NCBI GenBank assembly: GCA_963816185.1 | Contig: CAWFJJ010000024.1 | Location: 448,001 to 512,000 of the forward strand | Reading direction: 5' to 3' | Length of the DNA stretch: 64,000 nucleotides | Origin: Thermoanaerobaculia bacterium | GTDB taxonomy: Bacteria; Acidobacteriota; Thermoanaerobaculia; UBA5066 | Part shown: piece by piece, positions 1 through 64,000 of the stretch | How the letters are laid out: each line of letters starts with the position of its first letter | Position numbering within the stretch: position 1 is the stretch's first letter | Notes under the pieces: generated by a model | Database searches by the model: none | What the model saw: the letters and a program-made list of their open reading frames with translations, nothing else | What the model was told of the DNA's origin: nothing | Position numbers and translations under genes: made by a program

Positions 1-2
1 AA

Positions 3-389
3 GCGGTGCACTTCATCGGCATGCCCGAGGGCGCGCTCGCGCTCGCCGAGATCGCCGTGCACCTGGCGTTGGCGCCGAAGTCGAACGCGCTCTACGCGGC
101 GTACGGAGAGGCCGTGGCCGACGTGCACGAACGCCCGAACGAGCCGCCTCCGCTCGCGATCCGCAACGCGCCGACGAAGCTCATGAAAGACGTGGGCTAC
201 GGGTTGGGCTACCGCTACGCGCACGATCTGGCCGAGAAGACGGCCGGCCTCTCCTGCCTGCCCGACGCGCTGCAGGGCCGGAACTACTACCGGCCGTCGG
301 GCGAGGGAGCCGAGAAGGAACTCAAGGCGCGGGCGGGGGCGGTCAGGGCGCTGCGGGAGAGGATGAAGAAGGAGAAAGAGAAAGGATGA
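3..389 (+). CDS. rarA: Replication-associated recombination protein A (RarA/MgsA), C-terminal part; gene begins before the window
   Basis: Motifs IGMPEG..LA, PKSNA.Y.A, IRNAPTKLMK..GYG.GYRYAHD, CLPD.L....YY.P typical of the MgsA C-terminal domain. Confidence 0.93.
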   Translation, partial: AVHFIGMPEGALALAEIAVHLALAPKSNALYAAYGEAVADVHERPNEPPPLAIRNAPTKLMKDVGYGLGYRYAHDLAEKTAGLSCLPDALQGRNYYRPSGEGAEKELKARAGAVRALRERMKKEKEKG

Positions 390-406
390 TCTGTTCGGAC
401 CCGCGG

Positions 407-610
407 TCAGAACCATTCTCTTTGCTTGGCGATGGGAAGCAGGATGAGCAAAGCGCCGACGAGGAGCGTAAGGAGCGGGTTGGAGATGAAGTACGGGTAG
501 ATGATGAGTGCGGCGCCGACAACGATGTACCAAGGCTCGAATTGACGCTTACCATAGAGGAGGTAGGCTCCGCCGATCGCGCCGAAGAGCAGGTCGAGAA
601 CGAGCGTCAA
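407..610 (-). CDS. Small hydrophobic membrane protein (hypothetical)
   Basis: 67 aa, two to three hydrophobic segments, YGK(R)Q and YPYF motifs; fits between rarA and the MOSC gene. Confidence 0.7.
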   Translation of the reverse strand: MTLVLDLLFGAIGGAYLLYGKRQFEPWYIVVGAALIIYPYFISNPLLTLLVGALLILLPIAKQREWF

Positions 611-686
611 GCGCGAGCGCCTTCTGAGCCGCGCCGTCGCATCAACAGGCGACAGGGCACGCGGTTATATTTCGGATTTCGGACCG

Positions 687-1355
687 TCACGACCGACTCC
701 TTTTCGTCGGCACGCCCGCCTCGCCCAAGCGCTTTCGAAAGTGGTCCCGCCAGCCCTGGGGGAGCGCCCGCAGCTCGATCACTCGGCGCAGGAGCTCTTG
801 GTTCACGCCATCGGCGGCGTACAGCCGGGCGATGTCCAGAACCGTGATTCCCTCCTCATCGCGCGCCGTGACCGTGACGGAGTCGTCGGCGGCCACGTCG
901 CCTTCCCGGGACACGCTCAGATAGAACCCCGTCCTTTCGCTCGACAGGAACCGCTTCACGATGTCGGGTCGGCCGAAGCGGATCCCGAGCTTGAAGCACG
1001 GCATTCGGGGCTGCGTGACGGAGAACTCCGCCGAGCCGATCCGCAACCGATCCCCGATATGGATCGTGTCCTCGAATACTCCTTCCGCCGTGAAGTTCTC
1101 GCCGAAGGCGCCCCAGGGGAGGGCGACACCGGGGAGCTCCTCGCGCCAGAACGCGTAATGCTCCGACGGATAGACGTACACGGCCTTGTCGGCCCCTCCG
1201 TGAACCGTGAGGTCCGACTGCCGGTCGCCTTCCACGTTGAGCTTCCTGACGCGTACGCGGCCTGGGACCGGCGCCTTGAAGATCGAGGTCGTCACGGTCT
1301 TGCCGCGCCATAGCACCTCGCGTGGAAGGCCGACGTTGATCGATACGATTCTCAT
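687..1355 (-). CDS. MOSC domain-containing protein (YiiM-like, with 3-alpha tail)
   Basis: GD.Q.DLTVHGGADKAVY.Y, FGENFT, IGD.L.IG, VTQPR.PCFKL, TGFYL.V..EG motifs. Confidence 0.92.
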   Translation of the reverse strand: MRIVSINVGLPREVLWRGKTVTTSIFKAPVPGRVRVRKLNVEGDRQSDLTVHGGADKAVYVYPSEHYAFWREELPGVALPWGAFGENFTAEGVFEDTIHIGDRLRIGSAEFSVTQPRMPCFKLGIRFGRPDIVKRFLSSERTGFYLSVSREGDVAADDSVTVTARDEEGITVLDIARLYAADGVNQELLRRVIELRALPQGWRDHFRKRLGEAGVPTKRSRS

Positions 1356-1368
1356 CCGGCGTCTCCCG

Positions 1369-2121
1369 CTAAGAGATCCGCCCCGCGCGAAGGGCGAGCG
1401 GCCAGGTGATCGTCTTCTCGGACACCGGGTCGCCCCAGGCCTCTGCGAAAGACTCTGCGAGCTCCGCGACCGGATCGCGGCCGGTCTCCTTCGTACAGCG
1501 CTTGACGGCGGACCAGGTCGAGAGATAGCCGAGGGTCCGTTCGAGGTCCCACGCGGCCGTCATCGCCACGGGCGGTACGGGAATTTCTTCGAAGGGGAAA
1601 AGAAGATCGGCGTAGCGGCGGGAGACGAGGGCGCGTTCGGGCGGCCAGTACGGCTCGACGCGAGCGTGAAAGCGGCGAATGACCGCTCCCGCCTCGCCCT
1701 TCACGTCGAAAAGATCGTAGGCCCACACCGCGACGGCGCCTCCCGGCACGGCGACCCTGTTCACCTCTTCGAAGAATCTCTTCTGATCGAACCAGTGAAC
1801 CGCCTGCCCGACGGTCACGAGGTCGGCCCAGCGGTCCGGGAGGCCCGACTTCTCGGCCGGCGTCACCCGGTACGTGACACGCGGGTGCGGCGTCGCGTGG
1901 GCGATCTGGTCGGCGCTCGCGTCCGTCGCGACGACTTCGGCGAAGTGCTCCGCGAGAGGCACCGCGGCCTGCCCGCTTCCGGTGCCCGCGTCCCAGCAGC
2001 GCTCGTGCCGCGGCGCCAGCGCTGCGACGGTTCGGAAGAGCTCGGGCGGATACGCGGGCCGGTAGCGGGCGTAATCGCTTGCGTGGCCCGAGAAGTGGTC
2101 CTTGAAGGCGGGTTCGCTCAG
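1369..2121 (-). CDS. Class I SAM-dependent methyltransferase; probable CTG start overlapping the guaB stop (CTGA)
   Basis: C-terminal part of ORF 1369..3105: FKDHFS..A..YA.YRP.YP N-terminus, [11 protein letters not shown] motif [15 protein letters not shown]. Confidence 0.88.
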
Positions 2122-3590
2122 ATTTCTTCGCGCCTGTAGTTCGGGGCTTCTTTCGTGATGATCACGTCGTGAGCGTGGCTCTCCTTGAGGCCGGCCGTCG
2201 TGATGCGCACGAACCGCGCCTTCTTCACGAGCTCCGGGAGGGTCGCCGCGCCCGCGAGTCCCATGCCGGAGCGCACGCCGCCTGTCAGCTGCGCGAGGAG
2301 CGTCGAGACGGGCCCCTTGTGGGGAACCATGCCCTCGATGCCCTCCGGCACGAGCTTCTGCGGCTCTTCCTCGTCCTGGAAGTACCGGTCGGCGGAGCCC
2401 AGCTTCATCGCGCCGAGCGAGCCCATGCCGCGATACGCCTTGAACGTGCGGCCCTGGTAGAGGATCGTCTCGCCCGGCGCCTCGTCCGTGCCCGCGAAGA
2501 GGCTGCCGATCATCACGGAATGCGCGCCCGCCGCGAGGGCCTTCGTGACGTCGCCCGAGAACTTGATGCCGCCGTCGGCCACGAGCGAGACGCCCGTCTT
2601 CCCCAGGCCCTTCACGCACTCGCGGATGGCGTGGATCTGCGGCACGCCGGCGCCCGTGACGACGCGCGTCGTGCAGATGGAACCGGGCCCGACGCCGATC
2701 TTCACGGCGTCGGCCCCCCGGCGCACGAGATCGCGGGTGCCTTCGGCCGTCGCCACGTTGCCCGCCAGAACGGGAGTGGATGGGAACTTCTTCTTCAGGG
2801 ACGTGAGCGCCCCCAGCACGCCTTCGCTGTGGCCGTGCGAGGAGTCGAGGACGAGGAGATCCACCTTCGCGTCGACGAGCTCCCGGGCCCGGTCGAGGAG
2901 ATCGTTGCTCGCGCCCACGGCCGCGGCCACGCGCAGGCGGCCGAACGAGTCCTTGCACGCGCTCGGATACTTGATCTGTTTCTGGATGTCCTTGACCGTG
3001 ATGAGCCCCTTGAGGTTGCCGGCGCGGTCCACGACGAGCAGCTTCTCGATGCGATGCCGGTGAAGCAGCTCCTTGGCCTGCTCGAGCGTCGTGCCCGGCG
3101 GGCACGTCACGAGGTTCTCCTTCGTCATGCGTTCCGAGATGGGGAGGTCCATGCGCGTCTCGAAGCGCAGGTCGCGGTTCGTCAGGATGCCGACGAGCTT
3201 GCCGCGGTCGTCCACGACCGGCACCCCCGAGATCCGGAAATTCGCCATGACCTCGAGCGCTTCGGAGATCCTCTGGGTCGGACGGCAGGTGACGGGGTCG
3301 ACGATCATCCCGCTCTCCGAGCGCTTCACCTTGTCGACCTCGGCGGCCTGCGAATCGATCGTGAGGTTCTTGTGGATGACGCCGAGGCCGCCGTTCTGCG
3401 CCATGGCGATCGCCAGGCGCGACTCGGTGACCGTGTCCATGGCGGCCGAAAGGATGGGGATGTTGAGGCCGATCCCCGGCGCGAGCCGGGTCCTCAGGTC
3501 GGTTTCGGCGGGATGGACTTTCGAGCGGGCGGGGAGGAGGAGGACGTCGTCGAACGTGAGGGCGAGCGGGATTTCCCGGTCATTCACCAT
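2118..3590 (-). CDS. guaB: IMP dehydrogenase with CBS domains
   Basis: [18 protein letters not shown], catalytic [27 protein letters not shown]. Confidence 0.98.
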
Positions 3591-3635
3591 GAGGAGTCAT
3601 ACCACAGACGGTGGATAACCCCTCTCGTCCCCGGT

Positions 3636-6473
<2,838 letters not shown>

Positions 6474-6547
6474 GAAGGAATTGCGCGCGCAAAGAGCGCG
6501 CGCGGGAGATTGAGTTTAGCAGGAAGGGGAAGATGCGCTCGGTGCTC

Positions 6548-6759
6548 GGGCGTCAAGGCAGACCGCTTCGCGGCGCCTTCGGCGGCCTTGACTCCCTTCG
6601 CGCCTCGCGCCGGATTCCGTCCATCGAAGGTTCTTCGAACCTTCGCTTTCTCCTGAAAACGGAGGATGTGAATCCTCCGATAGAAGAATCCGAGCCTGAG
6701 CGGCGCGCGAGTCAACCGTCGCGCAGCGACCGCCGGAGGCGGCTCGCGGTTGACACGCG
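6548..6759. repeat. Cluster of palindromic hairpins; two GTCAA...TTGAC-bounded units flanking a nested multi-stem centre
   Basis: gtcaagg(6552)...ccttgac(6592); cgaaggttc-ttc-gaaccttcg 6625-6645; cggaggat-gtga-atcctccg 6660-6679; cggattc(6611)/gaatccg(6692); gtcaaccg(6711)...cggttgac(6754); core gaccgct.cgcggcgc shared with the 21.6 kb and 61.9 kb repeats. Confidence 0.75.
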
Positions 6760-6778
6760 TGGCGCGAGGGCTATCCGA

Positions 6779-7657
6779 CTAAAAGGCGTTCAGGACGTAA
6801 TCCAGGGGGTTCACCGGCTTGCCGTCGTTGTGCACCTCGTAGTGGAGGTGGGGTCCGGTGGAGCGGCCCGTGGAGCCGACGAGCGCGATGAGGTCTCCGC
6901 GCTTGATGCGCTGGCCCTCGGCGACTCGCGCCGTCTGGAGGTGTCCGAAGAGCGTCGTGATTCCGTATCCGTGGGCGATCTCCACGAAGCGGCCGTAGCC
7001 CTTGTCCCAGCCTACCCGCACGACCGTGCCCGACGCCGGGGCGACGACGCGATTCCCGGCCGGGGTCGAGATGTCGATGCCCGTGTGGAATTCGGAGTGG
7101 TTCGTGAAGGGGTCGGGGCGCGCCCCGAAGCCCGCCGTCAGCACGCCGGCCGCAGGGGCGATGCTCGGAGTGAGGGCGAGCTGGTCGGCCTCCAGGTAGA
7201 GCTTCTTCTCGACGAGCGTGAGGCGCGACGACAGGAGGGCGCCACGCCGCCCGGCCTCGCTGAGACCCGATTCGACGGATTCCGCGGGGTTCGCGGGGAC
7301 CGCGGTGAGACCGCCGACGCCGCCGGTGCCGGGATCGCGCACCGCCGAAAGGCCGGCGACGATCGACAGGCGGCGCGTGCGATCCTCGAAGTCGGCCAGC
7401 ATTTTCTCGATCGACTCCAGGCGCGTGTTCGTGAGGGCCGTCCGCGATCTCAGGTCCGAGTTCTCGGCGAGGATGGCGGTGACCTCTCTGTTCCTGCGGA
7501 TCGACCGGACCCACAGGACCGAGAAGGTCACGCCGAGGACGACCGCGAGGCCGAAAGAGATTCCCAGGCACCAGAGAAGCCGCGAGGAGACGCGAAACTG
7601 CCGAAAACGCGCCGTGGCGTGCGGCAGGAAGATGATGGTGTGCTCTCTTCTCGGCAT
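6779..7657 (-). CDS. M23 family peptidoglycan endopeptidase with N-terminal membrane anchor and coiled coil
   Basis: FH.GIDI, GYG..V.I.HG.G..T.FGHL, VGSTGRSTGPHLHYEV; ATG at 7657 preceded by AAGGAAGGGA. Confidence 0.93.
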   Translation of the reverse strand: MPRREHTIIFLPHATARFRQFRVSSRLLWCLGISFGLAVVLGVTFSVLWVRSIRRNREVTAILAENSDLRSRTALTNTRLESIEKMLADFEDRTRRLSIVAGLSAVRDPGTGGVGGLTAVPANPAESVESGLSEAGRRGALLSSRLTLVEKKLYLEADQLALTPSIAPAAGVLTAGFGARPDPFTNHSEFHTGIDISTPAGNRVVAPASGTVVRVGWDKGYGRFVEIAHGYGITTLFGHLQTARVAEGQRIKRGDLIALVGSTGRSTGPHLHYEVHNDGKPVNPLDYVLNAF

Positions 7658-7747
7658 CCGTTCCCTTCCTTGGGCGTTTTCTTCCCTCGGCACGAACAAA
7701 CACACGCACAGCCTTACACCTGGAAGGCCACCGATTGGACGATCGAA

Positions 7748-7775
7748 ATCTTAAGCCGCTTGGAAGGCCTGTCAA
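7748..7775 (-). promoter_or_regulatory. Sigma70-type promoter candidate for the M23 gene
   Basis: On the minus strand TTGACA (7775-7770), 16 bp spacer, TAAGAT (7753-7748). Confidence 0.6.
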
Positions 7776-7818
7776 GGAAGATTCGCCCTCTTCATTCAAC
7801 TCATTGACAAAGGGGAAG

Positions 7819-9333
7819 CTAAGTCGTATTGGCGGGCCGATAACGAAGGGCCTCGGCCACGTGCGCGGGCTGGATCCCGGCCGCGTCCTGTATATCCGCG
7901 ATTGTACGAGCAACGCGCAGAACGCGCTGGAAACCCCTGGCCGACAGTGTGAGGCGGTCGACGGCGCGCGTCAGGAGCGCGCGGGCCTCCGGCGTCGTCT
8001 TCAGGATCGAGCGGGCAAGGCGGCCCGGTAGGGCCGCGTTCACGAGGCGGGGGTCGCCGTTACGCGCCGTCTGTCGCGCCCGCGCGGCTTCGACCCGAGC
8101 ACGGACGGCGGCCGATGTCTCGCCGTCTCCCTCGGTGCCGAGGTCCGACGCCGCGAGCGCCGGCACCTCGACGTGCAGGTCGATGCGGTCGAGGAGCGGC
8201 CCCGAGATCTTCCGGCGATAGCGCGCCACGTCGCGCGGCGAGCACGAGCAGGCGCGCCTCGGGTCCCCGCGGAAACCGCAGGGGCACGGGTTCATCGCGC
8301 CGACGAGGAGGAACCGGGCCGGAAAGGTGCGGGCTCCGGCCACACGGGCGACGGAGACGACCCCGTCTTCGAGAGGCTCGCGCAGCGCCTCGAGCGCGTC
8401 CCGCCGGAACTCGGGCAGCTCGTCGAGAAAAAGGACGCCGAAGTGCGCAAGCGAGAGCTCCCCGGGCCGCGGGTCGACTCCTCCGCCCGCGAGAGCCGCC
8501 GCGGACGCTCCATGGTGCGGAGAGCGGAACGGGCGCTGCGTGAGGAGCCCGCTTCCTGCCGGAAGGCGGCCCGCGACGCTCCAGATGCGCGTCGCGTCGA
8601 GACTTTCCTCGCGTGAGAGCGGTGGAAGGATTCCGGGCAGTCTCCGCGCCAGCATCGTCTTGCCGGAGCCGGGCGGTCCGGAAAACAGGATGTTGTGCCC
8701 GCCCGCGGCGGCGATCTCGAGCGCGCGGCGTGCGACGGCCTGGCCCCTCACGTCCGCGAGATCCGGCTCGGAACCGGGGAGCGGCCTCGCGGCGGCGGAA
8801 GGGACGACGCGCGGAAGGATCTCCCGCGCAAGAAGGTGGGCGATCGCCGCGCCGAGATGCGGCGCCGCAAAGACCTGGAGAGACGGGATCGCGGCCGCTT
8901 CTTCCGCGTTCTCGAGGGGAACGAGGAGAGCGCGCTCCTCGCGGCGTGACGTCTCGGCGAACGACAGAACGCCCGGCACGCCCCGGAGCTCCCCGTCGAG
9001 GGCGAGCTCTCCGACGAGGGTCGTCTTCGCGAGCGCCTCGGCGGGCAGGTCTCCGTTCGCGGCGAGGATCGCGAGCGCGACGGCGAGATCCAGAGCCGTG
9101 CCCGATTTCGGGAGGTCGGCCGGCGCAAGGTTGACGACGATGTTCTTCGACGGCATCGGAAATCCGACGTGCCGGAGAGCCGAGCGAATCCGCTCGCGGC
9201 TTTCCTTCACGGCCGCGTCCGGGAGGCCCACGATCGTGAGACCGGGAAGCCCCGCCCCGATCGCGGCCTCCACGACGACCGTGCGGCCCTCGAGGCCGGC
9301 GACCGCCGCCGAGTACGCGCGGGCGACGGTCAT
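7819..9333 (-). CDS. comM: YifB/ComM Mg-chelatase-like AAA+ ATPase
   Basis: IVGLPDAAVKESRERIRSAL, VNLAPADLPK.G, GPPGSGKTMLARRL, RPFRSPHH, LFLDELPEF, MNPCPCG, SGPLLDRIDL; ATG at 9333 with GGAG upstream. Confidence 0.95.
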   Translation of the reverse strand: MTVARAYSAAVAGLEGRTVVVEAAIGAGLPGLTIVGLPDAAVKESRERIRSALRHVGFPMPSKNIVVNLAPADLPKSGTALDLAVALAILAANGDLPAEALAKTTLVGELALDGELRGVPGVLSFAETSRREERALLVPLENAEEAAAIPSLQVFAAPHLGAAIAHLLAREILPRVVPSAAARPLPGSEPDLADVRGQAVARRALEIAAAGGHNILFSGPPGSGKTMLARRLPGILPPLSREESLDATRIWSVAGRLPAGSGLLTQRPFRSPHHGASAAALAGGGVDPRPGELSLAHFGVLFLDELPEFRRDALEALREPLEDGVVSVARVAGARTFPARFLLVGAMNPCPCGFRGDPRRACSCSPRDVARYRRKISGPLLDRIDLHVEVPALAASDLGTEGDGETSAAVRARVEAARARQTARNGDPRLVNAALPGRLARSILKTTPEARALLTRAVDRLTLSARGFQRVLRVARTIADIQDAAGIQPAHVAEALRYRPANTT

Positions 9334-9344
9334 CGTCTCCCTGG

Positions 9345-11186
9345 TCAGTTCAGGACGGCGAGGGTGAGGGTCAGGGTCTGGCCCGCGCGGAGCGAGCGGG
9401 CCGAGCGCAGGCGGTTCTCGCGGACGATGGCCTTGATCGTCGTCCCGTAGCGTGCGGCGAGAGAGTAGACGGTGTCGCCGGGCTTCACGGTGTGCCGGAT
9501 CCTCCGGGCCGTGGGGGCTGCGGCCTTTACAGGGGCGGCATGGGAGTCTGCGAAGCCGTCCGCCGGAATATCGACGCGCGCCGGGAGCGGCGCCGCCGCG
9601 GCCGATGCGACCACGGCGGCGGGCGCCGTTGCCGCGGGAGCGGAGGTGAACGGGCCGACGTCCGAGGCGCGCGTGACCGCCGCCGCTGGTGTCGGAACGC
9701 CGCGGATCTCGCCCTGAGGTGCGCGAGACGCCGAGGCGAGCGCGACACGGTGCGGGGCGGTCCCGCGCGTGCCCGGCACGACGAGCACGGTGCCCTTCTT
9801 CAAGCGAGCCGTGCGGGGCAGGTCGTTCCAGTCGCACAGCTCGGCGACGGACACGTGCGTGCGGTGCGCGATCTTCTTGAGCGAGTCGCCCTTCCTGACG
9901 ACGACGCGCTTCTCGAGGACGGCGCGCGCGGCGGGCAGCGCAGCGATTTGCGACGCCAGAAGGGCCGTCGAGCCGGCGGGAACGCGCACGTCGTAAGCAG
10001 GGACTCCGGAAGGAGTCGCTCGCGTCTTGAGCTCGCTGTTGAGGAGCTGGAGGTCCGCGAGGGTCGACTGGGTGAGCTCGGCCACGCGCGCGAGATCGAC
10101 CGGCTTGCGGACCGTCACGGTGTCCCAGGCGATCGGCGGATCGGGCACGACGTCGAAGCCGAATCTCTTCGGATCCTTCGAGATGAGCGCCGCTGCGAGA
10201 ATGAACGGCACGTAGTCGCGCGTCTCCCGCCGGAGGCTGCTGCCCGCCGCGAGCTCCCAGAAGTCGCGCGCGCCCGTACGCTGGAGGCTCTTGAGGATCC
10301 GGCCCTCGCCCCCGTCGTACGCGGCCATGGCGAGGTGCCAGTCCCCGAACATCTCGTACAGGTCGCGGAAATACGCCGCGGCCGCGCGCGTGGACTTCAC
10401 GGGGTCGCTCCGCTCGTCGAGGGAACGATTCCGCTTGAGGCCGTAACGTTTGCCCGTGCCGGCGATGAACTGCCAGAAGCCGTGGGCGGCGGCGCGCGAG
10501 TGAGCCTGGTACTTGAAAGCAGACTCGACCATCGCGACATAGACGAGATCCTGCGGAACGCCCTCCTCCTTGAGAACGCCGCGCATGAGGTCGAGGTAGC
10601 GCCCGCTGCGCTTGAGGGCCCCTGCGAAGGCCAGGGGGGTGCGGAACTGATAGAAGGCCACGGCGCGGAGGACGGCGTCGTTCACGACGATCGGAATGTC
10701 GAAGCCTGGTCCCGGAGCCGCCGAGCCGACCTCCGTCTTGGCCTTCTCGACCTCGTCCGCAGACGGGAGCGGCGCGTTGGCGACGAGGCTGTCGCGCGGG
10801 TCCTCGGCGGGAGCGCGGTCGGGCTCGGCAGGACGCGAGCCGGCCTCGATCGCGGGTCGGTAGAGGTCGATCGAGTCGTAGAGCTCGCTCGCGAACGCGA
10901 GGTCGGACGGGTCGCCCTCCCGCGAGGCGATCCGGACCGTCTCGAGGGCATCGCGAAAGGCCTCTCGGGCGCAGTCGCTCTCGCCCGCGAGCGCGAGCTC
11001 TTTGCCCTGGTAGAACTGTTCGGCGGCCAGCTTGCGCGCGGCGGAAATCGCCGGCGGGTTCTCGGGCGGCGCGATCCGCGAAACCGGGACCTGGCGGGGC
11101 GCGGCCGCGCAGCCCGCAATCACGAGAGGCAGGAATCCCGCCGCGGCACGCAGGATTCGGGCGGAGAGCCGCCGGCCGTTTCTCAT
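9345..11186 (-). CDS. Membrane-bound lytic murein transglycosylase (MltD-like) lipoprotein with two LysM domains
   Basis: Lipobox-like IAGC, AMVESAF, A.G.WQFI..TG..YGL, AAYDGGEG, ETRDYVP, LysM repeats VRKGDSL..IA and VKPGDTVYSLA. Confidence 0.9.
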   Translation of the reverse strand: MRNGRRLSARILRAAAGFLPLVIAGCAAAPRQVPVSRIAPPENPPAISAARKLAAEQFYQGKELALAGESDCAREAFRDALETVRIASREGDPSDLAFASELYDSIDLYRPAIEAGSRPAEPDRAPAEDPRDSLVANAPLPSADEVEKAKTEVGSAAPGPGFDIPIVVNDAVLRAVAFYQFRTPLAFAGALKRSGRYLDLMRGVLKEEGVPQDLVYVAMVESAFKYQAHSRAAAHGFWQFIAGTGKRYGLKRNRSLDERSDPVKSTRAAAAYFRDLYEMFGDWHLAMAAYDGGEGRILKSLQRTGARDFWELAAGSSLRRETRDYVPFILAAALISKDPKRFGFDVVPDPPIAWDTVTVRKPVDLARVAELTQSTLADLQLLNSELKTRATPSGVPAYDVRVPAGSTALLASQIAALPAARAVLEKRVVVRKGDSLKKIAHRTHVSVAELCDWNDLPRTARLKKGTVLVVPGTRGTAPHRVALASASRAPQGEIRGVPTPAAAVTRASDVGPFTSAPAATAPAAVVASAAAAPLPARVDIPADGFADSHAAPVKAAAPTARRIRHTVKPGDTVYSLAARYGTTIKAIVRENRLRSARSLRAGQTLTLTLAVLN

Positions 11187-11243
11187 CACCGGCAAGTGAA
11201 CCCGACCCAAGAGAGGGAGGTCAAGCAAAATCGCTTCGCGCTC

Positions 11244-12593
11244 TTACTCGGGCTTGACATGGAATTTCAGCGAGAGGAGGAGCTTGTTGATGTCCTTCAG
11301 GCCCGCAAAATCCACGTCGAACCGTTTCTCGGCGCCGAGGGCGCCGCCGGTCCCGTCGCCGAACGAGAGCCCGACCGTCACGTGGCGGGTCTTCGCGAGA
11401 GTGTCGCGGGGGACCTGAAGATCGAAGGACTGCGCCACGTCCTTCCGGTGGTTTCGCGTCGACCCGAGGAGGTCGTCGAGCGAGACATCGGCGGCACTCT
11501 TGCTCTTCGTCTTGTGGGAGCCGCCGGGGGTCGCCGGCCGCTGCGTCGCGATCTTCCGAAGCTTCTCGAGCTCGGAAAGGATGTCCACGTTCGAGCGCAC
11601 GCGCACGTGTTTCACCGAGGAGTCCATGGGCACGTCGACCGGCGGAGGCTGGATCTCGGCGAAGCTCACTTCGCTGGACGTGTCCTCGGGCTGTGGAAAG
11701 TTCGCCGCATCGAACGGCGCGGTCTCCGCGGGAAGGGGAAGCGCAGGCGACGTGTCGGCCGGGAGATCCCGCGCCTCGACGTCGCGGGTCTGCTGCCGGG
11801 CAGCTTCCTGGAAGCGCTTGAGCCGCGAGATCGTGGAGTCGAAACCGTCTCCGGGTACCGCGGGAGCCGTGGCCACCGCCGACGCCGTGGCCATGGCGTC
11901 GATGGCCGCGCCGATGCCAGAGGCGGCGGCCTTCGACGACATCATCGGCTGCGGACCGGGAGTGGCCGCGGTCGCGACGACCGCGGGACGCCTTTGCTCG
12001 ACCGCCATTCGGCCTTTCAGGGAGCGAAGAGTGAGCTTCGAGATCGCCTTGAGAGTTTCGAAAACTCCGGTCCCGTTCGTGGCCGAGGCCTCGTAGAATT
12101 CCACCTCGCCTTCCGGGTTCAGGGAGCCGTTCAGCTCGTCGAGAGTCAGGATGTTCGCGAGATCGCGTTTGTTGTACTGGAAGACACGTGGAGTCGCGTC
12201 GAGGGAGACGCCGATCTCCGCCAGATTTTCGCGGAGGTTTCGAAGACTCTCGACGTTCGGATCCTTCATGGGCCGCTGCGAGTCGGCTACGAAGACGATT
12301 CCGTCCACCCCCTTGAGGACGAGCTTTCGCGTCGTGTTGTAGAAGACCTGTCCGGGTACGGTGTACAGCTGGAGACGGGTTTTGAATCCTCCGATGACGC
12401 CGACGTCCAGCGGGAGCAGGTCGAAGAACAGCGTCCGATCGGTTTCCGTCTCGAGGCAGACCATCTCCCCGCGAGACGTCGGGGCCGTCCGCCCGTAAAT
12501 CACGTGGAGATTCGTGGTTTTCCCGCAGAGACCAGGACCGTAATACACGATCTTGGCGGCCATCTGCATCGTCGCGTAGTTGAAGAAAACCAT
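11244..12593 (-). CDS. mglA: MglA-family small GTPase with a C-terminal extension of about 250 aa
   Basis: KIVYYGPGLCGKTTNL, TETDRTLFFD, QLYTVPGQVFY..TRKLVLKGVDGIVFVADSQ, QYNKRDL. Confidence 0.9.
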   Translation of the reverse strand: MVFFNYATMQMAAKIVYYGPGLCGKTTNLHVIYGRTAPTSRGEMVCLETETDRTLFFDLLPLDVGVIGGFKTRLQLYTVPGQVFYNTTRKLVLKGVDGIVFVADSQRPMKDPNVESLRNLRENLAEIGVSLDATPRVFQYNKRDLANILTLDELNGSLNPEGEVEFYEASATNGTGVFETLKAISKLTLRSLKGRMAVEQRRPAVVATAATPGPQPMMSSKAAASGIGAAIDAMATASAVATAPAVPGDGFDSTISRLKRFQEAARQQTRDVEARDLPADTSPALPLPAETAPFDAANFPQPEDTSSEVSFAEIQPPPVDVPMDSSVKHVRVRSNVDILSELEKLRKIATQRPATPGGSHKTKSKSAADVSLDDLLGSTRNHRKDVAQSFDLQVPRDTLAKTRHVTVGLSFGDGTGGALGAEKRFDVDFAGLKDINKLLLSLKFHVKPE

Positions 12594-12721
12594 ATGAATA
12601 AGGCTCTACCGACCTCCCCGAGGGGCATCTGATCTTACACCCGGAGGCGACTCCCTTTGATATCATGAGGCGCTGCCGGGGAGGTCGGGGAGCCGAACAA
12701 GGGCGGAGGCCTTGCGCCGCG

Positions 12722-13780
12722 ATGACTAACGATTACAAGGGTTTGGACGCGAGGTCTCGCGAGGTTCTCGCCTCGGTGATCATCGCGTACATCGAGAGCG
12801 CCGTCCCCGTGTCGTCACGCCAGCTGACGAAGGGGGGGAAGTTCGGCCTTTCGTCCGCGTCGTTGCGCAACGCAATGGCGGATCTCGAGGATCTCGGCTT
12901 TCTCACGCATCCCCACGTCTCGGCCGGACGCGTGCCGACCGATCTGGGGTACCGGGCGTTCGTCCGCGATCTGCTGCCGGCGCAAGCGCCCAGCGAGACG
13001 GACCGCGCCCGGATCGCCGACGAGCTCTCGCCGGAGCCATTCGAGACGGAGCTCTTCCTGAAGGCCACGTCGGGTGTTCTCTGCCGTCTGACGGGCGAGG
13101 TGGGCGTCGTGACGGCTCCCGCCTCGATGAGCTTCGTCCTCGAGTCCGTGCACTTCACGCGTGTGGCCGATCGCAAGCTCGTCGTGGCCGAAGTCTCCGA
13201 CACGGGATTCGTGGAGAGCCGCCTGATCGAGACCCGGGAGGACTTCTCGCAGGCGGAGCTGGACGCCATCTCGAACCGGCTGACGATCGACTTCGCCGGA
13301 AAGAGCCTCGACGAAATCCGGGTCCTCCTCCTCGTCTCGCTGGGAGAAGAGAAGGTGCGCATGGATGGCGCGCTCGCGCGCGCCCTCGAGCTCGGGCGCC
13401 GGGCCTTCGCCGAGACGCGTTTGCAGGATGAACCCGTCTACATGGAGGGGACCGAGTCGCTGCTCGCCAAGCCCGAGTTCCGGAACGACCTCGAGGCCCT
13501 TCGGCGAATGTTCCATGCCCTCGAGGAGAAGGCCCGGCTCGTGAACCTCTTGACGGACTGCATCACGTCCGACTCTCTCGCGGTCGTCATCGGCTCCGAG
13601 AGTCCGTTCACGGACGAGACCGGCAGCGCCGTCGTCTCCGCGCCATACCGACGTGGAGACCGCGTCATCGGGGCGCTCGGCGTGATCGGGCCGCGCCGGA
13701 TGAAGTACGCGCGCGTCGTGCCGCTCGTGAACGAGCTTTCGCGTTACGTGAGCCGCCGGCTCACGGAAGGAGCGGCATGA
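12722..13780 (+). CDS. hrcA: Heat-inducible transcription repressor HrcA
   Basis: L..R...VL..I...YI....PVSS, LSSA.LRN.MADLE..GFL..PH.SAGRVPTD.GYR, G.LGVIGP.RM.Y; precedes grpE-dnaK-dnaJ. Confidence 0.95.
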   Translation: MTNDYKGLDARSREVLASVIIAYIESAVPVSSRQLTKGGKFGLSSASLRNAMADLEDLGFLTHPHVSAGRVPTDLGYRAFVRDLLPAQAPSETDRARIADELSPEPFETELFLKATSGVLCRLTGEVGVVTAPASMSFVLESVHFTRVADRKLVVAEVSDTGFVESRLIETREDFSQAELDAISNRLTIDFAGKSLDEIRVLLLVSLGEEKVRMDGALARALELGRRAFAETRLQDEPVYMEGTESLLAKPEFRNDLEALRRMFHALEEKARLVNLLTDCITSDSLAVVIGSESPFTDETGSAVVSAPYRRGDRVIGALGVIGPRRMKYARVVPLVNELSRYVSRRLTEGAA

Positions 13781-14511
13781 GCGGCCCGAGAAAGCCGCGC
13801 CGCGAGGACGACGAAATCATCTTCCTCGAGACCGAGAGCCGCAGCGACGTCGCCCGCGCGCTCGCCGAGGCCGAGCGCGCCGTCGAGGCCGTCGAGGAGA
13901 AGCACCGCAAGAGCGAAGCCGCGCGGCCGGTCGCCGTCGCGGCGCCGGAGCCTGCGCCCCAGCCCGCGCCGGTGCGGCCGGAGCCGCCCGCGCCCGATCC
14001 GCGCCTCGCCGTGCTCGAGGATCAGCTTGCGAAGGAGCGCGAGCGCGCGATTCGCGCCGAGGAGGACTCGGGCCGCGTCCGCGAGGCGCTGCTCCGGAAG
14101 TCAGCGGATTTCGACAACCTGAAGCGTCGGACCGAGAAGGACAAGGCCGAGTATTTTCGGTTCGCGCTCGCCGAGGCGTTCGCCGATATCCTCGCGGTCG
14201 TCGACAACTTCGAACGCGCGCTCGCGCATCGCCCCGACGCCACGGGAGACGAATTTCACGCGGGCATCGACATGATCGCGAAGCAGCTGGCCGATACGCT
14301 CAAGAAGTACGGCCTCGCGGAGGTGCCGGCCTCGGGGCTTCCGTTCGACCCGAACGTTCACGAAGCCGTCGTGCGCGAAGAGACGGAATCCGTCGCGCCG
14401 GGCACGGTGCTCGAGGTGCTCCAGAAGGGGTACGTTCTCAACGACCGGCTCCTCAGGCCCGCGCGCGTGAAGGTCGCGGCGCCCCGGGCTTTCGGAGACG
14501 TCAAGGCATGA
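13777..14511 (+). CDS. grpE: Nucleotide exchange factor GrpE
   Basis: ADFDNLKRR, VVDNFERAL, FDPNVHEAV, VLQKGY.L.DRLLRPARV.V. Confidence 0.96.
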   Translation: MSGPRKPRREDDEIIFLETESRSDVARALAEAERAVEAVEEKHRKSEAARPVAVAAPEPAPQPAPVRPEPPAPDPRLAVLEDQLAKERERAIRAEEDSGRVREALLRKSADFDNLKRRTEKDKAEYFRFALAEAFADILAVVDNFERALAHRPDATGDEFHAGIDMIAKQLADTLKKYGLAEVPASGLPFDPNVHEAVVREETESVAPGTVLEVLQKGYVLNDRLLRPARVKVAAPRAFGDVKA

Positions 14512-14526
14512 GCCAGGAGGCCGCAC

Positions 14527-16377
<1,851 letters not shown>

Positions 16378-16400
16378 TTCCCGCGCCGTAGCAACCTGCC

Positions 16401-17522
16401 GTGAGTACATCCCTTCGCGACTACTACGAAGTGCTCGGTGTGGGGCGAACCGCCTCGACCGAAGAGATCAAGTCCGCCTATCGCAAGGCGGCGCTGAAGC
16501 ACCATCCTGACAAGAACCCCGAGGACAAGAGCGCGGAAGAGAAGTTCAAGGCGGCGGCCGAAGCCTACTCCGTGCTTTCGGACCCCGAAAAGCGCGAGCG
16601 GTACGACCGCTTCGGGCACGAGGGCGTGAGGGGCGTGGGCGGGCCGGGCTTCGACCCGACTCAGTTCGTCGACTTCGCCGACATTCTCGGCGACCTGTTC
16701 GGCTTCGCCTCGGGTGGAGATGCGCGCGGAAGCCGGCGTAACGGAGAAGATCAGAAGGCCGAAGTGACGCTGTCTTTCGAGACGGCCGCCTTCGGCTCGG
16801 AAGTCTCGCTTCCGATCCATCGCTACGAGCGCTGCGATGCGTGCCAGGGACGCGGGGGCCGCGGCGGAGCCGCTCCCGTCACGTGCTCGACCTGCCGGGG
16901 TCAGGGCCGAGTCCAGTACCGGCAGGGTTTCTTCGCCCTCGCAAGGCCATGTCCCGACTGTGAGGGCGCGGGCGAGCGCGTGAAGGACCCGTGTCCCGAG
17001 TGTCGCGGCGACGGCCGCACGCGCCGCGCGCGAACGCTCACCGTGGCAATTCCCCCCGGCGTCGACGAGGGCGCGCGGCTGCGGCTGGCGGGAGAGGGGA
17101 ACGCGGGCCGGCGGGGCGGACGTCCCGGAGATCTCTACGTCTTCGTGTCCGTCGCGCCGCACGAGCAGTTCCGGCGCGACGGCTTCGACGTGGTTCTCAC
17201 GTGGGCCGTCCCGTTCCACCTCGCGGCGCTGGGCGGGACGCTGCGCGTCCCGACGCTCCACGGAGACGCGAGCTTCGACGTGCCGCCCGGCACGGCCGCG
17301 GGGCGCGTGTTCACGCTCAAGGGCAAGGGCATTCCGCGCCTCGACGGCCGCGGGAAGGGCGACCAGCACGTCCTCCTGACCGTGCGCGTACCGAAGAAGA
17401 TGAACGCCGCGCAGCGTGAGGCGATGGAGAAGCTCGCGGACGCGTTCGGGTCGGACTCGGGGTCGCCGACGAAGGACGAGAGGGGATTCTTCGATAGGGT
17501 GAAGGACTTCCTGGGGTCGTAG
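16401..17522 (+). CDS. dnaJ: Chaperone DnaJ
   Basis: [11 protein letters not shown] motif, four CxxCxGxG repeats, C-terminal domain. Confidence 0.97.
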
Positions 17523-17579
17523 CGCGTTGCCTGCTGGCGTCCCGGCTTGTGTTGCGGCGTCTCTTCTTAGAAGGTGAAT

Positions 17580-18428
17580 ATGGCCGAGGCGAAGGTGGGC
17601 GCCGCACGCATCGAGATTCCGGCGGCCCAGCGAGGGTCATTCGAAGAAATGCTCTTCGAAGGAATGGGCGAGCTCCAGTTCTCCTCGACCGTAGCGCCGG
17701 ATGGGCGGCTCCTCCTCTGGGTGAACTCGTCGGACGCGGCGACCGCGCTGGCGCAACTCGCCGCACTCGGCGCTCGCGGCCTTTCCACTTTCGAAGAAGA
17801 ATCCACCGACTGGGTCGCCGAGTCCGCGGCCTTGAGGAAAGCCGTTTTCGTCGACCGCTATCTCTTCGACCCGCACGAAGGGTCGCTCGCCACCGTCCCA
17901 CCTCCCGGCGTTCGCAGGCTCTTTCTTCCCGCGGTCCGCGCTTTCGGGACCGGCTCGCACGAGTCCACGCGGCTCGCCGTGCGACTCCTTCTCTCGGAGG
18001 ACCTGCGCGGCACGCGCGTCCTCGACGTCGGCTGCGGCACCGGGACGCTGGCATTCGTGGCGGCGCTGGAAGGCGCGCGCCACGTCGTGGCCTTCGATGT
18101 GGACCCTGATGCCGCTTTCGCGACACGCGAGCAGGCGCGCGCGAACGGGATTCCGCGGGTGTCGGCGTTCGCCGGTCCCCTCGACGCGGTCCCGAACGGC
18201 GCCCGATTCGACGTCGTCGTCGCGAACATGATCCACGAGGAGATCGAACCTCTCCTCCCCGCGCTCCGTGTCCACCTCGCACGCGCGGGTCGGCTTCTTT
18301 GCTCCGGGCAGCTCGGCGAGCGGAGAGGGGAGTGGGAGGATTTGCTTCGCAAAGAAGGCTTCCGGCAGATTCGCTCCATTCAGGAGAACGAATGGCTTGG
18401 GAGTGCGTGGGTTTCTTCGAATGAGTGA
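17580..18428 (+). CDS. prmA: Ribosomal protein L11 methyltransferase
   Basis: AFGTGSHESTRL, VLDVGCGTG.LA, FDVVVANM; follows dnaJ; start may be GTG 17574. Confidence 0.88.
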   Translation: MAEAKVGAARIEIPAAQRGSFEEMLFEGMGELQFSSTVAPDGRLLLWVNSSDAATALAQLAALGARGLSTFEEESTDWVAESAALRKAVFVDRYLFDPHEGSLATVPPPGVRRLFLPAVRAFGTGSHESTRLAVRLLLSEDLRGTRVLDVGCGTGTLAFVAALEGARHVVAFDVDPDAAFATREQARANGIPRVSAFAGPLDAVPNGARFDVVVANMIHEEIEPLLPALRVHLARAGRLLCSGQLGERRGEWEDLLRKEGFRQIRSIQENEWLGSAWVSSNE

Positions 18429-19344
18429 GAACGCCCCCTCGCGTCCGCCGCGCGTCTACGTGCCCGATCTGGCGGAGCAGCGGGTGGAGTCCGAAGAGAG
18501 ACCGGAGAAAGAGATTTCTCTTAGAAAGGAAGAAAGAGACCACGTTCGCTCGAGGAGGCTGAGGGATGGCGACGAGGTCATCGCGCTCGACGGAAAGGGC
18601 GCCAGGGCGCTGGCCGTGCTCGCGAAGGGCGGCAGTGCCATCGCCCTCTTACCTTCTAAGAAGATCTTGTCTCCCTCTTCCTCCTCGTCCTCGGCCGCGG
18701 CCTCATCTCACTCATCACACCTGCCCGGCGAGCCCGCGAACCGCGTGATTGTCGCCCTCGCGTGCGCGGAGCCGGCGCGAATCGAATGGGCCATCGAGAA
18801 GGGCACCGAGTGCGGCGCGGTGGGCTTCGTCCTCCTCGCGTGCGAGCGCTCGCAGAAGGGCCACGTAGCGGCGCTCTCGTCGCCCGCCCGTCTCGAACGC
18901 CTGCGCCGGATCGCCGTCGAGGCGACGAAGCAGTGCGACCGGACGATCGTACCTTTCGTGGAGGGTCCGAAGAGCCCGGAAGAGTTTCTTAGAAGCGGAA
19001 GAGAGATGGGCTCTTTCCGCCTCCTAGTCGCAGACCCTTCGGGAACCGCGATCGAGAACTGGCCGGTGCCCTCTCGACGCACGCGCGTGCTGTCTGAGCG
19101 AAGCGAGTTCACGCGCGAAGGAGAGGGGGCTCCGGCCGGACGAGATCGCCAAACATCGGGTCCCGGGCCGCTCCTCGGCGCGGAAGAGACTGTGATCGCT
19201 ATAGGCCCAGAGGGCGGGTTCACTCCGGCTGAAATACTCCTATTCGAAGAAAAAGGCGCTCTTCGGACCTCACTCGGCGCACGCGTCCTCCGCCTGGAGA
19301 CGGCCGTGGTCGTGGCGCTCGCTCGGTTGGTCGATCCCCTTTGA
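18421..19344 (+). CDS. rsmE: 16S rRNA m3U1498 methyltransferase RsmE, with non-homologous in-frame insertions
   Basis: H...R.RL..GD.V...DG.G, EKGTECG, EATKQC.R, IGPEGGFT..E, SLG.RVLRLETA; follows prmA. Confidence 0.92.
   Translation: MSENAPSRPPRVYVPDLAEQRVESEERPEKEISLRKEERDHVRSRRLRDGDEVIALDGKGARALAVLAKGGSAIALLPSKKILSPSSSSSSAAASSHSSHLPGEPANRVIVALACAEPARIEWAIEKGTECGAVGFVLLACERSQKGHVAALSSPARLERLRRIAVEATKQCDRTIVPFVEGPKSPEEFLRSGREMGSFRLLVADPSGTAIENWPVPSRRTRVLSERSEFTREGEGAPAGRDRQTSGPGPLLGAEETVIAIGPEGGFTPAEILLFEEKGALRTSLGARVLRLETAVVVALARLVDPL
19061..19137. repeat. Palindromic repeat, family A, inserted in frame in rsmE
   Basis: 19075-19123 is the exact reverse complement of 32422-32470 (49 bp); closed by ggccgg...ccggcc arms. 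Confidence 0.88.
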
Positions 19345-19408
19345 ATCCGTTCCCGATCACACGACTTGTTTCGGTTAGGATTCCGACAGAGCGGCGACGG
19401 AGGGCTTC

Positions 19409-20356
19409 ATGAGCTTCGAAGACGTCAAGAAGGTCTGGATGAACGGGAAGATGGTGGACTTCGCCGACGCGAAGATCTCCATCTTCACGCACGCCCTTCA
19501 CTACGGATCCGGCGTCTTCGAGGGGGAGCGCTGCTACGACACGGCCCGCGGATCGGCGATCTTCCGGCTCGAGGAGCATCTCGACCGGCTCTTCTGGTCC
19601 GCGAAGATCTATCGCATGGTCATCCCGTACACGCTCGACGAGCTCCGCGAGGCGACGCTCGAGGTCGTACGCGCGAACGGATTCAAGGCCTGCTATATCC
19701 GTCCGCTCGTCTATCGCGGGTACGGCTCGCTCGGAGTCAATCCGTTCCCGAATCCGGTGGACGTCGCGATCGGGTGCTATCCGTGGGGCAAGTACCTCGG
19801 CGCGGACGCGATCGAGCAGGGCGTCGACGTCTGCTGCTCGTCCTGGATGCGCATCGCACCGAACACGATGCCGGCGATGGCGAAGGCCACGGCGAACTAC
19901 GCGAACAGCCAGCTCATCAAGATGGAGGCCATCACGAACGGCTACCACGAGGGGATCGCGATGGACCACAACGGGCGCATCTCCGAAGGGTCCGGCGAGA
20001 ATCTCTTCCTCGTGTGGAAAGGCCGCCTCTACACGCCGCCTCTTTCGGCCTCGACGCTCCCGGGCATCACGCGCCTCTCGGTCATCCAGCTCGCCCGCGA
20101 GCTCGATTTCCAGATGGAAGAGAAGACGATTCCGCGCGAGATGATTTACGCGGCCGACGAGATGTTCTTCACGGGCACGGCCGCTGAAATCACCCCGATC
20201 CGCTCCGTAGACCGGATCCCGGTCGGAAACGGCAAGCGCGGCCCCATGACGGAGGCCCTGCAGAAGGCCTTCTTCGACATCGTCGAGGGCAAGGTCGACG
20301 ACCGCTACGGCTGGCTGACGCCGGTGCAAGCGCCGGTGGCGGCGGGCGTGCGGTAG
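19409..20356 (+). CDS. ilvE: Branched-chain amino acid aminotransferase
   Basis: THALHYG.GVFEG, YIRPL, AKATANYANSQL, EGSGENLF, LPGITR, FFTGTAAEITP. Confidence 0.97.
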   Translation: MSFEDVKKVWMNGKMVDFADAKISIFTHALHYGSGVFEGERCYDTARGSAIFRLEEHLDRLFWSAKIYRMVIPYTLDELREATLEVVRANGFKACYIRPLVYRGYGSLGVNPFPNPVDVAIGCYPWGKYLGADAIEQGVDVCCSSWMRIAPNTMPAMAKATANYANSQLIKMEAITNGYHEGIAMDHNGRISEGSGENLFLVWKGRLYTPPLSASTLPGITRLSVIQLARELDFQMEEKTIPREMIYAADEMFFTGTAAEITPIRSVDRIPVGNGKRGPMTEALQKAFFDIVEGKVDDRYGWLTPVQAPVAAGVR

Positions 20357-20368
20357 CCCGAGGCAACG

Positions 20369-21157
20369 TCAGAGCGCGCCCTGAGGCTTGCGCCGGGTCG
20401 CAATCAGCTCGGCCATGATCGCGATCGCGATCTCCTCGGGGGACTCCGCTCCGATCTCGAGGCCGACGGGGCACTGCGCGCGATTCAGCTCGGCCTCGGT
20501 GAAGCCCTCGGCGCGTAGCTCGTCGAAAAGGGCCTTTCGCTTCGCCTTGCTGCCGATCATCCCCAGGTACGCGAGCGGGACCCCGCGCAGGCGCCGGAAC
20601 GCCCGTCCGTCCGTCACGTGGCCGCGCGAGACGAGGGCGACCGAATCGCGCGGAGCGGGAACGGGCAGATCCGAGTAGTCGTCCTTCACCTGTACGAGCC
20701 GCACTCCCGCGGGGAATGCCCGCGGTTCGAGCTGCTGGGACCTTTCATCGGCCACCGTCACGTCCCAACCCGTGAAGGAGGCGGCGCGCGCAAGAGCGCG
20801 GCCGCAGTGGCCGGCGCCGACGACGAGGAGATGCGGCGCGCGCTCGACGATCTCGAGAAGAACGGTTGCGGTCCCGCCGCAGACCGCGCCGAAGGAGTTC
20901 TCTCCCGTCGGCACGAAGTTGTAGTCACGGGTGAAAGGGAGCCCGTGGGAGTCGAGGAGCTTTCGCGCGTCGGCGACGACGAGCGACTCGAACTTCCCGC
21001 CGCCGATCGTCCCAACGGTCGAGCCGTCCGGGAGGACGAGCATGCGGGCCGTGGTTTCGCGTGGGGTGGATCCGACGGCGGAGACGACCGTCGCCATCGC
21101 GAGGCGCCCATGCAGCTCGAGAAGTTGCGGAAGTTCGTTGAAGATTCGATGACTCAT
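20369..21157 (-). CDS. xdhC: XdhC/CoxI family molybdoenzyme maturation factor
   Basis: GSTPR, GTIGGG..E, CGG, VGAGH, YLGMIGS..K, PVGL.IGA.SPEEIA. Confidence 0.92.
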   Translation of the reverse strand: MSHRIFNELPQLLELHGRLAMATVVSAVGSTPRETTARMLVLPDGSTVGTIGGGKFESLVVADARKLLDSHGLPFTRDYNFVPTGENSFGAVCGGTATVLLEIVERAPHLLVVGAGHCGRALARAASFTGWDVTVADERSQQLEPRAFPAGVRLVQVKDDYSDLPVPAPRDSVALVSRGHVTDGRAFRRLRGVPLAYLGMIGSKAKRKALFDELRAEGFTEAELNRAQCPVGLEIGAESPEEIAIAIMAELIATRRKPQGAL

Positions 21158-21180
21158 AAAGAGAAAGATGAATAAGGAGC

Positions 21181-21927
21181 TTAGAAGGAGGGAGAGCGAG
21201 GGCGTCGTAGGCCCTCAACCAAATCGTCAGGACGATCGACGTCCCGGAGGATCGACTCGTCGAACCCTTCGAGGCAGTGGACCGTGACGTCCGGCTCGTC
21301 GAAGATCTGGTTGAGCCGTGCGGAGTCGGGCCACGAGAGGAGACGCGAGCGCAGTGCCGCGGGAATCAGGAGCGGGTGGCCGCGGCGCCCCGCGTGCGTG
21401 GGGACGACGAGGCTCGACCCTCCCGCGTCGAGTGCCGCCGCCGCTGAAAGTATGGTTCGAAGAGATTCTCTGCTTAGAAAGGGAAGATCGGCGGGGGAGA
21501 TCGCGACGTGCGTCGAGTGGGCGGCCGTCGCGGCCAGGCCCGCTTTCACAGAGGAAAACATTCCCACCTCCCAGCGGGGATTCTGGACGAACCGGGGAGT
21601 GAGCGGCCGAGAGGGCGTTGTCAAGGGTCTTCGACCGCTGCGCGGCGCGCGGAGCGCGCCCTTGACAACGCCCTTTCGGCCACCAGGTTTTCCTATATCG
21701 GCGGCTGCATCAGCAGCCGCCGCATATGAGAAATCTCCGATTTTCTCTTGGATCTCTTCTGCATCCTTCCCAAGAACCACGAGCAGCTCGTCGAACCCGG
21801 ATGCGAGCCATGTCTCCAGCACCCTCCGAAGCAAAGGCTTTCTGTCCTTGCCCATCGGGGCGAGCATCTTCGAAGATCCGAAGCGCGTCGAGGCACCGGC
21901 CGCGAGAAGGACTCCGGAGACGAACAG
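21181..21927 (-). CDS. MocA/MobA-like molybdenum cofactor nucleotidyltransferase; probable CTG start; carries an in-frame repeat insertion
   Basis: GVLLAAGASTRFG..K lies in frame upstream of ATG 21867; N..W..GMFSSVKAGL, PADLP, G.RGHP, DVD.PDD. Confidence 0.85.
   Translation of the reverse strand: MFVSGVLLAAGASTRFGSSKMLAPMGKDRKPLLRRVLETWLASGFDELLVVLGKDAEEIQEKIGDFSYAAAADAAADIGKPGGRKGVVKGALRAPRSGRRPLTTPSRPLTPRFVQNPRWEVGMFSSVKAGLAATAAHSTHVAISPADLPFLSRESLRTILSAAAALDAGGSSLVVPTHAGRRGHPLLIPAALRSRLLSWPDSARLNQIFDEPDVTVHCLEGFDESILRDVDRPDDLVEGLRRPRSPSF
21605..21733. repeat. Composite palindromic repeat (hairpins B and C) inserted in frame in the mocA-like gene
   Basis: 21619-21666 matches 61913-61960 at 46/48; 21698-21727 is identical to 61992-62021 (30 bp). 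Confidence 0.9.
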
Positions 21928-21961
21928 CTCGATCTCGCTCTTCTCGGCCGCCTGCCGTCCG

Positions 21962-22195
21962 CTACAGCTGCGCCTGGAAGCAGGGCCGGCCCGCCCGGCA
22001 GTCGTCGAGCTCCGCCGGCCCGTCGTCGGGCCCGACGGGCCCCATCGTTTTCAGGCACCAGTAGGCCGCGCTCGTGGACGGGTATTCGGCGGCGTGCTCG
22101 TCCCAGTCCATGACGACGGACATCATCTTCGTGCGCAGGTGGCGGCAGCACGTGGCGGGGTCGGGCCGTACGTCGGGGAAAGCCGTGTTGCTCAT
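21962..22195 (-). CDS. Small Cys-rich hypothetical protein inside the molybdoenzyme operon
   Basis: 77 aa; ATGA overlap with the FAD-subunit stop; CCRHLRTK, YWCLKT, GPDD, C....PC. Confidence 0.75.
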   Translation of the reverse strand: MSNTAFPDVRPDPATCCRHLRTKMMSVVMDWDEHAAEYPSTSAAYWCLKTMGPVGPDDGPAELDDCRAGRPCFQAQL

Positions 22196-23202
22196 GCCTG
22201 TGGTGCCCTTTCGGTGCCGTCCGGAAGTCCCGCCGCGCCGAGCAGCGCGCGCCGGACGGCGGCCGAGACGAGCCTCAGCTTATACGCGTTCGACGCGAGC
22301 GGCGTGGCACCGTCGGTCGCGACGGCAGCCGCCTGGGCGGCCAGAGCGCCGTCGATGTGCCGGCTCTCGACGAGCGCCTCGGCCTTCTTGGCGCGCCAGG
22401 GCACCGGGGCCGCCGAGCCGATCACGATTCTCACGTCGCGGGCGATGCCTCCTTCGTCTCGGTACACGACGGCAGCGTCGGCGAGCGGCCAGTCGAACGT
22501 CTGCTTGTGCTTGATCTTGCGGTAGGCCGATCGCAGTCCGGCCCGCCGTGGCACGACGATGCGCGTGATGAGCTCGCCTTCCGCGAGCGAGTTCTCGCCC
22601 GCGAGGTCCATCTCGGGCGTGACGAAGAAGTCCGCGATCGGAATCGTCCGGCGCGACCCCGCGGAAAGGGTCTCGATCCGCGCCCCGTACGCCGCGAGCG
22701 CGACGCCCGCCGCCGAGGGGTGGACGATCGCGCAGGTGTGGTTTCCGAAGACGGCATGGAACGTGTTCTCGCCCTTCTGCGCGTAGCACTCGGAGCCGCC
22801 CTTTTTGAGGCACGTGAACTCGGCGGACCGGAAGTACCAGCACCGCGGGCGCTGACAGAGGTTGCCCGCGAGCGTCGCGACGTTCCGGATCTGCGGCGTC
22901 GCCGCGCCTTCACACGCGTCGGATAGGGCGGGGAGGTCGGCGCGCAGCCCCTCGGCGATGCGGGTCAGGGTGACGAGCGCGCCGATCGCGATCGTGGAAG
23001 GAGACTTTTCGATGCCGTCATGCCCGGCGAGCCGGCGGAGGTCGACGAGTCGATCCGGGGCGGCGGTGCGTTCCTTGAGCCGGTCGAGGATGTCCGTGCC
23101 GGCAGCCTTCGCCTCCGTGGCGATGCCGGCTTTTTTCGCGGCGGCCAGCGCGGTGGCCGCGTCTTCCCACGAGGTGGGTTGTACGCGCTCGAACGTCTTC
23201 AT
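22192..23202 (-). CDS. Xanthine dehydrogenase family FAD-binding subunit (YagS/PaoB-like, with Fe-S Cys motif)
   Basis: AAGTD.L, IGAL.TL, ATPQIRN.ATL.GNLCQRPRCWYFR, C.KKGG..C, HPS. Confidence 0.93.
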   Translation of the reverse strand: MKTFERVQPTSWEDAATALAAAKKAGIATEAKAAGTDILDRLKERTAAPDRLVDLRRLAGHDGIEKSPSTIAIGALVTLTRIAEGLRADLPALSDACEGAATPQIRNVATLAGNLCQRPRCWYFRSAEFTCLKKGGSECYAQKGENTFHAVFGNHTCAIVHPSAAGVALAAYGARIETLSAGSRRTIPIADFFVTPEMDLAGENSLAEGELITRIVVPRRAGLRSAYRKIKHKQTFDWPLADAAVVYRDEGGIARDVRIVIGSAAPVPWRAKKAEALVESRHIDGALAAQAAAVATDGATPLASNAYKLRLVSAAVRRALLGAAGLPDGTERAPQA

Positions 23203-25565
23203 GATTTCACCTCGACCTTCGCCGGCATCCCGGCGCGGAGCGGCCCGGCGATCGTGGGCGCGGCAGCCAGCACGCGCGCCGGCGTGATCGGCAGGTCGGT
23301 GATGCGGCTCCCGATCGCGTGGGAGACGGCGTTCGCGATGGCCGCGGCGGTCGGGACGATCGCTGGCTCGCCGATCCCCCTGGCGTGCGCATTGTTCTTG
23401 CCGGCGAAGAGGTCGAGGACGATCGTCACGACCTCGGGAACGTCCTTCGCGCCCAGAATCTTGTACTGCTCGATGTTCGGGTTCATGAAGCGGCCGGTCA
23501 AAACGTCGATGACGCGCTCCTCGAAGAGCGCATAGCTGACGCCTTGGAGCACGCCGCCCCGGATCTGGCTCTCGACGCCCGTTCTCCACACGGGGAGGCC
23601 GCACGTATGCGCCGCGGCGACCTTTTCGACCCGCACGACGCCCGTCTCGACGTCCACGACCACCTCCGCGAACTGCGCCCCTAAGAGCCGCGAATCGGCG
23701 CCGTCGTAGTCGGGAGCGCGGTCGCCGGTCGCGAGGATCGACTCTCCGCTCATCCTCGAGCAGACCTTTGCCCACTCGGCCGTCTTGCCGTTTGCGCGGA
23801 ATGCGCCGCCTTCGAGCTTCACGTCTTCCGGTCTCGCCCCGAGGAGCGGGGCCGCGATCTCGGCCATCTTCCGCGCGGCATGGAACGCCGCCGCTCGGAC
23901 CGCGGGGATGAGAGAGGTCGTCGTCGTCGAGCCTCCGGAGGCGGGCCCGTAGGGGTACTTCGAGTTGCCGATGTGGACGGTCACGGCCTCGACGGGAAGA
24001 CCGAGCTCCTCGGCGGTCACGAGCCCGATCGCCGTGCGGATCCCGCCGCCGATCTCCTGGACCCCGTTCTCGACCTCGACGGCGCCGTCTTTGTGGATAC
24101 GAACCTGGACCTGCGAGCCCTTGTGGACGATCGTGTACCAGACGGCGGCGGCGCACCCGAGGCCGCGCCGGAGCGGAAGGCCCGCGGCCGCCGCGGCTTT
24201 GTTCGCCCGCGTGATCGCTTCGCGTCGCGACCAGCCGATGGCTTTCGCCGCGGCGTCCCATTCCGCGCGGCGAATCTCGGAAGGATCGTTCTGGTAGCGC
24301 ACGACGAGCGGATCCAGCCCGCAGGCTTCGGCCACCGCGTCGAGGGCGGTCTCCACGGCGAACGCGCCCTGCGGGTGGCCGGGAGCGCGCATCGCGCAGC
24401 CGGGGCCGAGGTGCGTGAAGACGTCCGACTCGTCGACCTTCACGTTTGGGAACCCGTACGCGTTCTTCGCGAATGAGCCCGTACCCGTCCCGGTCGCGAC
24501 GCCGGCCGTCCCGACGGAGGTGTACTGGACGGCGGTCACGGTCCCGTCTTTCTTGTAGCCGACCTTGACCGTGTTGATGGAGTCCGGACGGTTGCCGGCG
24601 GCGAGATGCTCTTCCTTTCGGTCGAGGATCAGCTTCACCGGCTTACCGGCCTTTTTCGCGAGCTGCGCCGCGAAGACGCCGTAGTCGCCGGCGCCGAACT
24701 TCGCGCCGAAGCCGCCGCCCACGTATTCCGCGACGACCTCCACCTTGTCTTTGGGAATCCCGAGGACCGTCGCGAGCTCGTCCTTGACCGTGAACGTGCC
24801 CTGCGTGGACGCGTACACCTTCAGGTTGTCGCCTTCCCACTCGGCGAAGAGCGAATGCGTTTCCATGGGGACATGCGTCTGCACCACGGTCGTCATCGTC
24901 AGCTCGAGCGTGGAGTCGGCTTCCGCGAAGCCCTTCGCCACGTCGCCTTTCCCGGACGTCTTCGGACCCCGCACGTTGCCGTGCTGAGGCACGGCGCCGC
25001 CCGCGGACGGCGCGTCGCCGGCCGTGCGCTTCTCCTGGACGGTCTTTTCGAAGACGAGGGGGGAACCCTCCTTCATCGCGTCCACGAGCCTGACGGTGTG
25101 CGGCTTGACGTCGTACTTCACGGCCACGGCGTGGAGGGCGTCGTCGGCGAGCTGCGGCGTCGCGGCCGCGAGCGCGAGGACCGCCTCGCCGTGATAACGA
25201 ACCTTCTTCTTGTCCGGCTTCACCCAGACGACGCCCATCGCGTCGAGCTTCGACGTGTCGATCGACACGATGTCGGCATGCGCGTAGGGCGAGCGCAGGA
25301 TGCGCCCATAGAGCATTCCGGGGCGGATGACGTCGTGCGTGTACGTGGCGCGGCCGGTCACCTTCTGGGGGCCGTCGAGGCGCGGGCGGCGCCGCCCGGT
25401 CAGCGGACGGTCGACCGTGTCGTAGGGAACCGGGTCGCCGGGAGGAAGAGAGATCTTCTTAGAAAGTGTATGGCCCGCGAGGCCTATCTGGACGATCGCC
25501 TCGGTGCCCGTTGTGTCGGGCACCTTCGCAGAAATCTTCTCCTGGGGGTTCCTCTCATCAGCCAC
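23199..25565 (-). CDS. Xanthine dehydrogenase family molybdopterin-binding subunit (YagR/PaoC-like)
   Basis: RLDG..KVTG.A.Y, H.PME, VGGGFGAK, MRAPG.PQ, SGGS, QI.GG..QG, RGIGEP. Confidence 0.95.
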   Translation of the reverse strand: MADERNPQEKISAKVPDTTGTEAIVQIGLAGHTLSKKISLPPGDPVPYDTVDRPLTGRRRPRLDGPQKVTGRATYTHDVIRPGMLYGRILRSPYAHADIVSIDTSKLDAMGVVWVKPDKKKVRYHGEAVLALAAATPQLADDALHAVAVKYDVKPHTVRLVDAMKEGSPLVFEKTVQEKRTAGDAPSAGGAVPQHGNVRGPKTSGKGDVAKGFAEADSTLELTMTTVVQTHVPMETHSLFAEWEGDNLKVYASTQGTFTVKDELATVLGIPKDKVEVVAEYVGGGFGAKFGAGDYGVFAAQLAKKAGKPVKLILDRKEEHLAAGNRPDSINTVKVGYKKDGTVTAVQYTSVGTAGVATGTGTGSFAKNAYGFPNVKVDESDVFTHLGPGCAMRAPGHPQGAFAVETALDAVAEACGLDPLVVRYQNDPSEIRRAEWDAAAKAIGWSRREAITRANKAAAAAGLPLRRGLGCAAAVWYTIVHKGSQVQVRIHKDGAVEVENGVQEIGGGIRTAIGLVTAEELGLPVEAVTVHIGNSKYPYGPASGGSTTTTSLIPAVRAAAFHAARKMAEIAAPLLGARPEDVKLEGGAFRANGKTAEWAKVCSRMSGESILATGDRAPDYDGADSRLLGAQFAEVVVDVETGVVRVEKVAAAHTCGLPVWRTGVESQIRGGVLQGVSYALFEERVIDVLTGRFMNPNIEQYKILGAKDVPEVVTIVLDLFAGKNNAHARGIGEPAIVPTAAAIANAVSHAIGSRITDLPITPARVLAAAPTIAGPLRAGMPAKVEVKS

Positions 25566-26190
25566 GCGTCACCTCCGGATTTCCCGCCGCGTGGCAGGCG
25601 TCGAAGACGCCGAGATACGTTCCGCAGCGGCAGAGGTTGCCGCTCACGGCGCTCTTCACGTCGTCCGGAGAAGGCCTCGGGTTCTTCGCGAGAAGTGCCG
25701 AGCACGAGACGATCATGCCCGGGGTGCAGAAGCCGCACTGGAGCGCGTCCGCCGTGAGGAAAGCCTGCTGGATCGGCGCGAGGGACCCGGGCGTCCCGAG
25801 GCCCTCGATCGTCGTGACCTTCTTCCGGTCGGCGTCGTGAACGAGCGTGAGGCAGGAGTTCACGGCGAGGCCGTCGAGCAGGACCGTGCAGGCCCCGCAG
25901 GCGCCGCGATCGCAGCCGATCTTCGTGCCCGTCAGCGCCCAGGAATCGCGCAGCGCCTCGGCGAGCGTCGTGCGCGGCTCGAAAGAGCCCGTCTTCACGA
26001 CCCCGTTCACCGTGACGCTCACGGCCATCGGGCCGGAGAGGTTCGCGGCCCGTAGCTCGTGGCGCGTCTCGACGAGGAGCGCCGTGGCGCCGGTCGATGC
26101 GGCCGTGACTGCGGTCGCGATTCCCTTGATCAGACCGCGGCGGGTGACGCCGCTCGTTCCGTCGGGTGGGTGAGGCTTGTCGTCGGCCAT
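25558..26190 (-). CDS. 2x[2Fe-2S] subunit with Tat signal (YagT/PaoA-like)
   Basis: TRRGLIKG twin-arginine motif; GCDRGACGACTV, QCGFCTPG, NLCRCG. Confidence 0.95.
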   Translation of the reverse strand: MADDKPHPPDGTSGVTRRGLIKGIATAVTAASTGATALLVETRHELRAANLSGPMAVSVTVNGVVKTGSFEPRTTLAEALRDSWALTGTKIGCDRGACGACTVLLDGLAVNSCLTLVHDADRKKVTTIEGLGTPGSLAPIQQAFLTADALQCGFCTPGMIVSCSALLAKNPRPSPDDVKSAVSGNLCRCGTYLGVFDACHAAGNPEVTRG

Positions 26191-26315
26191 CGTCGTCCTC
26201 CCTCGGCGCAGCCGAAATATACAGCGGGATCGAGTCTCGATGTCACCCCCGCGTTGACCCAAGTGGCTGAAAAGGCCTATCCTTGCCGGAATCCCGAAAG
26301 GTTCGGAGGTCGCTC

Positions 26316-27494
26316 ATGCACATCAACGACCTGCTCAAGATCTCGGTCGAGCGGAAAGCGTCCGACCTCCACCTGAAAGTCGGCGCGCACCCGATCATCC
26401 GGGTCGACGGCGAGCTGACCCCGCTCGTGGACCTCAAGCGCCTCATGCAGGAAGACACGATCGCGATGGCGTTCTCGATCATGTCCTCGCGGCAAAAGGA
26501 AAAATTCAAGAACAACTTCGAGATCGACATCGCGTACTCGGTGCCGGGGCTCGGGCGGTTCCGCTGCAACATCTTCCAGCAGCGCGGGACCGTCGGAATG
26601 GTCTGCCGCGTCATCCCGGCGCGCATCCTCACGGTGCGGGACCTCCTCCTGCCGCCCATCCTCGAGAAGATCTGCGAGGAGACGCGCGGCCTCATCCTCG
26701 TGACCGGGACGACGGGCTCGGGCAAGTCCACCTCTCTCGCCGCGATGATCGACTACATCAACTCGACCCGGGCCGAGCACATCATGACGATCGAGGACCC
26801 CGTCGAGTTCCTCCATCGCGACAAGAAGTCGATCATCAACCAGCGCGAGCTGGAGGTCGACACACGCTCGTTCGCGTCCGCGATCCGCGCAGCCCTCCGG
26901 CAGGACCCGGACGTCATCCTCGTGGGCGAGATGCGCGACTTCGAGACCGTCGAGACGGCCCTCGTGGCCGCCGAGACGGGCCACCTCGTCATGTCGACCC
27001 TGCACACGATGGACGCGACTGAGACGGTCAACCGCATCATCTCGGTGTTCCCGCCGCACCAGCAGAAGCAGATCCGCCTCCAGCTCGCGGCCGTCATCAA
27101 GGCCGTCGCCTCGATGCGTCTTCTCCCGCGCGCCGACGGCTTGGGTCGCGTGCCGGCCGTCGAGGTCATGGTCGCGACGAACTACATACGCGACTGTATC
27201 GAGAACAAGGAAAAGACGAAGTACATCATGGACGCGATCAAAGCCGGCACGTCGCAGTACGGGATGCAGACCTTCGACCAGTCGCTCTTCCAGCTTTACA
27301 AGACGGGCCTCATCACGCTGGAAGAGGCGATCCGCCGCTCGACGAACCCGAACGAGTTCAAGCTCAAGATCCAGGGGATCCAGTCCACGTCCGACATCGC
27401 GAACGAGCTCATGGAAGGCGCCCTGCAGGCGCCCGACGCCCTCAGCCCGCAGGACGCGGCCTCGCCCTTCGATTTCTCGAACCAGCCGGGTTAG
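26316..27494 (+). CDS. pilT: Type IV pilus retraction ATPase PilT
   Basis: [68 protein letters not shown]. Confidence 0.95.
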
Positions 27495-27528
27495 GGGGGC
27501 CGGGGAAAATCCCCGTATCCTTCGACCC

Positions 27529-30326
27529 ATGACGACTGCTGACGGCTGGACCTCGCGCAGGGTCCGCGAGACGTTCCTGTCCTTCTTCGAGGAGAAGGGC
27601 CACACGCGTGTGGCGTCCTCCTCGCTCGTGCCCGCCGAGGACCCGACGCTGCTCTTCACGAACGCGGGCATGAACCAGTTCAAGGACCTTTTCCTCGGGC
27701 GGGAGAAGCGCGCGTACGTTCGGGCGACCTCGTCGCAGAAGTGCGTGCGCGCGGGCGGGAAGCACAACGACCTCGACAACGTGGGCTACACCGCGCGGCA
27801 CCACACGTTCTTCGAGATGCTCGGAAACTTCTCCTTCGGCGATTACTTCAAGAGGGAGGCGATCGACTACGCATGGGAGCTCGTGACGTCGAACGCGTTC
27901 TACGGGCTCGACCCGTCGCGCCTCTGGGCGACGGTCTATACGGAAGACGACGAGGCGGCCGAGCTGTGGGGGCGCTACCTCCCGAAGGCGCGCATCGCCC
28001 GCTTCGGCGAGAAGGACAACTTCTGGTCGATGGGCGACACGGGGCCGTGCGGCCCGTGCAGCGAGATCCACTACGACCAGGGCGAGGGAGTGCCCGGCGA
28101 CGCGACGCCGAACGGCACCGGCGACCGCGTCATGGAGATCTGGAATCTCGTCTTCATGCAGTTCGACCGCGACGCCTCGGGAAAGATGACCCCGCTGCCG
28201 AAACCGAGCGTCGACACGGGCGCCGGCCTCGAGCGCATCACGGCGATCCTCGAGGGCAAGAACAACAACTACGACACGGACCTCTTCGCGCCGATCATCA
28301 AGAAGATCGAGGAGATCTCGGGTCAGAAATACGTCGGCGGCATGGCCGTCGAAGATGCGCCGTTCCGCGTGATTGCAGATCACGCGCGAGCGGCGACGAT
28401 GCTCATCGCGGACGGTGTGATCCCTTCGAATGAGGGAAGGGGATACGTCCTGCGCCGGATCATCCGGCGCGCCATTCGATATGGAAGAAGACTCGGCCTC
28501 GTCGATCCTTTCCTCTTCAAGCTCGTGCCGGGGGTAACGGAGGCTCTGAAGATTTTCTTCGAAGGTGAAGAGATTCGCGGCGCAAAGGCGATGTTTGGCC
28601 TGATCGACGAAGAGGAAGGCCCGATCGGCGCAGAAGAAGTTCGTTTTGCGAAAACGATGACGGCCGGTGCCGACCGCGTTGGCGAAGCGATTTCCGACGT
28701 GCGACGGCGGGGCGAGACATCGCTTTCAGGCGCCGCAGCGTTCCGCCTCTACGACACGCACGGCGTTCCTCTCGAGCTCATCGAAGAAATCTCTTCTGAC
28801 GAAGGGGTTCAAGTCGACCGGTCCGGCTTCGACGTCGAGCTCGAGAGGGCCCGCGAGCGGAGCAAGGGAGCCTCGAAGTTCGAGCACGAAGGAGGCCTGC
28901 CGGCCGACGAGCAGATCGACGCTTCATGGGCGACCGAATTCCGCGGATATCCCGAGCAGGATTTCGTGCGGCTGTAGGCGCGAAAGTGCTCGGTCCTGCT
29001 TTCTAGCGGAGCGCGGCGAGAGGGTGGATTTTCTTAAAGTGGGGAGAAGGGCTGGTGCGTCACGGACCGCACCGTCTTCTATCCGGAGGGCGGCGGTCAG
29101 GTGGCCGACCAGGGAGAGATTCTCTGGTTTGCCGAGAGCGGGGGCGACGGGCGCGCGGACGGTCATCGACGCGCGGCGCGCCCCGAATGGGAAGTCCGTC
29201 CTACACCTTCTAAGAATCTCCAGCGGTTCCCTTGCGGTGGGTCAACTCGTGCGTATGAAGCGTGGACGAATGGACCCGCCGCAAGACGCAGGCAAACCAT
29301 ACCGGGACTCACCTCCTCCACGCCGCGCTGCGGAAGGTGCTCGGCGAAAGCGTTCGGCAGATGGGCTCGCTCGTCGCGCCCGACCGCCTGCGCTTCGACT
29401 ACGCGGCCTCGCGCCCGACGACCGCCACCGAAGTCCGTGAGATCGAGCGACTCGTGAACGAGGAGATCCTGCGGGACCGCGAGGTCGGCAAGGCCGTCAT
29501 GTCGATGGACGACGCGAAGAAGAAGGGCGCGATGATGTTCTTCGGCGAGAAATACGGCGAGCAGGTCCGCGTCGTCGACGTGCCGGGATTCTCGACGGAG
29601 CTCTGCGGCGGCTGCCACGTCGGCCGTACGGGCGAGATCGGCGCCTTCAAGGTGATCTCCGACAAGGGCCTCGCGGCCGGCGTCCGACGAATGGAGGCGG
29701 TCACCTCGTTGAATGCGGTCGAAAGGCTCCAGAAGGACGAAGAAATCCTGGCGAATATGGCGCAGACGGCGAACGTCCCTCCCGACGAGCTGCCGGCGAA
29801 GCTGAAGGAGGCGCTGGATTCTCTTAGAAGGAAAGAGAAGGAGATCGCCGCCCTCAAACGCGACCTCGCGCTGGCTGGCATAGGTGCGGGCGCCGGCCCC
29901 TCGAGCGCGCAGCCGGGCGCGGCGCCTTCTGTACATTCACCTTCTAAGAAATCCTCCTCTTCGGACGCAGCGGCTGAGGAGGGCCTGCACGAGATCAACG
30001 GCATCAAGGTCCTCGCACGCCGCGTGCCGTCGCTCCCGACGAACGAGCTCCGTAACCTCGCGGACACGTTCCGGAGCAAGCTGAAGTCGGGCGTCGTGCT
30101 GCTCGGAACCGAGCTCGAAGGCAAGGTCACGCTGCTCGCGGCGGTCACGTCGGACCTCGTAGCCCGGGTCTCCGCGAACGAGCTGGCTCAGGTCATGGCA
30201 CCGGCCGTCGGGGGCAGGGGCGGCGGAAGGCCGGACCTCGCCCAGGCCGGCGGCAAAGACGCGGCCCAGATCGAGCCGGCTCTCGCGCTGGGCGTCGCGA
30301 AGGTGCGAGAGAGGCTTTCCGCCTGA
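27529..30326 (+). CDS. alaS: Alanine--tRNA ligase, interrupted by several frameshifts at about 28970-29265 (probably sequence errors)
   Basis: [43 protein letters not shown]; FY.EGGGQV.D.G; [35 protein letters not shown] spread over three frames. Confidence 0.95.
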
Positions 30327-30359
30327 GGCTGTATCGCGCTGGGCTATAATCTTCGGGCA

Positions 30360-31103
30360 ATGCCGTCTCGGGGGATCGCTCTGGCCCGGGTGTCGGTGGC
30401 CGCTTTGCTCACGGCGGCCGGCGCCCTGCGCGCCGACGTCCATCTCGTTCGCCAGTCGAACGGCTCGGCGCTGATCTTCAACGACAGAGTCGGCAGCGGC
30501 TGGCGCGTGAACGGCGGCGTTCCCACGGACGCCTATCTCGTCGAGAGGCGCAACGCGCCGTCGCCGTACGACTCCGCGATCGAGAAGGAGTCGCGGGCGG
30601 CGGGCGTCGACGCGGCGCTCGTCAAGAGCGTCATGCTCGTGGAGTCCAACTTCAATCCCCGGGCTGTGTCGAGGAAGGGCGCCCGCGGTCTCATGCAGCT
30701 CATGCCCGGCACGGCAATGAGGTTCGGTGTTTCCGACCGGTATGACGCCGGGCAGAGCATCCGCGCCGGCGTGAAGTATCTCGCGACGCTTCTCGAGCAG
30801 TTCAAGGGAGACGTGGCCCTGGCGCTCGCGGGGTACAACGCGGGCGAGAACGCCGTGACGCACCACTCCGGCGTCCCGCCGTACCGCGAGACGCGCGAGT
30901 ACATCCGGCGCGTCCTCGTCGCGCGGCATGGAGAAGGCGGAATCGGGCCGGCCATCGGCGGCGGGTTCCGCGGCACGCCGACGAAGCCGCTGCCACGGGG
31001 AGCAGCGATACGAGTCTCGAGCCTGAACGGGATGGCAGTCCTCTCGAACACCGCAGTCGACGTCACGGAACGCCAGGCTCCTCTGCTCGGGCGCGTGCGC
31101 TGA
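30360..31103 (+). CDS. Secreted soluble lytic transglycosylase (SLT domain)
   Basis: Signal peptide; VESNFNPRAVS.KGA.GLMQLMP.TA, ALAGYNAGE, VPPY.ETR.Y. Confidence 0.92.
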   Translation: MPSRGIALARVSVAALLTAAGALRADVHLVRQSNGSALIFNDRVGSGWRVNGGVPTDAYLVERRNAPSPYDSAIEKESRAAGVDAALVKSVMLVESNFNPRAVSRKGARGLMQLMPGTAMRFGVSDRYDAGQSIRAGVKYLATLLEQFKGDVALALAGYNAGENAVTHHSGVPPYRETREYIRRVLVARHGEGGIGPAIGGGFRGTPTKPLPRGAAIRVSSLNGMAVLSNTAVDVTERQAPLLGRVR

Positions 31104-31119
31104 GGCGGACGGGGGCGAA

Positions 31120-32394
31120 ATGGCGGCCACGCGGGGATCCGAGACCACGAGGGCCTTCAGGCCCGCGCCCTTCTTCGACCACGGCCTCTTTCTCCTCCAT
31201 CTGAACCGCGGCAAGGAGGAGATGGCCCGCGGATACCACGAGACCGCGCGCCGCGAGTTCGAGGAAGCGCGCCGACTGCGCCCGCGAGACCCCGAGGTCC
31301 TGCTCAATCTCTCGATCACGCTCTTTCATCTCGGCCAGTTCGACGAGGCCGAGACGATGACGCGCGACCTCCTCACCGAGCATGCCGAGTCCGTCCCGTT
31401 GCTCTTCAACCTCGGGTTGATCCTGTTCAAATCGGGCCGGGACGGCGACGCTCGGGAGCCGCTCGAAAAGGTTCTCGCGTTCGCCCCGGCGCATCGAAAA
31501 GCGCATTTGACGCTCGGGCTCGTCGCCCAGCGGCGGGGAGCCTGGGATGAGGCCCAGCGGCATTTCAGGATGGCCGGCGCCGAGCTGAAGGACGGAGCCG
31601 AAGGGGACGACTCGGTCGCCCGCACCGCCCGCGCCGCGGCGGCTGAAGTGCGGATCGCGACGGCGAACAGGCCGTCTCCCGCCGATACCCGCCCGAGCCC
31701 GATGGTGAAGCCGGAGCCGCTGGACTCCCTCACGGCGAGCGGCAAGAACAAGCTCTCGTCGGGCGTGAGGCCGCGGCCCTCGGCGGCCGTTCTCGCGGGG
31801 ATGGAGCCCGCGGCGCCGGCCGTGGCCCGGCCCCTCGGACCCTTCTCGCCGAAGCCGGGCGGATTCCTTTCCGTCTCCTGCGCAAGCGGCGTGCGCGTGC
31901 GACGCGGGATCGTCGTGGGCCGCTCGGGATCGCCGGTGATCGACAGCTCCCCGGCCTCGACGCCGGACGGTCTCGACCGGATCCTCGTCGGGGCGTCGGG
32001 TGAGGGCATCCTCCTCGTCGCGGATCCGGGCCGCGTACCCTGGCTCAAGGCGCTTGCAGGCGAGACGCTCTCGGTTCATCCCGAGAGGCTCCTCGCGTTC
32101 GAAAGCGCGCTCACGTGCCGCGCCGACGTGACGCCGGACGCGGGCGACCGCACGGCGCCTCCGTTCCTGAAGCTCTCGGGCAGCGGGGCCGTGGCTCTCG
32201 CCGTCTCGTCCGAGCCGGCTCGATTCGAGGTCCAGGAGGGTCAGCCGCTCGCGATCGCCGCACGCGCGGTCGTCGCGTACGGGGGCGAAGTCCTGCCTGA
32301 GCTCCTCGCGGACTCCGATCCGCTCTCGGGCCTCGGCGCGGGCGCCTCGATGCGCTTCAGCGGAACCGGTTTCGTCCTGGCCGACGCGCGCTAA
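31120..32394 (+). CDS. TPR-repeat protein with C-terminal AIM24/DUF124-like domain
   Basis: About four N-terminal TPR-like repeats, Pro-rich linker, then LLAFE..L, LKLSGSG.V.L, VVAY.G, MRFSG.G.VL. Confidence 0.75.
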   Translation: MAATRGSETTRAFRPAPFFDHGLFLLHLNRGKEEMARGYHETARREFEEARRLRPRDPEVLLNLSITLFHLGQFDEAETMTRDLLTEHAESVPLLFNLGLILFKSGRDGDAREPLEKVLAFAPAHRKAHLTLGLVAQRRGAWDEAQRHFRMAGAELKDGAEGDDSVARTARAAAAEVRIATANRPSPADTRPSPMVKPEPLDSLTASGKNKLSSGVRPRPSAAVLAGMEPAAPAVARPLGPFSPKPGGFLSVSCASGVRVRRGIVVGRSGSPVIDSSPASTPDGLDRILVGASGEGILLVADPGRVPWLKALAGETLSVHPERLLAFESALTCRADVTPDAGDRTAPPFLKLSGSGAVALAVSSEPARFEVQEGQPLAIAARAVVAYGGEVLPELLADSDPLSGLGAGASMRFSGTGFVLADAR

Positions 32395-32406
32395 AAGAGC
32401 TCGGTG

Positions 32407-32485
32407 GGCCGGTGTGCCCTCCTCCTTCGCGCGTGAACTCGCTTCGCTCAGACAGCACGCGCGTGCGTCGGAAGGTACATCGGCC
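32407..32485. repeat. Palindromic repeat, family A, intergenic between convergent genes
   Basis: 49 bp core identical in reverse complement to 19075-19123; ggccg...cggcc arms. Confidence 0.88.
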
Positions 32486-32495
32486 CGCCTCGCGA

Positions 32496-33920
32496 TTACC
32501 TGAAAGGGCTGAGTTTCGTGAGCGAGGCCTGCGTCTCGTCGAGGAGCCTTCCGATCAAAGCCGGATCCTCGTGCTCCGCGTAGATCCGGATGATGGGCTC
32601 GGTGCCTGAGAGCCGGTGGAGAAGCCACCCGCGAGAGCCGAACAGCAGCTTCACTCCGTCCATGTCGTCCACGCCCGTCACGAGCTCGCCGCAACGTGAG
32701 GGAGGCGGGTTGGAGCGAAGGTTCTCGATGAACGCGCGCAGGACCGGCATCGGAAGGTGGAGATCGCGGCGGCCGTACGCGAGAGCGCCGTACGCGGCGT
32801 CTTGCCCGGCGACGATCGTCTCGAGGGTCCCGCCCGAGTGCGCGATCGCTTCGAGGACGAGCAGCGCCGAAAGGACTCCGTCGCGCTCGGGCAGGTGGAA
32901 GGAGACCCCCAGGCCGCCCGACTCCTCGCCGCCGATCACGACCTCGCCGGAGAGCATCTTCGCAGCGATGTGCTTGAAGCCGACCGGCGTGACGTGGAGA
33001 GGCACGCCGAGGCGCGAGGCGACCCGGTCGAGGAGCAGCGACGTCGAGAACGTCTTCGCGATGCCGCCGCGGATGCGCCCCCGAACGGTGAGGCTCTCGG
33101 CGAGGAGCGCGAGGACGCGATGCGGCGTGACGAAGCGGCCGCCGGAGTCCAGCACCCCGAGCCGGTCGCCGTCCCCGTCGCTCGCGAGGACGACGTCGAA
33201 CCGCTCCGTGGCGAGGACCTGTCGCGCCTCGGCGAGATTCTCGGGAATCGGCTCGGGATTGACGCCGCCGAAGAGCGGATCGCGGTTCGCGCGGAGCGAG
33301 ACGACGGTCGTCGGGTGGCCGGTGCCGACGATCGTCTCGAGGAGCGTCCCGGAGGCTCCGTGGATCGCGTCGAAGAGAACCCTCAGGCCGGCCCGGCGGA
33401 TCGCGTCGAGATCGACGAGGCCCGCGAGCGCGTCGCGGTAAGGGGTTGCGAGGTCGAGCGTTTCGACGGAGCCCCCTGCCTTTTTCGGGACGGGCCGGTC
33501 CACGGCGCGCGCAACGGCGTCGTACGTGGCGGGCGTCGCGCTGCCCCCGAACGAGGATTTCACCTTCACGCCGTTCCAGAGCGGCGGATTGTGCGACGCG
33601 GTGATCGCCAGGCCCGCCCGCAGGCCCCGGGAAGCCACGTGCCACGAGGCGCAGGGCGTGGGGACAGGGCGATCCGAAAGGAGAACGTGGAAACCGTGCG
33701 AGGCGAGGTGCGCGGCGCTCTCGGCCGACAGCTCCGGCGAGAGGAAGCGCGTGTCGAAGACGACCGGGAGCGTCCATGGATCTCCCGGCTCGACGTTCGC
33801 CGCGTCGATCGTCCATGCAGCGGCCGCCGTCACGACACGGCGAACGGCATCGAACGTGAGATCGCGGGCGATCCGGCCGCGCCAGCCGTCGGTGCCGAAG
33901 ACGATGGGTACGTTTTCCAT
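32496..33920 (-). CDS. Phosphoglucomutase/phosphomannomutase family protein
   Basis: FGTDGWRG, ITASHNP, DGDGDR, GGEESGG, DGVK, RLSGTEP..RIY.E. Confidence 0.95.
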   Translation of the reverse strand: MENVPIVFGTDGWRGRIARDLTFDAVRRVVTAAAAWTIDAANVEPGDPWTLPVVFDTRFLSPELSAESAAHLASHGFHVLLSDRPVPTPCASWHVASRGLRAGLAITASHNPPLWNGVKVKSSFGGSATPATYDAVARAVDRPVPKKAGGSVETLDLATPYRDALAGLVDLDAIRRAGLRVLFDAIHGASGTLLETIVGTGHPTTVVSLRANRDPLFGGVNPEPIPENLAEARQVLATERFDVVLASDGDGDRLGVLDSGGRFVTPHRVLALLAESLTVRGRIRGGIAKTFSTSLLLDRVASRLGVPLHVTPVGFKHIAAKMLSGEVVIGGEESGGLGVSFHLPERDGVLSALLVLEAIAHSGGTLETIVAGQDAAYGALAYGRRDLHLPMPVLRAFIENLRSNPPPSRCGELVTGVDDMDGVKLLFGSRGWLLHRLSGTEPIIRIYAEHEDPALIGRLLDETQASLTKLSPFR

Positions 33921-34001
33921 GGGACAGCCGATTGTCGGGGAGCGCACCGGGCCTGTCCAGCGCGGCGCTTGTGATGCTCGCGGGTCTAGAATTGGTGTCC
34001 G

Positions 34002-34640
34002 GTGTTCTTCAACGTTCCCAACGCGCTCACGCTTTTTCGCATTTTTCTCGTTCCGCTTCTCGTCGTCATCCTCCTGACGAAACTCCCGGCCCGCGAGTAC
34101 CTGGCGCTCGCCGTTTTCCTCCTGGCCGCGATCACCGACTGGCTGGATGGCTTCTGGGCCCGGCGCTTCAAGAAAGTGACGACGCTGGGGATGCTCCTGG
34201 ACCCCATCGCGGACAAGCTCCTGGTCTCGGCCGCTCTGATCTCGCTCGTGGACCTGCAGGAAGCCGACGCATGGGCCGTGTGCATCATCATCGGACGCGA
34301 GTTCGCGGTGACGGGCCTGCGCTCGATCGGCGTGAGCCACGGCTTCATGATCGCCGCCTCGAAGCTCGGCAAATGGAAGATGGCCAGCCAGATCGTCGGG
34401 ATCTCGCTCATGATCATGGGTGGAAAGCTCGACGACATCGGCCTCTGGCGAAAGACGGGCCGGGCCGCTCTTTACGTGATGACGGCGATGGCGCTCATCT
34501 CGGGGATCGACTACTTCCGGAGATTCCTCAAGCCGCTGCTCGCGAAAGAGCGCGAGGAAGCGTCCGCGCTGGCCGCGGCGTCCGCCGCGGGGCCTCAGCG
34601 CGCTGAGCCTGAGGCGCGCCTCCGGAAGACCGCCCTGTAA
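34002..34640 (+). CDS. pgsA: CDP-diacylglycerol--glycerol-3-phosphate 3-phosphatidyltransferase
   Basis: PN.LT..RI, TDWLDG..AR, G..LDPIADKLL, REF.VTGLR, GK.K. Confidence 0.95.
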   Translation: MFFNVPNALTLFRIFLVPLLVVILLTKLPAREYLALAVFLLAAITDWLDGFWARRFKKVTTLGMLLDPIADKLLVSAALISLVDLQEADAWAVCIIIGREFAVTGLRSIGVSHGFMIAASKLGKWKMASQIVGISLMIMGGKLDDIGLWRKTGRAALYVMTAMALISGIDYFRRFLKPLLAKEREEASALAAASAAGPQRAEPEARLRKTAL

Positions 34641-35260
34641 ATCGGCCTGCCCGTCTTCCTGAATTTCACCTCGTAGCTCGTCCCCGGCGACCAGTCGCCC
34701 GCCTCTTCGGGCGCGAGCTTCTCGAGGAGAGGCTCCGACGAGAGCACCTCGTCGATCAACGCGAAGTACTCCTCGTGGTCCGAGGCGACGCGAAGGAGGC
34801 ACGCGGGTGCAAGGGCGCGCGCGGCGGCCTCCGCCCAGGCGGCATCCACGAGACGGCGCTTGTGGTGCCGCTTCTTCGGCCACGGGTCCGGGAAGTAGAC
34901 GTGGAGGCCGGCGAGGCAGCCCGGGGAGAGGCGGCGCATCACGAACGCCTTGCCGTCGAGGCGTTCGACCCGGAGGTTCGAGAGGCCCGCGCGCGCGGCC
35001 CTGAGGCGCACGATCGCCGCGTACTCGGGCTCGATCTCGACGCCGAACCAGTTTCGGTCGGCCCGGGCGGCCGCGGCTGCGAGGAGGAACGAGCCCTTGC
35101 CGACTCCGATCTCCATCTCGACGGGGGCGACGCGCCCGAAGACGGCGGAGAAGTCGACGACGCCCGCGTCCTCCGGCTCGCCCGGCAGGAAGATCCTCGG
35201 CGGGGGAATCCGGCCCTGGTTCCGCGGGCCGGCGGCGCGCGGCACGCGTGGCGGGATCAT
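34595..35260 (-). CDS. trmB: tRNA (guanine-N7)-methyltransferase
   Basis: EIG.GKG.FL, FPDPWPKKRHHKRRL, SD...Y, T.YE.KF. Confidence 0.92.
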   Translation of the reverse strand: MIPPRVPRAAGPRNQGRIPPPRIFLPGEPEDAGVVDFSAVFGRVAPVEMEIGVGKGSFLLAAAAARADRNWFGVEIEPEYAAIVRLRAARAGLSNLRVERLDGKAFVMRRLSPGCLAGLHVYFPDPWPKKRHHKRRLVDAAWAEAAARALAPACLLRVASDHEEYFALIDEVLSSEPLLEKLAPEEAGDWSPGTSYEVKFRKTGRPIYRAVFRRRASGSAR

Positions 35261-35297
35261 CGCCCCGGCGCGGCGGAGCGCCCGCCGGATGGACGGC

Positions 35298-35591
35298 CTA
35301 GACAAGGATCGCCCTCGGGATCGGCACGACGCGCACCCCCACGTCGCCCTCGATGCGCGCCTGGCAGCCGAGGCGCACGTTCTCTCCGAGCTCGTAGGCG
35401 ACCTCGTTCGGCTGGATCGGCGAGAGGTTCTCGGGGTTGAGGACGCACGCGACGCGGCAGGTGGAGCACGTGCCGCCGCCGCCGCAGACGTTGCCGATCG
35501 CGACCCCGAGCTCCAGCGCGACGTCGAGCACCGTCCGGCCGGCGGCGACATGCGCCCGCTTGCCCTCGTTCAGGAAGACGATCCTGGGCAA
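35298..35591 (-). CDS. [2Fe-2S] ferredoxin
   Basis: CGGGGTCSTC...RLGCQ; TTG start at 35591 with GGAGA upstream. Confidence 0.85.
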   Translation of the reverse strand: MPRIVFLNEGKRAHVAAGRTVLDVALELGVAIGNVCGGGGTCSTCRVACVLNPENLSPIQPNEVAYELGENVRLGCQARIEGDVGVRVVPIPRAILV

Positions 35592-35602
35592 CGCGTCTCC
35601 GT

Positions 35603-36610
35603 TCAGAGCTTCGCGGCGACGGCCCGGGCGAACTGCTGCGTCGTCGCCGTCCCGCCGATGTCGCGGGTCCTCGCGTCGCCTTCCTCGAGAGCCGAGAAGA
35701 GAGCCTTTTCGACGCGCACGGCGCACGCCTCGTCACCGATGTGGCGGAGCATCATCACGGCCGAGAGAAGAAGCGCAGTCGGGTTCGCGATGCCCTTGCC
35801 CGCGATGTCGGGGGCCGAACCGTGCACGGACTCGAAGACGGCGCACGTCTCGCCGAGGTTCGCCCCGGGCGTCACGCCGAGCCCCCCGACGAGACCGGAG
35901 GCGAGGTCGCTGATGATGTCCCCGTAGAGATTGTCGAGGAGAAGCATGTCGAACTGCTTCGGGTTCATGACGAGCTTCATGCACGCCGCGTCGACGATGA
36001 CGTCGTTCACCACGATGTCGGGGAAGTTCGCCGCGACGTTCCGGCAGCTCTCGAGGAAGAGTCCGTCCGAGAGCTTCATGATGTTCGCCTTGTGCACGAT
36101 CGTCACCTTCTTGCGGCCGAGCGCGCGGGCGAACTCGAAGGCGAAGCGCGCGATGCGCGTGGACGCTTTTTCGGTGATGACCTTGATGGACTCGACGACG
36201 CCCGGCACGACGACGTGCTCGATTCCGGAGTAGAGGCTCTCGGTGTTCTCGCGGACGACGACGAGGTCGAGGTCGCCGTAGCGGGACGCGACGCCGGGAA
36301 CGTTCTTCACGGGCCTCAGGTTCGCGTAGAGGTCGAGGTCCTGGCGAAGAGTCACGTTCACGCTTCTGAAACCCTTGCCGACCGGCGTCGTGACCGGGCC
36401 CTTGAGACAGACCTTCGTCCGCCGGATGGAGGCGAGCGTCGCGGGAGGGAGCGGCATTCCGGAGACCTTGATGCTCGCCTCTCCGGCGTCGTGGCGCTCC
36501 CAGGCGAGGCCGGCTCCGGCGGCCTCGAGAATGGTCGTCACGGCGGCCGTGATCTCGGGCCCGATGCCGTCGCCGGGGATGAGGGTTACGACACGGGGAG
36601 ATGACGTCAC
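35603..36610 (-). CDS. icd: NAD-dependent isocitrate/isopropylmalate dehydrogenase family enzyme (IDH-like)
   Basis: IPGDGIGPEI, SVNVTLR..LDLYANLRP, RENTE, HKANIMK.SDGLF, NLYGDI.SD, HGSAPDIAGK. Confidence 0.88.
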   Translation of the reverse strand: MTSSPRVVTLIPGDGIGPEITAAVTTILEAAGAGLAWERHDAGEASIKVSGMPLPPATLASIRRTKVCLKGPVTTPVGKGFRSVNVTLRQDLDLYANLRPVKNVPGVASRYGDLDLVVVRENTESLYSGIEHVVVPGVVESIKVITEKASTRIARFAFEFARALGRKKVTIVHKANIMKLSDGLFLESCRNVAANFPDIVVNDVIVDAACMKLVMNPKQFDMLLLDNLYGDIISDLASGLVGGLGVTPGANLGETCAVFESVHGSAPDIAGKGIANPTALLLSAVMMLRHIGDEACAVRVEKALFSALEEGDARTRDIGGTATTQQFARAVAAKL

Positions 36611-36615
36611 GTCCT

Positions 36616-37893
36616 TCAGGCCTTTCGTGCGTCGGCCGGCACCGCCGGGGGAGCCGCCGGTACGCGGAGGATGCGGATTCGTTCGATGGCGCGGGGCGAG
36701 GCACGCTCGACGAGGAACTCGAGATCGCTCTCCCGGATGCGCGCTCCGGATCGCGGAATGCGACCGAACTTCCGAAGCAGGAAGCCGGCGACGGTCTCGT
36801 CGTCCGGGTCGTCGAACGAGGCTCCCAGGTCCCGCTCGAGCGACGCCAGAGGATACCCTCCTTCGACGAGAAGCGACGTGCCGTCGCGTTCGGGGCGGCC
36901 CGCAGGCTCGTCGTGCTCGTCGAAGATGTCGCCCACGATCTGCTCGATGAGGTCCTCCAGCGTGACGAGGCCGGCCACGGCGCCGCTCTCGTCCACGACG
37001 ACCGCCATGTGGAACCGGCGGCGCCGCATTTCACGGAAGAGGTCTTCGGAACGCTTGAGCTCGGGCACGAAGACCGCGGGACGCAGGTGACGGCTCATCT
37101 CGAAAGTCTTCTCTTCCGAATCGGAGACGTCGAAAAGATCCTTCACGTGGAGGATCCCGACGATGTCGTCGGTGTTCTGCCGGAAAACCGGATACCGGCT
37201 GTAGCGATGCTCGCGGCATACCGCCTCGACCTGCTCGAAGGTCGCGACGACCGGCAGGAGAACGATGCGCGCGCGGGGGACCATGGCCTCCTTGACCGGT
37301 GTGTGCCCGAACGCGAGGACCGCATGGAGGAGCTCGCTTTCCTCGCGTTTGATGCCGCCCTGCTCACGGGAGAGGTTGATGACGCTTTTCACGTCCTCGC
37401 CGGTGACGTCCGCCGGCTCGTCGGCGCCGAACGGACCGAGGATCCACCGTGCGAGCGCCGAGAGGAGGTGCGTCAGCGGCGCGAGGAGCCGCACGAAGAA
37501 CGCGATCGGGCCGACGAAGAGGAGCGCGATGCGTTCGGGCCTTCTCGCGGCGAGCGTCTTCGGCGTGACCTCCGAGACGACGAGGAGGAGGAGGGTCGTC
37601 AGGACCGTCGCGATGAGGACGCCCCACTTCTCTCCGAAAGCGGAGATCGCGAGGCCGGCGCCGATCGAGCCCGCGGCGGCGTTCGCGAGCGTGTTGCCGA
37701 CGAGGAGGGTGCCGAGCGTGCGCGGGAGATCGTCCCGCATCCTCTCGAGCCGCTCGGCGCTCCTCTCGCCCGCGCTCTTCATGCGGAAGATCGCCGCGTC
37801 GGTCAGCGAGGTGATCGCCGTCTCGGCGGACGAGAAGAACGCGGACGCGCTCGCGCAAAGCACGTAGAGCGCCACGAGGATCGGGCCGCTCAT
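36616..37893 (-). CDS. CNNM/DUF21-CBS-CorC (hemolysin-like) membrane protein
   Basis: SAFFSSAETA, LLVGN.LAN, E.TPK..A, MVPR, YSRYPV, VVDE.G...GLVTLEDLIE.IVG.I.DEHD. Confidence 0.93.
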   Translation of the reverse strand: MSGPILVALYVLCASASAFFSSAETAITSLTDAAIFRMKSAGERSAERLERMRDDLPRTLGTLLVGNTLANAAAGSIGAGLAISAFGEKWGVLIATVLTTLLLLVVSEVTPKTLAARRPERIALLFVGPIAFFVRLLAPLTHLLSALARWILGPFGADEPADVTGEDVKSVINLSREQGGIKREESELLHAVLAFGHTPVKEAMVPRARIVLLPVVATFEQVEAVCREHRYSRYPVFRQNTDDIVGILHVKDLFDVSDSEEKTFEMSRHLRPAVFVPELKRSEDLFREMRRRRFHMAVVVDESGAVAGLVTLEDLIEQIVGDIFDEHDEPAGRPERDGTSLLVEGGYPLASLERDLGASFDDPDDETVAGFLLRKFGRIPRSGARIRESDLEFLVERASPRAIERIRILRVPAAPPAVPADARKA

Positions 37894-38711
37894 CGCGAGC
37901 CGCCGCCGTCGAGCGCCCAACCCGCTCCGCGCCTCGCGATGCGCAGCGGATCCAGAGACTCGCCTTCGCAGGGTCCGCCGACGCAGAGCCCGTCCTCCGG
38001 CACGAATAGGGCGCCGTGGTTGCGGCAGACGAGAAAGAGGCCGTCAGCGGTGAGAAGCGGCTCGCCGTCCCGGTCGAGGGGGAGCGACACGTGAGGGCAC
38101 ACGTTGCAGTAGGCGCGCGCCCCGTCCGGTGTCGCGACGAGGAGGCCGGAGACGACTCCCGCGCCGTTCGGGCGGGGTTTTCGGAACGCCAAGGCGCGGA
38201 TCGAAGAGATCGATTCGGAGTCTTCTATGAAAGGGGAGCGGGATGCGAGCGTGCGAACGAGGTCCCGGCCTTCGTCGGACTCGGTGTCCGCGAAGTCGCC
38301 GCCCTCGGCTTCCTCGAGGAGGTGACGCAGGACCGCGGCGTCGCCGGGGGGCGTGGGGAGAAGGCGGGCCTCCGCCGCGGGCGAGAACCTCACGGCGTCC
38401 ACGGCGGCGGCGCGCGGCGCGCCGGCCAGCCCCCCTATTCGAAGAAACAGCAGCGTCACGTGCTGCGATGAGCCTCCCGGCGCCGCTCCGGGGATGGTCT
38501 CGAACCTCCATGGCGCGAGCGCAACCGGCGTGACGTCCATCTCCTCCTTCCACTCCCTGACGAGCGCTTCCTCCGGGGTCTCCCCGTCCTCGACTTTGCC
38601 GCCGGGCAGCTCCCACACTCCGGGCCAGGCCCCGCCGTCCGGCCGGCGCGACATGAGGAGCCGACCCTCGCGGACGAAGATTCCCGCGACGACGAGCCTC
38701 GTCCCGCTCAT
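37890..38711 (-). CDS. NUDIX (MutT-like) hydrolase fused to a C-terminal Rieske [2Fe-2S] domain
   Basis: Nudix box WELPGGKVEDGETPEEALVREWKEE; Rieske ligands NVCPH and C.NHGALF, GPC. Confidence 0.85.
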   Translation of the reverse strand: MSGTRLVVAGIFVREGRLLMSRRPDGGAWPGVWELPGGKVEDGETPEEALVREWKEEMDVTPVALAPWRFETIPGAAPGGSSQHVTLLFLRIGGLAGAPRAAAVDAVRFSPAAEARLLPTPPGDAAVLRHLLEEAEGGDFADTESDEGRDLVRTLASRSPFIEDSESISSIRALAFRKPRPNGAGVVSGLLVATPDGARAYCNVCPHVSLPLDRDGEPLLTADGLFLVCRNHGALFVPEDGLCVGGPCEGESLDPLRIARRGAGWALDGGGSR

Positions 38712-39673
38712 CGGGGCGCCTTGCGGCGGAGAGCGGCGGCGGCATTCCGTGCGAGGCCTTCACGCGTGGCCCGCCAGATCGACGAGCCGAAGAAGCGTGC
38801 ACGAAACGCGTCGGCTCCGAGCGCGAGGATCTCCTCGGGGTCGAGGGACGCGGCGGGTCCTCCGTGCCCCGCGCTTCGGGCGCCGTTGAACGGACAAACG
38901 TCCTGACACTCGTCGCACCCGAAGAGACGACCCGAGAGAGCGGCCTCTTCCGCCGGCGTGAACGGTGTCCGCTTCTCGATCGTGAGATACGAGATGCATT
39001 TCCTCCCGTCGAGGACGCGCGGCTCGACGAAGGCGGCCGTGGGGCATGCGTCGAGGCAGGCCGTGCACGTCCCGCAGCGGTCCGCGCCCGGATCGGCGGG
39101 CGAGGCGGTCGGCGCGAGGGCGGCGTCGGTCAGGATCTCGCCGAGGACCACGTGCGAGCCGATGCCCGGCACGATCAGGAGTCCGTTCTTGCCGAGGAAG
39201 CCGAGGCCGGCGCGCGCCGCGACCTCGCGCTCGAGAAGAGGCGCCGTGTCGACGCAGACGCGGAAATGCGTGCCGCCCGGCGCGAGCGGGCGCAGATCCT
39301 CGATGACGGCCCGGAGGTGCCGGCGCACGACGCGGTGGTAGTCCTCGCCCCGCGCGAACTTCGCCACGTTGCCCGGCCCGTGGTCTTGCACTTCTCGCGC
39401 CACCGCGAGGACCGATCGCGTGTAGGGCAGGATCGCATCGAAGCGCTCGCGGGCCGCGGCGTCGCGCTCGAGGTACGCCATCTCCCCGTGGAGGCCTTTC
39501 TCGAGCCACACGCGGTAGCGCTCGAACGAGAGAGGCCGCGAAGCGGCCAGCACGCCGGCGGCCGCGAAGCCGTGGGCGCGCGCGGATTCGACCGCGGCCT
39601 TTGAAAGGCCGGCGGGATCGGCGGGAAGAGGAGGTGGCGGCTGGCGCGGAACGCGCGAAAAGGCGGGCCGCAT
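38708..39673 (-). CDS. queG: Epoxyqueuosine reductase
   Basis: HGEM.YL, ARG.DYH, VDTAP.LER..A..AGLG..GKN, CG.C..C...CPT, CISYLTIE, FGCD.CQ.VCP.N. Confidence 0.95.
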   Translation of the reverse strand: MRPAFSRVPRQPPPPLPADPAGLSKAAVESARAHGFAAAGVLAASRPLSFERYRVWLEKGLHGEMAYLERDAAARERFDAILPYTRSVLAVAREVQDHGPGNVAKFARGEDYHRVVRRHLRAVIEDLRPLAPGGTHFRVCVDTAPLLEREVAARAGLGFLGKNGLLIVPGIGSHVVLGEILTDAALAPTASPADPGADRCGTCTACLDACPTAAFVEPRVLDGRKCISYLTIEKRTPFTPAEEAALSGRLFGCDECQDVCPFNGARSAGHGGPAASLDPEEILALGADAFRARFFGSSIWRATREGLARNAAAALRRKAPR

Positions 39674-39718
39674 GACACTTCAGTCTACCAAGCCATTTCG
39701 TATCATCCTTCTCGTCCG

Positions 39719-40813
39719 ATGACAGCGCGCTCCCGGGGTCAGACGTACCCGCTCGCCTTCTTTTTCCTCCTCGTCTTCGGGACGGGGATTCTGTGCTTCG
39801 TCGTCCTGCGCCCGTTCCTGACCTCGATCGCCTGGAGCGTCATTCTCGCGGTCGCGCTTTGGCCTCTCTGGCTTCGCCTCAAAGCGCGCCTTTCCCGGCG
39901 CACCACGTTCGCCGCGGCGGTCTTCTCGATCTCCACCGGGGTCATCGTCCTGCTTCCGGCCGTTTTCCTCGGAAAGGCAATCGTCAACCAGGCCACTGCG
40001 GCGGTGACGTCGATCGGGGAGAAGCTGCGCGCCCGCGAGCTGCATTCGCTCAGCGACCTCCTCTCCCTCCCGGGAATCGGACCGACGCTCGGGTGGATCC
40101 AGGAGCGCACGGGTCTCTCGTCGGACGAGATGCAGTCGAGAGGAGCCGAGTTCGCGGCGAAGGCGTCGGCGTTTCTCGCCGCCAAGAGCGGGGACGTCGC
40201 GCTGTCCTTTCTCGACGCTCTGGTCACGTTCTTCCTGACGCTCTTCCTGCTCTTCTTCCTCCTGATCGACGGCGAGGAGCTGGCGGAGGCGGTCAGCGAC
40301 CTTTTCCCGATCGAGGATGCCGAACGCCACCGGATCCTTCAATCCCTCGGAGGGATGCTCGAGGCGATCTTCAAGGGCTCGCTCGTATGCGCCATGGTGC
40401 AAGGCGCCTCCGGCGGGATCTCGTGGGCGATCGCAGGCCTTCCCTCCGCGATTCTCGCGGGCGTCGCGATGGGCATCCTCTCCCTGCTTCCCGTGGGGGG
40501 CACCGCCATCGTCTGGCTGCCCGGTCTCATCGCCCTGTTCGTCCAGGGCCGGACGGGGATGGCGATTTTCTTCCTTCTCTGGAACGTCCTCGTGACGTCC
40601 TTCCTCGCCGACAACGTCCTCAAGCCTCTCCTCATCGGCAACAAAGACACGGAGCTCTCGTCGCTGATGGTGTTCCTGGGCGTGTTTGGAGGGATTCCAG
40701 CGTTCGGGCTCCTGGGTGTCTTCGTCGGTCCGATGGCGCTGGCGGCGGGTCTGATGCTCGTCCGCGTCCTGCGCTCGCTCGCCCGTGACGCGCGCGTCAG
40801 CGCAGAAGCTTGA
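39719..40813 (+). CDS. AI-2E family transporter
   Basis: Multi-pass membrane protein; PFL..I.W..IL, FF.L.DG, LP.GGT..VWLP, DNVLKP.L.G, FG..G.F.GP. Confidence 0.9.
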   Translation: MTARSRGQTYPLAFFFLLVFGTGILCFVVLRPFLTSIAWSVILAVALWPLWLRLKARLSRRTTFAAAVFSISTGVIVLLPAVFLGKAIVNQATAAVTSIGEKLRARELHSLSDLLSLPGIGPTLGWIQERTGLSSDEMQSRGAEFAAKASAFLAAKSGDVALSFLDALVTFFLTLFLLFFLLIDGEELAEAVSDLFPIEDAERHRILQSLGGMLEAIFKGSLVCAMVQGASGGISWAIAGLPSAILAGVAMGILSLLPVGGTAIVWLPGLIALFVQGRTGMAIFFLLWNVLVTSFLADNVLKPLLIGNKDTELSSLMVFLGVFGGIPAFGLLGVFVGPMALAAGLMLVRVLRSLARDARVSAEA

Positions 40814-40919
40814 CGATGAGGACCTGAAGGACGCCGGCCGTGGCCCCGACGACGAGGACGAGCAGAAGCCAGGGAATCAGGTAGTCGTACCGGGCCGCCG
40901 CGCTCCGGAGCTTCTGCAT
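40797..40919 (-). CDS. 40-aa single-pass membrane microprotein (below the ORF-track cutoff)
   Basis: MQKLRSAAARYDYLIPWLLLVLVVGATAGVLQVLIVKLLR*; GAAGGAG 4 nt upstream of the ATG; fills the gap between two genes. Confidence 0.65.
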   Translation of the reverse strand: MQKLRSAAARYDYLIPWLLLVLVVGATAGVLQVLIVKLLR

Positions 40920-40959
40920 GAGACTCCTTCCGATCATTCGCGCTTAATATAAGCGACGC

Positions 40960-42369
40960 ATGAACGGAAAGCCCGAGGACGCGGCGAAACGCGACGTCGC
41001 GGCCCTGGCCGCCGAGCTTGCGGAGCAGATTGGGTCGCTCTCGGCTTTTTCCGGCTCGGGGCTCGCGCCCGTGAACGCCCCGTCGGTCCGTCCCGGCCCC
41101 ACGGGGGGCGCCCCTTCTTTTGCAGGGCCGCGGGACATGCTGGAGAACGCGGGACGCTTCGTCGCTCCCGTGCTGCCGGCCGGCGCCCCCCTGCGGCCGC
41201 TCAAGGCCGCGCTGCTGCGCGTCCTCAGGATCGTCACTCGGGACCAGACGACGTTCAACTCCGCCCTACTGGAGGCGCTGCGCGGCGCTCTTCTCGAGAT
41301 GGAGTCCGGCTTGCGCGCTCTTAGGGGGCCGTCGCAAGAGCGCGTTCAACGCGCCGAGGAGGCGGCCGCGCGCTTCAACGGAGCCGTCGCCGAAGTTTCC
41401 TCTCTCGCGGCCCGTCTCGACCGCGAGAGCAAGGCCCGCGAGGGCGCGGGCCGGGATCTCGTTGCGAGCCAGCGCCGGCTGGACGCGCTCGAAAGAGATC
41501 GGGACGAACGCGCGGAAAGGCTCGCGCGGGAAAAGGAAAGGTCGGCGGAGGAAACCCGGGGGATTCTTCTAAAGGTCGAAGACGCGAGCGAAGGCCTCCG
41601 GATGCTGCGCCTTGACTGGTCCTCCCTGCGAAGCATTTTGCAGAACGTTTCCGAAGCCCGGCCGTCACCCGTCGCGCCCGGACAGGCCCCTGGTTCCACG
41701 GTGCGCGCCGATGACCCTCTGCGCGCGGGTCTCTACGCCGACTTCGAGGAACGCTTCCGAGGCAGCGAGGAGGACATCCGAGCCCGGCAGGCGAGCGACG
41801 CCGCGCGCTTCCGCGGGGCGCCCGGGCCCGTCGCGGATCTCGGATGCGGGCGCGGCGAGTTCCTCGAGGCGCTGGCCGCCGAGGGGGTCGCCGCGATCGG
41901 CTGTGACGCGAATCCCGTCATGGCCGCCCGCGCGAGGGACAAGAAGCTCGCGGTCGATCAGGCCGATCTCTTCGCATGGCTCGCGGCCCTGGCAGACGGT
42001 TCGCTGGGGGGCGTGACCGCCTTTCAGGTCGTCGAGCACCTTACACCTGCGTCCCTTTTCGATCTCGTCGAGCTCGCAATCCGGAAGCTCGCACCCTCGG
42101 GCCGCGTGCTCTTCGAGACGATCAACCCCGAATCCGTCTATGCGATGCGCTGGTTCTGGATGGACCTCACGCACGTGCGGCCGGTGCCGGCGCCTTCGCT
42201 CGCGCAACTCTTGACGGCTTCCGGGTTTCGGGATGTGACCGTGGACTTTCGCTCTCCCGTGCCCGAGTCCGAGGGCCTGCCCCGAGGTCTCGCCGACGAC
42301 CCGCGCTTCGCGCCGCTCGCACGCCTTCTTTTCGCCCCGCAGGATTACGCCGTCACGGGCGTGAAGTAG
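40960..42369 (+). CDS. Coiled-coil plus SAM-dependent methyltransferase of the surface-glycan type
   Basis: Q..FN motif and long coiled coil; Y..FE.RFRGS...I, DLGCGRGEFL, FQVVEHL, ET.NP, FW.D.TH..P, PQDYA. Confidence 0.85.
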   Translation: MNGKPEDAAKRDVAALAAELAEQIGSLSAFSGSGLAPVNAPSVRPGPTGGAPSFAGPRDMLENAGRFVAPVLPAGAPLRPLKAALLRVLRIVTRDQTTFNSALLEALRGALLEMESGLRALRGPSQERVQRAEEAAARFNGAVAEVSSLAARLDRESKAREGAGRDLVASQRRLDALERDRDERAERLAREKERSAEETRGILLKVEDASEGLRMLRLDWSSLRSILQNVSEARPSPVAPGQAPGSTVRADDPLRAGLYADFEERFRGSEEDIRARQASDAARFRGAPGPVADLGCGRGEFLEALAAEGVAAIGCDANPVMAARARDKKLAVDQADLFAWLAALADGSLGGVTAFQVVEHLTPASLFDLVELAIRKLAPSGRVLFETINPESVYAMRWFWMDLTHVRPVPAPSLAQLLTASGFRDVTVDFRSPVPESEGLPRGLADDPRFAPLARLLFAPQDYAVTGVK

Positions 42370-42376
42370 AGAAGAA

Positions 42377-43414
42377 ATGGCGCGCGTCCTCGTCTGCACC
42401 GCGCAGGTGCCGTTCTCGTCCGGCGGCGCCGAGCGCCACGCGGAAGGCCTCGTGCGCGAGCTCGCGGCCTTCGGGCACGAGGCGGAGCTCGTGCGGATTC
42501 CCTTCAAGTGGTATCCGCGCGCGGAGATCCTCACGTCCGCGCTCGCGTGGCGGGTGCTCGACCTGTCGGAGTCGGACGGAAAACGCGTCGATCTCGTGAT
42601 CCCGATGAAGTTCCCGTCGTACCTCGTGAGGCACGAGAACAAGGTCGTCTGGCTGATCCACCAGTTTCGCCAGGCGTACGACCGCTTCGGGACTTCCCAG
42701 AGCGACTTCACCGCCTCGCCCGAAGACACGCGCTGGCGCGAGCTGATCGCCGAGGCGGACCGCACGGGGCTCGGGGAGGCGCGGAAGATCTTCGCGAATG
42801 CGAAAAACACCGCCGACCGTCTCGTGCGGTTCAACGGAATCGAGGCCGAGGCCCTCTACCATCCGCCGCCGCTCGCGGGCCGGTACCGATGCGAGGCCTC
42901 GCGGGGTTTCGCGCTCGTGGCCGGCCGGCTCGACGCCTGGAAGCGCGTCGACCTCGCGATCGGGGCGGCGGCGGCGGGGAAATTCCGCCTCGTGATCGCA
43001 GGCGACGGCGCCGATCGTGCGAGATTGGAAGGTCTTGCCGCCAAGGGTGGCGCCGAAGTGCGCTTCGCGGGGCGGGTGTCCGACGAGGAGCTCCTCGACC
43101 TTTACGCGACTTGTGGCACCGTGGTCTTTCCGCCCGTCGATGAAGACTACGGCTACATCGTGCTCGAGTCTTTCCTGTCGAAGAAGCCCGTCGTGACCTG
43201 CACGGATTCGGGCGGTCCGCTCGAGTTCGTCGTCGACGGAGAGAACGGGCGCGTCGTCGCGCCGGACGGGACGGCGCTCGGAGCCGCTGTCGCGGATCTT
43301 CTCGCGCAGCCGGAGAAGGCCCAGAAATTCGGAGAAAGAGGCTTTGAAAAGGTAAGAGACATCCGCTGGGAAGATGCCGTCCGGGCGCTGCTCGAGGCTG
43401 GCGGAATTCGGTAG
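42377..43414 (+). CDS. Glycosyltransferase family 4
   Basis: PF..GGAE, RL...KR.DL.I, EDYGYI.LE.F...KPV.T..DSGG..EFV.DG.NG. Confidence 0.9.
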   Translation: MARVLVCTAQVPFSSGGAERHAEGLVRELAAFGHEAELVRIPFKWYPRAEILTSALAWRVLDLSESDGKRVDLVIPMKFPSYLVRHENKVVWLIHQFRQAYDRFGTSQSDFTASPEDTRWRELIAEADRTGLGEARKIFANAKNTADRLVRFNGIEAEALYHPPPLAGRYRCEASRGFALVAGRLDAWKRVDLAIGAAAAGKFRLVIAGDGADRARLEGLAAKGGAEVRFAGRVSDEELLDLYATCGTVVFPPVDEDYGYIVLESFLSKKPVVTCTDSGGPLEFVVDGENGRVVAPDGTALGAAVADLLAQPEKAQKFGERGFEKVRDIRWEDAVRALLEAGGIR

Positions 43415-43447
43415 AGAAGAACAAAGAGAGACGAAGAGAAGATTTCT

Positions 43448-44843
43448 ATGAAAGGGGAAGAGCGGGAGCGCGAATCGCCGGGCGGCCGCAACGCGACTCC
43501 GCAGCGCTCGGCGCTCTCCGTCGGGTTCATCGGTCCCCTCCCGCCCACACGCTCCGGCATCGCCGACTACGACGCCGAAATCCTCTCTTCCCTTTCTAAG
43601 AATTCTTCTCTTTCGGTCTCTTCGTATGAACCGGCCGACGCAGCCGCCGCGCTGAAGGCGAAGCACCACGTCCTTCTCTTCGAGATCGGCAACGACCCGA
43701 TGCACGCGCCGTCGGTCGAGGCGCTCTTCGATCCCGGGCGCCGGACTCCCGCCGTGGTCGTTCTGCACGAGTTCGTTCTCCACCACCTTTTCGCAGCGGC
43801 TTATCTGACGCGCTCCCGGCCGGAGGACTACGCGCGCGAGCTCGAGCGGGCTCACGGCGCACGGGGAAGAGCCTTTGCTGCGACGCGGCAAAACGGCTCC
43901 TTCGTCCCCGTCTGGGACCTCGACCCGTGGCTCTACCCGATGTCCGCCGGGGTGATTCGCGCCGCCGAGGCGGTGGTCTCGCACTCGGCGCTCGTGACCG
44001 GTGCGGTGCTCGCCGAGTGCCCGGGCACCCGCGCCCTCACGATCCCTCAGCACGTCGCGCCCGCCCCAAGGACGCCGCTCCTCGAAGCACGCGAAGCGCT
44101 CGGTTTTCCGCAGGGACCGGCCGGCGGGCATCACGCTCGGCATCGTGTCGCCCGCAAAACGCATCGGAAAGATCCTCGAGGCCCTCGCAACGCTCCCGCC
44201 CGACCGCCGGCCGTTCTTCTTCATCGGAGGATCGGTGGCCGAAGACGACGTCCTCCGTTCCATGGTGCGGGAGAGCGGCCTCGATGGGGACGTGAAGTTC
44301 GGCGGCTATCTCTCGGAGGAGGACCTCTGGCGGGCGGCCTCGGCATCGACGTTCGCCGTGAACCTCCGCCACCCCACGATGGGGGAGACGTCTCACGCCG
44401 TGTGCCGTCTCGCGGGCTTCGGCCTGCCGCTCGTCGTCTCCGACACAGGCTGGTTTCGCGAGCTCCCCGACTCGTTCGCCGACAAGATCCCGATCGGGGG
44501 AGACGAGGTCGCGGATCTCGCACGGGTCATGGAGCGCCTCGCGTTCGAGCCCGACCTCGCCCGCGAGCGGGGCCGCGCGGCATCCGAGTGGGGAGTGCCT
44601 CGGCGGCCCGAGCGCATCGCGGAAGCCTACCGGGTAGTGCTCGAAGAGGCGGCCATGGGTTGGTCGCGGCCTCGCGGCATGTCGGGGCGCGTGGCCGAAG
44701 CGCTCGCGCGCCTGGGTGTTGGACAGAGGGGAATGCACGGCGCCACGAGCCGCATGCCCGACGGGATCCTCTTGGCGGAGGTCGCGTCGCGTGCGACGGG
44801 TATCCTGCCGAGGGTGATGGAGAGAGAAAGGGATTTTGCCTAG
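43448..44843 (+). CDS. Glycosyltransferase family 4, frameshifted near 44110
   Basis: PLPP.RSGIADY, IGN...H, VVLHE.VLHH in ORF 43448; G.V.P.KR, NLR.PTMGETS, PLVVSD.GWF.ELP in ORF 44001. Confidence 0.85.
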
Positions 44844-44891
44844 GAAGAGGAGAGAATTTCTTAGAAGGGAACAGGGCCTGCGGCGCGCTCG

Positions 44892-45875
44892 TCACATTGG
44901 AAACCGGCTGCGCAAATCGATCCGCAGCAGGACATCCGGAGCCACCGCGAGGGCGGCCTCGATTTCCTTTCTAAGAAATCCTAAATTGATCCCTCCCTCG
45001 TCATCCCCGAATTGATCGAGCTTTGCTTTCGCGAGCGCCAAGAGGCGCTTCGCCGGCTCGGCATTGCCGCGCTCGATGTGTACGCATGCCGCCGCGAGCT
45101 GGATGAGAGCCTGCAGAAAGACCTTGTCTTCGCCTTTGCTTTCCTTCCAGAGCAGCTCCCACTCTTCGTGGGCCTCGAAGAAGCGCCCGGCCCGGAAATC
45201 CGTGACTCCTTTCCCGAAGTCCGGCGACGCGGCGCCTCCGAACCGCGCGGGGGTCTCGGGGACGACGGAGATCGGCGCGAGGAAACCGCGCGCGAGGAGC
45301 TCCGTCGCCAGGAGGTCGGGGTCCGTCACGACGAAGCCGTCGATGCCGAGCTTCCGCGCGGCGTCGATGAGGTCCGCGCGGTCGTCGGCGTAGAGAGCAT
45401 CCTCTCGCCGCGCTCCGGATAGTGCGAGAGCCGCGTCGTAGTGCGCGGGATCGGGCTTGGCGACGCCGACCTCGAAAGACAGCGCCCTGAGAGGGACGAG
45501 ACGCGGCAGCTCCGGCGCGACGCGGAGGACGCCTTCCCAGTGGAGAGCGTTCGTGTTGGAGACGAGCACGGGCACGACGTCGGGCTCGAGGCGGCTCAGC
45601 GCGGCGAGAGCCGTAGGGACCGCGATGAAGATGTCGCGCCAGGCCGGGATCCAGACGTCGTCGTCGAGCCGGGGTATCCCGGCGGCGCGCTCGGCGGCGC
45701 GAAAGAAAGCGCGCGCCGTGATTCGTCCGAGACCGAATTCGTGCTCGAGCGCGCCGAAGAGGTGCGGGCGAAGGGTCTCGAAAGGCAGGCCGGCGGCCGC
45801 CTCGATCCGCCGGAGCGTCAGGTCGTGATCGAACCGGATGAGAACGTTGCCGAGGTCGACGAGGAGGGCTCGCAG
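44892..45875 (-). CDS. HAD-family phosphatase fused to a DUF309 domain; probable CTG start
   Basis: LLVDLGNVL (motif I, upstream of GTG 45575), SNTN..H, S.E.G..KPD...Y, DD; C-terminal F..G.FFEAHE.WE..W, Q.LIQ.AA...H..RGN. Confidence 0.82.
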   Translation of the reverse strand: MRALLVDLGNVLIRFDHDLTLRRIEAAAGLPFETLRPHLFGALEHEFGLGRITARAFFRAAERAAGIPRLDDDVWIPAWRDIFIAVPTALAALSRLEPDVVPVLVSNTNALHWEGVLRVAPELPRLVPLRALSFEVGVAKPDPAHYDAALALSGARREDALYADDRADLIDAARKLGIDGFVVTDPDLLATELLARGFLAPISVVPETPARFGGAASPDFGKGVTDFRAGRFFEAHEEWELLWKESKGEDKVFLQALIQLAAACVHIERGNAEPAKRLLALAKAKLDQFGDDEGGINLGFLRKEIEAALAVAPDVLLRIDLRSRFPM

Positions 45876-45887
45876 ACGGGCGCCCTT

Positions 45888-46707
45888 TCAGGGAAGGGCG
45901 GGCTGCCCGGTCAGGAGATAGGGATCCCCCGTGCGCAGATCGGTGACGGTCGCGTAACAGAGAGCGCGAGCGCCGTTCGAGAGATTGACGAAGACGGTGA
46001 GACGCCACGGGCCGCCCTCGGGGAGGAGAAGCCGAGGCGAAGTCGACATGGAAGATGTCATTGAGCTGGTGGAGCGAGAATGGGGGGACGGTCACGAGAA
46101 CGGTCTTGTATGGATTGCCATCCCAGTCCACGAGCTGGACGCCGGCCTCGAGGGGAACTCCGGTCGGGTTGATGACAACGGCGTTCGTCCGGTGGCTCGG
46201 GTCATTCGGGATTCCCGTGAGGTACAGGTCGCCGAGAATCGAGTTGTCGAATCCGACGGAATTGCGCAGCGGCTGGCCGGGGGAGAACTGACCGTACGTT
46301 CCGGGCACGGCGCCAGCGACGTTATATGTGTTGCTCGTGACCTGGACCGGCGTCGTCGATGAGCTCTTGATCTGAAGGAGGCCGTAGCTCGACCCGAACC
46401 CGAACGTCGACTGAACGATGTCCGGGAGCGTCACCGAGGCACGCGGTCCGAGATCGCCCGGGATGCGGTACGCGAGGCTCGCCGTCCCGTCGCGGTCGGC
46501 CTCCGTGTAGTACAGCGCGACGACTGCGGCGGAGAGAGGATCCGGATTGAAGATCGTGACGTCGGTTCGAAAGACGCCCGAGGCCCCGTTGATGTGCACG
46601 GCCGGAAGGAACGAGTCCGTCGATGAGATCGTGTCCGGCAGGGCAAGCCTTCCCGGGAGTACCAGGGCCGCGAGAAGGGCCGCCGCGGAAAGAGATGAAT
46701 TCTTCAT
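45888..46707 (-). CDS. Secreted beta-rich hypothetical protein, frameshifted near 46030
   Basis: Signal peptide; FLPAV...G..G.FRTDVTIFNP, TYGQF, RTN..V.N; shifted frame ends ...YATVTD.RTGDPYLL...* at 45888. Confidence 0.7.
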
Positions 46708-46747
46708 CGGTTTCTCCGTCGCCAGATTCTCACAGGGAAGGAGCTCG

Positions 46748-46785
46748 AAAACGAAAACGCCCCGGCGTCGCCGGGGCGTCTCGTT
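46748..46785 (-). terminator. Rho-independent terminator of the small lipoprotein gene
   Basis: Stem acgccccggc/gccggggcgt (46757-46779) followed on the minus strand by a T-rich tail. Confidence 0.75.
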
Positions 46786-46803
46786 GTTCCAGGAGCTCGC
46801 CGC

Positions 46804-47037
46804 TTACTTGGTTGCGGGCGCGGAGCTCGTCGTGGTCGTGGACGTCGTTGTGGTCGTGGAGGGCATGGTCGTCGTGCCGGTGCCGGGGGCTGTGGACGTC
46901 GTGGTGGTCTTGGAGGTCTCTTCGACGACCTTGGGCGCCTCCACCTTGACTTCGGGCTTCTTTTCCTCAGGCTTGTTGCAGGCCACGAGGGACGCTGCGA
47001 CGGCGACGAGGGCGAGGGCGGATGTGAACTTCTTCAT
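46804..47037 (-). CDS. Small Thr-rich lipoprotein
   Basis: MKK signal, lipobox LVAC, low-complexity Thr tail; AAGGAG ribosome-binding site. Confidence 0.85.
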   Translation of the reverse strand: MKKFTSALALVAVAASLVACNKPEEKKPEVKVEAPKVVEETSKTTTTSTAPGTGTTTMPSTTTTTSTTTTSSAPATK

Positions 47038-47175
47038 TTCGGGGTACTCCTTGCTGTGTGATCGATCAGGTCGTTAGTGGGCCTGTCTGAGAGGGAAAAT
47101 CCGGGACTCGAGGGACGTCTTCGGGAAACACAAACACCGTTATAGACGGTTCGTACCGCCTCGAGCTTCGCCAAG

Positions 47176-47203
47176 AGGATACGGGAATTCGGCCTTCTGT
47201 CAA
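47176..47203 (-). promoter_or_regulatory. Sigma70-type promoter candidate for the lipoprotein gene
   Basis: Minus strand TTGACA (47203-47198), 16 bp spacer, TATCCT (47181-47176). Confidence 0.6.
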
Positions 47204-47269
47204 GCCCATGAATGAGTTGGCCTCGAACTGTAGGTCCGGCTGGCCCTGATAGACTCCGCAGCCCGGGCG

Positions 47270-48571
47270 ATGTTCGAATCCCTCTCAAATCGACTCCAGC
47301 GCGTCTTCAAGGAGCTTCGCGGCGAGGGTCACCTCACCGAGTTCCACGTGGATGAAGCCCTGAAGGAGATCCGGACGGCGCTCCTCGAAGCAGACGTCAA
47401 CCTTCAGGTTGTCAAGGACTTCACGGCCCGCGTCAGGGAGAAGGCCGTCGGCCAGGAGGTCCTGACTTCGTTTTCGCCGACGCAGCAGGTGATCAAGATC
47501 GTCCGGGACGAGCTCACGCGGGTCCTCGGGGGCGAGCAGGCGCCGCTCGCCCTGAAGAAACGCCCCTCGGTGATCCTGCTCGTGGGCCTCCAAGGCTCGG
47601 GGAAGACGACGACCGCCGCAAAACTCGCCCTCCACCTGAAGACGTCGTTTCGAAAACACGTGCTCCTCGTCCCTGCCGACGTGCACCGTCCGGCGGCGAC
47701 CGAGCAGCTCCGGACGCTCGCGAAGGACAACGCCCTGATGGCGTTCGACCCGAAGGGCGAGCCGGACGCCGTCGTTCGCGCGAAGACGGCGGTGAAGGAC
47801 GCGAAGCTCCTCGGATACGACGTGGCCATCCTGGACACCGCGGGACGGCTGCACATCGACGAGGTCCTGATGGACGAGGTGGCGCGAATCCGCGACGCTT
47901 CCGAGCCCGACGAGATCCTCTTCGTGGCCGACGCGATGACGGGCCAGGACGCCGTCCGCTCGGCGGAAGCGTTCGCCGCGAAGCTCCCTCTGACCGGCGT
48001 GATCCTCACGAAGACGGACGGCGACGCGCGGGGCGGCGCCGCGCTCTCGATCGCGACCGTCGTGGGCAAGCCGCTGAAGTTCGTGGGCACGGGCGAGAAG
48101 GTGACCGAGCTGGAGCTCTTCCATCCGGACCGCGCGGCCTCGCGCCTTCTGGGTCTCGGCGACGTCCTCACGCTCATCGAGAAGGTCTCGGCGGAGACCG
48201 ACGAGGCCGCCGCCCTCCGCGCCGCCGAGAAGCTGCGCAAGAATACCTTCACGCTCACCGACCTCCGCGAGCAGATGGCGCAGCTCAAGAAGATGGGTCC
48301 TCTGGGCGGGCTCCTCGGACACCTCCCGAAGGTCGGGCCGCTCAAGGGGCTCGCGAACCTCGAGATTCCGGAGGACGCGACGAAGAGTCTGGAGGCCATG
48401 ATCGACTCGATGACCCCCGCGGAGCGCGAGGACCCGAAGCTCCTCGACGGCAGCCGCAAGAAGCGCATCGCGAAGGGCTCCGGCACGTCGGTGCCGGAAG
48501 TGAACCAGCTGCTGAAGCAGTATCTGTCGATGAAGAAAATGATGAAGGGCGCCGCGCGCATGCGCGGCTGA
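47270..48571 (+). CDS. ffh: Signal recognition particle protein Ffh
   Basis: GLQGSGKTTT, DTAGRL, DAMTGQDA, TK.DGDARGGAALS, M-domain SMT..ER..P. Confidence 0.97.
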   Translation: MFESLSNRLQRVFKELRGEGHLTEFHVDEALKEIRTALLEADVNLQVVKDFTARVREKAVGQEVLTSFSPTQQVIKIVRDELTRVLGGEQAPLALKKRPSVILLVGLQGSGKTTTAAKLALHLKTSFRKHVLLVPADVHRPAATEQLRTLAKDNALMAFDPKGEPDAVVRAKTAVKDAKLLGYDVAILDTAGRLHIDEVLMDEVARIRDASEPDEILFVADAMTGQDAVRSAEAFAAKLPLTGVILTKTDGDARGGAALSIATVVGKPLKFVGTGEKVTELELFHPDRAASRLLGLGDVLTLIEKVSAETDEAAALRAAEKLRKNTFTLTDLREQMAQLKKMGPLGGLLGHLPKVGPLKGLANLEIPEDATKSLEAMIDSMTPAEREDPKLLDGSRKKRIAKGSGTSVPEVNQLLKQYLSMKKMMKGAARMRG

Positions 48572-48602
48572 CCTTCGTCCGTCGAAAACGGAAGGAAACG
48601 TC

Positions 48603-48836
48603 ATGCTCAAGATCCGCCTGCGCCGCGTCGGCGGCACGAACGCCCCGGCGTACCGCATCGTCGTCTCGGACACCCGCCGCACGCCCACGGCCAAGATCGT
48701 CGAGGAGCTCGGCCACTACGACCCGACCAAGAACCCGCCGCGTCTCGAGTTCGACCGCGACAAGGCGAAGGCCTGGATCGCGAAGGGTGCGAGCGCGTCG
48801 GAAACCGTGCGGAAGCTCATCGCGAAGCCGGTCTGA
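48603..48836 (+). CDS. rpsP: 30S ribosomal protein S16
   Basis: MLKIRLRR.G....P.YRIVV.D.R, E.LG.YDP, W...GA. Confidence 0.96.
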   Translation: MLKIRLRRVGGTNAPAYRIVVSDTRRTPTAKIVEELGHYDPTKNPPRLEFDRDKAKAWIAKGASASETVRKLIAKPV

Positions 48837-48870
48837 GGCGCGCCCGACGGGCGCGCCCGGGAGCGATCGC

Positions 48871-49389
48871 ATGACCGCGCCGGAAGATCGCGTCGTCATT
48901 GGTCGAATCGTGAAGCCGCACGGCCTCAAGGGAGAGGTCGTCGTCGAGGTGTTGACGGATTTTCCGGAGAGATTCTCAGAAGGGTTGAGAGTCCGCCTCT
49001 CCGGCGGTGCTCACGAGGCGCGAGAGGTGCGCATCGCGGCGGTGCGCTCGCATCAAGGCCGCGTTCTCCTCACCTTCGAAGGAATTTCGGACGTTTCGAT
49101 GGCCGAGACGCTTCGGAACGCGGAGCTGAGCGTGAGCGCGCGGGACGTCGCTCCCCGACCCGAGGGCTACGTCTACCACTGGGAGATCGAGGGTGCGCTC
49201 GCCGTCGACGCGGCGGGTACCGTGCTCGGCCGCGTCACGGAGCTTGCCGACGCCGGGGGGCGCTCTCTTCTCGTCCTCGAGACGGCACGCGGCGCTCGTG
49301 AGGTGCCGTTTTCCAGCCCGATCGTGGTCTCGGTCGACGTCGCCGGGAAACGCATCGTCCTCGATCCGCCGCCGGGACTTCTGGACTAG
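48871..49389 (+). CDS. rimM: 16S rRNA processing protein RimM
   Basis: IGRI.KPHGLKGEV.V...TDFPERF; PRC-barrel ending PPPGLLD; operon position. Confidence 0.93.
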   Translation: MTAPEDRVVIGRIVKPHGLKGEVVVEVLTDFPERFSEGLRVRLSGGAHEAREVRIAAVRSHQGRVLLTFEGISDVSMAETLRNAELSVSARDVAPRPEGYVYHWEIEGALAVDAAGTVLGRVTELADAGGRSLLVLETARGAREVPFSSPIVVSVDVAGKRIVLDPPPGLLD

Positions 49390-49398
49390 GCTCGGCGC

Positions 49399-50145
49399 GT
49401 GCGGTTCGACATCGTCACTCTCTTCCCCGGTTACTTCGCGTCTCCGCTCGGGGAGTCTCTCGTGGGGCGCGCTTTGGAAACGGGGATCCTGGACGTCCAT
49501 CTCGTCGATCTTCGCGATTTCTCGGACGACCCCCATCGCAAGGTGGACGACGAGCCTTACGGAGGCGGGCCGGGGATGGTCCTCACCGCCCCTCCTGTCT
49601 TCGCGGCGGTCGAGGCTCTCAGGGCCGAGGAGAGCGCGCCGCCGCACGTCGTCCTCCTGTCGCCCCAGGGCCGGCGCTTCGACACGAGGTCCGCCCGGGA
49701 GCTCGCCGCGCGGCCGCGCGTCGCCCTCGTCTGCGGCCGCTACGAAGGGATCGACGAGCGGACGCGCGTCGCCGGCCTTTTCGACGGGGAGATTTCTCTC
49801 GGAGACTTCGTCCTTTCCGGAGGTGAAGCCGCCGCGCTCACGATCCTCGAAGCCGTATCCCGCTATCTCCCCGGTGTGGTCCAGGACGCCGCGAGCGTAT
49901 CGGCGGACAGCTTCGAAGACGGGCTGCTCGACTATCCGCATTACAGCCGCCCGCGGTCGTTCCGAGGGCTCGACGTGCCGGAGGTGCTGCTCTCCGGCCA
50001 CCACGAGGAGATCCGGAGGTGGCGCCGCGTAGAGCAGCTTCGCGCTACCTTCGAAAGGCGCCCGGACCTCCTTTGCGAGGCTCGGCTCGACGACGAGGAA
50101 AGAGCACTCCTGGAGAGACTTGCGAGAGAGCGGCGCTCGCCTTAG
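49399..50145 (+). CDS. trmD: tRNA (guanine37-N1)-methyltransferase
   Basis: VDD.PYGGGPGMV, LSPQG, CGRYEGIDER, SLGDFVLSGGE, LLDYPHY.RP. Confidence 0.97.
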   Translation: MRFDIVTLFPGYFASPLGESLVGRALETGILDVHLVDLRDFSDDPHRKVDDEPYGGGPGMVLTAPPVFAAVEALRAEESAPPHVVLLSPQGRRFDTRSARELAARPRVALVCGRYEGIDERTRVAGLFDGEISLGDFVLSGGEAAALTILEAVSRYLPGVVQDAASVSADSFEDGLLDYPHYSRPRSFRGLDVPEVLLSGHHEEIRRWRRVEQLRATFERRPDLLCEARLDDEERALLERLARERRSP

Positions 50146-50238
50146 AATCGCGTCTCACGGGTGAACGGTTTTCTTGGGGTGCCGGTCGAAGTGTCCCCGA
50201 GTGTTTCGTCCCGTCACCACGATTTTGGAGGTTCCGCG

Positions 50239-50589
50239 ATGACGGACAAACTACTGTTGGCCGAAAAGGCCGCCCTTCGCCCGGATGTTCCGCCTTTCTC
50301 TCCCGGCGACACCGTCAAGGTCCACGTGAAAGTCAAGGAGGGCGAGAAAGAGCGCGTCCAGGTGTTCCAGGGCCTCGTGATCGCCCGCAAGGGCGGCGGC
50401 GCGCGCGAGACGTTCACCGTGCGCAAGATCTCGCAGGGTGTCGGTGTGGAGCGCACCTTCCCGGTGCACTCGCCTGTGCTCGAGAAAATCGAGGTCGAGC
50501 GCCATGGCCAGGTGCGCCGTGCGAAGCTGTACTACCTTCGGGATCGCCGCGGCAAAGCCGCCCGCATCGCGGAGAAGCGCGACAACTGA
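50239..50589 (+). CDS. rplS: 50S ribosomal protein L19
   Basis: [44 protein letters not shown]. Confidence 0.97.
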
Positions 50590-50641
50590 CCCCGGAATCG
50601 CCGTGCCGGTGCGAAGCTCCGGCCGAAGGAAGCGAGGCACG

Positions 50642-51328
50642 ATGGGATCTGGCGGGAGTCGGAACGCATGCGACCTCGCGAGGGAGCGGGAGCGAGTGAA
50701 AGGGCTCTTCGTCATCGAGGAGGAAGCGCGCGCCCGAGGCCATGTCCTGATCGCGGGCGTGGACGAAGTCGGCCGCGGGTGTCTCGCCGGGCCTGTGTAC
50801 GCAGGCGCCGTCGTGTTCGACCGCCGCCTGACGCTGCCCGGCCTCGACGATTCCAAGGCGCTTTTTCCGGAGGTCCGTGAGGCCCTCGCGCCCCGGATCC
50901 GCGCGGCCGCGGTGGGCGCTGCGGTCGGTGCCGCGACGGCCGCCGAGATCGACGCGATCGGCATCGTCGCCGCCACTCTTCTCGCGATGCGCCGCGCCCT
51001 CGAGCTCCTGCGCGGCGCCGCTCTCGTCCCCTCGCTCGTCCTCGTCGACGCGGTGCGGGTCCCGGGGCTCGAGGCCGAGCAGCAGGCCTATATCCGCGGC
51101 GACGCCCGCGTGGCGGTGATCGCAGCCGCCTCGATCGTCGCGAAAGTGGAGCGCGACGCCCGCATGGACGAGCTTGCGAAGCGTTTTCCGTTCTATGGTT
51201 TCGAATCACACCGGGGATACGCGACACCCGAGCACATCTCCGCGCTCCGCCGTCACGGCCCCTCGCCGGAGCACCGGTTGACGTTCGACCGCGTCGTGGT
51301 CCGCCGCGGCGCGTCGAGAGCGGCGTAA
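50642..51328 (+). CDS. rnhB: Ribonuclease HII (start position uncertain)
   Basis: AGVDEVGRG.LAGPV, DDSK, VDA, GD.....IAAASIVAKV.RD, GY.T..H. Confidence 0.95.
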   Translation: MGSGGSRNACDLARERERVKGLFVIEEEARARGHVLIAGVDEVGRGCLAGPVYAGAVVFDRRLTLPGLDDSKALFPEVREALAPRIRAAAVGAAVGAATAAEIDAIGIVAATLLAMRRALELLRGAALVPSLVLVDAVRVPGLEAEQQAYIRGDARVAVIAAASIVAKVERDARMDELAKRFPFYGFESHRGYATPEHISALRRHGPSPEHRLTFDRVVVRRGASRAA

Positions 51329-51335
51329 GGCGATC

Positions 51336-54300
51336 ATGGCGAGCAAACGCGACGCTCTCGTGGCTTCGGCCGAGAAATCCCTCGCGAAGGGGAAGGTCGA
51401 CTCCGCCCTGAAGGACTACCAGAAGGTCCTCGAGGAGATTCCCGGCGACGTCAACATCCTGAACAAGGTCGGTGATCTCCTCACGCGCCTCAACCGCAAC
51501 GAGGAGGCCATCCCGTATTTCACGAAGATCGCCGAGCACTTCGCCCGCGACGGCTTCTTCCTGCGCGGCATCGCGATCTACAAGAAGATCAACCGGCTGG
51601 ATCCGTCCCGCCTCGACGTCTACGAGCGGCTCGCCGAGCTCTACGCGAAGCAGGGCCTCACGACGGAGGCGAAGAGCCAGTATCAGGTGCTCGCGGACTA
51701 TCACGCGAAGAACGACAACCCCGTCGCCGCGATGGGGATCTACCAGAAGATGGCGTTGACGGACCCGTCGAACATCCAGCTGCACGTCAAGCTGGCGGAT
51801 CTTTACTCGCAGGCGCGCCGCAAGATCGACGCCCTCAAGGAATACGCGATCGTCGCGGGGCTCCTACGCGAGCGCGGCGCTCTCGACGAGTCGATCCAGG
51901 TTTACGAGAAGGCGTTGCAGATGTCGCCGGACAACGCCGAGATCCTGCGCTCGTTCGTGCCGATTCTCCTGGAGTCGGGTCGTGCGCGCGACGCGCGCGT
52001 CGCCCTGCGCCGGGCGTTGGAGACGACGCCGCGGTCCGTGCCGCTGTTCCTGCTCTCGGCGGAAGCCGCGCTCGCCGAGAACGACGTGCGCGAGGCCCAG
52101 GAATGGGTGTCGAAGGCCCAGTCGATCGAGTCCTCGAGCGCCGAGGTGCTCGCGCTCGCCCTGAAGGTCCAGCAGGCCGGCGGCGCGATGACGTTGTCGT
52201 TCGAGTCCGCGGCGGTCCTCGCCGATCAGGCGATGCGGCGGGGCGAGGCGAAGAAGGCTCTTTCGATCCTCTCTCCGCTCGCGGAGGCGAATCCCGGTCG
52301 GGAGGACGTACTCTTGCGAGTCATTCAGGTCGCAGAAGCGGCCGGTGACACGAAGACGCTGATCCGCTGGCGGTCGGCGCTCGTGGATGCCCACAAGTCC
52401 ATGGGCCGCATCGGAGACGCCGCGACCGGCCTGCGCGCGCTGCTGCAGCTCGTGCCGGACTCCGCCGAGTACCGCACCCGGCTCGCCCAGCTCGAGCCTT
52501 CGGCGGCGCGCCCTGACGCGGACCGGAGCGGCCCAAGCGCTCAGCCGACGATCCCGGTCGTTCCTCCGCTCGAGACGAGCGGGAAACGCCCGCGCTCTTC
52601 CATGGAGATAAGCGCGCAGCGCCGCGTTCCCGTCGAGCCCGCCGTGCCGATTCCGCCGCCGCCCTCCTTCGCTCCGGCCTCTCCTGCCGCCGAAGCCGCC
52701 GAAGGCGAGTTCATCCTCGAGCTCGAGGACGATCAGCTCGTCCATGAACCCGGCTCGACCGGGCCGGTTCCGAATGCGGTCCGCCGCCTCTCGAAGCCCG
52801 GGACGGCCTCGTTTTCCCCGCCTTCCGCGCCGCCGCCCCTCGCGCCGCCCCCTGTGACGCTTCCTCCCGTAGAACCTCTCGAGCCTGCGCGGGAGGTCGA
52901 GGCTTCGATGTTCACACCCTCCCTGGACGAGGGAGTGCCGGGCTGGTCCGAGGCGCCGCGTCCGGCGCCGATCGAGACGGATTTCGAGGTCGAGACCGCG
53001 CTCCCGGCCGACGAGTTCCAGGTGCCGGTCGAGCCCGCGGAGCTCCCCTCGGTTCCCTCGGAAGCCGAGCCGATCGAGCTCTCGGGCGAGCCCCTTCCAG
53101 CCGTCGAGCAGCCGGCACCCGCCTCGGAGCCCGAGGCGCCGGCGGAAGAGGCTCTGGCTCCGGATGCGATCGAATCCGCGCTCGCCGAGGCGGACGTCTT
53201 CCGGAAGTACGGCCTCTACGACAAGGCCGTCGACCATCTCAGGGGAATCCTGAAGCGCGCGCCGGATACTCTTCCGCTTCGCGAGAAGCTCTTCGAGCTC
53301 GCTCTCGAGGGTGGACGAAAGAACGTCGCCATCGCCGAGGCCGAGCGGCTCAAGAGTCTCTACCGGACCGAGGGGCGCGACGATCGCGTCTCCGCGATCG
53401 ATGCGCTGCTCGTCGAGCGCACGAGCGCCGAGATGGGGGAGGCGAGCGAGTCGCATCCAGGCCTTCCGGCGGCCCTCAAGGACACTCTTCCGCGCGCGCG
53501 ACCTTCAAAGGAGCCCGTGTCCCCGGCCGCCCCTCCGGTCCCGGCAGCTCCGGTCGAGCCCGTCGAGCCTGCCGCGGCGGCGACCGAGCCTCCGGCCGAC
53601 GAGCTCCTCGAGATCGATTTTTGCCTCGAGCAGGGGATGGTCGTCGACGCTTCGGAGAGGCTTCAGACTCTGGAGCGCCTTTTCCCGGGGCACCCACAGC
53701 TCGCACGAAGGCGGTTGCGTCTCGAGGGTGGCGCAGCCGAGGACGCGCGGCCGGCCCTGCGAGACATCCTCTCGGAGGATTTCGAATCGGTTCTCGACGC
53801 CGAGCTTGGCCGGGCTCTGACGGACGAGATGGCGCGTGGCGCCGAGAGCGTTCCTCCTGCGACGCCCGTGCCGGGCCCCCCGGCTCCCCCCCTGGACGAG
53901 TCGTCGCTCTTCTCCGACGAGCAGGAGTTCTTCAACTTCGCGGGCGAGCTTCAGACGGAGATGAAGCAGGAGGCCGGCGCGCCCGCCGTCCCCGAGGTGA
54001 GCGGGGGCGACGTGCCGCTCGAGGAGATCTTCCGCGAGTTCAAGAAGGGCGTCGAGCAGCAGCTCTCGCCGGAGGACTTCGAGACGCACTACAACCTCGG
54101 CATCGCCTACAAGGAGATGTCCCTCACGGACGAAGCCATCAGCGAGTTTCAGAGAGCCGCGAAGAGCCCGCAGTACGCGGTGGAATGCTGCTCGATGCTG
54201 GGACTGTGCTTCCTGGAGAAGGGCCTCCCTCAGCTCGCGATCAAGTGGTACCGCAAGGGCCTCGACAACCCCGGAATCCGCGAGGAAGACCGCCTCGGCC

Positions 54301-54437
54301 TGCAGTACGACCTCGCGAACCTCTATGCGGACCTCGGAGACCGCGAGAACGCCTACCGGACGTTCCTGGAGATCTACGGTTCGAACGCCTCGTTCCGCGA
54401 CGTCGGCGAACGGCTCAAAGAGCTTGCCCCGGCCTGA
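51336..54437 (+). CDS. Large TPR protein resembling Myxococcus SgmX (pilus activator and MglA effector)
   Basis: N-terminal TPR block (A...L.KG..D.A...YQKVL, DGFFL...A.YK), long Pro/Glu linker, C-terminal EFKKGV.....ED.ETHY.LGIAYKEM TPR block; family assignment from recalled sequence features. Confidence 0.8.
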   Translation: MASKRDALVASAEKSLAKGKVDSALKDYQKVLEEIPGDVNILNKVGDLLTRLNRNEEAIPYFTKIAEHFARDGFFLRGIAIYKKINRLDPSRLDVYERLAELYAKQGLTTEAKSQYQVLADYHAKNDNPVAAMGIYQKMALTDPSNIQLHVKLADLYSQARRKIDALKEYAIVAGLLRERGALDESIQVYEKALQMSPDNAEILRSFVPILLESGRARDARVALRRALETTPRSVPLFLLSAEAALAENDVREAQEWVSKAQSIESSSAEVLALALKVQQAGGAMTLSFESAAVLADQAMRRGEAKKALSILSPLAEANPGREDVLLRVIQVAEAAGDTKTLIRWRSALVDAHKSMGRIGDAATGLRALLQLVPDSAEYRTRLAQLEPSAARPDADRSGPSAQPTIPVVPPLETSGKRPRSSMEISAQRRVPVEPAVPIPPPPSFAPASPAAEAAEGEFILELEDDQLVHEPGSTGPVPNAVRRLSKPGTASFSPPSAPPPLAPPPVTLPPVEPLEPAREVEASMFTPSLDEGVPGWSEAPRPAPIETDFEVETALPADEFQVPVEPAELPSVPSEAEPIELSGEPLPAVEQPAPASEPEAPAEEALAPDAIESALAEADVFRKYGLYDKAVDHLRGILKRAPDTLPLREKLFELALEGGRKNVAIAEAERLKSLYRTEGRDDRVSAIDALLVERTSAEMGEASESHPGLPAALKDTLPRARPSKEPVSPAAPPVPAAPVEPVEPAAAATEPPADELLEIDFCLEQGMVVDASERLQTLERLFPGHPQLARRRLRLEGGAAEDARPALRDILSEDFESVLDAELGRALTDEMARGAESVPPATPVPGPPAPPLDESSLFSDEQEFFNFAGELQTEMKQEAGAPAVPEVSGGDVPLEEIFREFKKGVEQQLSPEDFETHYNLGIAYKEMSLTDEAISEFQRAAKSPQYAVECCSMLGLCFLEKGLPQLAIKWYRKGLDNPGIREEDRLGLQYDLANLYADLGDRENAYRTFLEIYGSNASFRDVGERLKELAPA

Positions 54438-54465
54438 GGCGCGGCCGGCTCTCCTGAGATCCGCC

Positions 54466-55470
54466 GTGTCCGGCGTCGCCGCCCCGCTCCTTTCGGTCCG
54501 TGCTCTCACGATCGTGGTCCCGGGTCCCTCCGGAGGCGAGGTTCCGGCTGTGGACGGGGTTTCCTTCGACCTCGAAGCAGGCGAGATCGTCGCCCTCGTC
54601 GGGGAGTCGGGATGCGGCAAGACGCTGACGTCTCTCGCGCTTCTGGACCTCGAGTCTCCTCCGGTGCGCGTGGTCTCCGGAGACGTTCTCTTCGCAGGCC
54701 GCGACGTGCGGGCGCTTCCCGCACGTGAAAAGGAGCGTCTGCGCGGAGGGGGGATCGGGCTCGTTTTCCAGGAGCCGGCCGCCGCGCTCGACCCGGTGCG
54801 GACCATCGGCCGGGAGCTGACGGACGTAATCGAACGGCATCGCGGCCTGTCTCGAAAGACGGCAGCCGTCGAGGCCGAGCGCTGGCTCCGGCGCGTGTCC
54901 CTTCCTGATCCCTCCAGGCAGAAGAACGCCTTTCCCCACCAGCTCTCCGGCGGGATGCGCCAGCGCGCTCTTCTCGCCCTCGCCCTCGGCGGAGGCCCTC
55001 GCCTTCTCGTGGCCGACGAGCCGACGGCCGCGCTCGACGTCACCGTTCAGGCGCAGGTGCTCGACCTTCTCCTCGAGCTCCGAGACGAGCTCTCTCTCGC
55101 CGTTCTTCTCGTCACCCACGACCTCGGCGTCGTGGCGGAGGCCGCGGACCGCGTTCTCGTCATGTACGCGGGCGAGATCGTGGAAAGCGCGGCCGTAGGA
55201 GAGCTCTTCGCGCGCCCCCGACATCCCTACACGCGCGCACTCCTCGCTGCTCGCCCGGGGTCCGCGCCGCCCGATTCCGCACATCTCGCCTCCCTTCGCG
55301 GTGCGGTGCCCGAGCCAGGCAGGAGGCCGCCGGGCTGCGCGTTCGAGCCGCGCTGCCCCCAGGCGTTCGGACGGTGCGTGGCGGCGCGGCCGATCCTCGT
55401 GCCCGCGGGCGCGGGCGCCGAGGCCGCGTGTTTCCTCCTCGACGGTGCTCCGGAAGCGCGGGTCTCATGA
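54466..55470 (+). CDS. Oligopeptide/dipeptide ABC transporter ATPase (OppD/DppD-like)
   Basis: GESGCGKT, FPHQLSGGMRQR, ADEPT.ALDVTVQAQ, HPYT..LL, GC.F.PRC. Confidence 0.92.
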   Translation: MSGVAAPLLSVRALTIVVPGPSGGEVPAVDGVSFDLEAGEIVALVGESGCGKTLTSLALLDLESPPVRVVSGDVLFAGRDVRALPAREKERLRGGGIGLVFQEPAAALDPVRTIGRELTDVIERHRGLSRKTAAVEAERWLRRVSLPDPSRQKNAFPHQLSGGMRQRALLALALGGGPRLLVADEPTAALDVTVQAQVLDLLLELRDELSLAVLLVTHDLGVVAEAADRVLVMYAGEIVESAAVGELFARPRHPYTRALLAARPGSAPPDSAHLASLRGAVPEPGRRPPGCAFEPRCPQAFGRCVAARPILVPAGAGAEAACFLLDGAPEARVS

Positions 55471-56448
55471 GCGCGACTCCGCCCGCTCCTCTCCTTTCCG
55501 TCCGCGACCTCCACAAGACATTCGCCTCGAAGGCCGGCCGCGTGACCGCCCTGCACGGCGTCGGCTTCGATCTCGCCGCCGGTTCCACTCTCGCTCTCGT
55601 GGGGGAGTCGGGCTCCGGCAAGACGACCACGGCGCGCGTCGTCCTGCGCCTCGCATCGCCCGACCGGGGCTCGGTGTCTTTTCGACGGGGCCGACTGGCT
55701 CGCTCTTCCGGCCCGCGAGCTGAACCGGCGGCGCCGGGACGTCGGCGTCGTCTTTCAGGATCCGGCGACCTCGCTCGATCCCCGGCTGACCATCGGCGAG
55801 ATCGTCGCCGAGCCGCTCGCGATCCATGGAATCGGGGCCCGGGCCCAGCGGCGGGCGCGGGCGGCCGCCCTCGTCGCCTCGGTAGAGCTACCCGCCTCGG
55901 CCCTCGCGCGGCACCCGCGCGAGCTTTCGGGCGGGCAAAGGCAGCGGGTCGCGATCGCACGCGCCCTCGCGACGGAGCCACGGCTCGTGGTGCTCGACGA
56001 GCCCGTTTCGGCGCTCGACGTCTCCGTCCGGTCGCAGATCCTCAACCTCCTCCGGGATCTCCAGAGGGGCGCTCCTTCGCGGCCGGCTTACCTCTTCATC
56101 GGTCACGATCTTTCGGTCGTCCGGTGGATCGCCGATCGCACGGCCGTGATGTACATGGGGCGCATCGTCGAAGAGGCCCCGACGCCACTCCTGTTCTCCT
56201 CGCCCCGCCATCCCTACACGGCCCTTCTGCTCGCGTCCCGGCCCCGGGAAACACCCGGACCGCGGCGTTTGCTCCCGACCGCTCCCACGGAGACGCCGTC
56301 GCCAGTCGATCCGCCCCCAGGCTGCCCCTTTCATCCACGCTGCGCCTTTGCTCGGCCGGTTTGCGCGCAGGAGATGCCGGCCCTCGTTTCCGACGCGGCG
56401 GAAGGTGCGAGAACCTTCGCCTGCCATGCGCCTCTCGGGGACTCTTGA
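55467..56448 (+). CDS. Oligopeptide/dipeptide ABC transporter ATPase (OppF/DppF-like), frameshifted near 55682
   Basis: GESGSGKTT in the first frame; [38 protein letters not shown] in the second. Confidence 0.88.
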
Positions 56449-56546
56449 AGAGGCGCTGGCGGGAAACTTTTCCGTCTCGAGCCCGTACTGTTTGAGCGAT
56501 GCTATTCCCCTATCATCTCCTTCCCTTCAGGAGGCTTTCGTGACTC

Positions 56547-58212
56547 GTGACCGCTCCCCGAACCCTGCACGTCCGCACGGGTTGCTGCTTCTGCATCGTG
56601 GCGGTCCTCGCCGCGGCTCTTGCCGCTCCCGCCGCGCGTGCCGACGACACCCTTTCGCTGCCCGTCAGCGCGAAGGCCCGCCGGCCGGTTCCCCTGCCTT
56701 CCGGCGAGAAGATCGAGCTCTCGCTCAAGCAGACGATCGCGCTCACGCTCCAGAACGTCCTGGACCTCGACGTCGCTTCGTACGCGCTCGAGGAAGCGAA
56801 GTTCGGCATCCAGTCGGCGAAGGGCGTCTTCGACCCGTACGTCCAGCTCGATCTCGGGGCGTCCGACACGCAGAACGCGACGGCTTCGCGGCTCCAGTCG
56901 AGCGAGACGAAGACGGCGAACGGCAACTTCACGTTCGCCGGCCTCCTGCCTTACGGAACCACGTATGCCCTGGGCTGGACGAATCACGCGGCTCGACCAG
57001 GCGATTCCGGGCTTCACGACGATCAACCCCACGTATACGAGCGGGCTCGCGGCCAGCTTCACGCAGCCCCTTCTTCGCAACTTCGGCCGGGCCGCCAACG
57101 AGCGGCTCGTCGTGCAGGCGAGGATCTCGCGCGATTCCTCGTCCTACGACTTCGTGCGCGCGGTCCAGTCGGCGATCAATCTCGCCGAGAACGCCTACTG
57201 GGACCTCGTCTACGCCGACGAGAACCTGCGCGCCAAGCAGGAGGCTCTCGACCGCGCGAAGGACCTCAACCGCATCACCCAGATCAAGATCGACGTCGGC
57301 GCTCTCGCCCCGATCGACATCGTGCAGACCGAAGTCACGATCGCGCAGCGCGAGCAGGACATCATCACGGCCGAAGGCCTGATCGGCGACGCCGAGGACC
57401 GGCTGCGCCGCCTGTTGAACGTGCAGTCGCTGCCCGACTGGGACCGGCCCATCGTGCCGACGGACCGTCCCACCCGCGAGTCCCTCCAGCACGGCTTTCA
57501 GGCGGAGGTGGACGCCGGCTTCAAGCGTGCGCTCGAGACCCGGCCCGAGGTGAAGCAGGCTCTCCTCACGATCGAGTCGAAGAAGGTCACGCGCGCGTAC
57601 ACGAAGAACCAGCTCATGCCGCGCCTCGATTTGTCGGGCAGCTACGGCTTCAACGGCCTCGGCGCGCAGGCGCTCCTCCAGAATTCCGACGGGACCCTGA
57701 CCCAGCTCAACTACAGCGACGCGCTTCAGGACCTCGCGCACCGGACGTATCCGGCCTGGACGCTGGGCGTCACGTTCGTCGTGCCGATCGGCAACAACGT
57801 CGCGCGCGGAAACGACGCCCTCGCGGTCGCCGATCTCGAGCTCGCGCGCACGAACTTCGCGATCACGAAGGCGAACCTCAACGTCGAGGTGCGCGCTGCG
57901 GCGCGTGCGATCGACATCGGGTACCGTACCGTTGCCGCGGCCACGAAGGCGCGCGAGCTGGCCGAACGGAATCTGGACGCCGAAAAGAAGAAGTTCGAGA
58001 ACGGCATGTCGACGACGTTCCAGGTCGCCCAGGTCGCCAACGACCTCACGACGGCCGTCACGAACGAGCTCCAGGCGGTCGCGACGTACCTGAAAGACAT
58101 TTCGGCGTGGCACAAGTCGGTGGGAGACATCCTCGACGTCAACCACGTCGTCCTCGAGGGCCTGACGGTCTCCACGGCCGCAGCCCCGGCCGAGGAAGGA
58201 TCGAGCAAGTGA
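56547..58212 (+). CDS. TolC family outer membrane protein, frameshifted near 56985
   Basis: Signal peptide, LSL...I...L.N..D, FTQPLLR.FG, AYWDL, RPE, P.LDL, AE.KKFE.G.ST. Confidence 0.85.
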
Positions 58213-58958
58213 GCGACGAATCTCCGGCCGCCCCTGCGACTGAGGCCCCGATCTCGCCCGTGTCCGCGGTCGTCGGGACGTTTTCGCGCCCTTCCGAGAC
58301 CTTCCGGCGGCTCGTCGCCCGGCCCACGTGGTGGCTGCCTCTCGCGCTGATCGTCGTTTCCACCGCGGCCTCTTGGTTCGCCGTAGCCCCCAAGATGGAC
58401 ATGGACCGCACGATTCGCGAGTCCATCGAGAAGAGGGCCGAGAAGACCGGGCGCACCATTCCGCCGGAGGCCGTCAACCGGCAGGTCGAGATGTCCACGA
58501 AGCTGATGCCGGTGTTCTTCGGCGTGGCTCTGGCCGGAAGCGCGGCCTTTCTCTTCCTCTCTGCACTCGTTTTCTGGGGCTCCGCGAAGGCGATGGGTGC
58601 CGAGGCTCGCTACACGCAGCTCCTTTCGATCTGGGGTCACGCCGGCCTTCCAAACGTGCTCGGGGCCCTCCTCGCGATTCCGATCTTTCTGCAGCTCCCC
58701 GACACCTCGTTGACTCAGGAGGGTGCTGCCCAGGTCGTCAAGTCGAACGTGGGAGCCTTCCTAGACCCGTCCGCACCCGCTCCTCTCAGGACGCTCGCCG
58801 GCTCGCTCGACGTCTTTTCGCTGGCCGCCCTCTTTCTCCTCGTGCTCGGCTTCCGCCGGTTGCCGGGCCTCTCGAGAGGCGCTGCGACGGCGACTCCGAT
58901 CGTCCTCTGGCTCGTCTACGTGATCGGTAAAGTCGCGTGGCGCGCGGTGTTTGGCTGA
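58209..58958 (+). CDS. Yip1 family (YknW-like) membrane protein
   Basis: F..P.ETF..L...P.WW.PL and about five TM segments; GTGA overlap with the tolC-like gene. Confidence 0.8.
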
Positions 58959-59706
58959 GACCGCCATGCTGATCGAGATGGTGGACATCGAGAAGACGTA
59001 CACGGTGGGCGAGGAGAAGGTCCGCGCGCTCCGGGGCGTCACGTTCTCGATCGACCGCGGCGAGTACGTCGCGATCATGGGACCGTCGGGGTCCGGCAAG
59101 TCCACGCTCATGAATCTGATCGGGTGCCTCGACACGCCCACGGGCGGCGTCTACAAGCTGAACGGAGCGCCGGTGCAGGAGATGACCGACGACGGGCTCG
59201 CGCGAATCCGCAACCGGGAAATCGGTTTCGTCTTCCAGACGTTCAACCTCCTGGCCCGCACGAGCGCTCTCGCCCAGGTGGAGCTGCCGCTCGTGTATGC
59301 GGGACTCTCAAAAAAGGAGCGTCGCGAGCGCGCGGAGAAAGCGCTCGCGCACGTGAGCCTCTCCGACCGCGCGCACCACAACCCGAACGAGCTGTCGGGC
59401 GGGCAGCGCCAGCGTGTCGCGATCGCGCGCGCCCTCGTGACCGGTCCGTCGCTCCTCCTCGCGGACGAGCCGACTGGAAATCTGGACTCGGCGACGGGCG
59501 AGGAGATCATGCGGCTCTTCCGCGAGCTCAACGAGCAGGGGAACGCGATCATCATCGTGACGCACGAAGAAGACATCGCAGCTCACGCGCGGCGCATCAT
59601 CCGCATCCGCGACGGCCGGATCTCGGACGACCGTCCGAACGATTCCAGCCGCGCCGAGGCGGTCGCGCGGGCGAAGCGGGCAGCTCTGGAGGCGGCGTCG
59701 GTCTGA
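58951..59706 (+). CDS. MacB/LolD-type ABC transporter ATPase
   Basis: [56 protein letters not shown]. Confidence 0.95.
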
Positions 59707-59736
59707 GTTCGAGAGCGCATCTGACAAACTCCGCGC

Positions 59737-60605
59737 GTGGTCGCCGACGTCCTCGCGCTCGTTCTCCTTCAGCTCGCCGTCGGCCTCGCGATCTGCAATC
59801 TCCTGACGCCGTCGAAGGATCTGTCGGGCGGATTCTTCGCCCTGCACGGACTGATCGGTTGCTTTGCGCTTTGCCTGTCGTGGCTCGTTTCGGGACGCGC
59901 TGGTTTTCTGCTTAGAAGGGAAGAGGGGGAAGCCGCGCGCGGCGCGGCCGCAGCTCTCGGGGCTCAGCCGTGGTTCGCTGCGGCGCTTTTCGCCGTTGCC
60001 CTCGCGACGCTGGTTGCCCATACACTTCTCGCTCGGGCAGGCTCCGGCGCCCCTCTTGCCCTTTCTAAGAATTTCTCTTCGTCTCGACCTGCTGTGGTGT
60101 CGCTCTCCTTTTGTCGCGCGTGCGCGTGGAACCATTCGCCTCCCTCCCCGGCATCGGCCCCGCCTGGCTCGCCGCCGGGCTTCTCCTCGGCGCCCTGCTC
60201 TTCGGCGCCGTCGTGTGGGCGATGAATCTCGGGCACTGGTATCTCGTCTCGACGTCGTTGCCGTTCGGCCTCCTCGTGCGCGCGACGGAGGCCTTCGCGT
60301 GCCTCGTGCTGCTGCGGGCGGTCTTCGCCGTCGTGGCGCTCGGCCTCGTGGCGCGGGCCTCGGCGGGCGACGGGGGAGAGGCGCTCGCAGGGCTCGTCGA
60401 TCCGATGCGCGACGGCTTCTTCTTCTGGTCGCGCGTGACGTGGGGCCTCCTCGCGCCCCTCCTCCTCGCGCCGTTCGTCGTGAAGACCGCGCGCATGAAA
60501 TCGAATCAGGCCGCCACGGGGCTCCTCTACGTGGGTCTCGTGTTCGTGCTCGTCGGCGAGGTCCTCGCCGCCTACCTCACGCGGCGTTCGGGACTTCCCG
60601 TCTGA
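59737..60605 (+). CDS. Multi-pass membrane protein (hypothetical), frameshifted near 60080-60110
   Basis: Hydrophobic N-terminal half in ORF 59737; AM.LGHWYL and NQ.ATGLLYV..V.V..GE in ORF 60111. Confidence 0.7.
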
Positions 60606-61765
60606 GCGCGGGCCGCGGCGCCGGAAGCGTGAGCGAGAGCGCCGCGGCGAGGATTGGCAGCGCCGCCAGGACCGGAAAGACGGATCCGACGCCCTGGCTG
60701 ATCGGCGAGGGCGCCGAGCAGAGGAACGCCCGCGCCTCCGACGCCGATCGCGAGCCCCATCGTGACGCCTCCGGCGATGCCCTCGCGTCCCGGCAGGTAT
60801 TCCTGGCCCATCACGACCGCCACGCTGTACGTCGCCACCGTGCCTGCGCCCAGGAGGACGAGGCTCGCGAGGCCTGCGATCCCCGGCCTGTGGAGAAAGA
60901 AGGCGAGAAGGGGTGCGAGCGGGAGGAGCGAGCCCACGAGAACCGCGCGGCGGCCGAAGCGGTCCGCGAGCCGACCTCCTGCCAGCGTCGCGGCCGCACC
61001 GGCGAGGAGCATCGCGGTCACGGCGAGAGCGGCTCGTTCTTTCGGGATGCCGCGAACCTTCACGAGATAGAGAGGGACGAAAGAGACGAGCCCGAACGCG
61101 AAAAGGGAGCGAACCGCGATGACGACGGAGAGGCGTGCGAAGGGTCCCCATCGAGGCGGGAGGGGCTCGCGACGGGCGACCGAGCGTGAGACTTCGGGCC
61201 GCAGGACGCGGAGGCGCGGCAGCTCGCGGGCGAGGAGCGCCGCCATGAGGCACGCCGGCACGGCCATCCAGACGATGCGCGCGACGCCTCCGGAACCCGC
61301 GAGAAGCGAGATCGCGACCGGCCCGAGCGCGATTCCGAGATTTCCGCCCACGGAAAACACGCTCATTCCCGTCGCGCGGCTCTCGCCGGACGCATAGTTC
61401 GCGTAGCGCGCGCTCTCGGGGTGGAAGGCCGCGACGCCCGCGCCTGAGAGAAGGATCGCGGCGATCGTCGCGTTGTAGCCCGTGACGACGCCGGCGAGCG
61501 CGAGGCCGCAGCCCGCGGCGAGAACCGCGAGGGGGATGAGGAAAGGGAGAGGCCGGCGGTCGGAGAGGTGCCCGAGGACCGGCTGGACGAGCGACGAGAG
61601 CAGCGTCGCGGCGAGGACGACGCCTCCCGCCGCCGTGTACGAGAGGCCGCGCTCGGCGATGAGAAAGGGCAGCAGCGCCGGCACGGCGCCCTGGTTCATG
61701 TCGTTGACGACGTGGCCGGCGGCGAGCCAGCCGAGGGCGCGGCGGACGATCGGGCGGTTCGCCAT
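60577..61765 (-). CDS. MFS transporter, fosmidomycin-resistance (Fsr) type, frameshifted near 60697
   Basis: H..NDM.Q..VPALLP, SS..QP..G..SDR, FHPE, MS.F.VGGN.G.A.GP, GG.LADRFGR; last TM helix is in the shifted frame. Confidence 0.88.
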
Positions 61766-61852
61766 GAGCTGGGCAATGGTAAGAGACAGAGAGGGAGAGA
61801 AGAAGATCTTCTTAGAAAGATCAAGAGGGGACCGAAGAGAAGATTTCGGATT

Positions 61853-62021
61853 GTTCCTATATGCGGCGGCCGCAGTTGCGGCCGCCGGCAATAGGAACTC
61901 CCGGATGTCCGGTGTCAAGGGTCTTCGACCGCTACGCGGCGCGCGTAGCGCGCCCTTGACTCCGGACATCCGGGGAGCACGTTTACCGCCGTCGGCGGCT
62001 GCATCAGCAGCCGCCGCATAT
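61853..62021. repeat. Composite palindromic repeat (C-like, B, C hairpins) in the divergent intergenic region
   Basis: gttcctat..gcggccgca-gt-tgcggccgc..ataggaac; ccggatgtccgg-gtcaaggg...cccttgac-ccggacatccgg; cggcggctgc-atca-gcagccgccg; cores shared with 21605-21733. Confidence 0.9.
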
Positions 62022-62063
62022 AAGAAGAAATCTCCTCCTCCTCGTTCCACGTATCCTCGATTC

Positions 62064-62537
62064 GTGCGCGTCTCTGTCTACTGCTCCGACTGCCTCGCCC
62101 GCATCGAGGTTCCGCCGCCCCAGGAGACGCCCAGCGGCTCTGTCTCTTGCCCTTCTAAGCATTCCCCGATTTCCTTTTCCCATTCCGAAGCCGTCAAGGC
62201 CGGATCGCGGGTGGATGTCTGCTCTCGCTGTTCCTCCAGTGCGCTCTTCGGCCAGAAGGACTTCGACCAGCGCCTCGGCTGCGCGATCCTCGCCGCTGGC
62301 GCAGCGGTCGCCCTGGGCGTGTCGTGGCGTTTCGGCGGGATCTGGTTCGTGCCGGTGCTCCTCGCCGTCGCGGCAGCAGATTTCGTTCTCGCGCGCCGGG
62401 TCGCGCCCGTCGTCATCTGCTACCGATGCGACACGGAGTACCGGGGCGCCGCCGATGCTTCCGCCGCGCGGCCCTACGACCCGCACATCGCGGAGCGGTT
62501 CGCCGAGGTGAAGACCGTGAGGCGCATGAACCCCTGA
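62064..62537 (+). CDS. Zn-ribbon membrane protein (hypothetical)
   Basis: CxxC, CPxxH, CxxC, QKDF.Q.LG, two TM helices, CYRC...YR. Confidence 0.75.
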   Translation: MRVSVYCSDCLARIEVPPPQETPSGSVSCPSKHSPISFSHSEAVKAGSRVDVCSRCSSSALFGQKDFDQRLGCAILAAGAAVALGVSWRFGGIWFVPVLLAVAAADFVLARRVAPVVICYRCDTEYRGAADASAARPYDPHIAERFAEVKTVRRMNP

Positions 62538-62562
62538 CGATCGGCTATCCTCACCCCCTCCC

Positions 62563-64000
62563 ATGCGACCGCTCGGCACCTATCGCCTCGCCCCGGCGCT
62601 TCCCGACCGGCTCGCGGCGCTCTCGGCGCTCGCGCGGGACCTGCGCGCGACGTGGCGGGAGGACGTGCGCTCTCTCTTTCGGGATCTCGACCCGGACGAG
62701 TGGGAGCGAAACGGGAACCCGGTCGTGGTCCTCAGGACCACCGACCCGGCGCGTCTCGCGGCCCTTGCCGCGGACGAGCAATACGTCGGGCGCGTCCTCG
62801 CGGTCGCGCAGGCCCTTGAGGCCGAGGACGCGGCGCCCCCGCGGCACGCGGTTGCCGCCGCCCTCGTATCTTCCGGCGATCGCATCGCGTATTTCTGCGC
62901 GGAATTCGGCCTGACGGAGATCCTGCCGATCTATTCGGGCGGGCTCGGCGTCCTCGCAGGAGATCAGCTCAAGTCCGCGAGTGATCTCGGGGTCCCGCTC
63001 GTCGGAGTCGGACTCTTCTACCGCGAGGGCTTCTTCCGCCAGACGCTGACGGCGGACGCGCGGCAGAAGGAGTCTTACCCGATCGCCGATCCGCACGACC
63101 TTCCGGCCGACATCCTTCCGACGCCCGCCGGCGTCGCGCCGATCGTGAGCGTGCGCGTGGGCGAGCGGGACGTGCATCTCCTCGTTCGACGGGTGCGGGT
63201 CGGGCGCACGACGCTCCTCCTTCTCGATTCACACCTCCCGGTGAATCGGCCGAGCGACCGCGAGATCACGAACCGCCTCTACGGCGGCGACAAGGAGATG
63301 CGGATTCGCCAGGAGCTGGCGCTCGGCGTCGGCGGCATGCGCGCGCTCGATCTCGCCGGCCTCAGGCCCACGGTGCGCCACGCGAACGAGGGGCACGCCG
63401 CGTTTCTCGGGCTCGAGCGGATCCGCCAGCTCCGCGCCGAAAGGGGCCTGTCGTTTGCCGAGGCACGCGAGATCGCGATGGCGGGAAACTGCTTCACGAC
63501 CCACACGCCCGTAGCGGCGGGGATCGACCTCTTCCCGTACGAGCTCATGAAGAAGTACTTCGTCGACAAGGTCGACGCGTACGGCATTTCGTTCGAGGAG
63601 CTCCTCGGGCTCGGACGGCAGGTTCCCGAGGACCCGCACGAGTTCTTCTCGATGGCCGTGCTCGGGTTGCGCCTCTCGGCCCACGTGAACGGCGTCTCGA
63701 AGCTGCACGCGCACGTGTCGCGCCGCCTGTGGCGCGGCGTCTTTCCGGAGGCGCCGCTCTCCGAGATCCCGATCGCCGCCGTGACGAACGGGGTTCATCC
63801 GGACACGTGGACCGCGCCTGCGATTGCCGCCCTCGGCCCGCGCCGCGAGGAAGGCGTGGACCGCGGAGAGCTGTGGCGCCGGCACGAGGCTCTCCGCGCG
63901 GCGCTCGTCCAGGGCGTTCGCTCGCGAACGGCAGCCGCACGCCAGCGCCGCGGCGCCCCGGAGGTCGAGATCGAGGCCGCATGGCGGCTCCTCGATCCGT
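62563..64000 (+). CDS. glgP: Alpha-glucan (glycogen) phosphorylase, 5' part; runs off the window
   Basis: LP..L..L..LA.DL..TW, AYFCAEFGL.E.LPIYSGGLGVLAGD.LKSASDLG, LYGGD...RI.QE, NEGHAAF, FTTHTPV.AG.D, NGVSKLH, TNGVH. Confidence 0.95.
   Translation, partial: MRPLGTYRLAPALPDRLAALSALARDLRATWREDVRSLFRDLDPDEWERNGNPVVVLRTTDPARLAALAADEQYVGRVLAVAQALEAEDAAPPRHAVAAALVSSGDRIAYFCAEFGLTEILPIYSGGLGVLAGDQLKSASDLGVPLVGVGLFYREGFFRQTLTADARQKESYPIADPHDLPADILPTPAGVAPIVSVRVGERDVHLLVRRVRVGRTTLLLLDSHLPVNRPSDREITNRLYGGDKEMRIRQELALGVGGMRALDLAGLRPTVRHANEGHAAFLGLERIRQLRAERGLSFAEAREIAMAGNCFTTHTPVAAGIDLFPYELMKKYFVDKVDAYGISFEELLGLGRQVPEDPHEFFSMAVLGLRLSAHVNGVSKLHAHVSRRLWRGVFPEAPLSEIPIAAVTNGVHPDTWTAPAIAALGPRREEGVDRGELWRRHEALRAALVQGVRSRTAAARQRRGAPEVEIEAAWRLLDP

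Follow-up and report, generated by a model that had tools for sequence, protein, structure and literature searches.

Copies of an over-represented word in the window

The window, the whole 64-kb stretch of DNA analysed here, carries genes for a PrmA-like methyltransferase, RsmE, a MobA-like protein, AlaS, a DUF309-containing protein, a membrane protein and an MFS transporter, and a total of 18 copies of the heptamer CTTAGAA are located within and between genes (Table 1). By dinucleotide-preserving shuffling, 1.13 copies are expected in the window; none of the 100 shuffles reached 18, the maximum being 4. A preceding sequence-only reading had listed 18 copies against 1-2 expected: every coordinate and strand proved exact on recount, and the shuffle mean agrees with its estimate. 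Its statement that the first 17.5 kb are free of copies stands for CTTAGAA, which is absent before 17566, but fails for the C variant of the site, of which arms are present in that segment.

Table 1. Arms (copies of the word and its C variant) and hairpin repeats in the 64-kb window
Feature	Position	Strand	Remarks
C-variant arms (TTCTTCGAA/TTCGAAGAA)	1585/1768 and 6631
Arm TTCTTAGAA	17564..17572	+	Start of PrmA-like methyltransferase gene; followed by GAAGGTGA and ATG at 17580, the ribosome site and start of this gene
Partner arm, C variant, TTCGAAGAA on + strand	17640..17648	-	76 nt from 17564; within first ~25 codons of PrmA-like gene
C-variant arm TTCTTCGAA	18413..18421	+	Junction of prmA-like stop and rsmE start; kept in 11/15 genus orthologs
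Arm CTCTTAGAA in rsmE	18518..18526	+	Codes ISLRK; aligns to outgroup residues, no insertion
Partner arm in rsmE, TTCTAAGAA on + strand	18654..18662	-	Following pyrimidine run encodes poly-Ser, varies in length between species, absent in outgroups
Arm in rsmE	18986..18994	+	Preceded by CCGAAGAG..GAAGAG; recognisable in 16/16 aligned genus sequences
Hairpin repeat, family B	19066..19132	.	In-frame insertion in pair interior 18994-19243, rsmE; in 4/16 genus genes, once inverted
Partner arm, C variant, in rsmE	19243..19251	-
Arm-like copy AGCTTAGAA	21178..21186	+	Complement carries TAA stop of MobA-like gene (- strand); pyrimidine run beyond leads to next - strand start codon
Arm-like copy TGCTTAGAA	21471..21479	+	Purine-run flanks; antisense within MobA-like gene
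Hairpin repeat, family A-related	21616-21732
Unpaired arm	25456..25464	+	Antisense, 5' part of 789-aa gene; independent contig identical
Arm in alaS, damaged in assembly (TTTCTTAAAG)	29030..29041	+	One-base gap hides copy at 29033; independent contig has G behind 29036, restoring TTTCTTAGAAG; genus orthologs TCTTAGAA or TTCTTCGAA
Partner arm in alaS	29208..29216	-	Exact heptamer in 12/19 genus orthologs
Arm in alaS	29821..29829	+	C-terminal half; exact heptamer in 18/19 orthologs
Partner arm in alaS	29942..29950	-	121 nt from 29821; kept in 13/19 orthologs; followed by Ser-rich pyrimidine run
Hairpin repeat, family B, second window copy	32417-32475
Arm	43594..43602	-	Long purine run on own strand; lacks a partner (up to 1 mismatch) within 400 nt
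Arm	44858..44866	+	Gap between convergent genes
Partner arm	44969..44977	-	111 nt from 44858; 3' end of DUF309-containing gene
Heptamer without flank consensus	50141..50147	+	May be a chance copy
Arm in membrane-protein gene	59909..59917	+	Heptamer in 12/13 orthologs; gene is one open frame in relatives
Partner arm	60063..60071	-	Kept in 12/13 orthologs; sequence and length of interior vary freely among species; one base missing from following pyrimidine run in this assembly
Arm	61809..61817	+	Divergent intergenic region, 46 nt from start of MFS transporter gene (- strand)
Hairpin repeat, family A	61845..62030	.	Interior of 61809/62153 pair
Partner arm TTCTAAGCA	62153..62161	-	344 nt from 61809

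A longer, asymmetric word of 30-45 bp, (purine run)-RAT-TTCTT(A/C)GAA-GG(T/G)GAAT/AAGAGGGG, has CTTAGAA as its core; in it, TTCTT(A/C)GAA is followed by either GG(T/G)GAAT or GGRAAGAGGGG. The core is near-palindromic (it contains CTNAG, and its C variant TTCGAA), and TA is located at its inner edge. Over the 449 genomic copies of CTTAGAA, T occupies positions -3/-2/-1 in 67/86/82%, R position +1 in 91% and G position +2 in 86%, and purine runs flank the heptamer on both sides; the flank consensus drawn earlier from the window thus holds genome-wide. The low-GC patches described at the same time were also recovered, with a GC content of 0.41-0.51 at the sites against a background of 0.68-0.69.

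Under an order-3 Markov model of the genome, TTTCTTAGAA was observed 239 times against 1.0 expected, an excess of about 250-fold, while no unrelated 10-mer exceeded about 6-fold. No other word of the genome comes near it in over-representation, and codon or dipeptide usage, raised earlier as a possible source of the counts, does not account for this excess. The 9-mer TTCTTAGAA was observed 337 times against 3.7 expected from composition. Chi and KOPS are likewise over-represented oligomers, which are read by a DNA-processing protein and skewed with the direction of replication; unlike these, plus and minus copies of the present word are equal on every contig, and its unpaired arms in the genome do not follow GC skew.

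Inverted pairing, lay-over on genes and lineage spread

The main structural fact, missed in the earlier note, is that the sites occur as the arms of inverted pairs. Among neighbouring sites at most 600 bp apart, the order was plus-minus in 87, minus-plus in 8, plus-plus in 16 and minus-minus in 14 cases. An inverted partner 29-300 nt away was located on the inner side of 256 of the 337 arms and on the outer side of 48 (background, 7%), about three quarters of the copies being in this single arrangement with the inner faces turned to one another. Another species, examined over 400 kb, gave 16 plus-minus pairs and no other arrangement. Gene direction did not bias the unpaired arms (71 of 337, about a fifth), of which 20 were sense and 15 antisense. 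The spacing of 137 pairs has its mode at 76 bp, with 10 pairs below 70 bp and 50 at 70-89 bp; it is rarely below 65 bp and tails to 300 bp. Helical periodicity was not clear among these 137 spacings (best power 7.9 across many periods, and about 4 after removal of the main spacing peak).

The 60-300 bp enclosed by the arms are unrelated between pairs and often coding, including conserved protein segments; 10 of the 44 intergenic pairs are located in divergent promoter gaps. Arms paired with each other do not co-vary: beyond the core, their complementarity was at the level seen after shuffling the partners (z -0.2 and -1.4), and the variable A/C base showed no correlation across a pair (Fisher p 0.49 and 1.0). 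With base-pair covariation absent, there is no support for a conserved stem.

Most arms are intragenic. Within called genes all four stop-free frames are used (66 and 67 copies sense, 35 and 76 antisense), these coding and non-coding shares being approximate because the gene calls are crude and the assembly has indel errors. In three usable frames out of four, the arm introduces a rare codon (UUA, AGA or CUA), as the sequence shows. In RsmE, alignment with four outgroup proteins places residues opposite all four arms and opens no gap there; only the runs beside the arms are extra. The arms arise by substitution and rare codons on existing sequence, not by insertion. Outside the arms, the purine and pyrimidine runs would grow and shrink by slippage, and would thereby give proteins additional Ser-rich or Glu/Lys-rich stretches. 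Rickettsia palindromic elements are inserted copies of one element that form low-complexity peptide stretches in conserved proteins, including housekeeping enzymes. The repeat-linked low-complexity stretches observed here within otherwise conserved proteins are similar, but the arms take the place of existing codons, nothing being inserted, and residues are added by the flanking runs only.

The word is a signature of one uncultured soil genus of Thermoanaerobaculia. Its 12-mer was present in 45-210 copies in all 18 genus genomes and in none of the 12 genomes of two other families; in a class-wide count it was present in 45-149 copies in all nine genus genomes, this genome included, absent from four genomes of four sister genera, and present in 0-2 copies in the other 108 genomes. 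The arms occupy the same orthologous positions across the genus, and in three ortholog alignments none of the 10 arms ranked below the 83rd percentile of 7-mer conservation, the arms being better kept than their surroundings; in the membrane-protein gene they are kept in 12 of 13 species. The claims of the sequence-only reading that the sites fall in different frames with atypical codons, and that a nucleic-acid-level signal is overlaid on an existing coding sequence, are borne out by the use of four frames in both orientations, by the rare codons, by the superposition on residues that outgroup RsmE proteins share, and by conservation above the local background. An assembly or consensus artefact is rejected, since the word was found in MAGs from several studies and assemblers and since independent contigs covering four patches agree (0-5 differences).

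Possible roles of the paired arms

Our preferred reading, a nucleoid-protein site, is a tentative one: the arms may be docking sites of a putative genus-specific, sequence-specific DNA-binding protein, of which one would bind each arm, and the two bound arms would be joined by looping or bridging. Such joining would explain the fixed relative orientation and the lower spacing limit. Nucleoid architecture, regulation and landing-site marking are candidate purposes. Paired operators of the LacI, AraC and GalR type, joined by looping proteins, and the bridging nucleoid proteins Lsr2, EspR and GapR of high-GC bacteria involve few sites or a loose AT preference. The present word shares with these systems the pairing in fixed orientation at about 70-80 bp with a tail to a few hundred bp and the location in AT-richer islets of a GC-rich genome, but differs from them in its hundreds of precise copies, many of them intragenic, and in that its binding protein is putative. 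Against a loop, tight protein loops often show helical periodicity of spacing, and both orientation and minimum spacing are obtainable in other ways.

A signal for DNA uptake or recombination, kept by molecular drive as are USS and DUS and perhaps HIP1, is rather unlikely. The word would then spread by substitution where proteins tolerate it, because cells would prefer DNA of their own kind that bears it. USS of Haemophilus and DUS of Neisseria have a short core with weaker asymmetric flanks, are lineage-specific with hundreds of copies on both strands at about one per kb, are made by substitution in tolerant protein regions of coding DNA, and are conserved at orthologous sites. The same pattern is observed here: a core of 9-12 nt with weaker asymmetric flanks, hundreds of copies equally on both strands, strict lineage specificity, sites in coding DNA in all open frames, origin by substitution and orthologous conservation. 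The genome also encodes ComEC, DprA and two secretins, which say little because competence genes are nearly universal in the controls. However, the present word is about ten times sparser (one 9-mer per 15 kb, or per 8 kb with the C variant counted) and patchy (variance 7.3 versus mean 2.8 per 32 kb; 2.4-11.6 copies per 100 kb on large contigs). Uptake signals work singly, and neither the one-way inverted pairing of three quarters of the copies at a minimum of about 65 bp, also inside genes, nor the runs outside the arms belong to them. HIP1 of cyanobacteria is a single site, a perfect 8-bp palindrome found across a phylum, unlike the asymmetric, paired word of one genus. Excerpts of PMC5861425 and PMC4390886 describe HIP1 as hyper-abundant, 15- to 300-fold over-represented and long without known function, and the word is similarly hyper-abundant at about 250-fold. 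Excerpts of 10.1101/2024.09.10.611283 connect HIP1 with transformation efficiency, and those of PMC13756078, which also name its evolutionary conservation, with gene transfer.

It is unlikely that the signal acts in RNA, by ribosome pausing, through rare codons, by RNase entry or as a mimic of the 16S rRNA 3' end. A pair being an inverted repeat, any transcript that crosses it, from either strand, passes a purine run and the Shine-Dalgarno-like UUAGAAGGUGA before it reaches CACCUUCUAAGAAAUC and a pyrimidine run; because every such transcript reads the purine arm first and the pyrimidine arm last, the orientation bias is equally compatible with a rule at the RNA level (87 plus-minus versus 8 minus-plus; only plus-minus among the 16 pairs of the other species). 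The inner flank GAAGGUGA acts as the actual ribosome site of the PrmA-like gene, and the 16S 3' end and spacer start of this genome (TTCTAAGGGATCTC) share 12 of 14 bases with the minus arm and its outer flank (TTCTAAGAAATCTC). In addition to the rare codons, a mild enrichment in the first tenth of genes (36 arms versus about 22 per decile) and the location of about 45 arms 18-77 nt ahead of a start codon, on the pyrimidine side, are in line with action in RNA. The lack of base-pair covariation, the indifference of unpaired arms to gene direction, the pairs in divergent promoter gaps and the absence of any matching Rfam family argue against it, and one exact word in four frames exceeds what rare-codon selection needs.

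A functionless by-product of biased mutation or repair, such as very-short-patch-like nicking with a methyltransferase as proposed for HIP1, is improbable. CTNAG and TTCGAA are typical restriction-modification sites, and the AT-rich, low-complexity flanks suggest local mutagenesis. In excerpts of PMC4390886, HIP abundance is related to orphan methyltransferases. A bias from short-patch repair, however, would not give asymmetric flanks of 30-45 bp, one pair orientation and a minimum spacing.

REPs and REPINs form hundreds of inverted doublets, spaced about 70-110 bp, with a less conserved middle into which other mobile elements insert; REPs are extragenic and hairpin-forming, and travel with a RAYT gene. 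The word resembles them in its hundreds of copies, inverted doublets, characteristic spacing and mobile elements inserted between, but its arms are mostly intragenic, its partners do not co-vary and its interiors are unrelated. The one-way inverted ends, the MITE-like size distribution (lower limit near 65-70 bp, tail to 300 bp), the TA at the inner core edge and two true hairpin-repeat families found between arms above chance might point to ends of a mobile element (MITE, REPIN or transposon inverted repeats), to remnants of such ends, or to binding sites of a transposase that has ceased to move them. This is highly improbable, and a mobile origin is largely refuted by the alignment of arms with outgroup residues without insertion, by their fixation at orthologous sites across the genus, by the mutually unrelated and often conserved coding interiors, and by the lack of an accompanying transposase: Y1/RAYT is absent from this genome and present in only two of 18 genus genomes, DDE_Tnp_1 was found in none of five other genus genomes, and 81 long candidates included no arm-bounded IS element, only kinase paralogs matching each other.

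Hairpin repeats in pair interiors

The interiors of the pairs are preferred sites of the two hairpin-repeat families, a preference that is real but partial. Family A occupies 47 loci in the genome, and an arm is located within 150 nt at 22 of these (47%) versus 7% of random non-coding segments; the repeat lies inward of the arm in 24 of 25 family A cases and in eight of eight family B cases. The earlier suggestion that the word is a target of the hairpin repeats is thus supported by proximity and side, but only in part, as 24% of all purine runs also have an arm nearby; the link is partly due to the preference of both for purine-run, non-coding contexts. If a docked protein joins the arms, the DNA between them, bent or exposed, would offer both families a favoured target. 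The 344-nt spacing of the last pair in the window is due to the family A repeat inside it.

Form, pairing and distribution of the word

All 18 copies of CTTAGAA/TTCTAAG that the sequence-only reading had counted in the window (C24:448001-512000 of G000, an assembly of 5.09 Mb in 30 contigs with 67% GC) were found at exactly the coordinates it gave, and the excess it claimed over one or two expected copies stood as well, the mean in dinucleotide-preserving shuffles of the window being 1.13 and the maximum 4. Across G000, the heptamer occurs 449 times against 137 expected by composition. Alignment of all 449 copies indicated that CTTAGAA is merely the core of a longer word: T occupies positions -3, -2 and -1 in 67, 86 and 82% of the copies, R position +1 in 91% and G position +2 in 86%, in agreement with the conserved flanks noticed before, and purines make up 70-90% of the roughly 20 nt 5' and roughly 12 nt 3' of the core. 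One copy of this asymmetric word is referred to here as an arm. The 9-mer TTCTTAGAA was found 337 times in G000 (3.7 expected) and the variant TTCTTCGAA, with C for A, 287 times (7.5 expected). Under an order-3 Markov model of G000, TTTCTTAGAA was observed 239 times against 1.0 expected and no unrelated 10-mer exceeded its expectation by more than about 6-fold, so that the word is a signature of this genome. Codon or dipeptide usage as the cause of the excess was ruled out by the same model together with the use of different reading frames, which had also been claimed: the genic copies occupy all four stop-free frames.

The GC content dips to 0.41-0.51 at the word and reaches 0.71 just inside, as expected from the low-GC islets described earlier. 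On the outer flank GAAGAG/AAGAGA is enriched, with a maximum at about 15 nt from the word, and the inner flank takes one of two forms, GGTGAAT(G)GGG or GG(G/T)AAGAGGGG. G000 contains 1,682 A-rich purine runs, defined by 18 or more purines in 20 bases, which is 6 times as many as in random sequence; their density is even across large contigs, at 27-43 per 100 kb, and only 17% of them adjoin an arm.

With "plus" denoting the orientation that reads CTTAGAA, neighbouring copies no more than 600 bp apart in G000 are arranged as +- in 87 cases, -+ in 8, ++ in 16 and -- in 14. A partner in inverted orientation, matching TTC[T/G]AAGAA with no more than one mismatch, lies 29-300 nt away on the GGTGAAT side of 256 of the 337 TTCTTAGAA arms (76%), against 48 on the opposite side and a background of 7%; when the limit is raised to 400 nt, 266 arms are paired and 71 single. 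The unit is therefore a purine run, RAT, TTCTTAGAA, GGTGAAT..., an interior, ...ATTCACC, TTCTAAGAA, ATY and a pyrimidine run, and it is identical when read on either strand. The start-to-start spacing is seldom below 65 bp, has its mode at 76 and tails to 300, with 50 of 137 pairs at 70-89; for helical periodicity, these 137 pairs give weak power only. Within 400 kb of G011, a genome of another species, 16 neighbours were arranged as +- and none in any other way. Pairs of TTCTTCGAA and TTCGAAGAA exactly 93 nt apart in a cluster of kinase paralogs (see table) resemble the C variant through ordinary coding and were excluded from the counts of spacing and covariation; TTCTTCGAA is partly ordinary coding.

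Arms are distributed in patches, with a variance of 7.3 against a mean of 2.8 per 32 kb and with 2.4-11.6 arms per 100 kb between large contigs. Plus and minus copies are equal in number on every contig of G000, and unpaired arms are oriented independently of gene direction and of GC skew (GC skew 26/29 and 5/11); on both grounds, polarity with the replication strand was rejected.

Beyond the core, true partners are no more complementary than after shuffling (z -0.2 and -1.4), nor does the A/C base at the variable position correlate between them (odds ratio 1.3 and 0.95, p 0.49 and 1.0), and a conserved RNA or DNA hairpin was rejected on these grounds. The interiors are mutually unrelated, are devoid of conserved positions more than about 12 nt inward of the arm and, in short pairs, have no unusual structural stability (mean z -0.5). 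The pattern shows a word at the level of nucleic acid, recognized arm by arm, with fixed relative orientation and a minimum spacing.

The 12-mer TTTCTTAGAAGG was counted 149 times in G000, and each of the 18 other genomes of the genus, an uncultured one of Thermoanaerobaculia, has 45-210 copies, the reversed control giving 0-3. Two other families of the order, sampled with 12 genomes, gave no copy in any of them, and this result holds independently of G019 and G024, two outgroup genomes flagged as unpublished. Among 121 genomes sampled from the class, it was abundant in all nine of the genus, absent from four genomes of four sister genera in the same family, and present in 0-2 copies in the remaining 108. 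The word is confined to one genus.

Genes, conservation and hairpin repeats at the arms

Arms are located inside rsmE, alaS and a membrane-protein gene. A crude gene prediction of our own places 68 of 132 pairs inside a single gene, 20 at a boundary and the other 44 in intergenic DNA (31 between tandem, 10 between divergent and 3 between convergent genes), these shares being approximate because G000 carries frame-breaking single-base indels near runs. At least 100 open codons come after the TAG of the arm in 84 of 335 cases (19.7% for all TAGs), and a frame of at least 100 open codons comes before it in 96 of 335 (20.8%); this excess is slight, and the arm is a gene-boundary signal only marginally. 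Within positions 17000-31000 of the window, the one sigma-70 promoter-like site is away from the arms and the 11 terminator-like sites (8.2 in shuffles) include none made by a pair, so that, by consensus, promoter and intrinsic terminator were both discarded. No Rfam family matched the window at gathering scores. Where genes start behind the pyrimidine side of an arm (see table), the leaders are pyrimidine-rich and without Shine-Dalgarno sequence.

DNA alignments were made for rsmE (16 genomes of the genus), alaS (20) and the membrane-protein gene (15). The arms recur at identical orthologous positions in almost every species, and for 7-mer conservation none of the 10 arms ranks below the 83rd percentile; 7-18 of 13-19 species retain the heptamer exactly, compared with an average of 18-28% for other windows. 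Both arms of the membrane-protein gene are retained in 12 of 13 species, the interior being variable in sequence and length. The word is maintained by selection or drive across the genus. The sequence-only proposal of a signal overlaid on coding sequence is thus supported, for a nucleic-acid-level word used in four frames and conserved at orthologous sites.

When RsmE was aligned at the protein level with four outgroup sequences from other families, all four arms fell without gaps on shared residues, for instance ISLRKEE against LQLSREE/VSLAREE and EEFLRSG against ERVLEEE, indicating that the arms arose by substitution with rare codons and not by insertion. The outgroup proteins are devoid of the Ser-rich stretch of the pyrimidine run by arm 2 and of the 36-residue hairpin-repeat insert of G000. 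Runs adjoining the arms lengthen and shorten between species.

Two families of hairpin repeats, A and B, unrelated to each other, both occupy pair interiors. An arm lies within 150 nt at 22 of the 47 loci of family A, against 7% of random non-coding segments, and in 24 of 25 cases the repeat lies on its inner side. At 6 of the 13 loci of family B an arm is nearby, with the repeat on the inner side in 8 of 8 cases, while control segments near arms are inner in 120 and outer in 59 cases. Bracketing of the repeat, with a plus arm to its left and a minus arm to its right, was observed for 9 of the 47 and 4 of the 13 loci, against 0.6% of random segments. As for the earlier suggestion that the word is a target of hairpin repeats, the bracketing speaks in its favour, but the association is in part explained by a shared preference for purine-run contexts, since 24% of all purine runs have an arm nearby. 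Family B is inserted in frame in rsmE of 4 of the 16 species, at the same spot within the pair and once in reverse orientation; in G000 it adds 36 residues. Copies of family B show 93% complementarity to one another. Family A is composed of GC-rich palindromes and had no match in Rfam at gathering score.

Locations of arms, repeats and neighbouring features in the window and on other contigs (C-numbers) of G000
Feature	Location	Observation
Patches with the word	window 18520, 18654, 18988, 25458	0-5 differences in independent contigs
Canonical word	window 29033	restored by one independent contig
alaS in G000	window 28975-29262 (ORFs 27529-28977, 29262-30326)	two in-frame stops and frame shifts; open in 19 genus relatives
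alaS, single-base differences of independent contigs from G000	window 29036, 29161, 29258	
Membrane-protein gene	window ~59736-60605	split in G000; one open frame in 14 relatives
Arm in the membrane-protein gene	window 60063	one base missing in the pyrimidine run behind it in G000, where the gene is split
Family A	window 61845-62030, 21616-21732	47 loci in G000
Palindromes of family A (examples)	window around 61851-61887, 61993-62029	GC-rich
Family B	window 19066-19132, 32417-32475	13 loci in G000
Gene starts behind an arm	window 21157-21186, 61765-61830	among ~45 places in G000 where a gene starts 18-77 nt past the arm's pyrimidine side
Ser/Thr protein kinase paralog cluster	C24:602899-620980	codons of ..EFFE.. 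and ..SFEE.. give the TTCTTCGAA/TTCGAAGAA pairs; pyrimidine (Ser-rich) run after each
16S rRNA 3' end and spacer start	C1:445540-445580	CACCTCCTTTCTAAGGGATCTC; comparison with TTCTAAGAAATCTC anchored on common TTCTAAG
Homopolymer run	C10:1147-2239	1,028 A, then directly 65 T
70-nt arm contexts on small and large contigs	C11:1139 and C1:149387; C14:41882 and C24:143238; C27:6233 and C25:162388	same (first two) or near-same (third)

Readings of the paired arms

Paired sites of looping or bridging proteins have a fixed orientation and a spacing floor, and both are found here, in the excess of +- over -+ neighbours in G000 and G011 and in the scarcity of pairs below 65 bp. The reading that we prefer, tentatively, is that each arm may be a docking site of a putative genus-specific DNA-binding protein and that two protein-bound arms would become joined. 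Joined arms would account for the single arrangement, for a floor at around 65 bp and an optimum at around 76 bp, and for the attraction of mobile hairpin elements inside. For LacI-type looping, short loops of about 76 bp are favoured in vivo.

The hundreds of copies (337 of the 9-mer), the equal strands and the restriction to one genus are features shared with USS and DUS, and ComEC, DprA and secretins are present. An uptake or recombination signal of the USS/DUS/HIP1 kind is rather unlikely. USS and DUS occur at about one per kb, whereas the 9-mer occurs once per 15 kb, or once per 8 kb with the C variant included. HIP1 is a perfect palindrome and a single site, but the word has the core TTCT-T-AGAA, asymmetric flanks, a purine-strand preference and 76% of its arms in pairs. 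Chi and KOPS are skewed with replication direction, unlike the word with its equal strands on each contig.

A role at the RNA level, to which we give slightly less credence, would be consistent with the order of the arms, since in any transcript the purine arm precedes the pyrimidine arm, with the Shine-Dalgarno-like inner flank, and with agreement at 12 of 14 positions between the minus arm plus outer flank (TTCTAAGAAATCTC) and the 3' end of 16S rRNA with the start of the spacer (see table).

A further-reaching reading, which we consider doubtful, takes the arm pairs as synapsis sites of a putative DNA-binding protein specific to the genus, perhaps descended from a recombinase or transposase, that would form micro-loops of 60-300 bp chromosome-wide, including in essential genes, as landing pads steering hairpin-type elements to tolerated places. 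If true, the pairs would represent host-encoded safe harbours overlaid on coding sequence.

A by-product of repair or modification is very improbable, and the ends of a mobile element or the site of a domesticated transposase are the least probable reading. A MITE, IS or transposon was rejected by the unrelated interiors, by the gap-free alignment of arms with outgroups, by sites fixed across the genus and by the lack of an autonomous element, no repeated segment being found among 81 candidates of 0.6-3.5 kb bounded by arms and DDE_Tnp_1 being found in none of five other genomes of the genus. REP/REPIN sequences are extragenic and the arms of their doublets form a hairpin, whereas at least 68 of the 132 pairs here are within one called gene and the partners lack both complementarity beyond the shared consensus and correlation of the variable base. 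The Y1/RAYT transposase (PF01797) is missing from G000 and was detected in 2 of 18 genomes of the genus and in 8 of 12 outgroup genomes, and a REPIN with cognate RAYT was rejected accordingly.

Among the papers listed in literature searches on its sequence, on Thermoanaerobaculia repeats and on Acidobacteria uptake sequences, none dealt with the word; those for the sequence concerned primers or unrelated genes, and the one for uptake sequences concerned Neisseria. It belongs to the known kind of genome-wide signal words, of which USS, DUS, Chi, KOPS, HIP1 and REP each gave access to some chromosome biology; to our knowledge, few are known outside model phyla. By comparison, HIP1, USS/DUS and REP/REPIN appear to be the nearest described, and none of them seems to have obligatory, widely spaced inverted pairs inside genes. 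The present word, from uncultured soil Acidobacteriota, combines features not previously known together, namely extreme excess, a genus-sharp boundary, inverted pairs with a spacing floor, overlay on conserved housekeeping residues at the cost of rare codons, and a link to the insertion of mobile hairpins. Owing to the sharp genus boundary, a comparison with the sister genera should allow the responsible gene to be found. A practical use of the word is as a diagnostic marker for binning and for contamination checks of MAGs of the genus.

Assembly quality around the arms

An assembly or consensus artefact as the origin of the word was rejected, because the word is in every MAG of the genus searched, from several studies and assemblers, and in independent contigs. 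The breaks of alaS in G000 are most likely consensus indel errors rather than signs of a pseudogene, and the single-base indels of this assembly fall near low-complexity runs, both in alaS and in the membrane-protein gene. The long A/T run on C10 looks like an assembly or read artefact. None of 22 sequencing runs contained half of the words, the share in the sole RNA run being 0.05. Contigs from four runs included no arm-to-partner joint, inverted or deleted, a result neutral on inversion and excision since contigs are blind to rare rearrangements; the joints that were listed are short-sided and at places other than arm pairs. The recurrence of arm contexts on small and large contigs suggests that parts of G000 seem to have been assembled twice as strain copies, which fits its larger size (5.09 Mb against 2.6-4.8 Mb in relatives) and its contamination figure of 3.4%.
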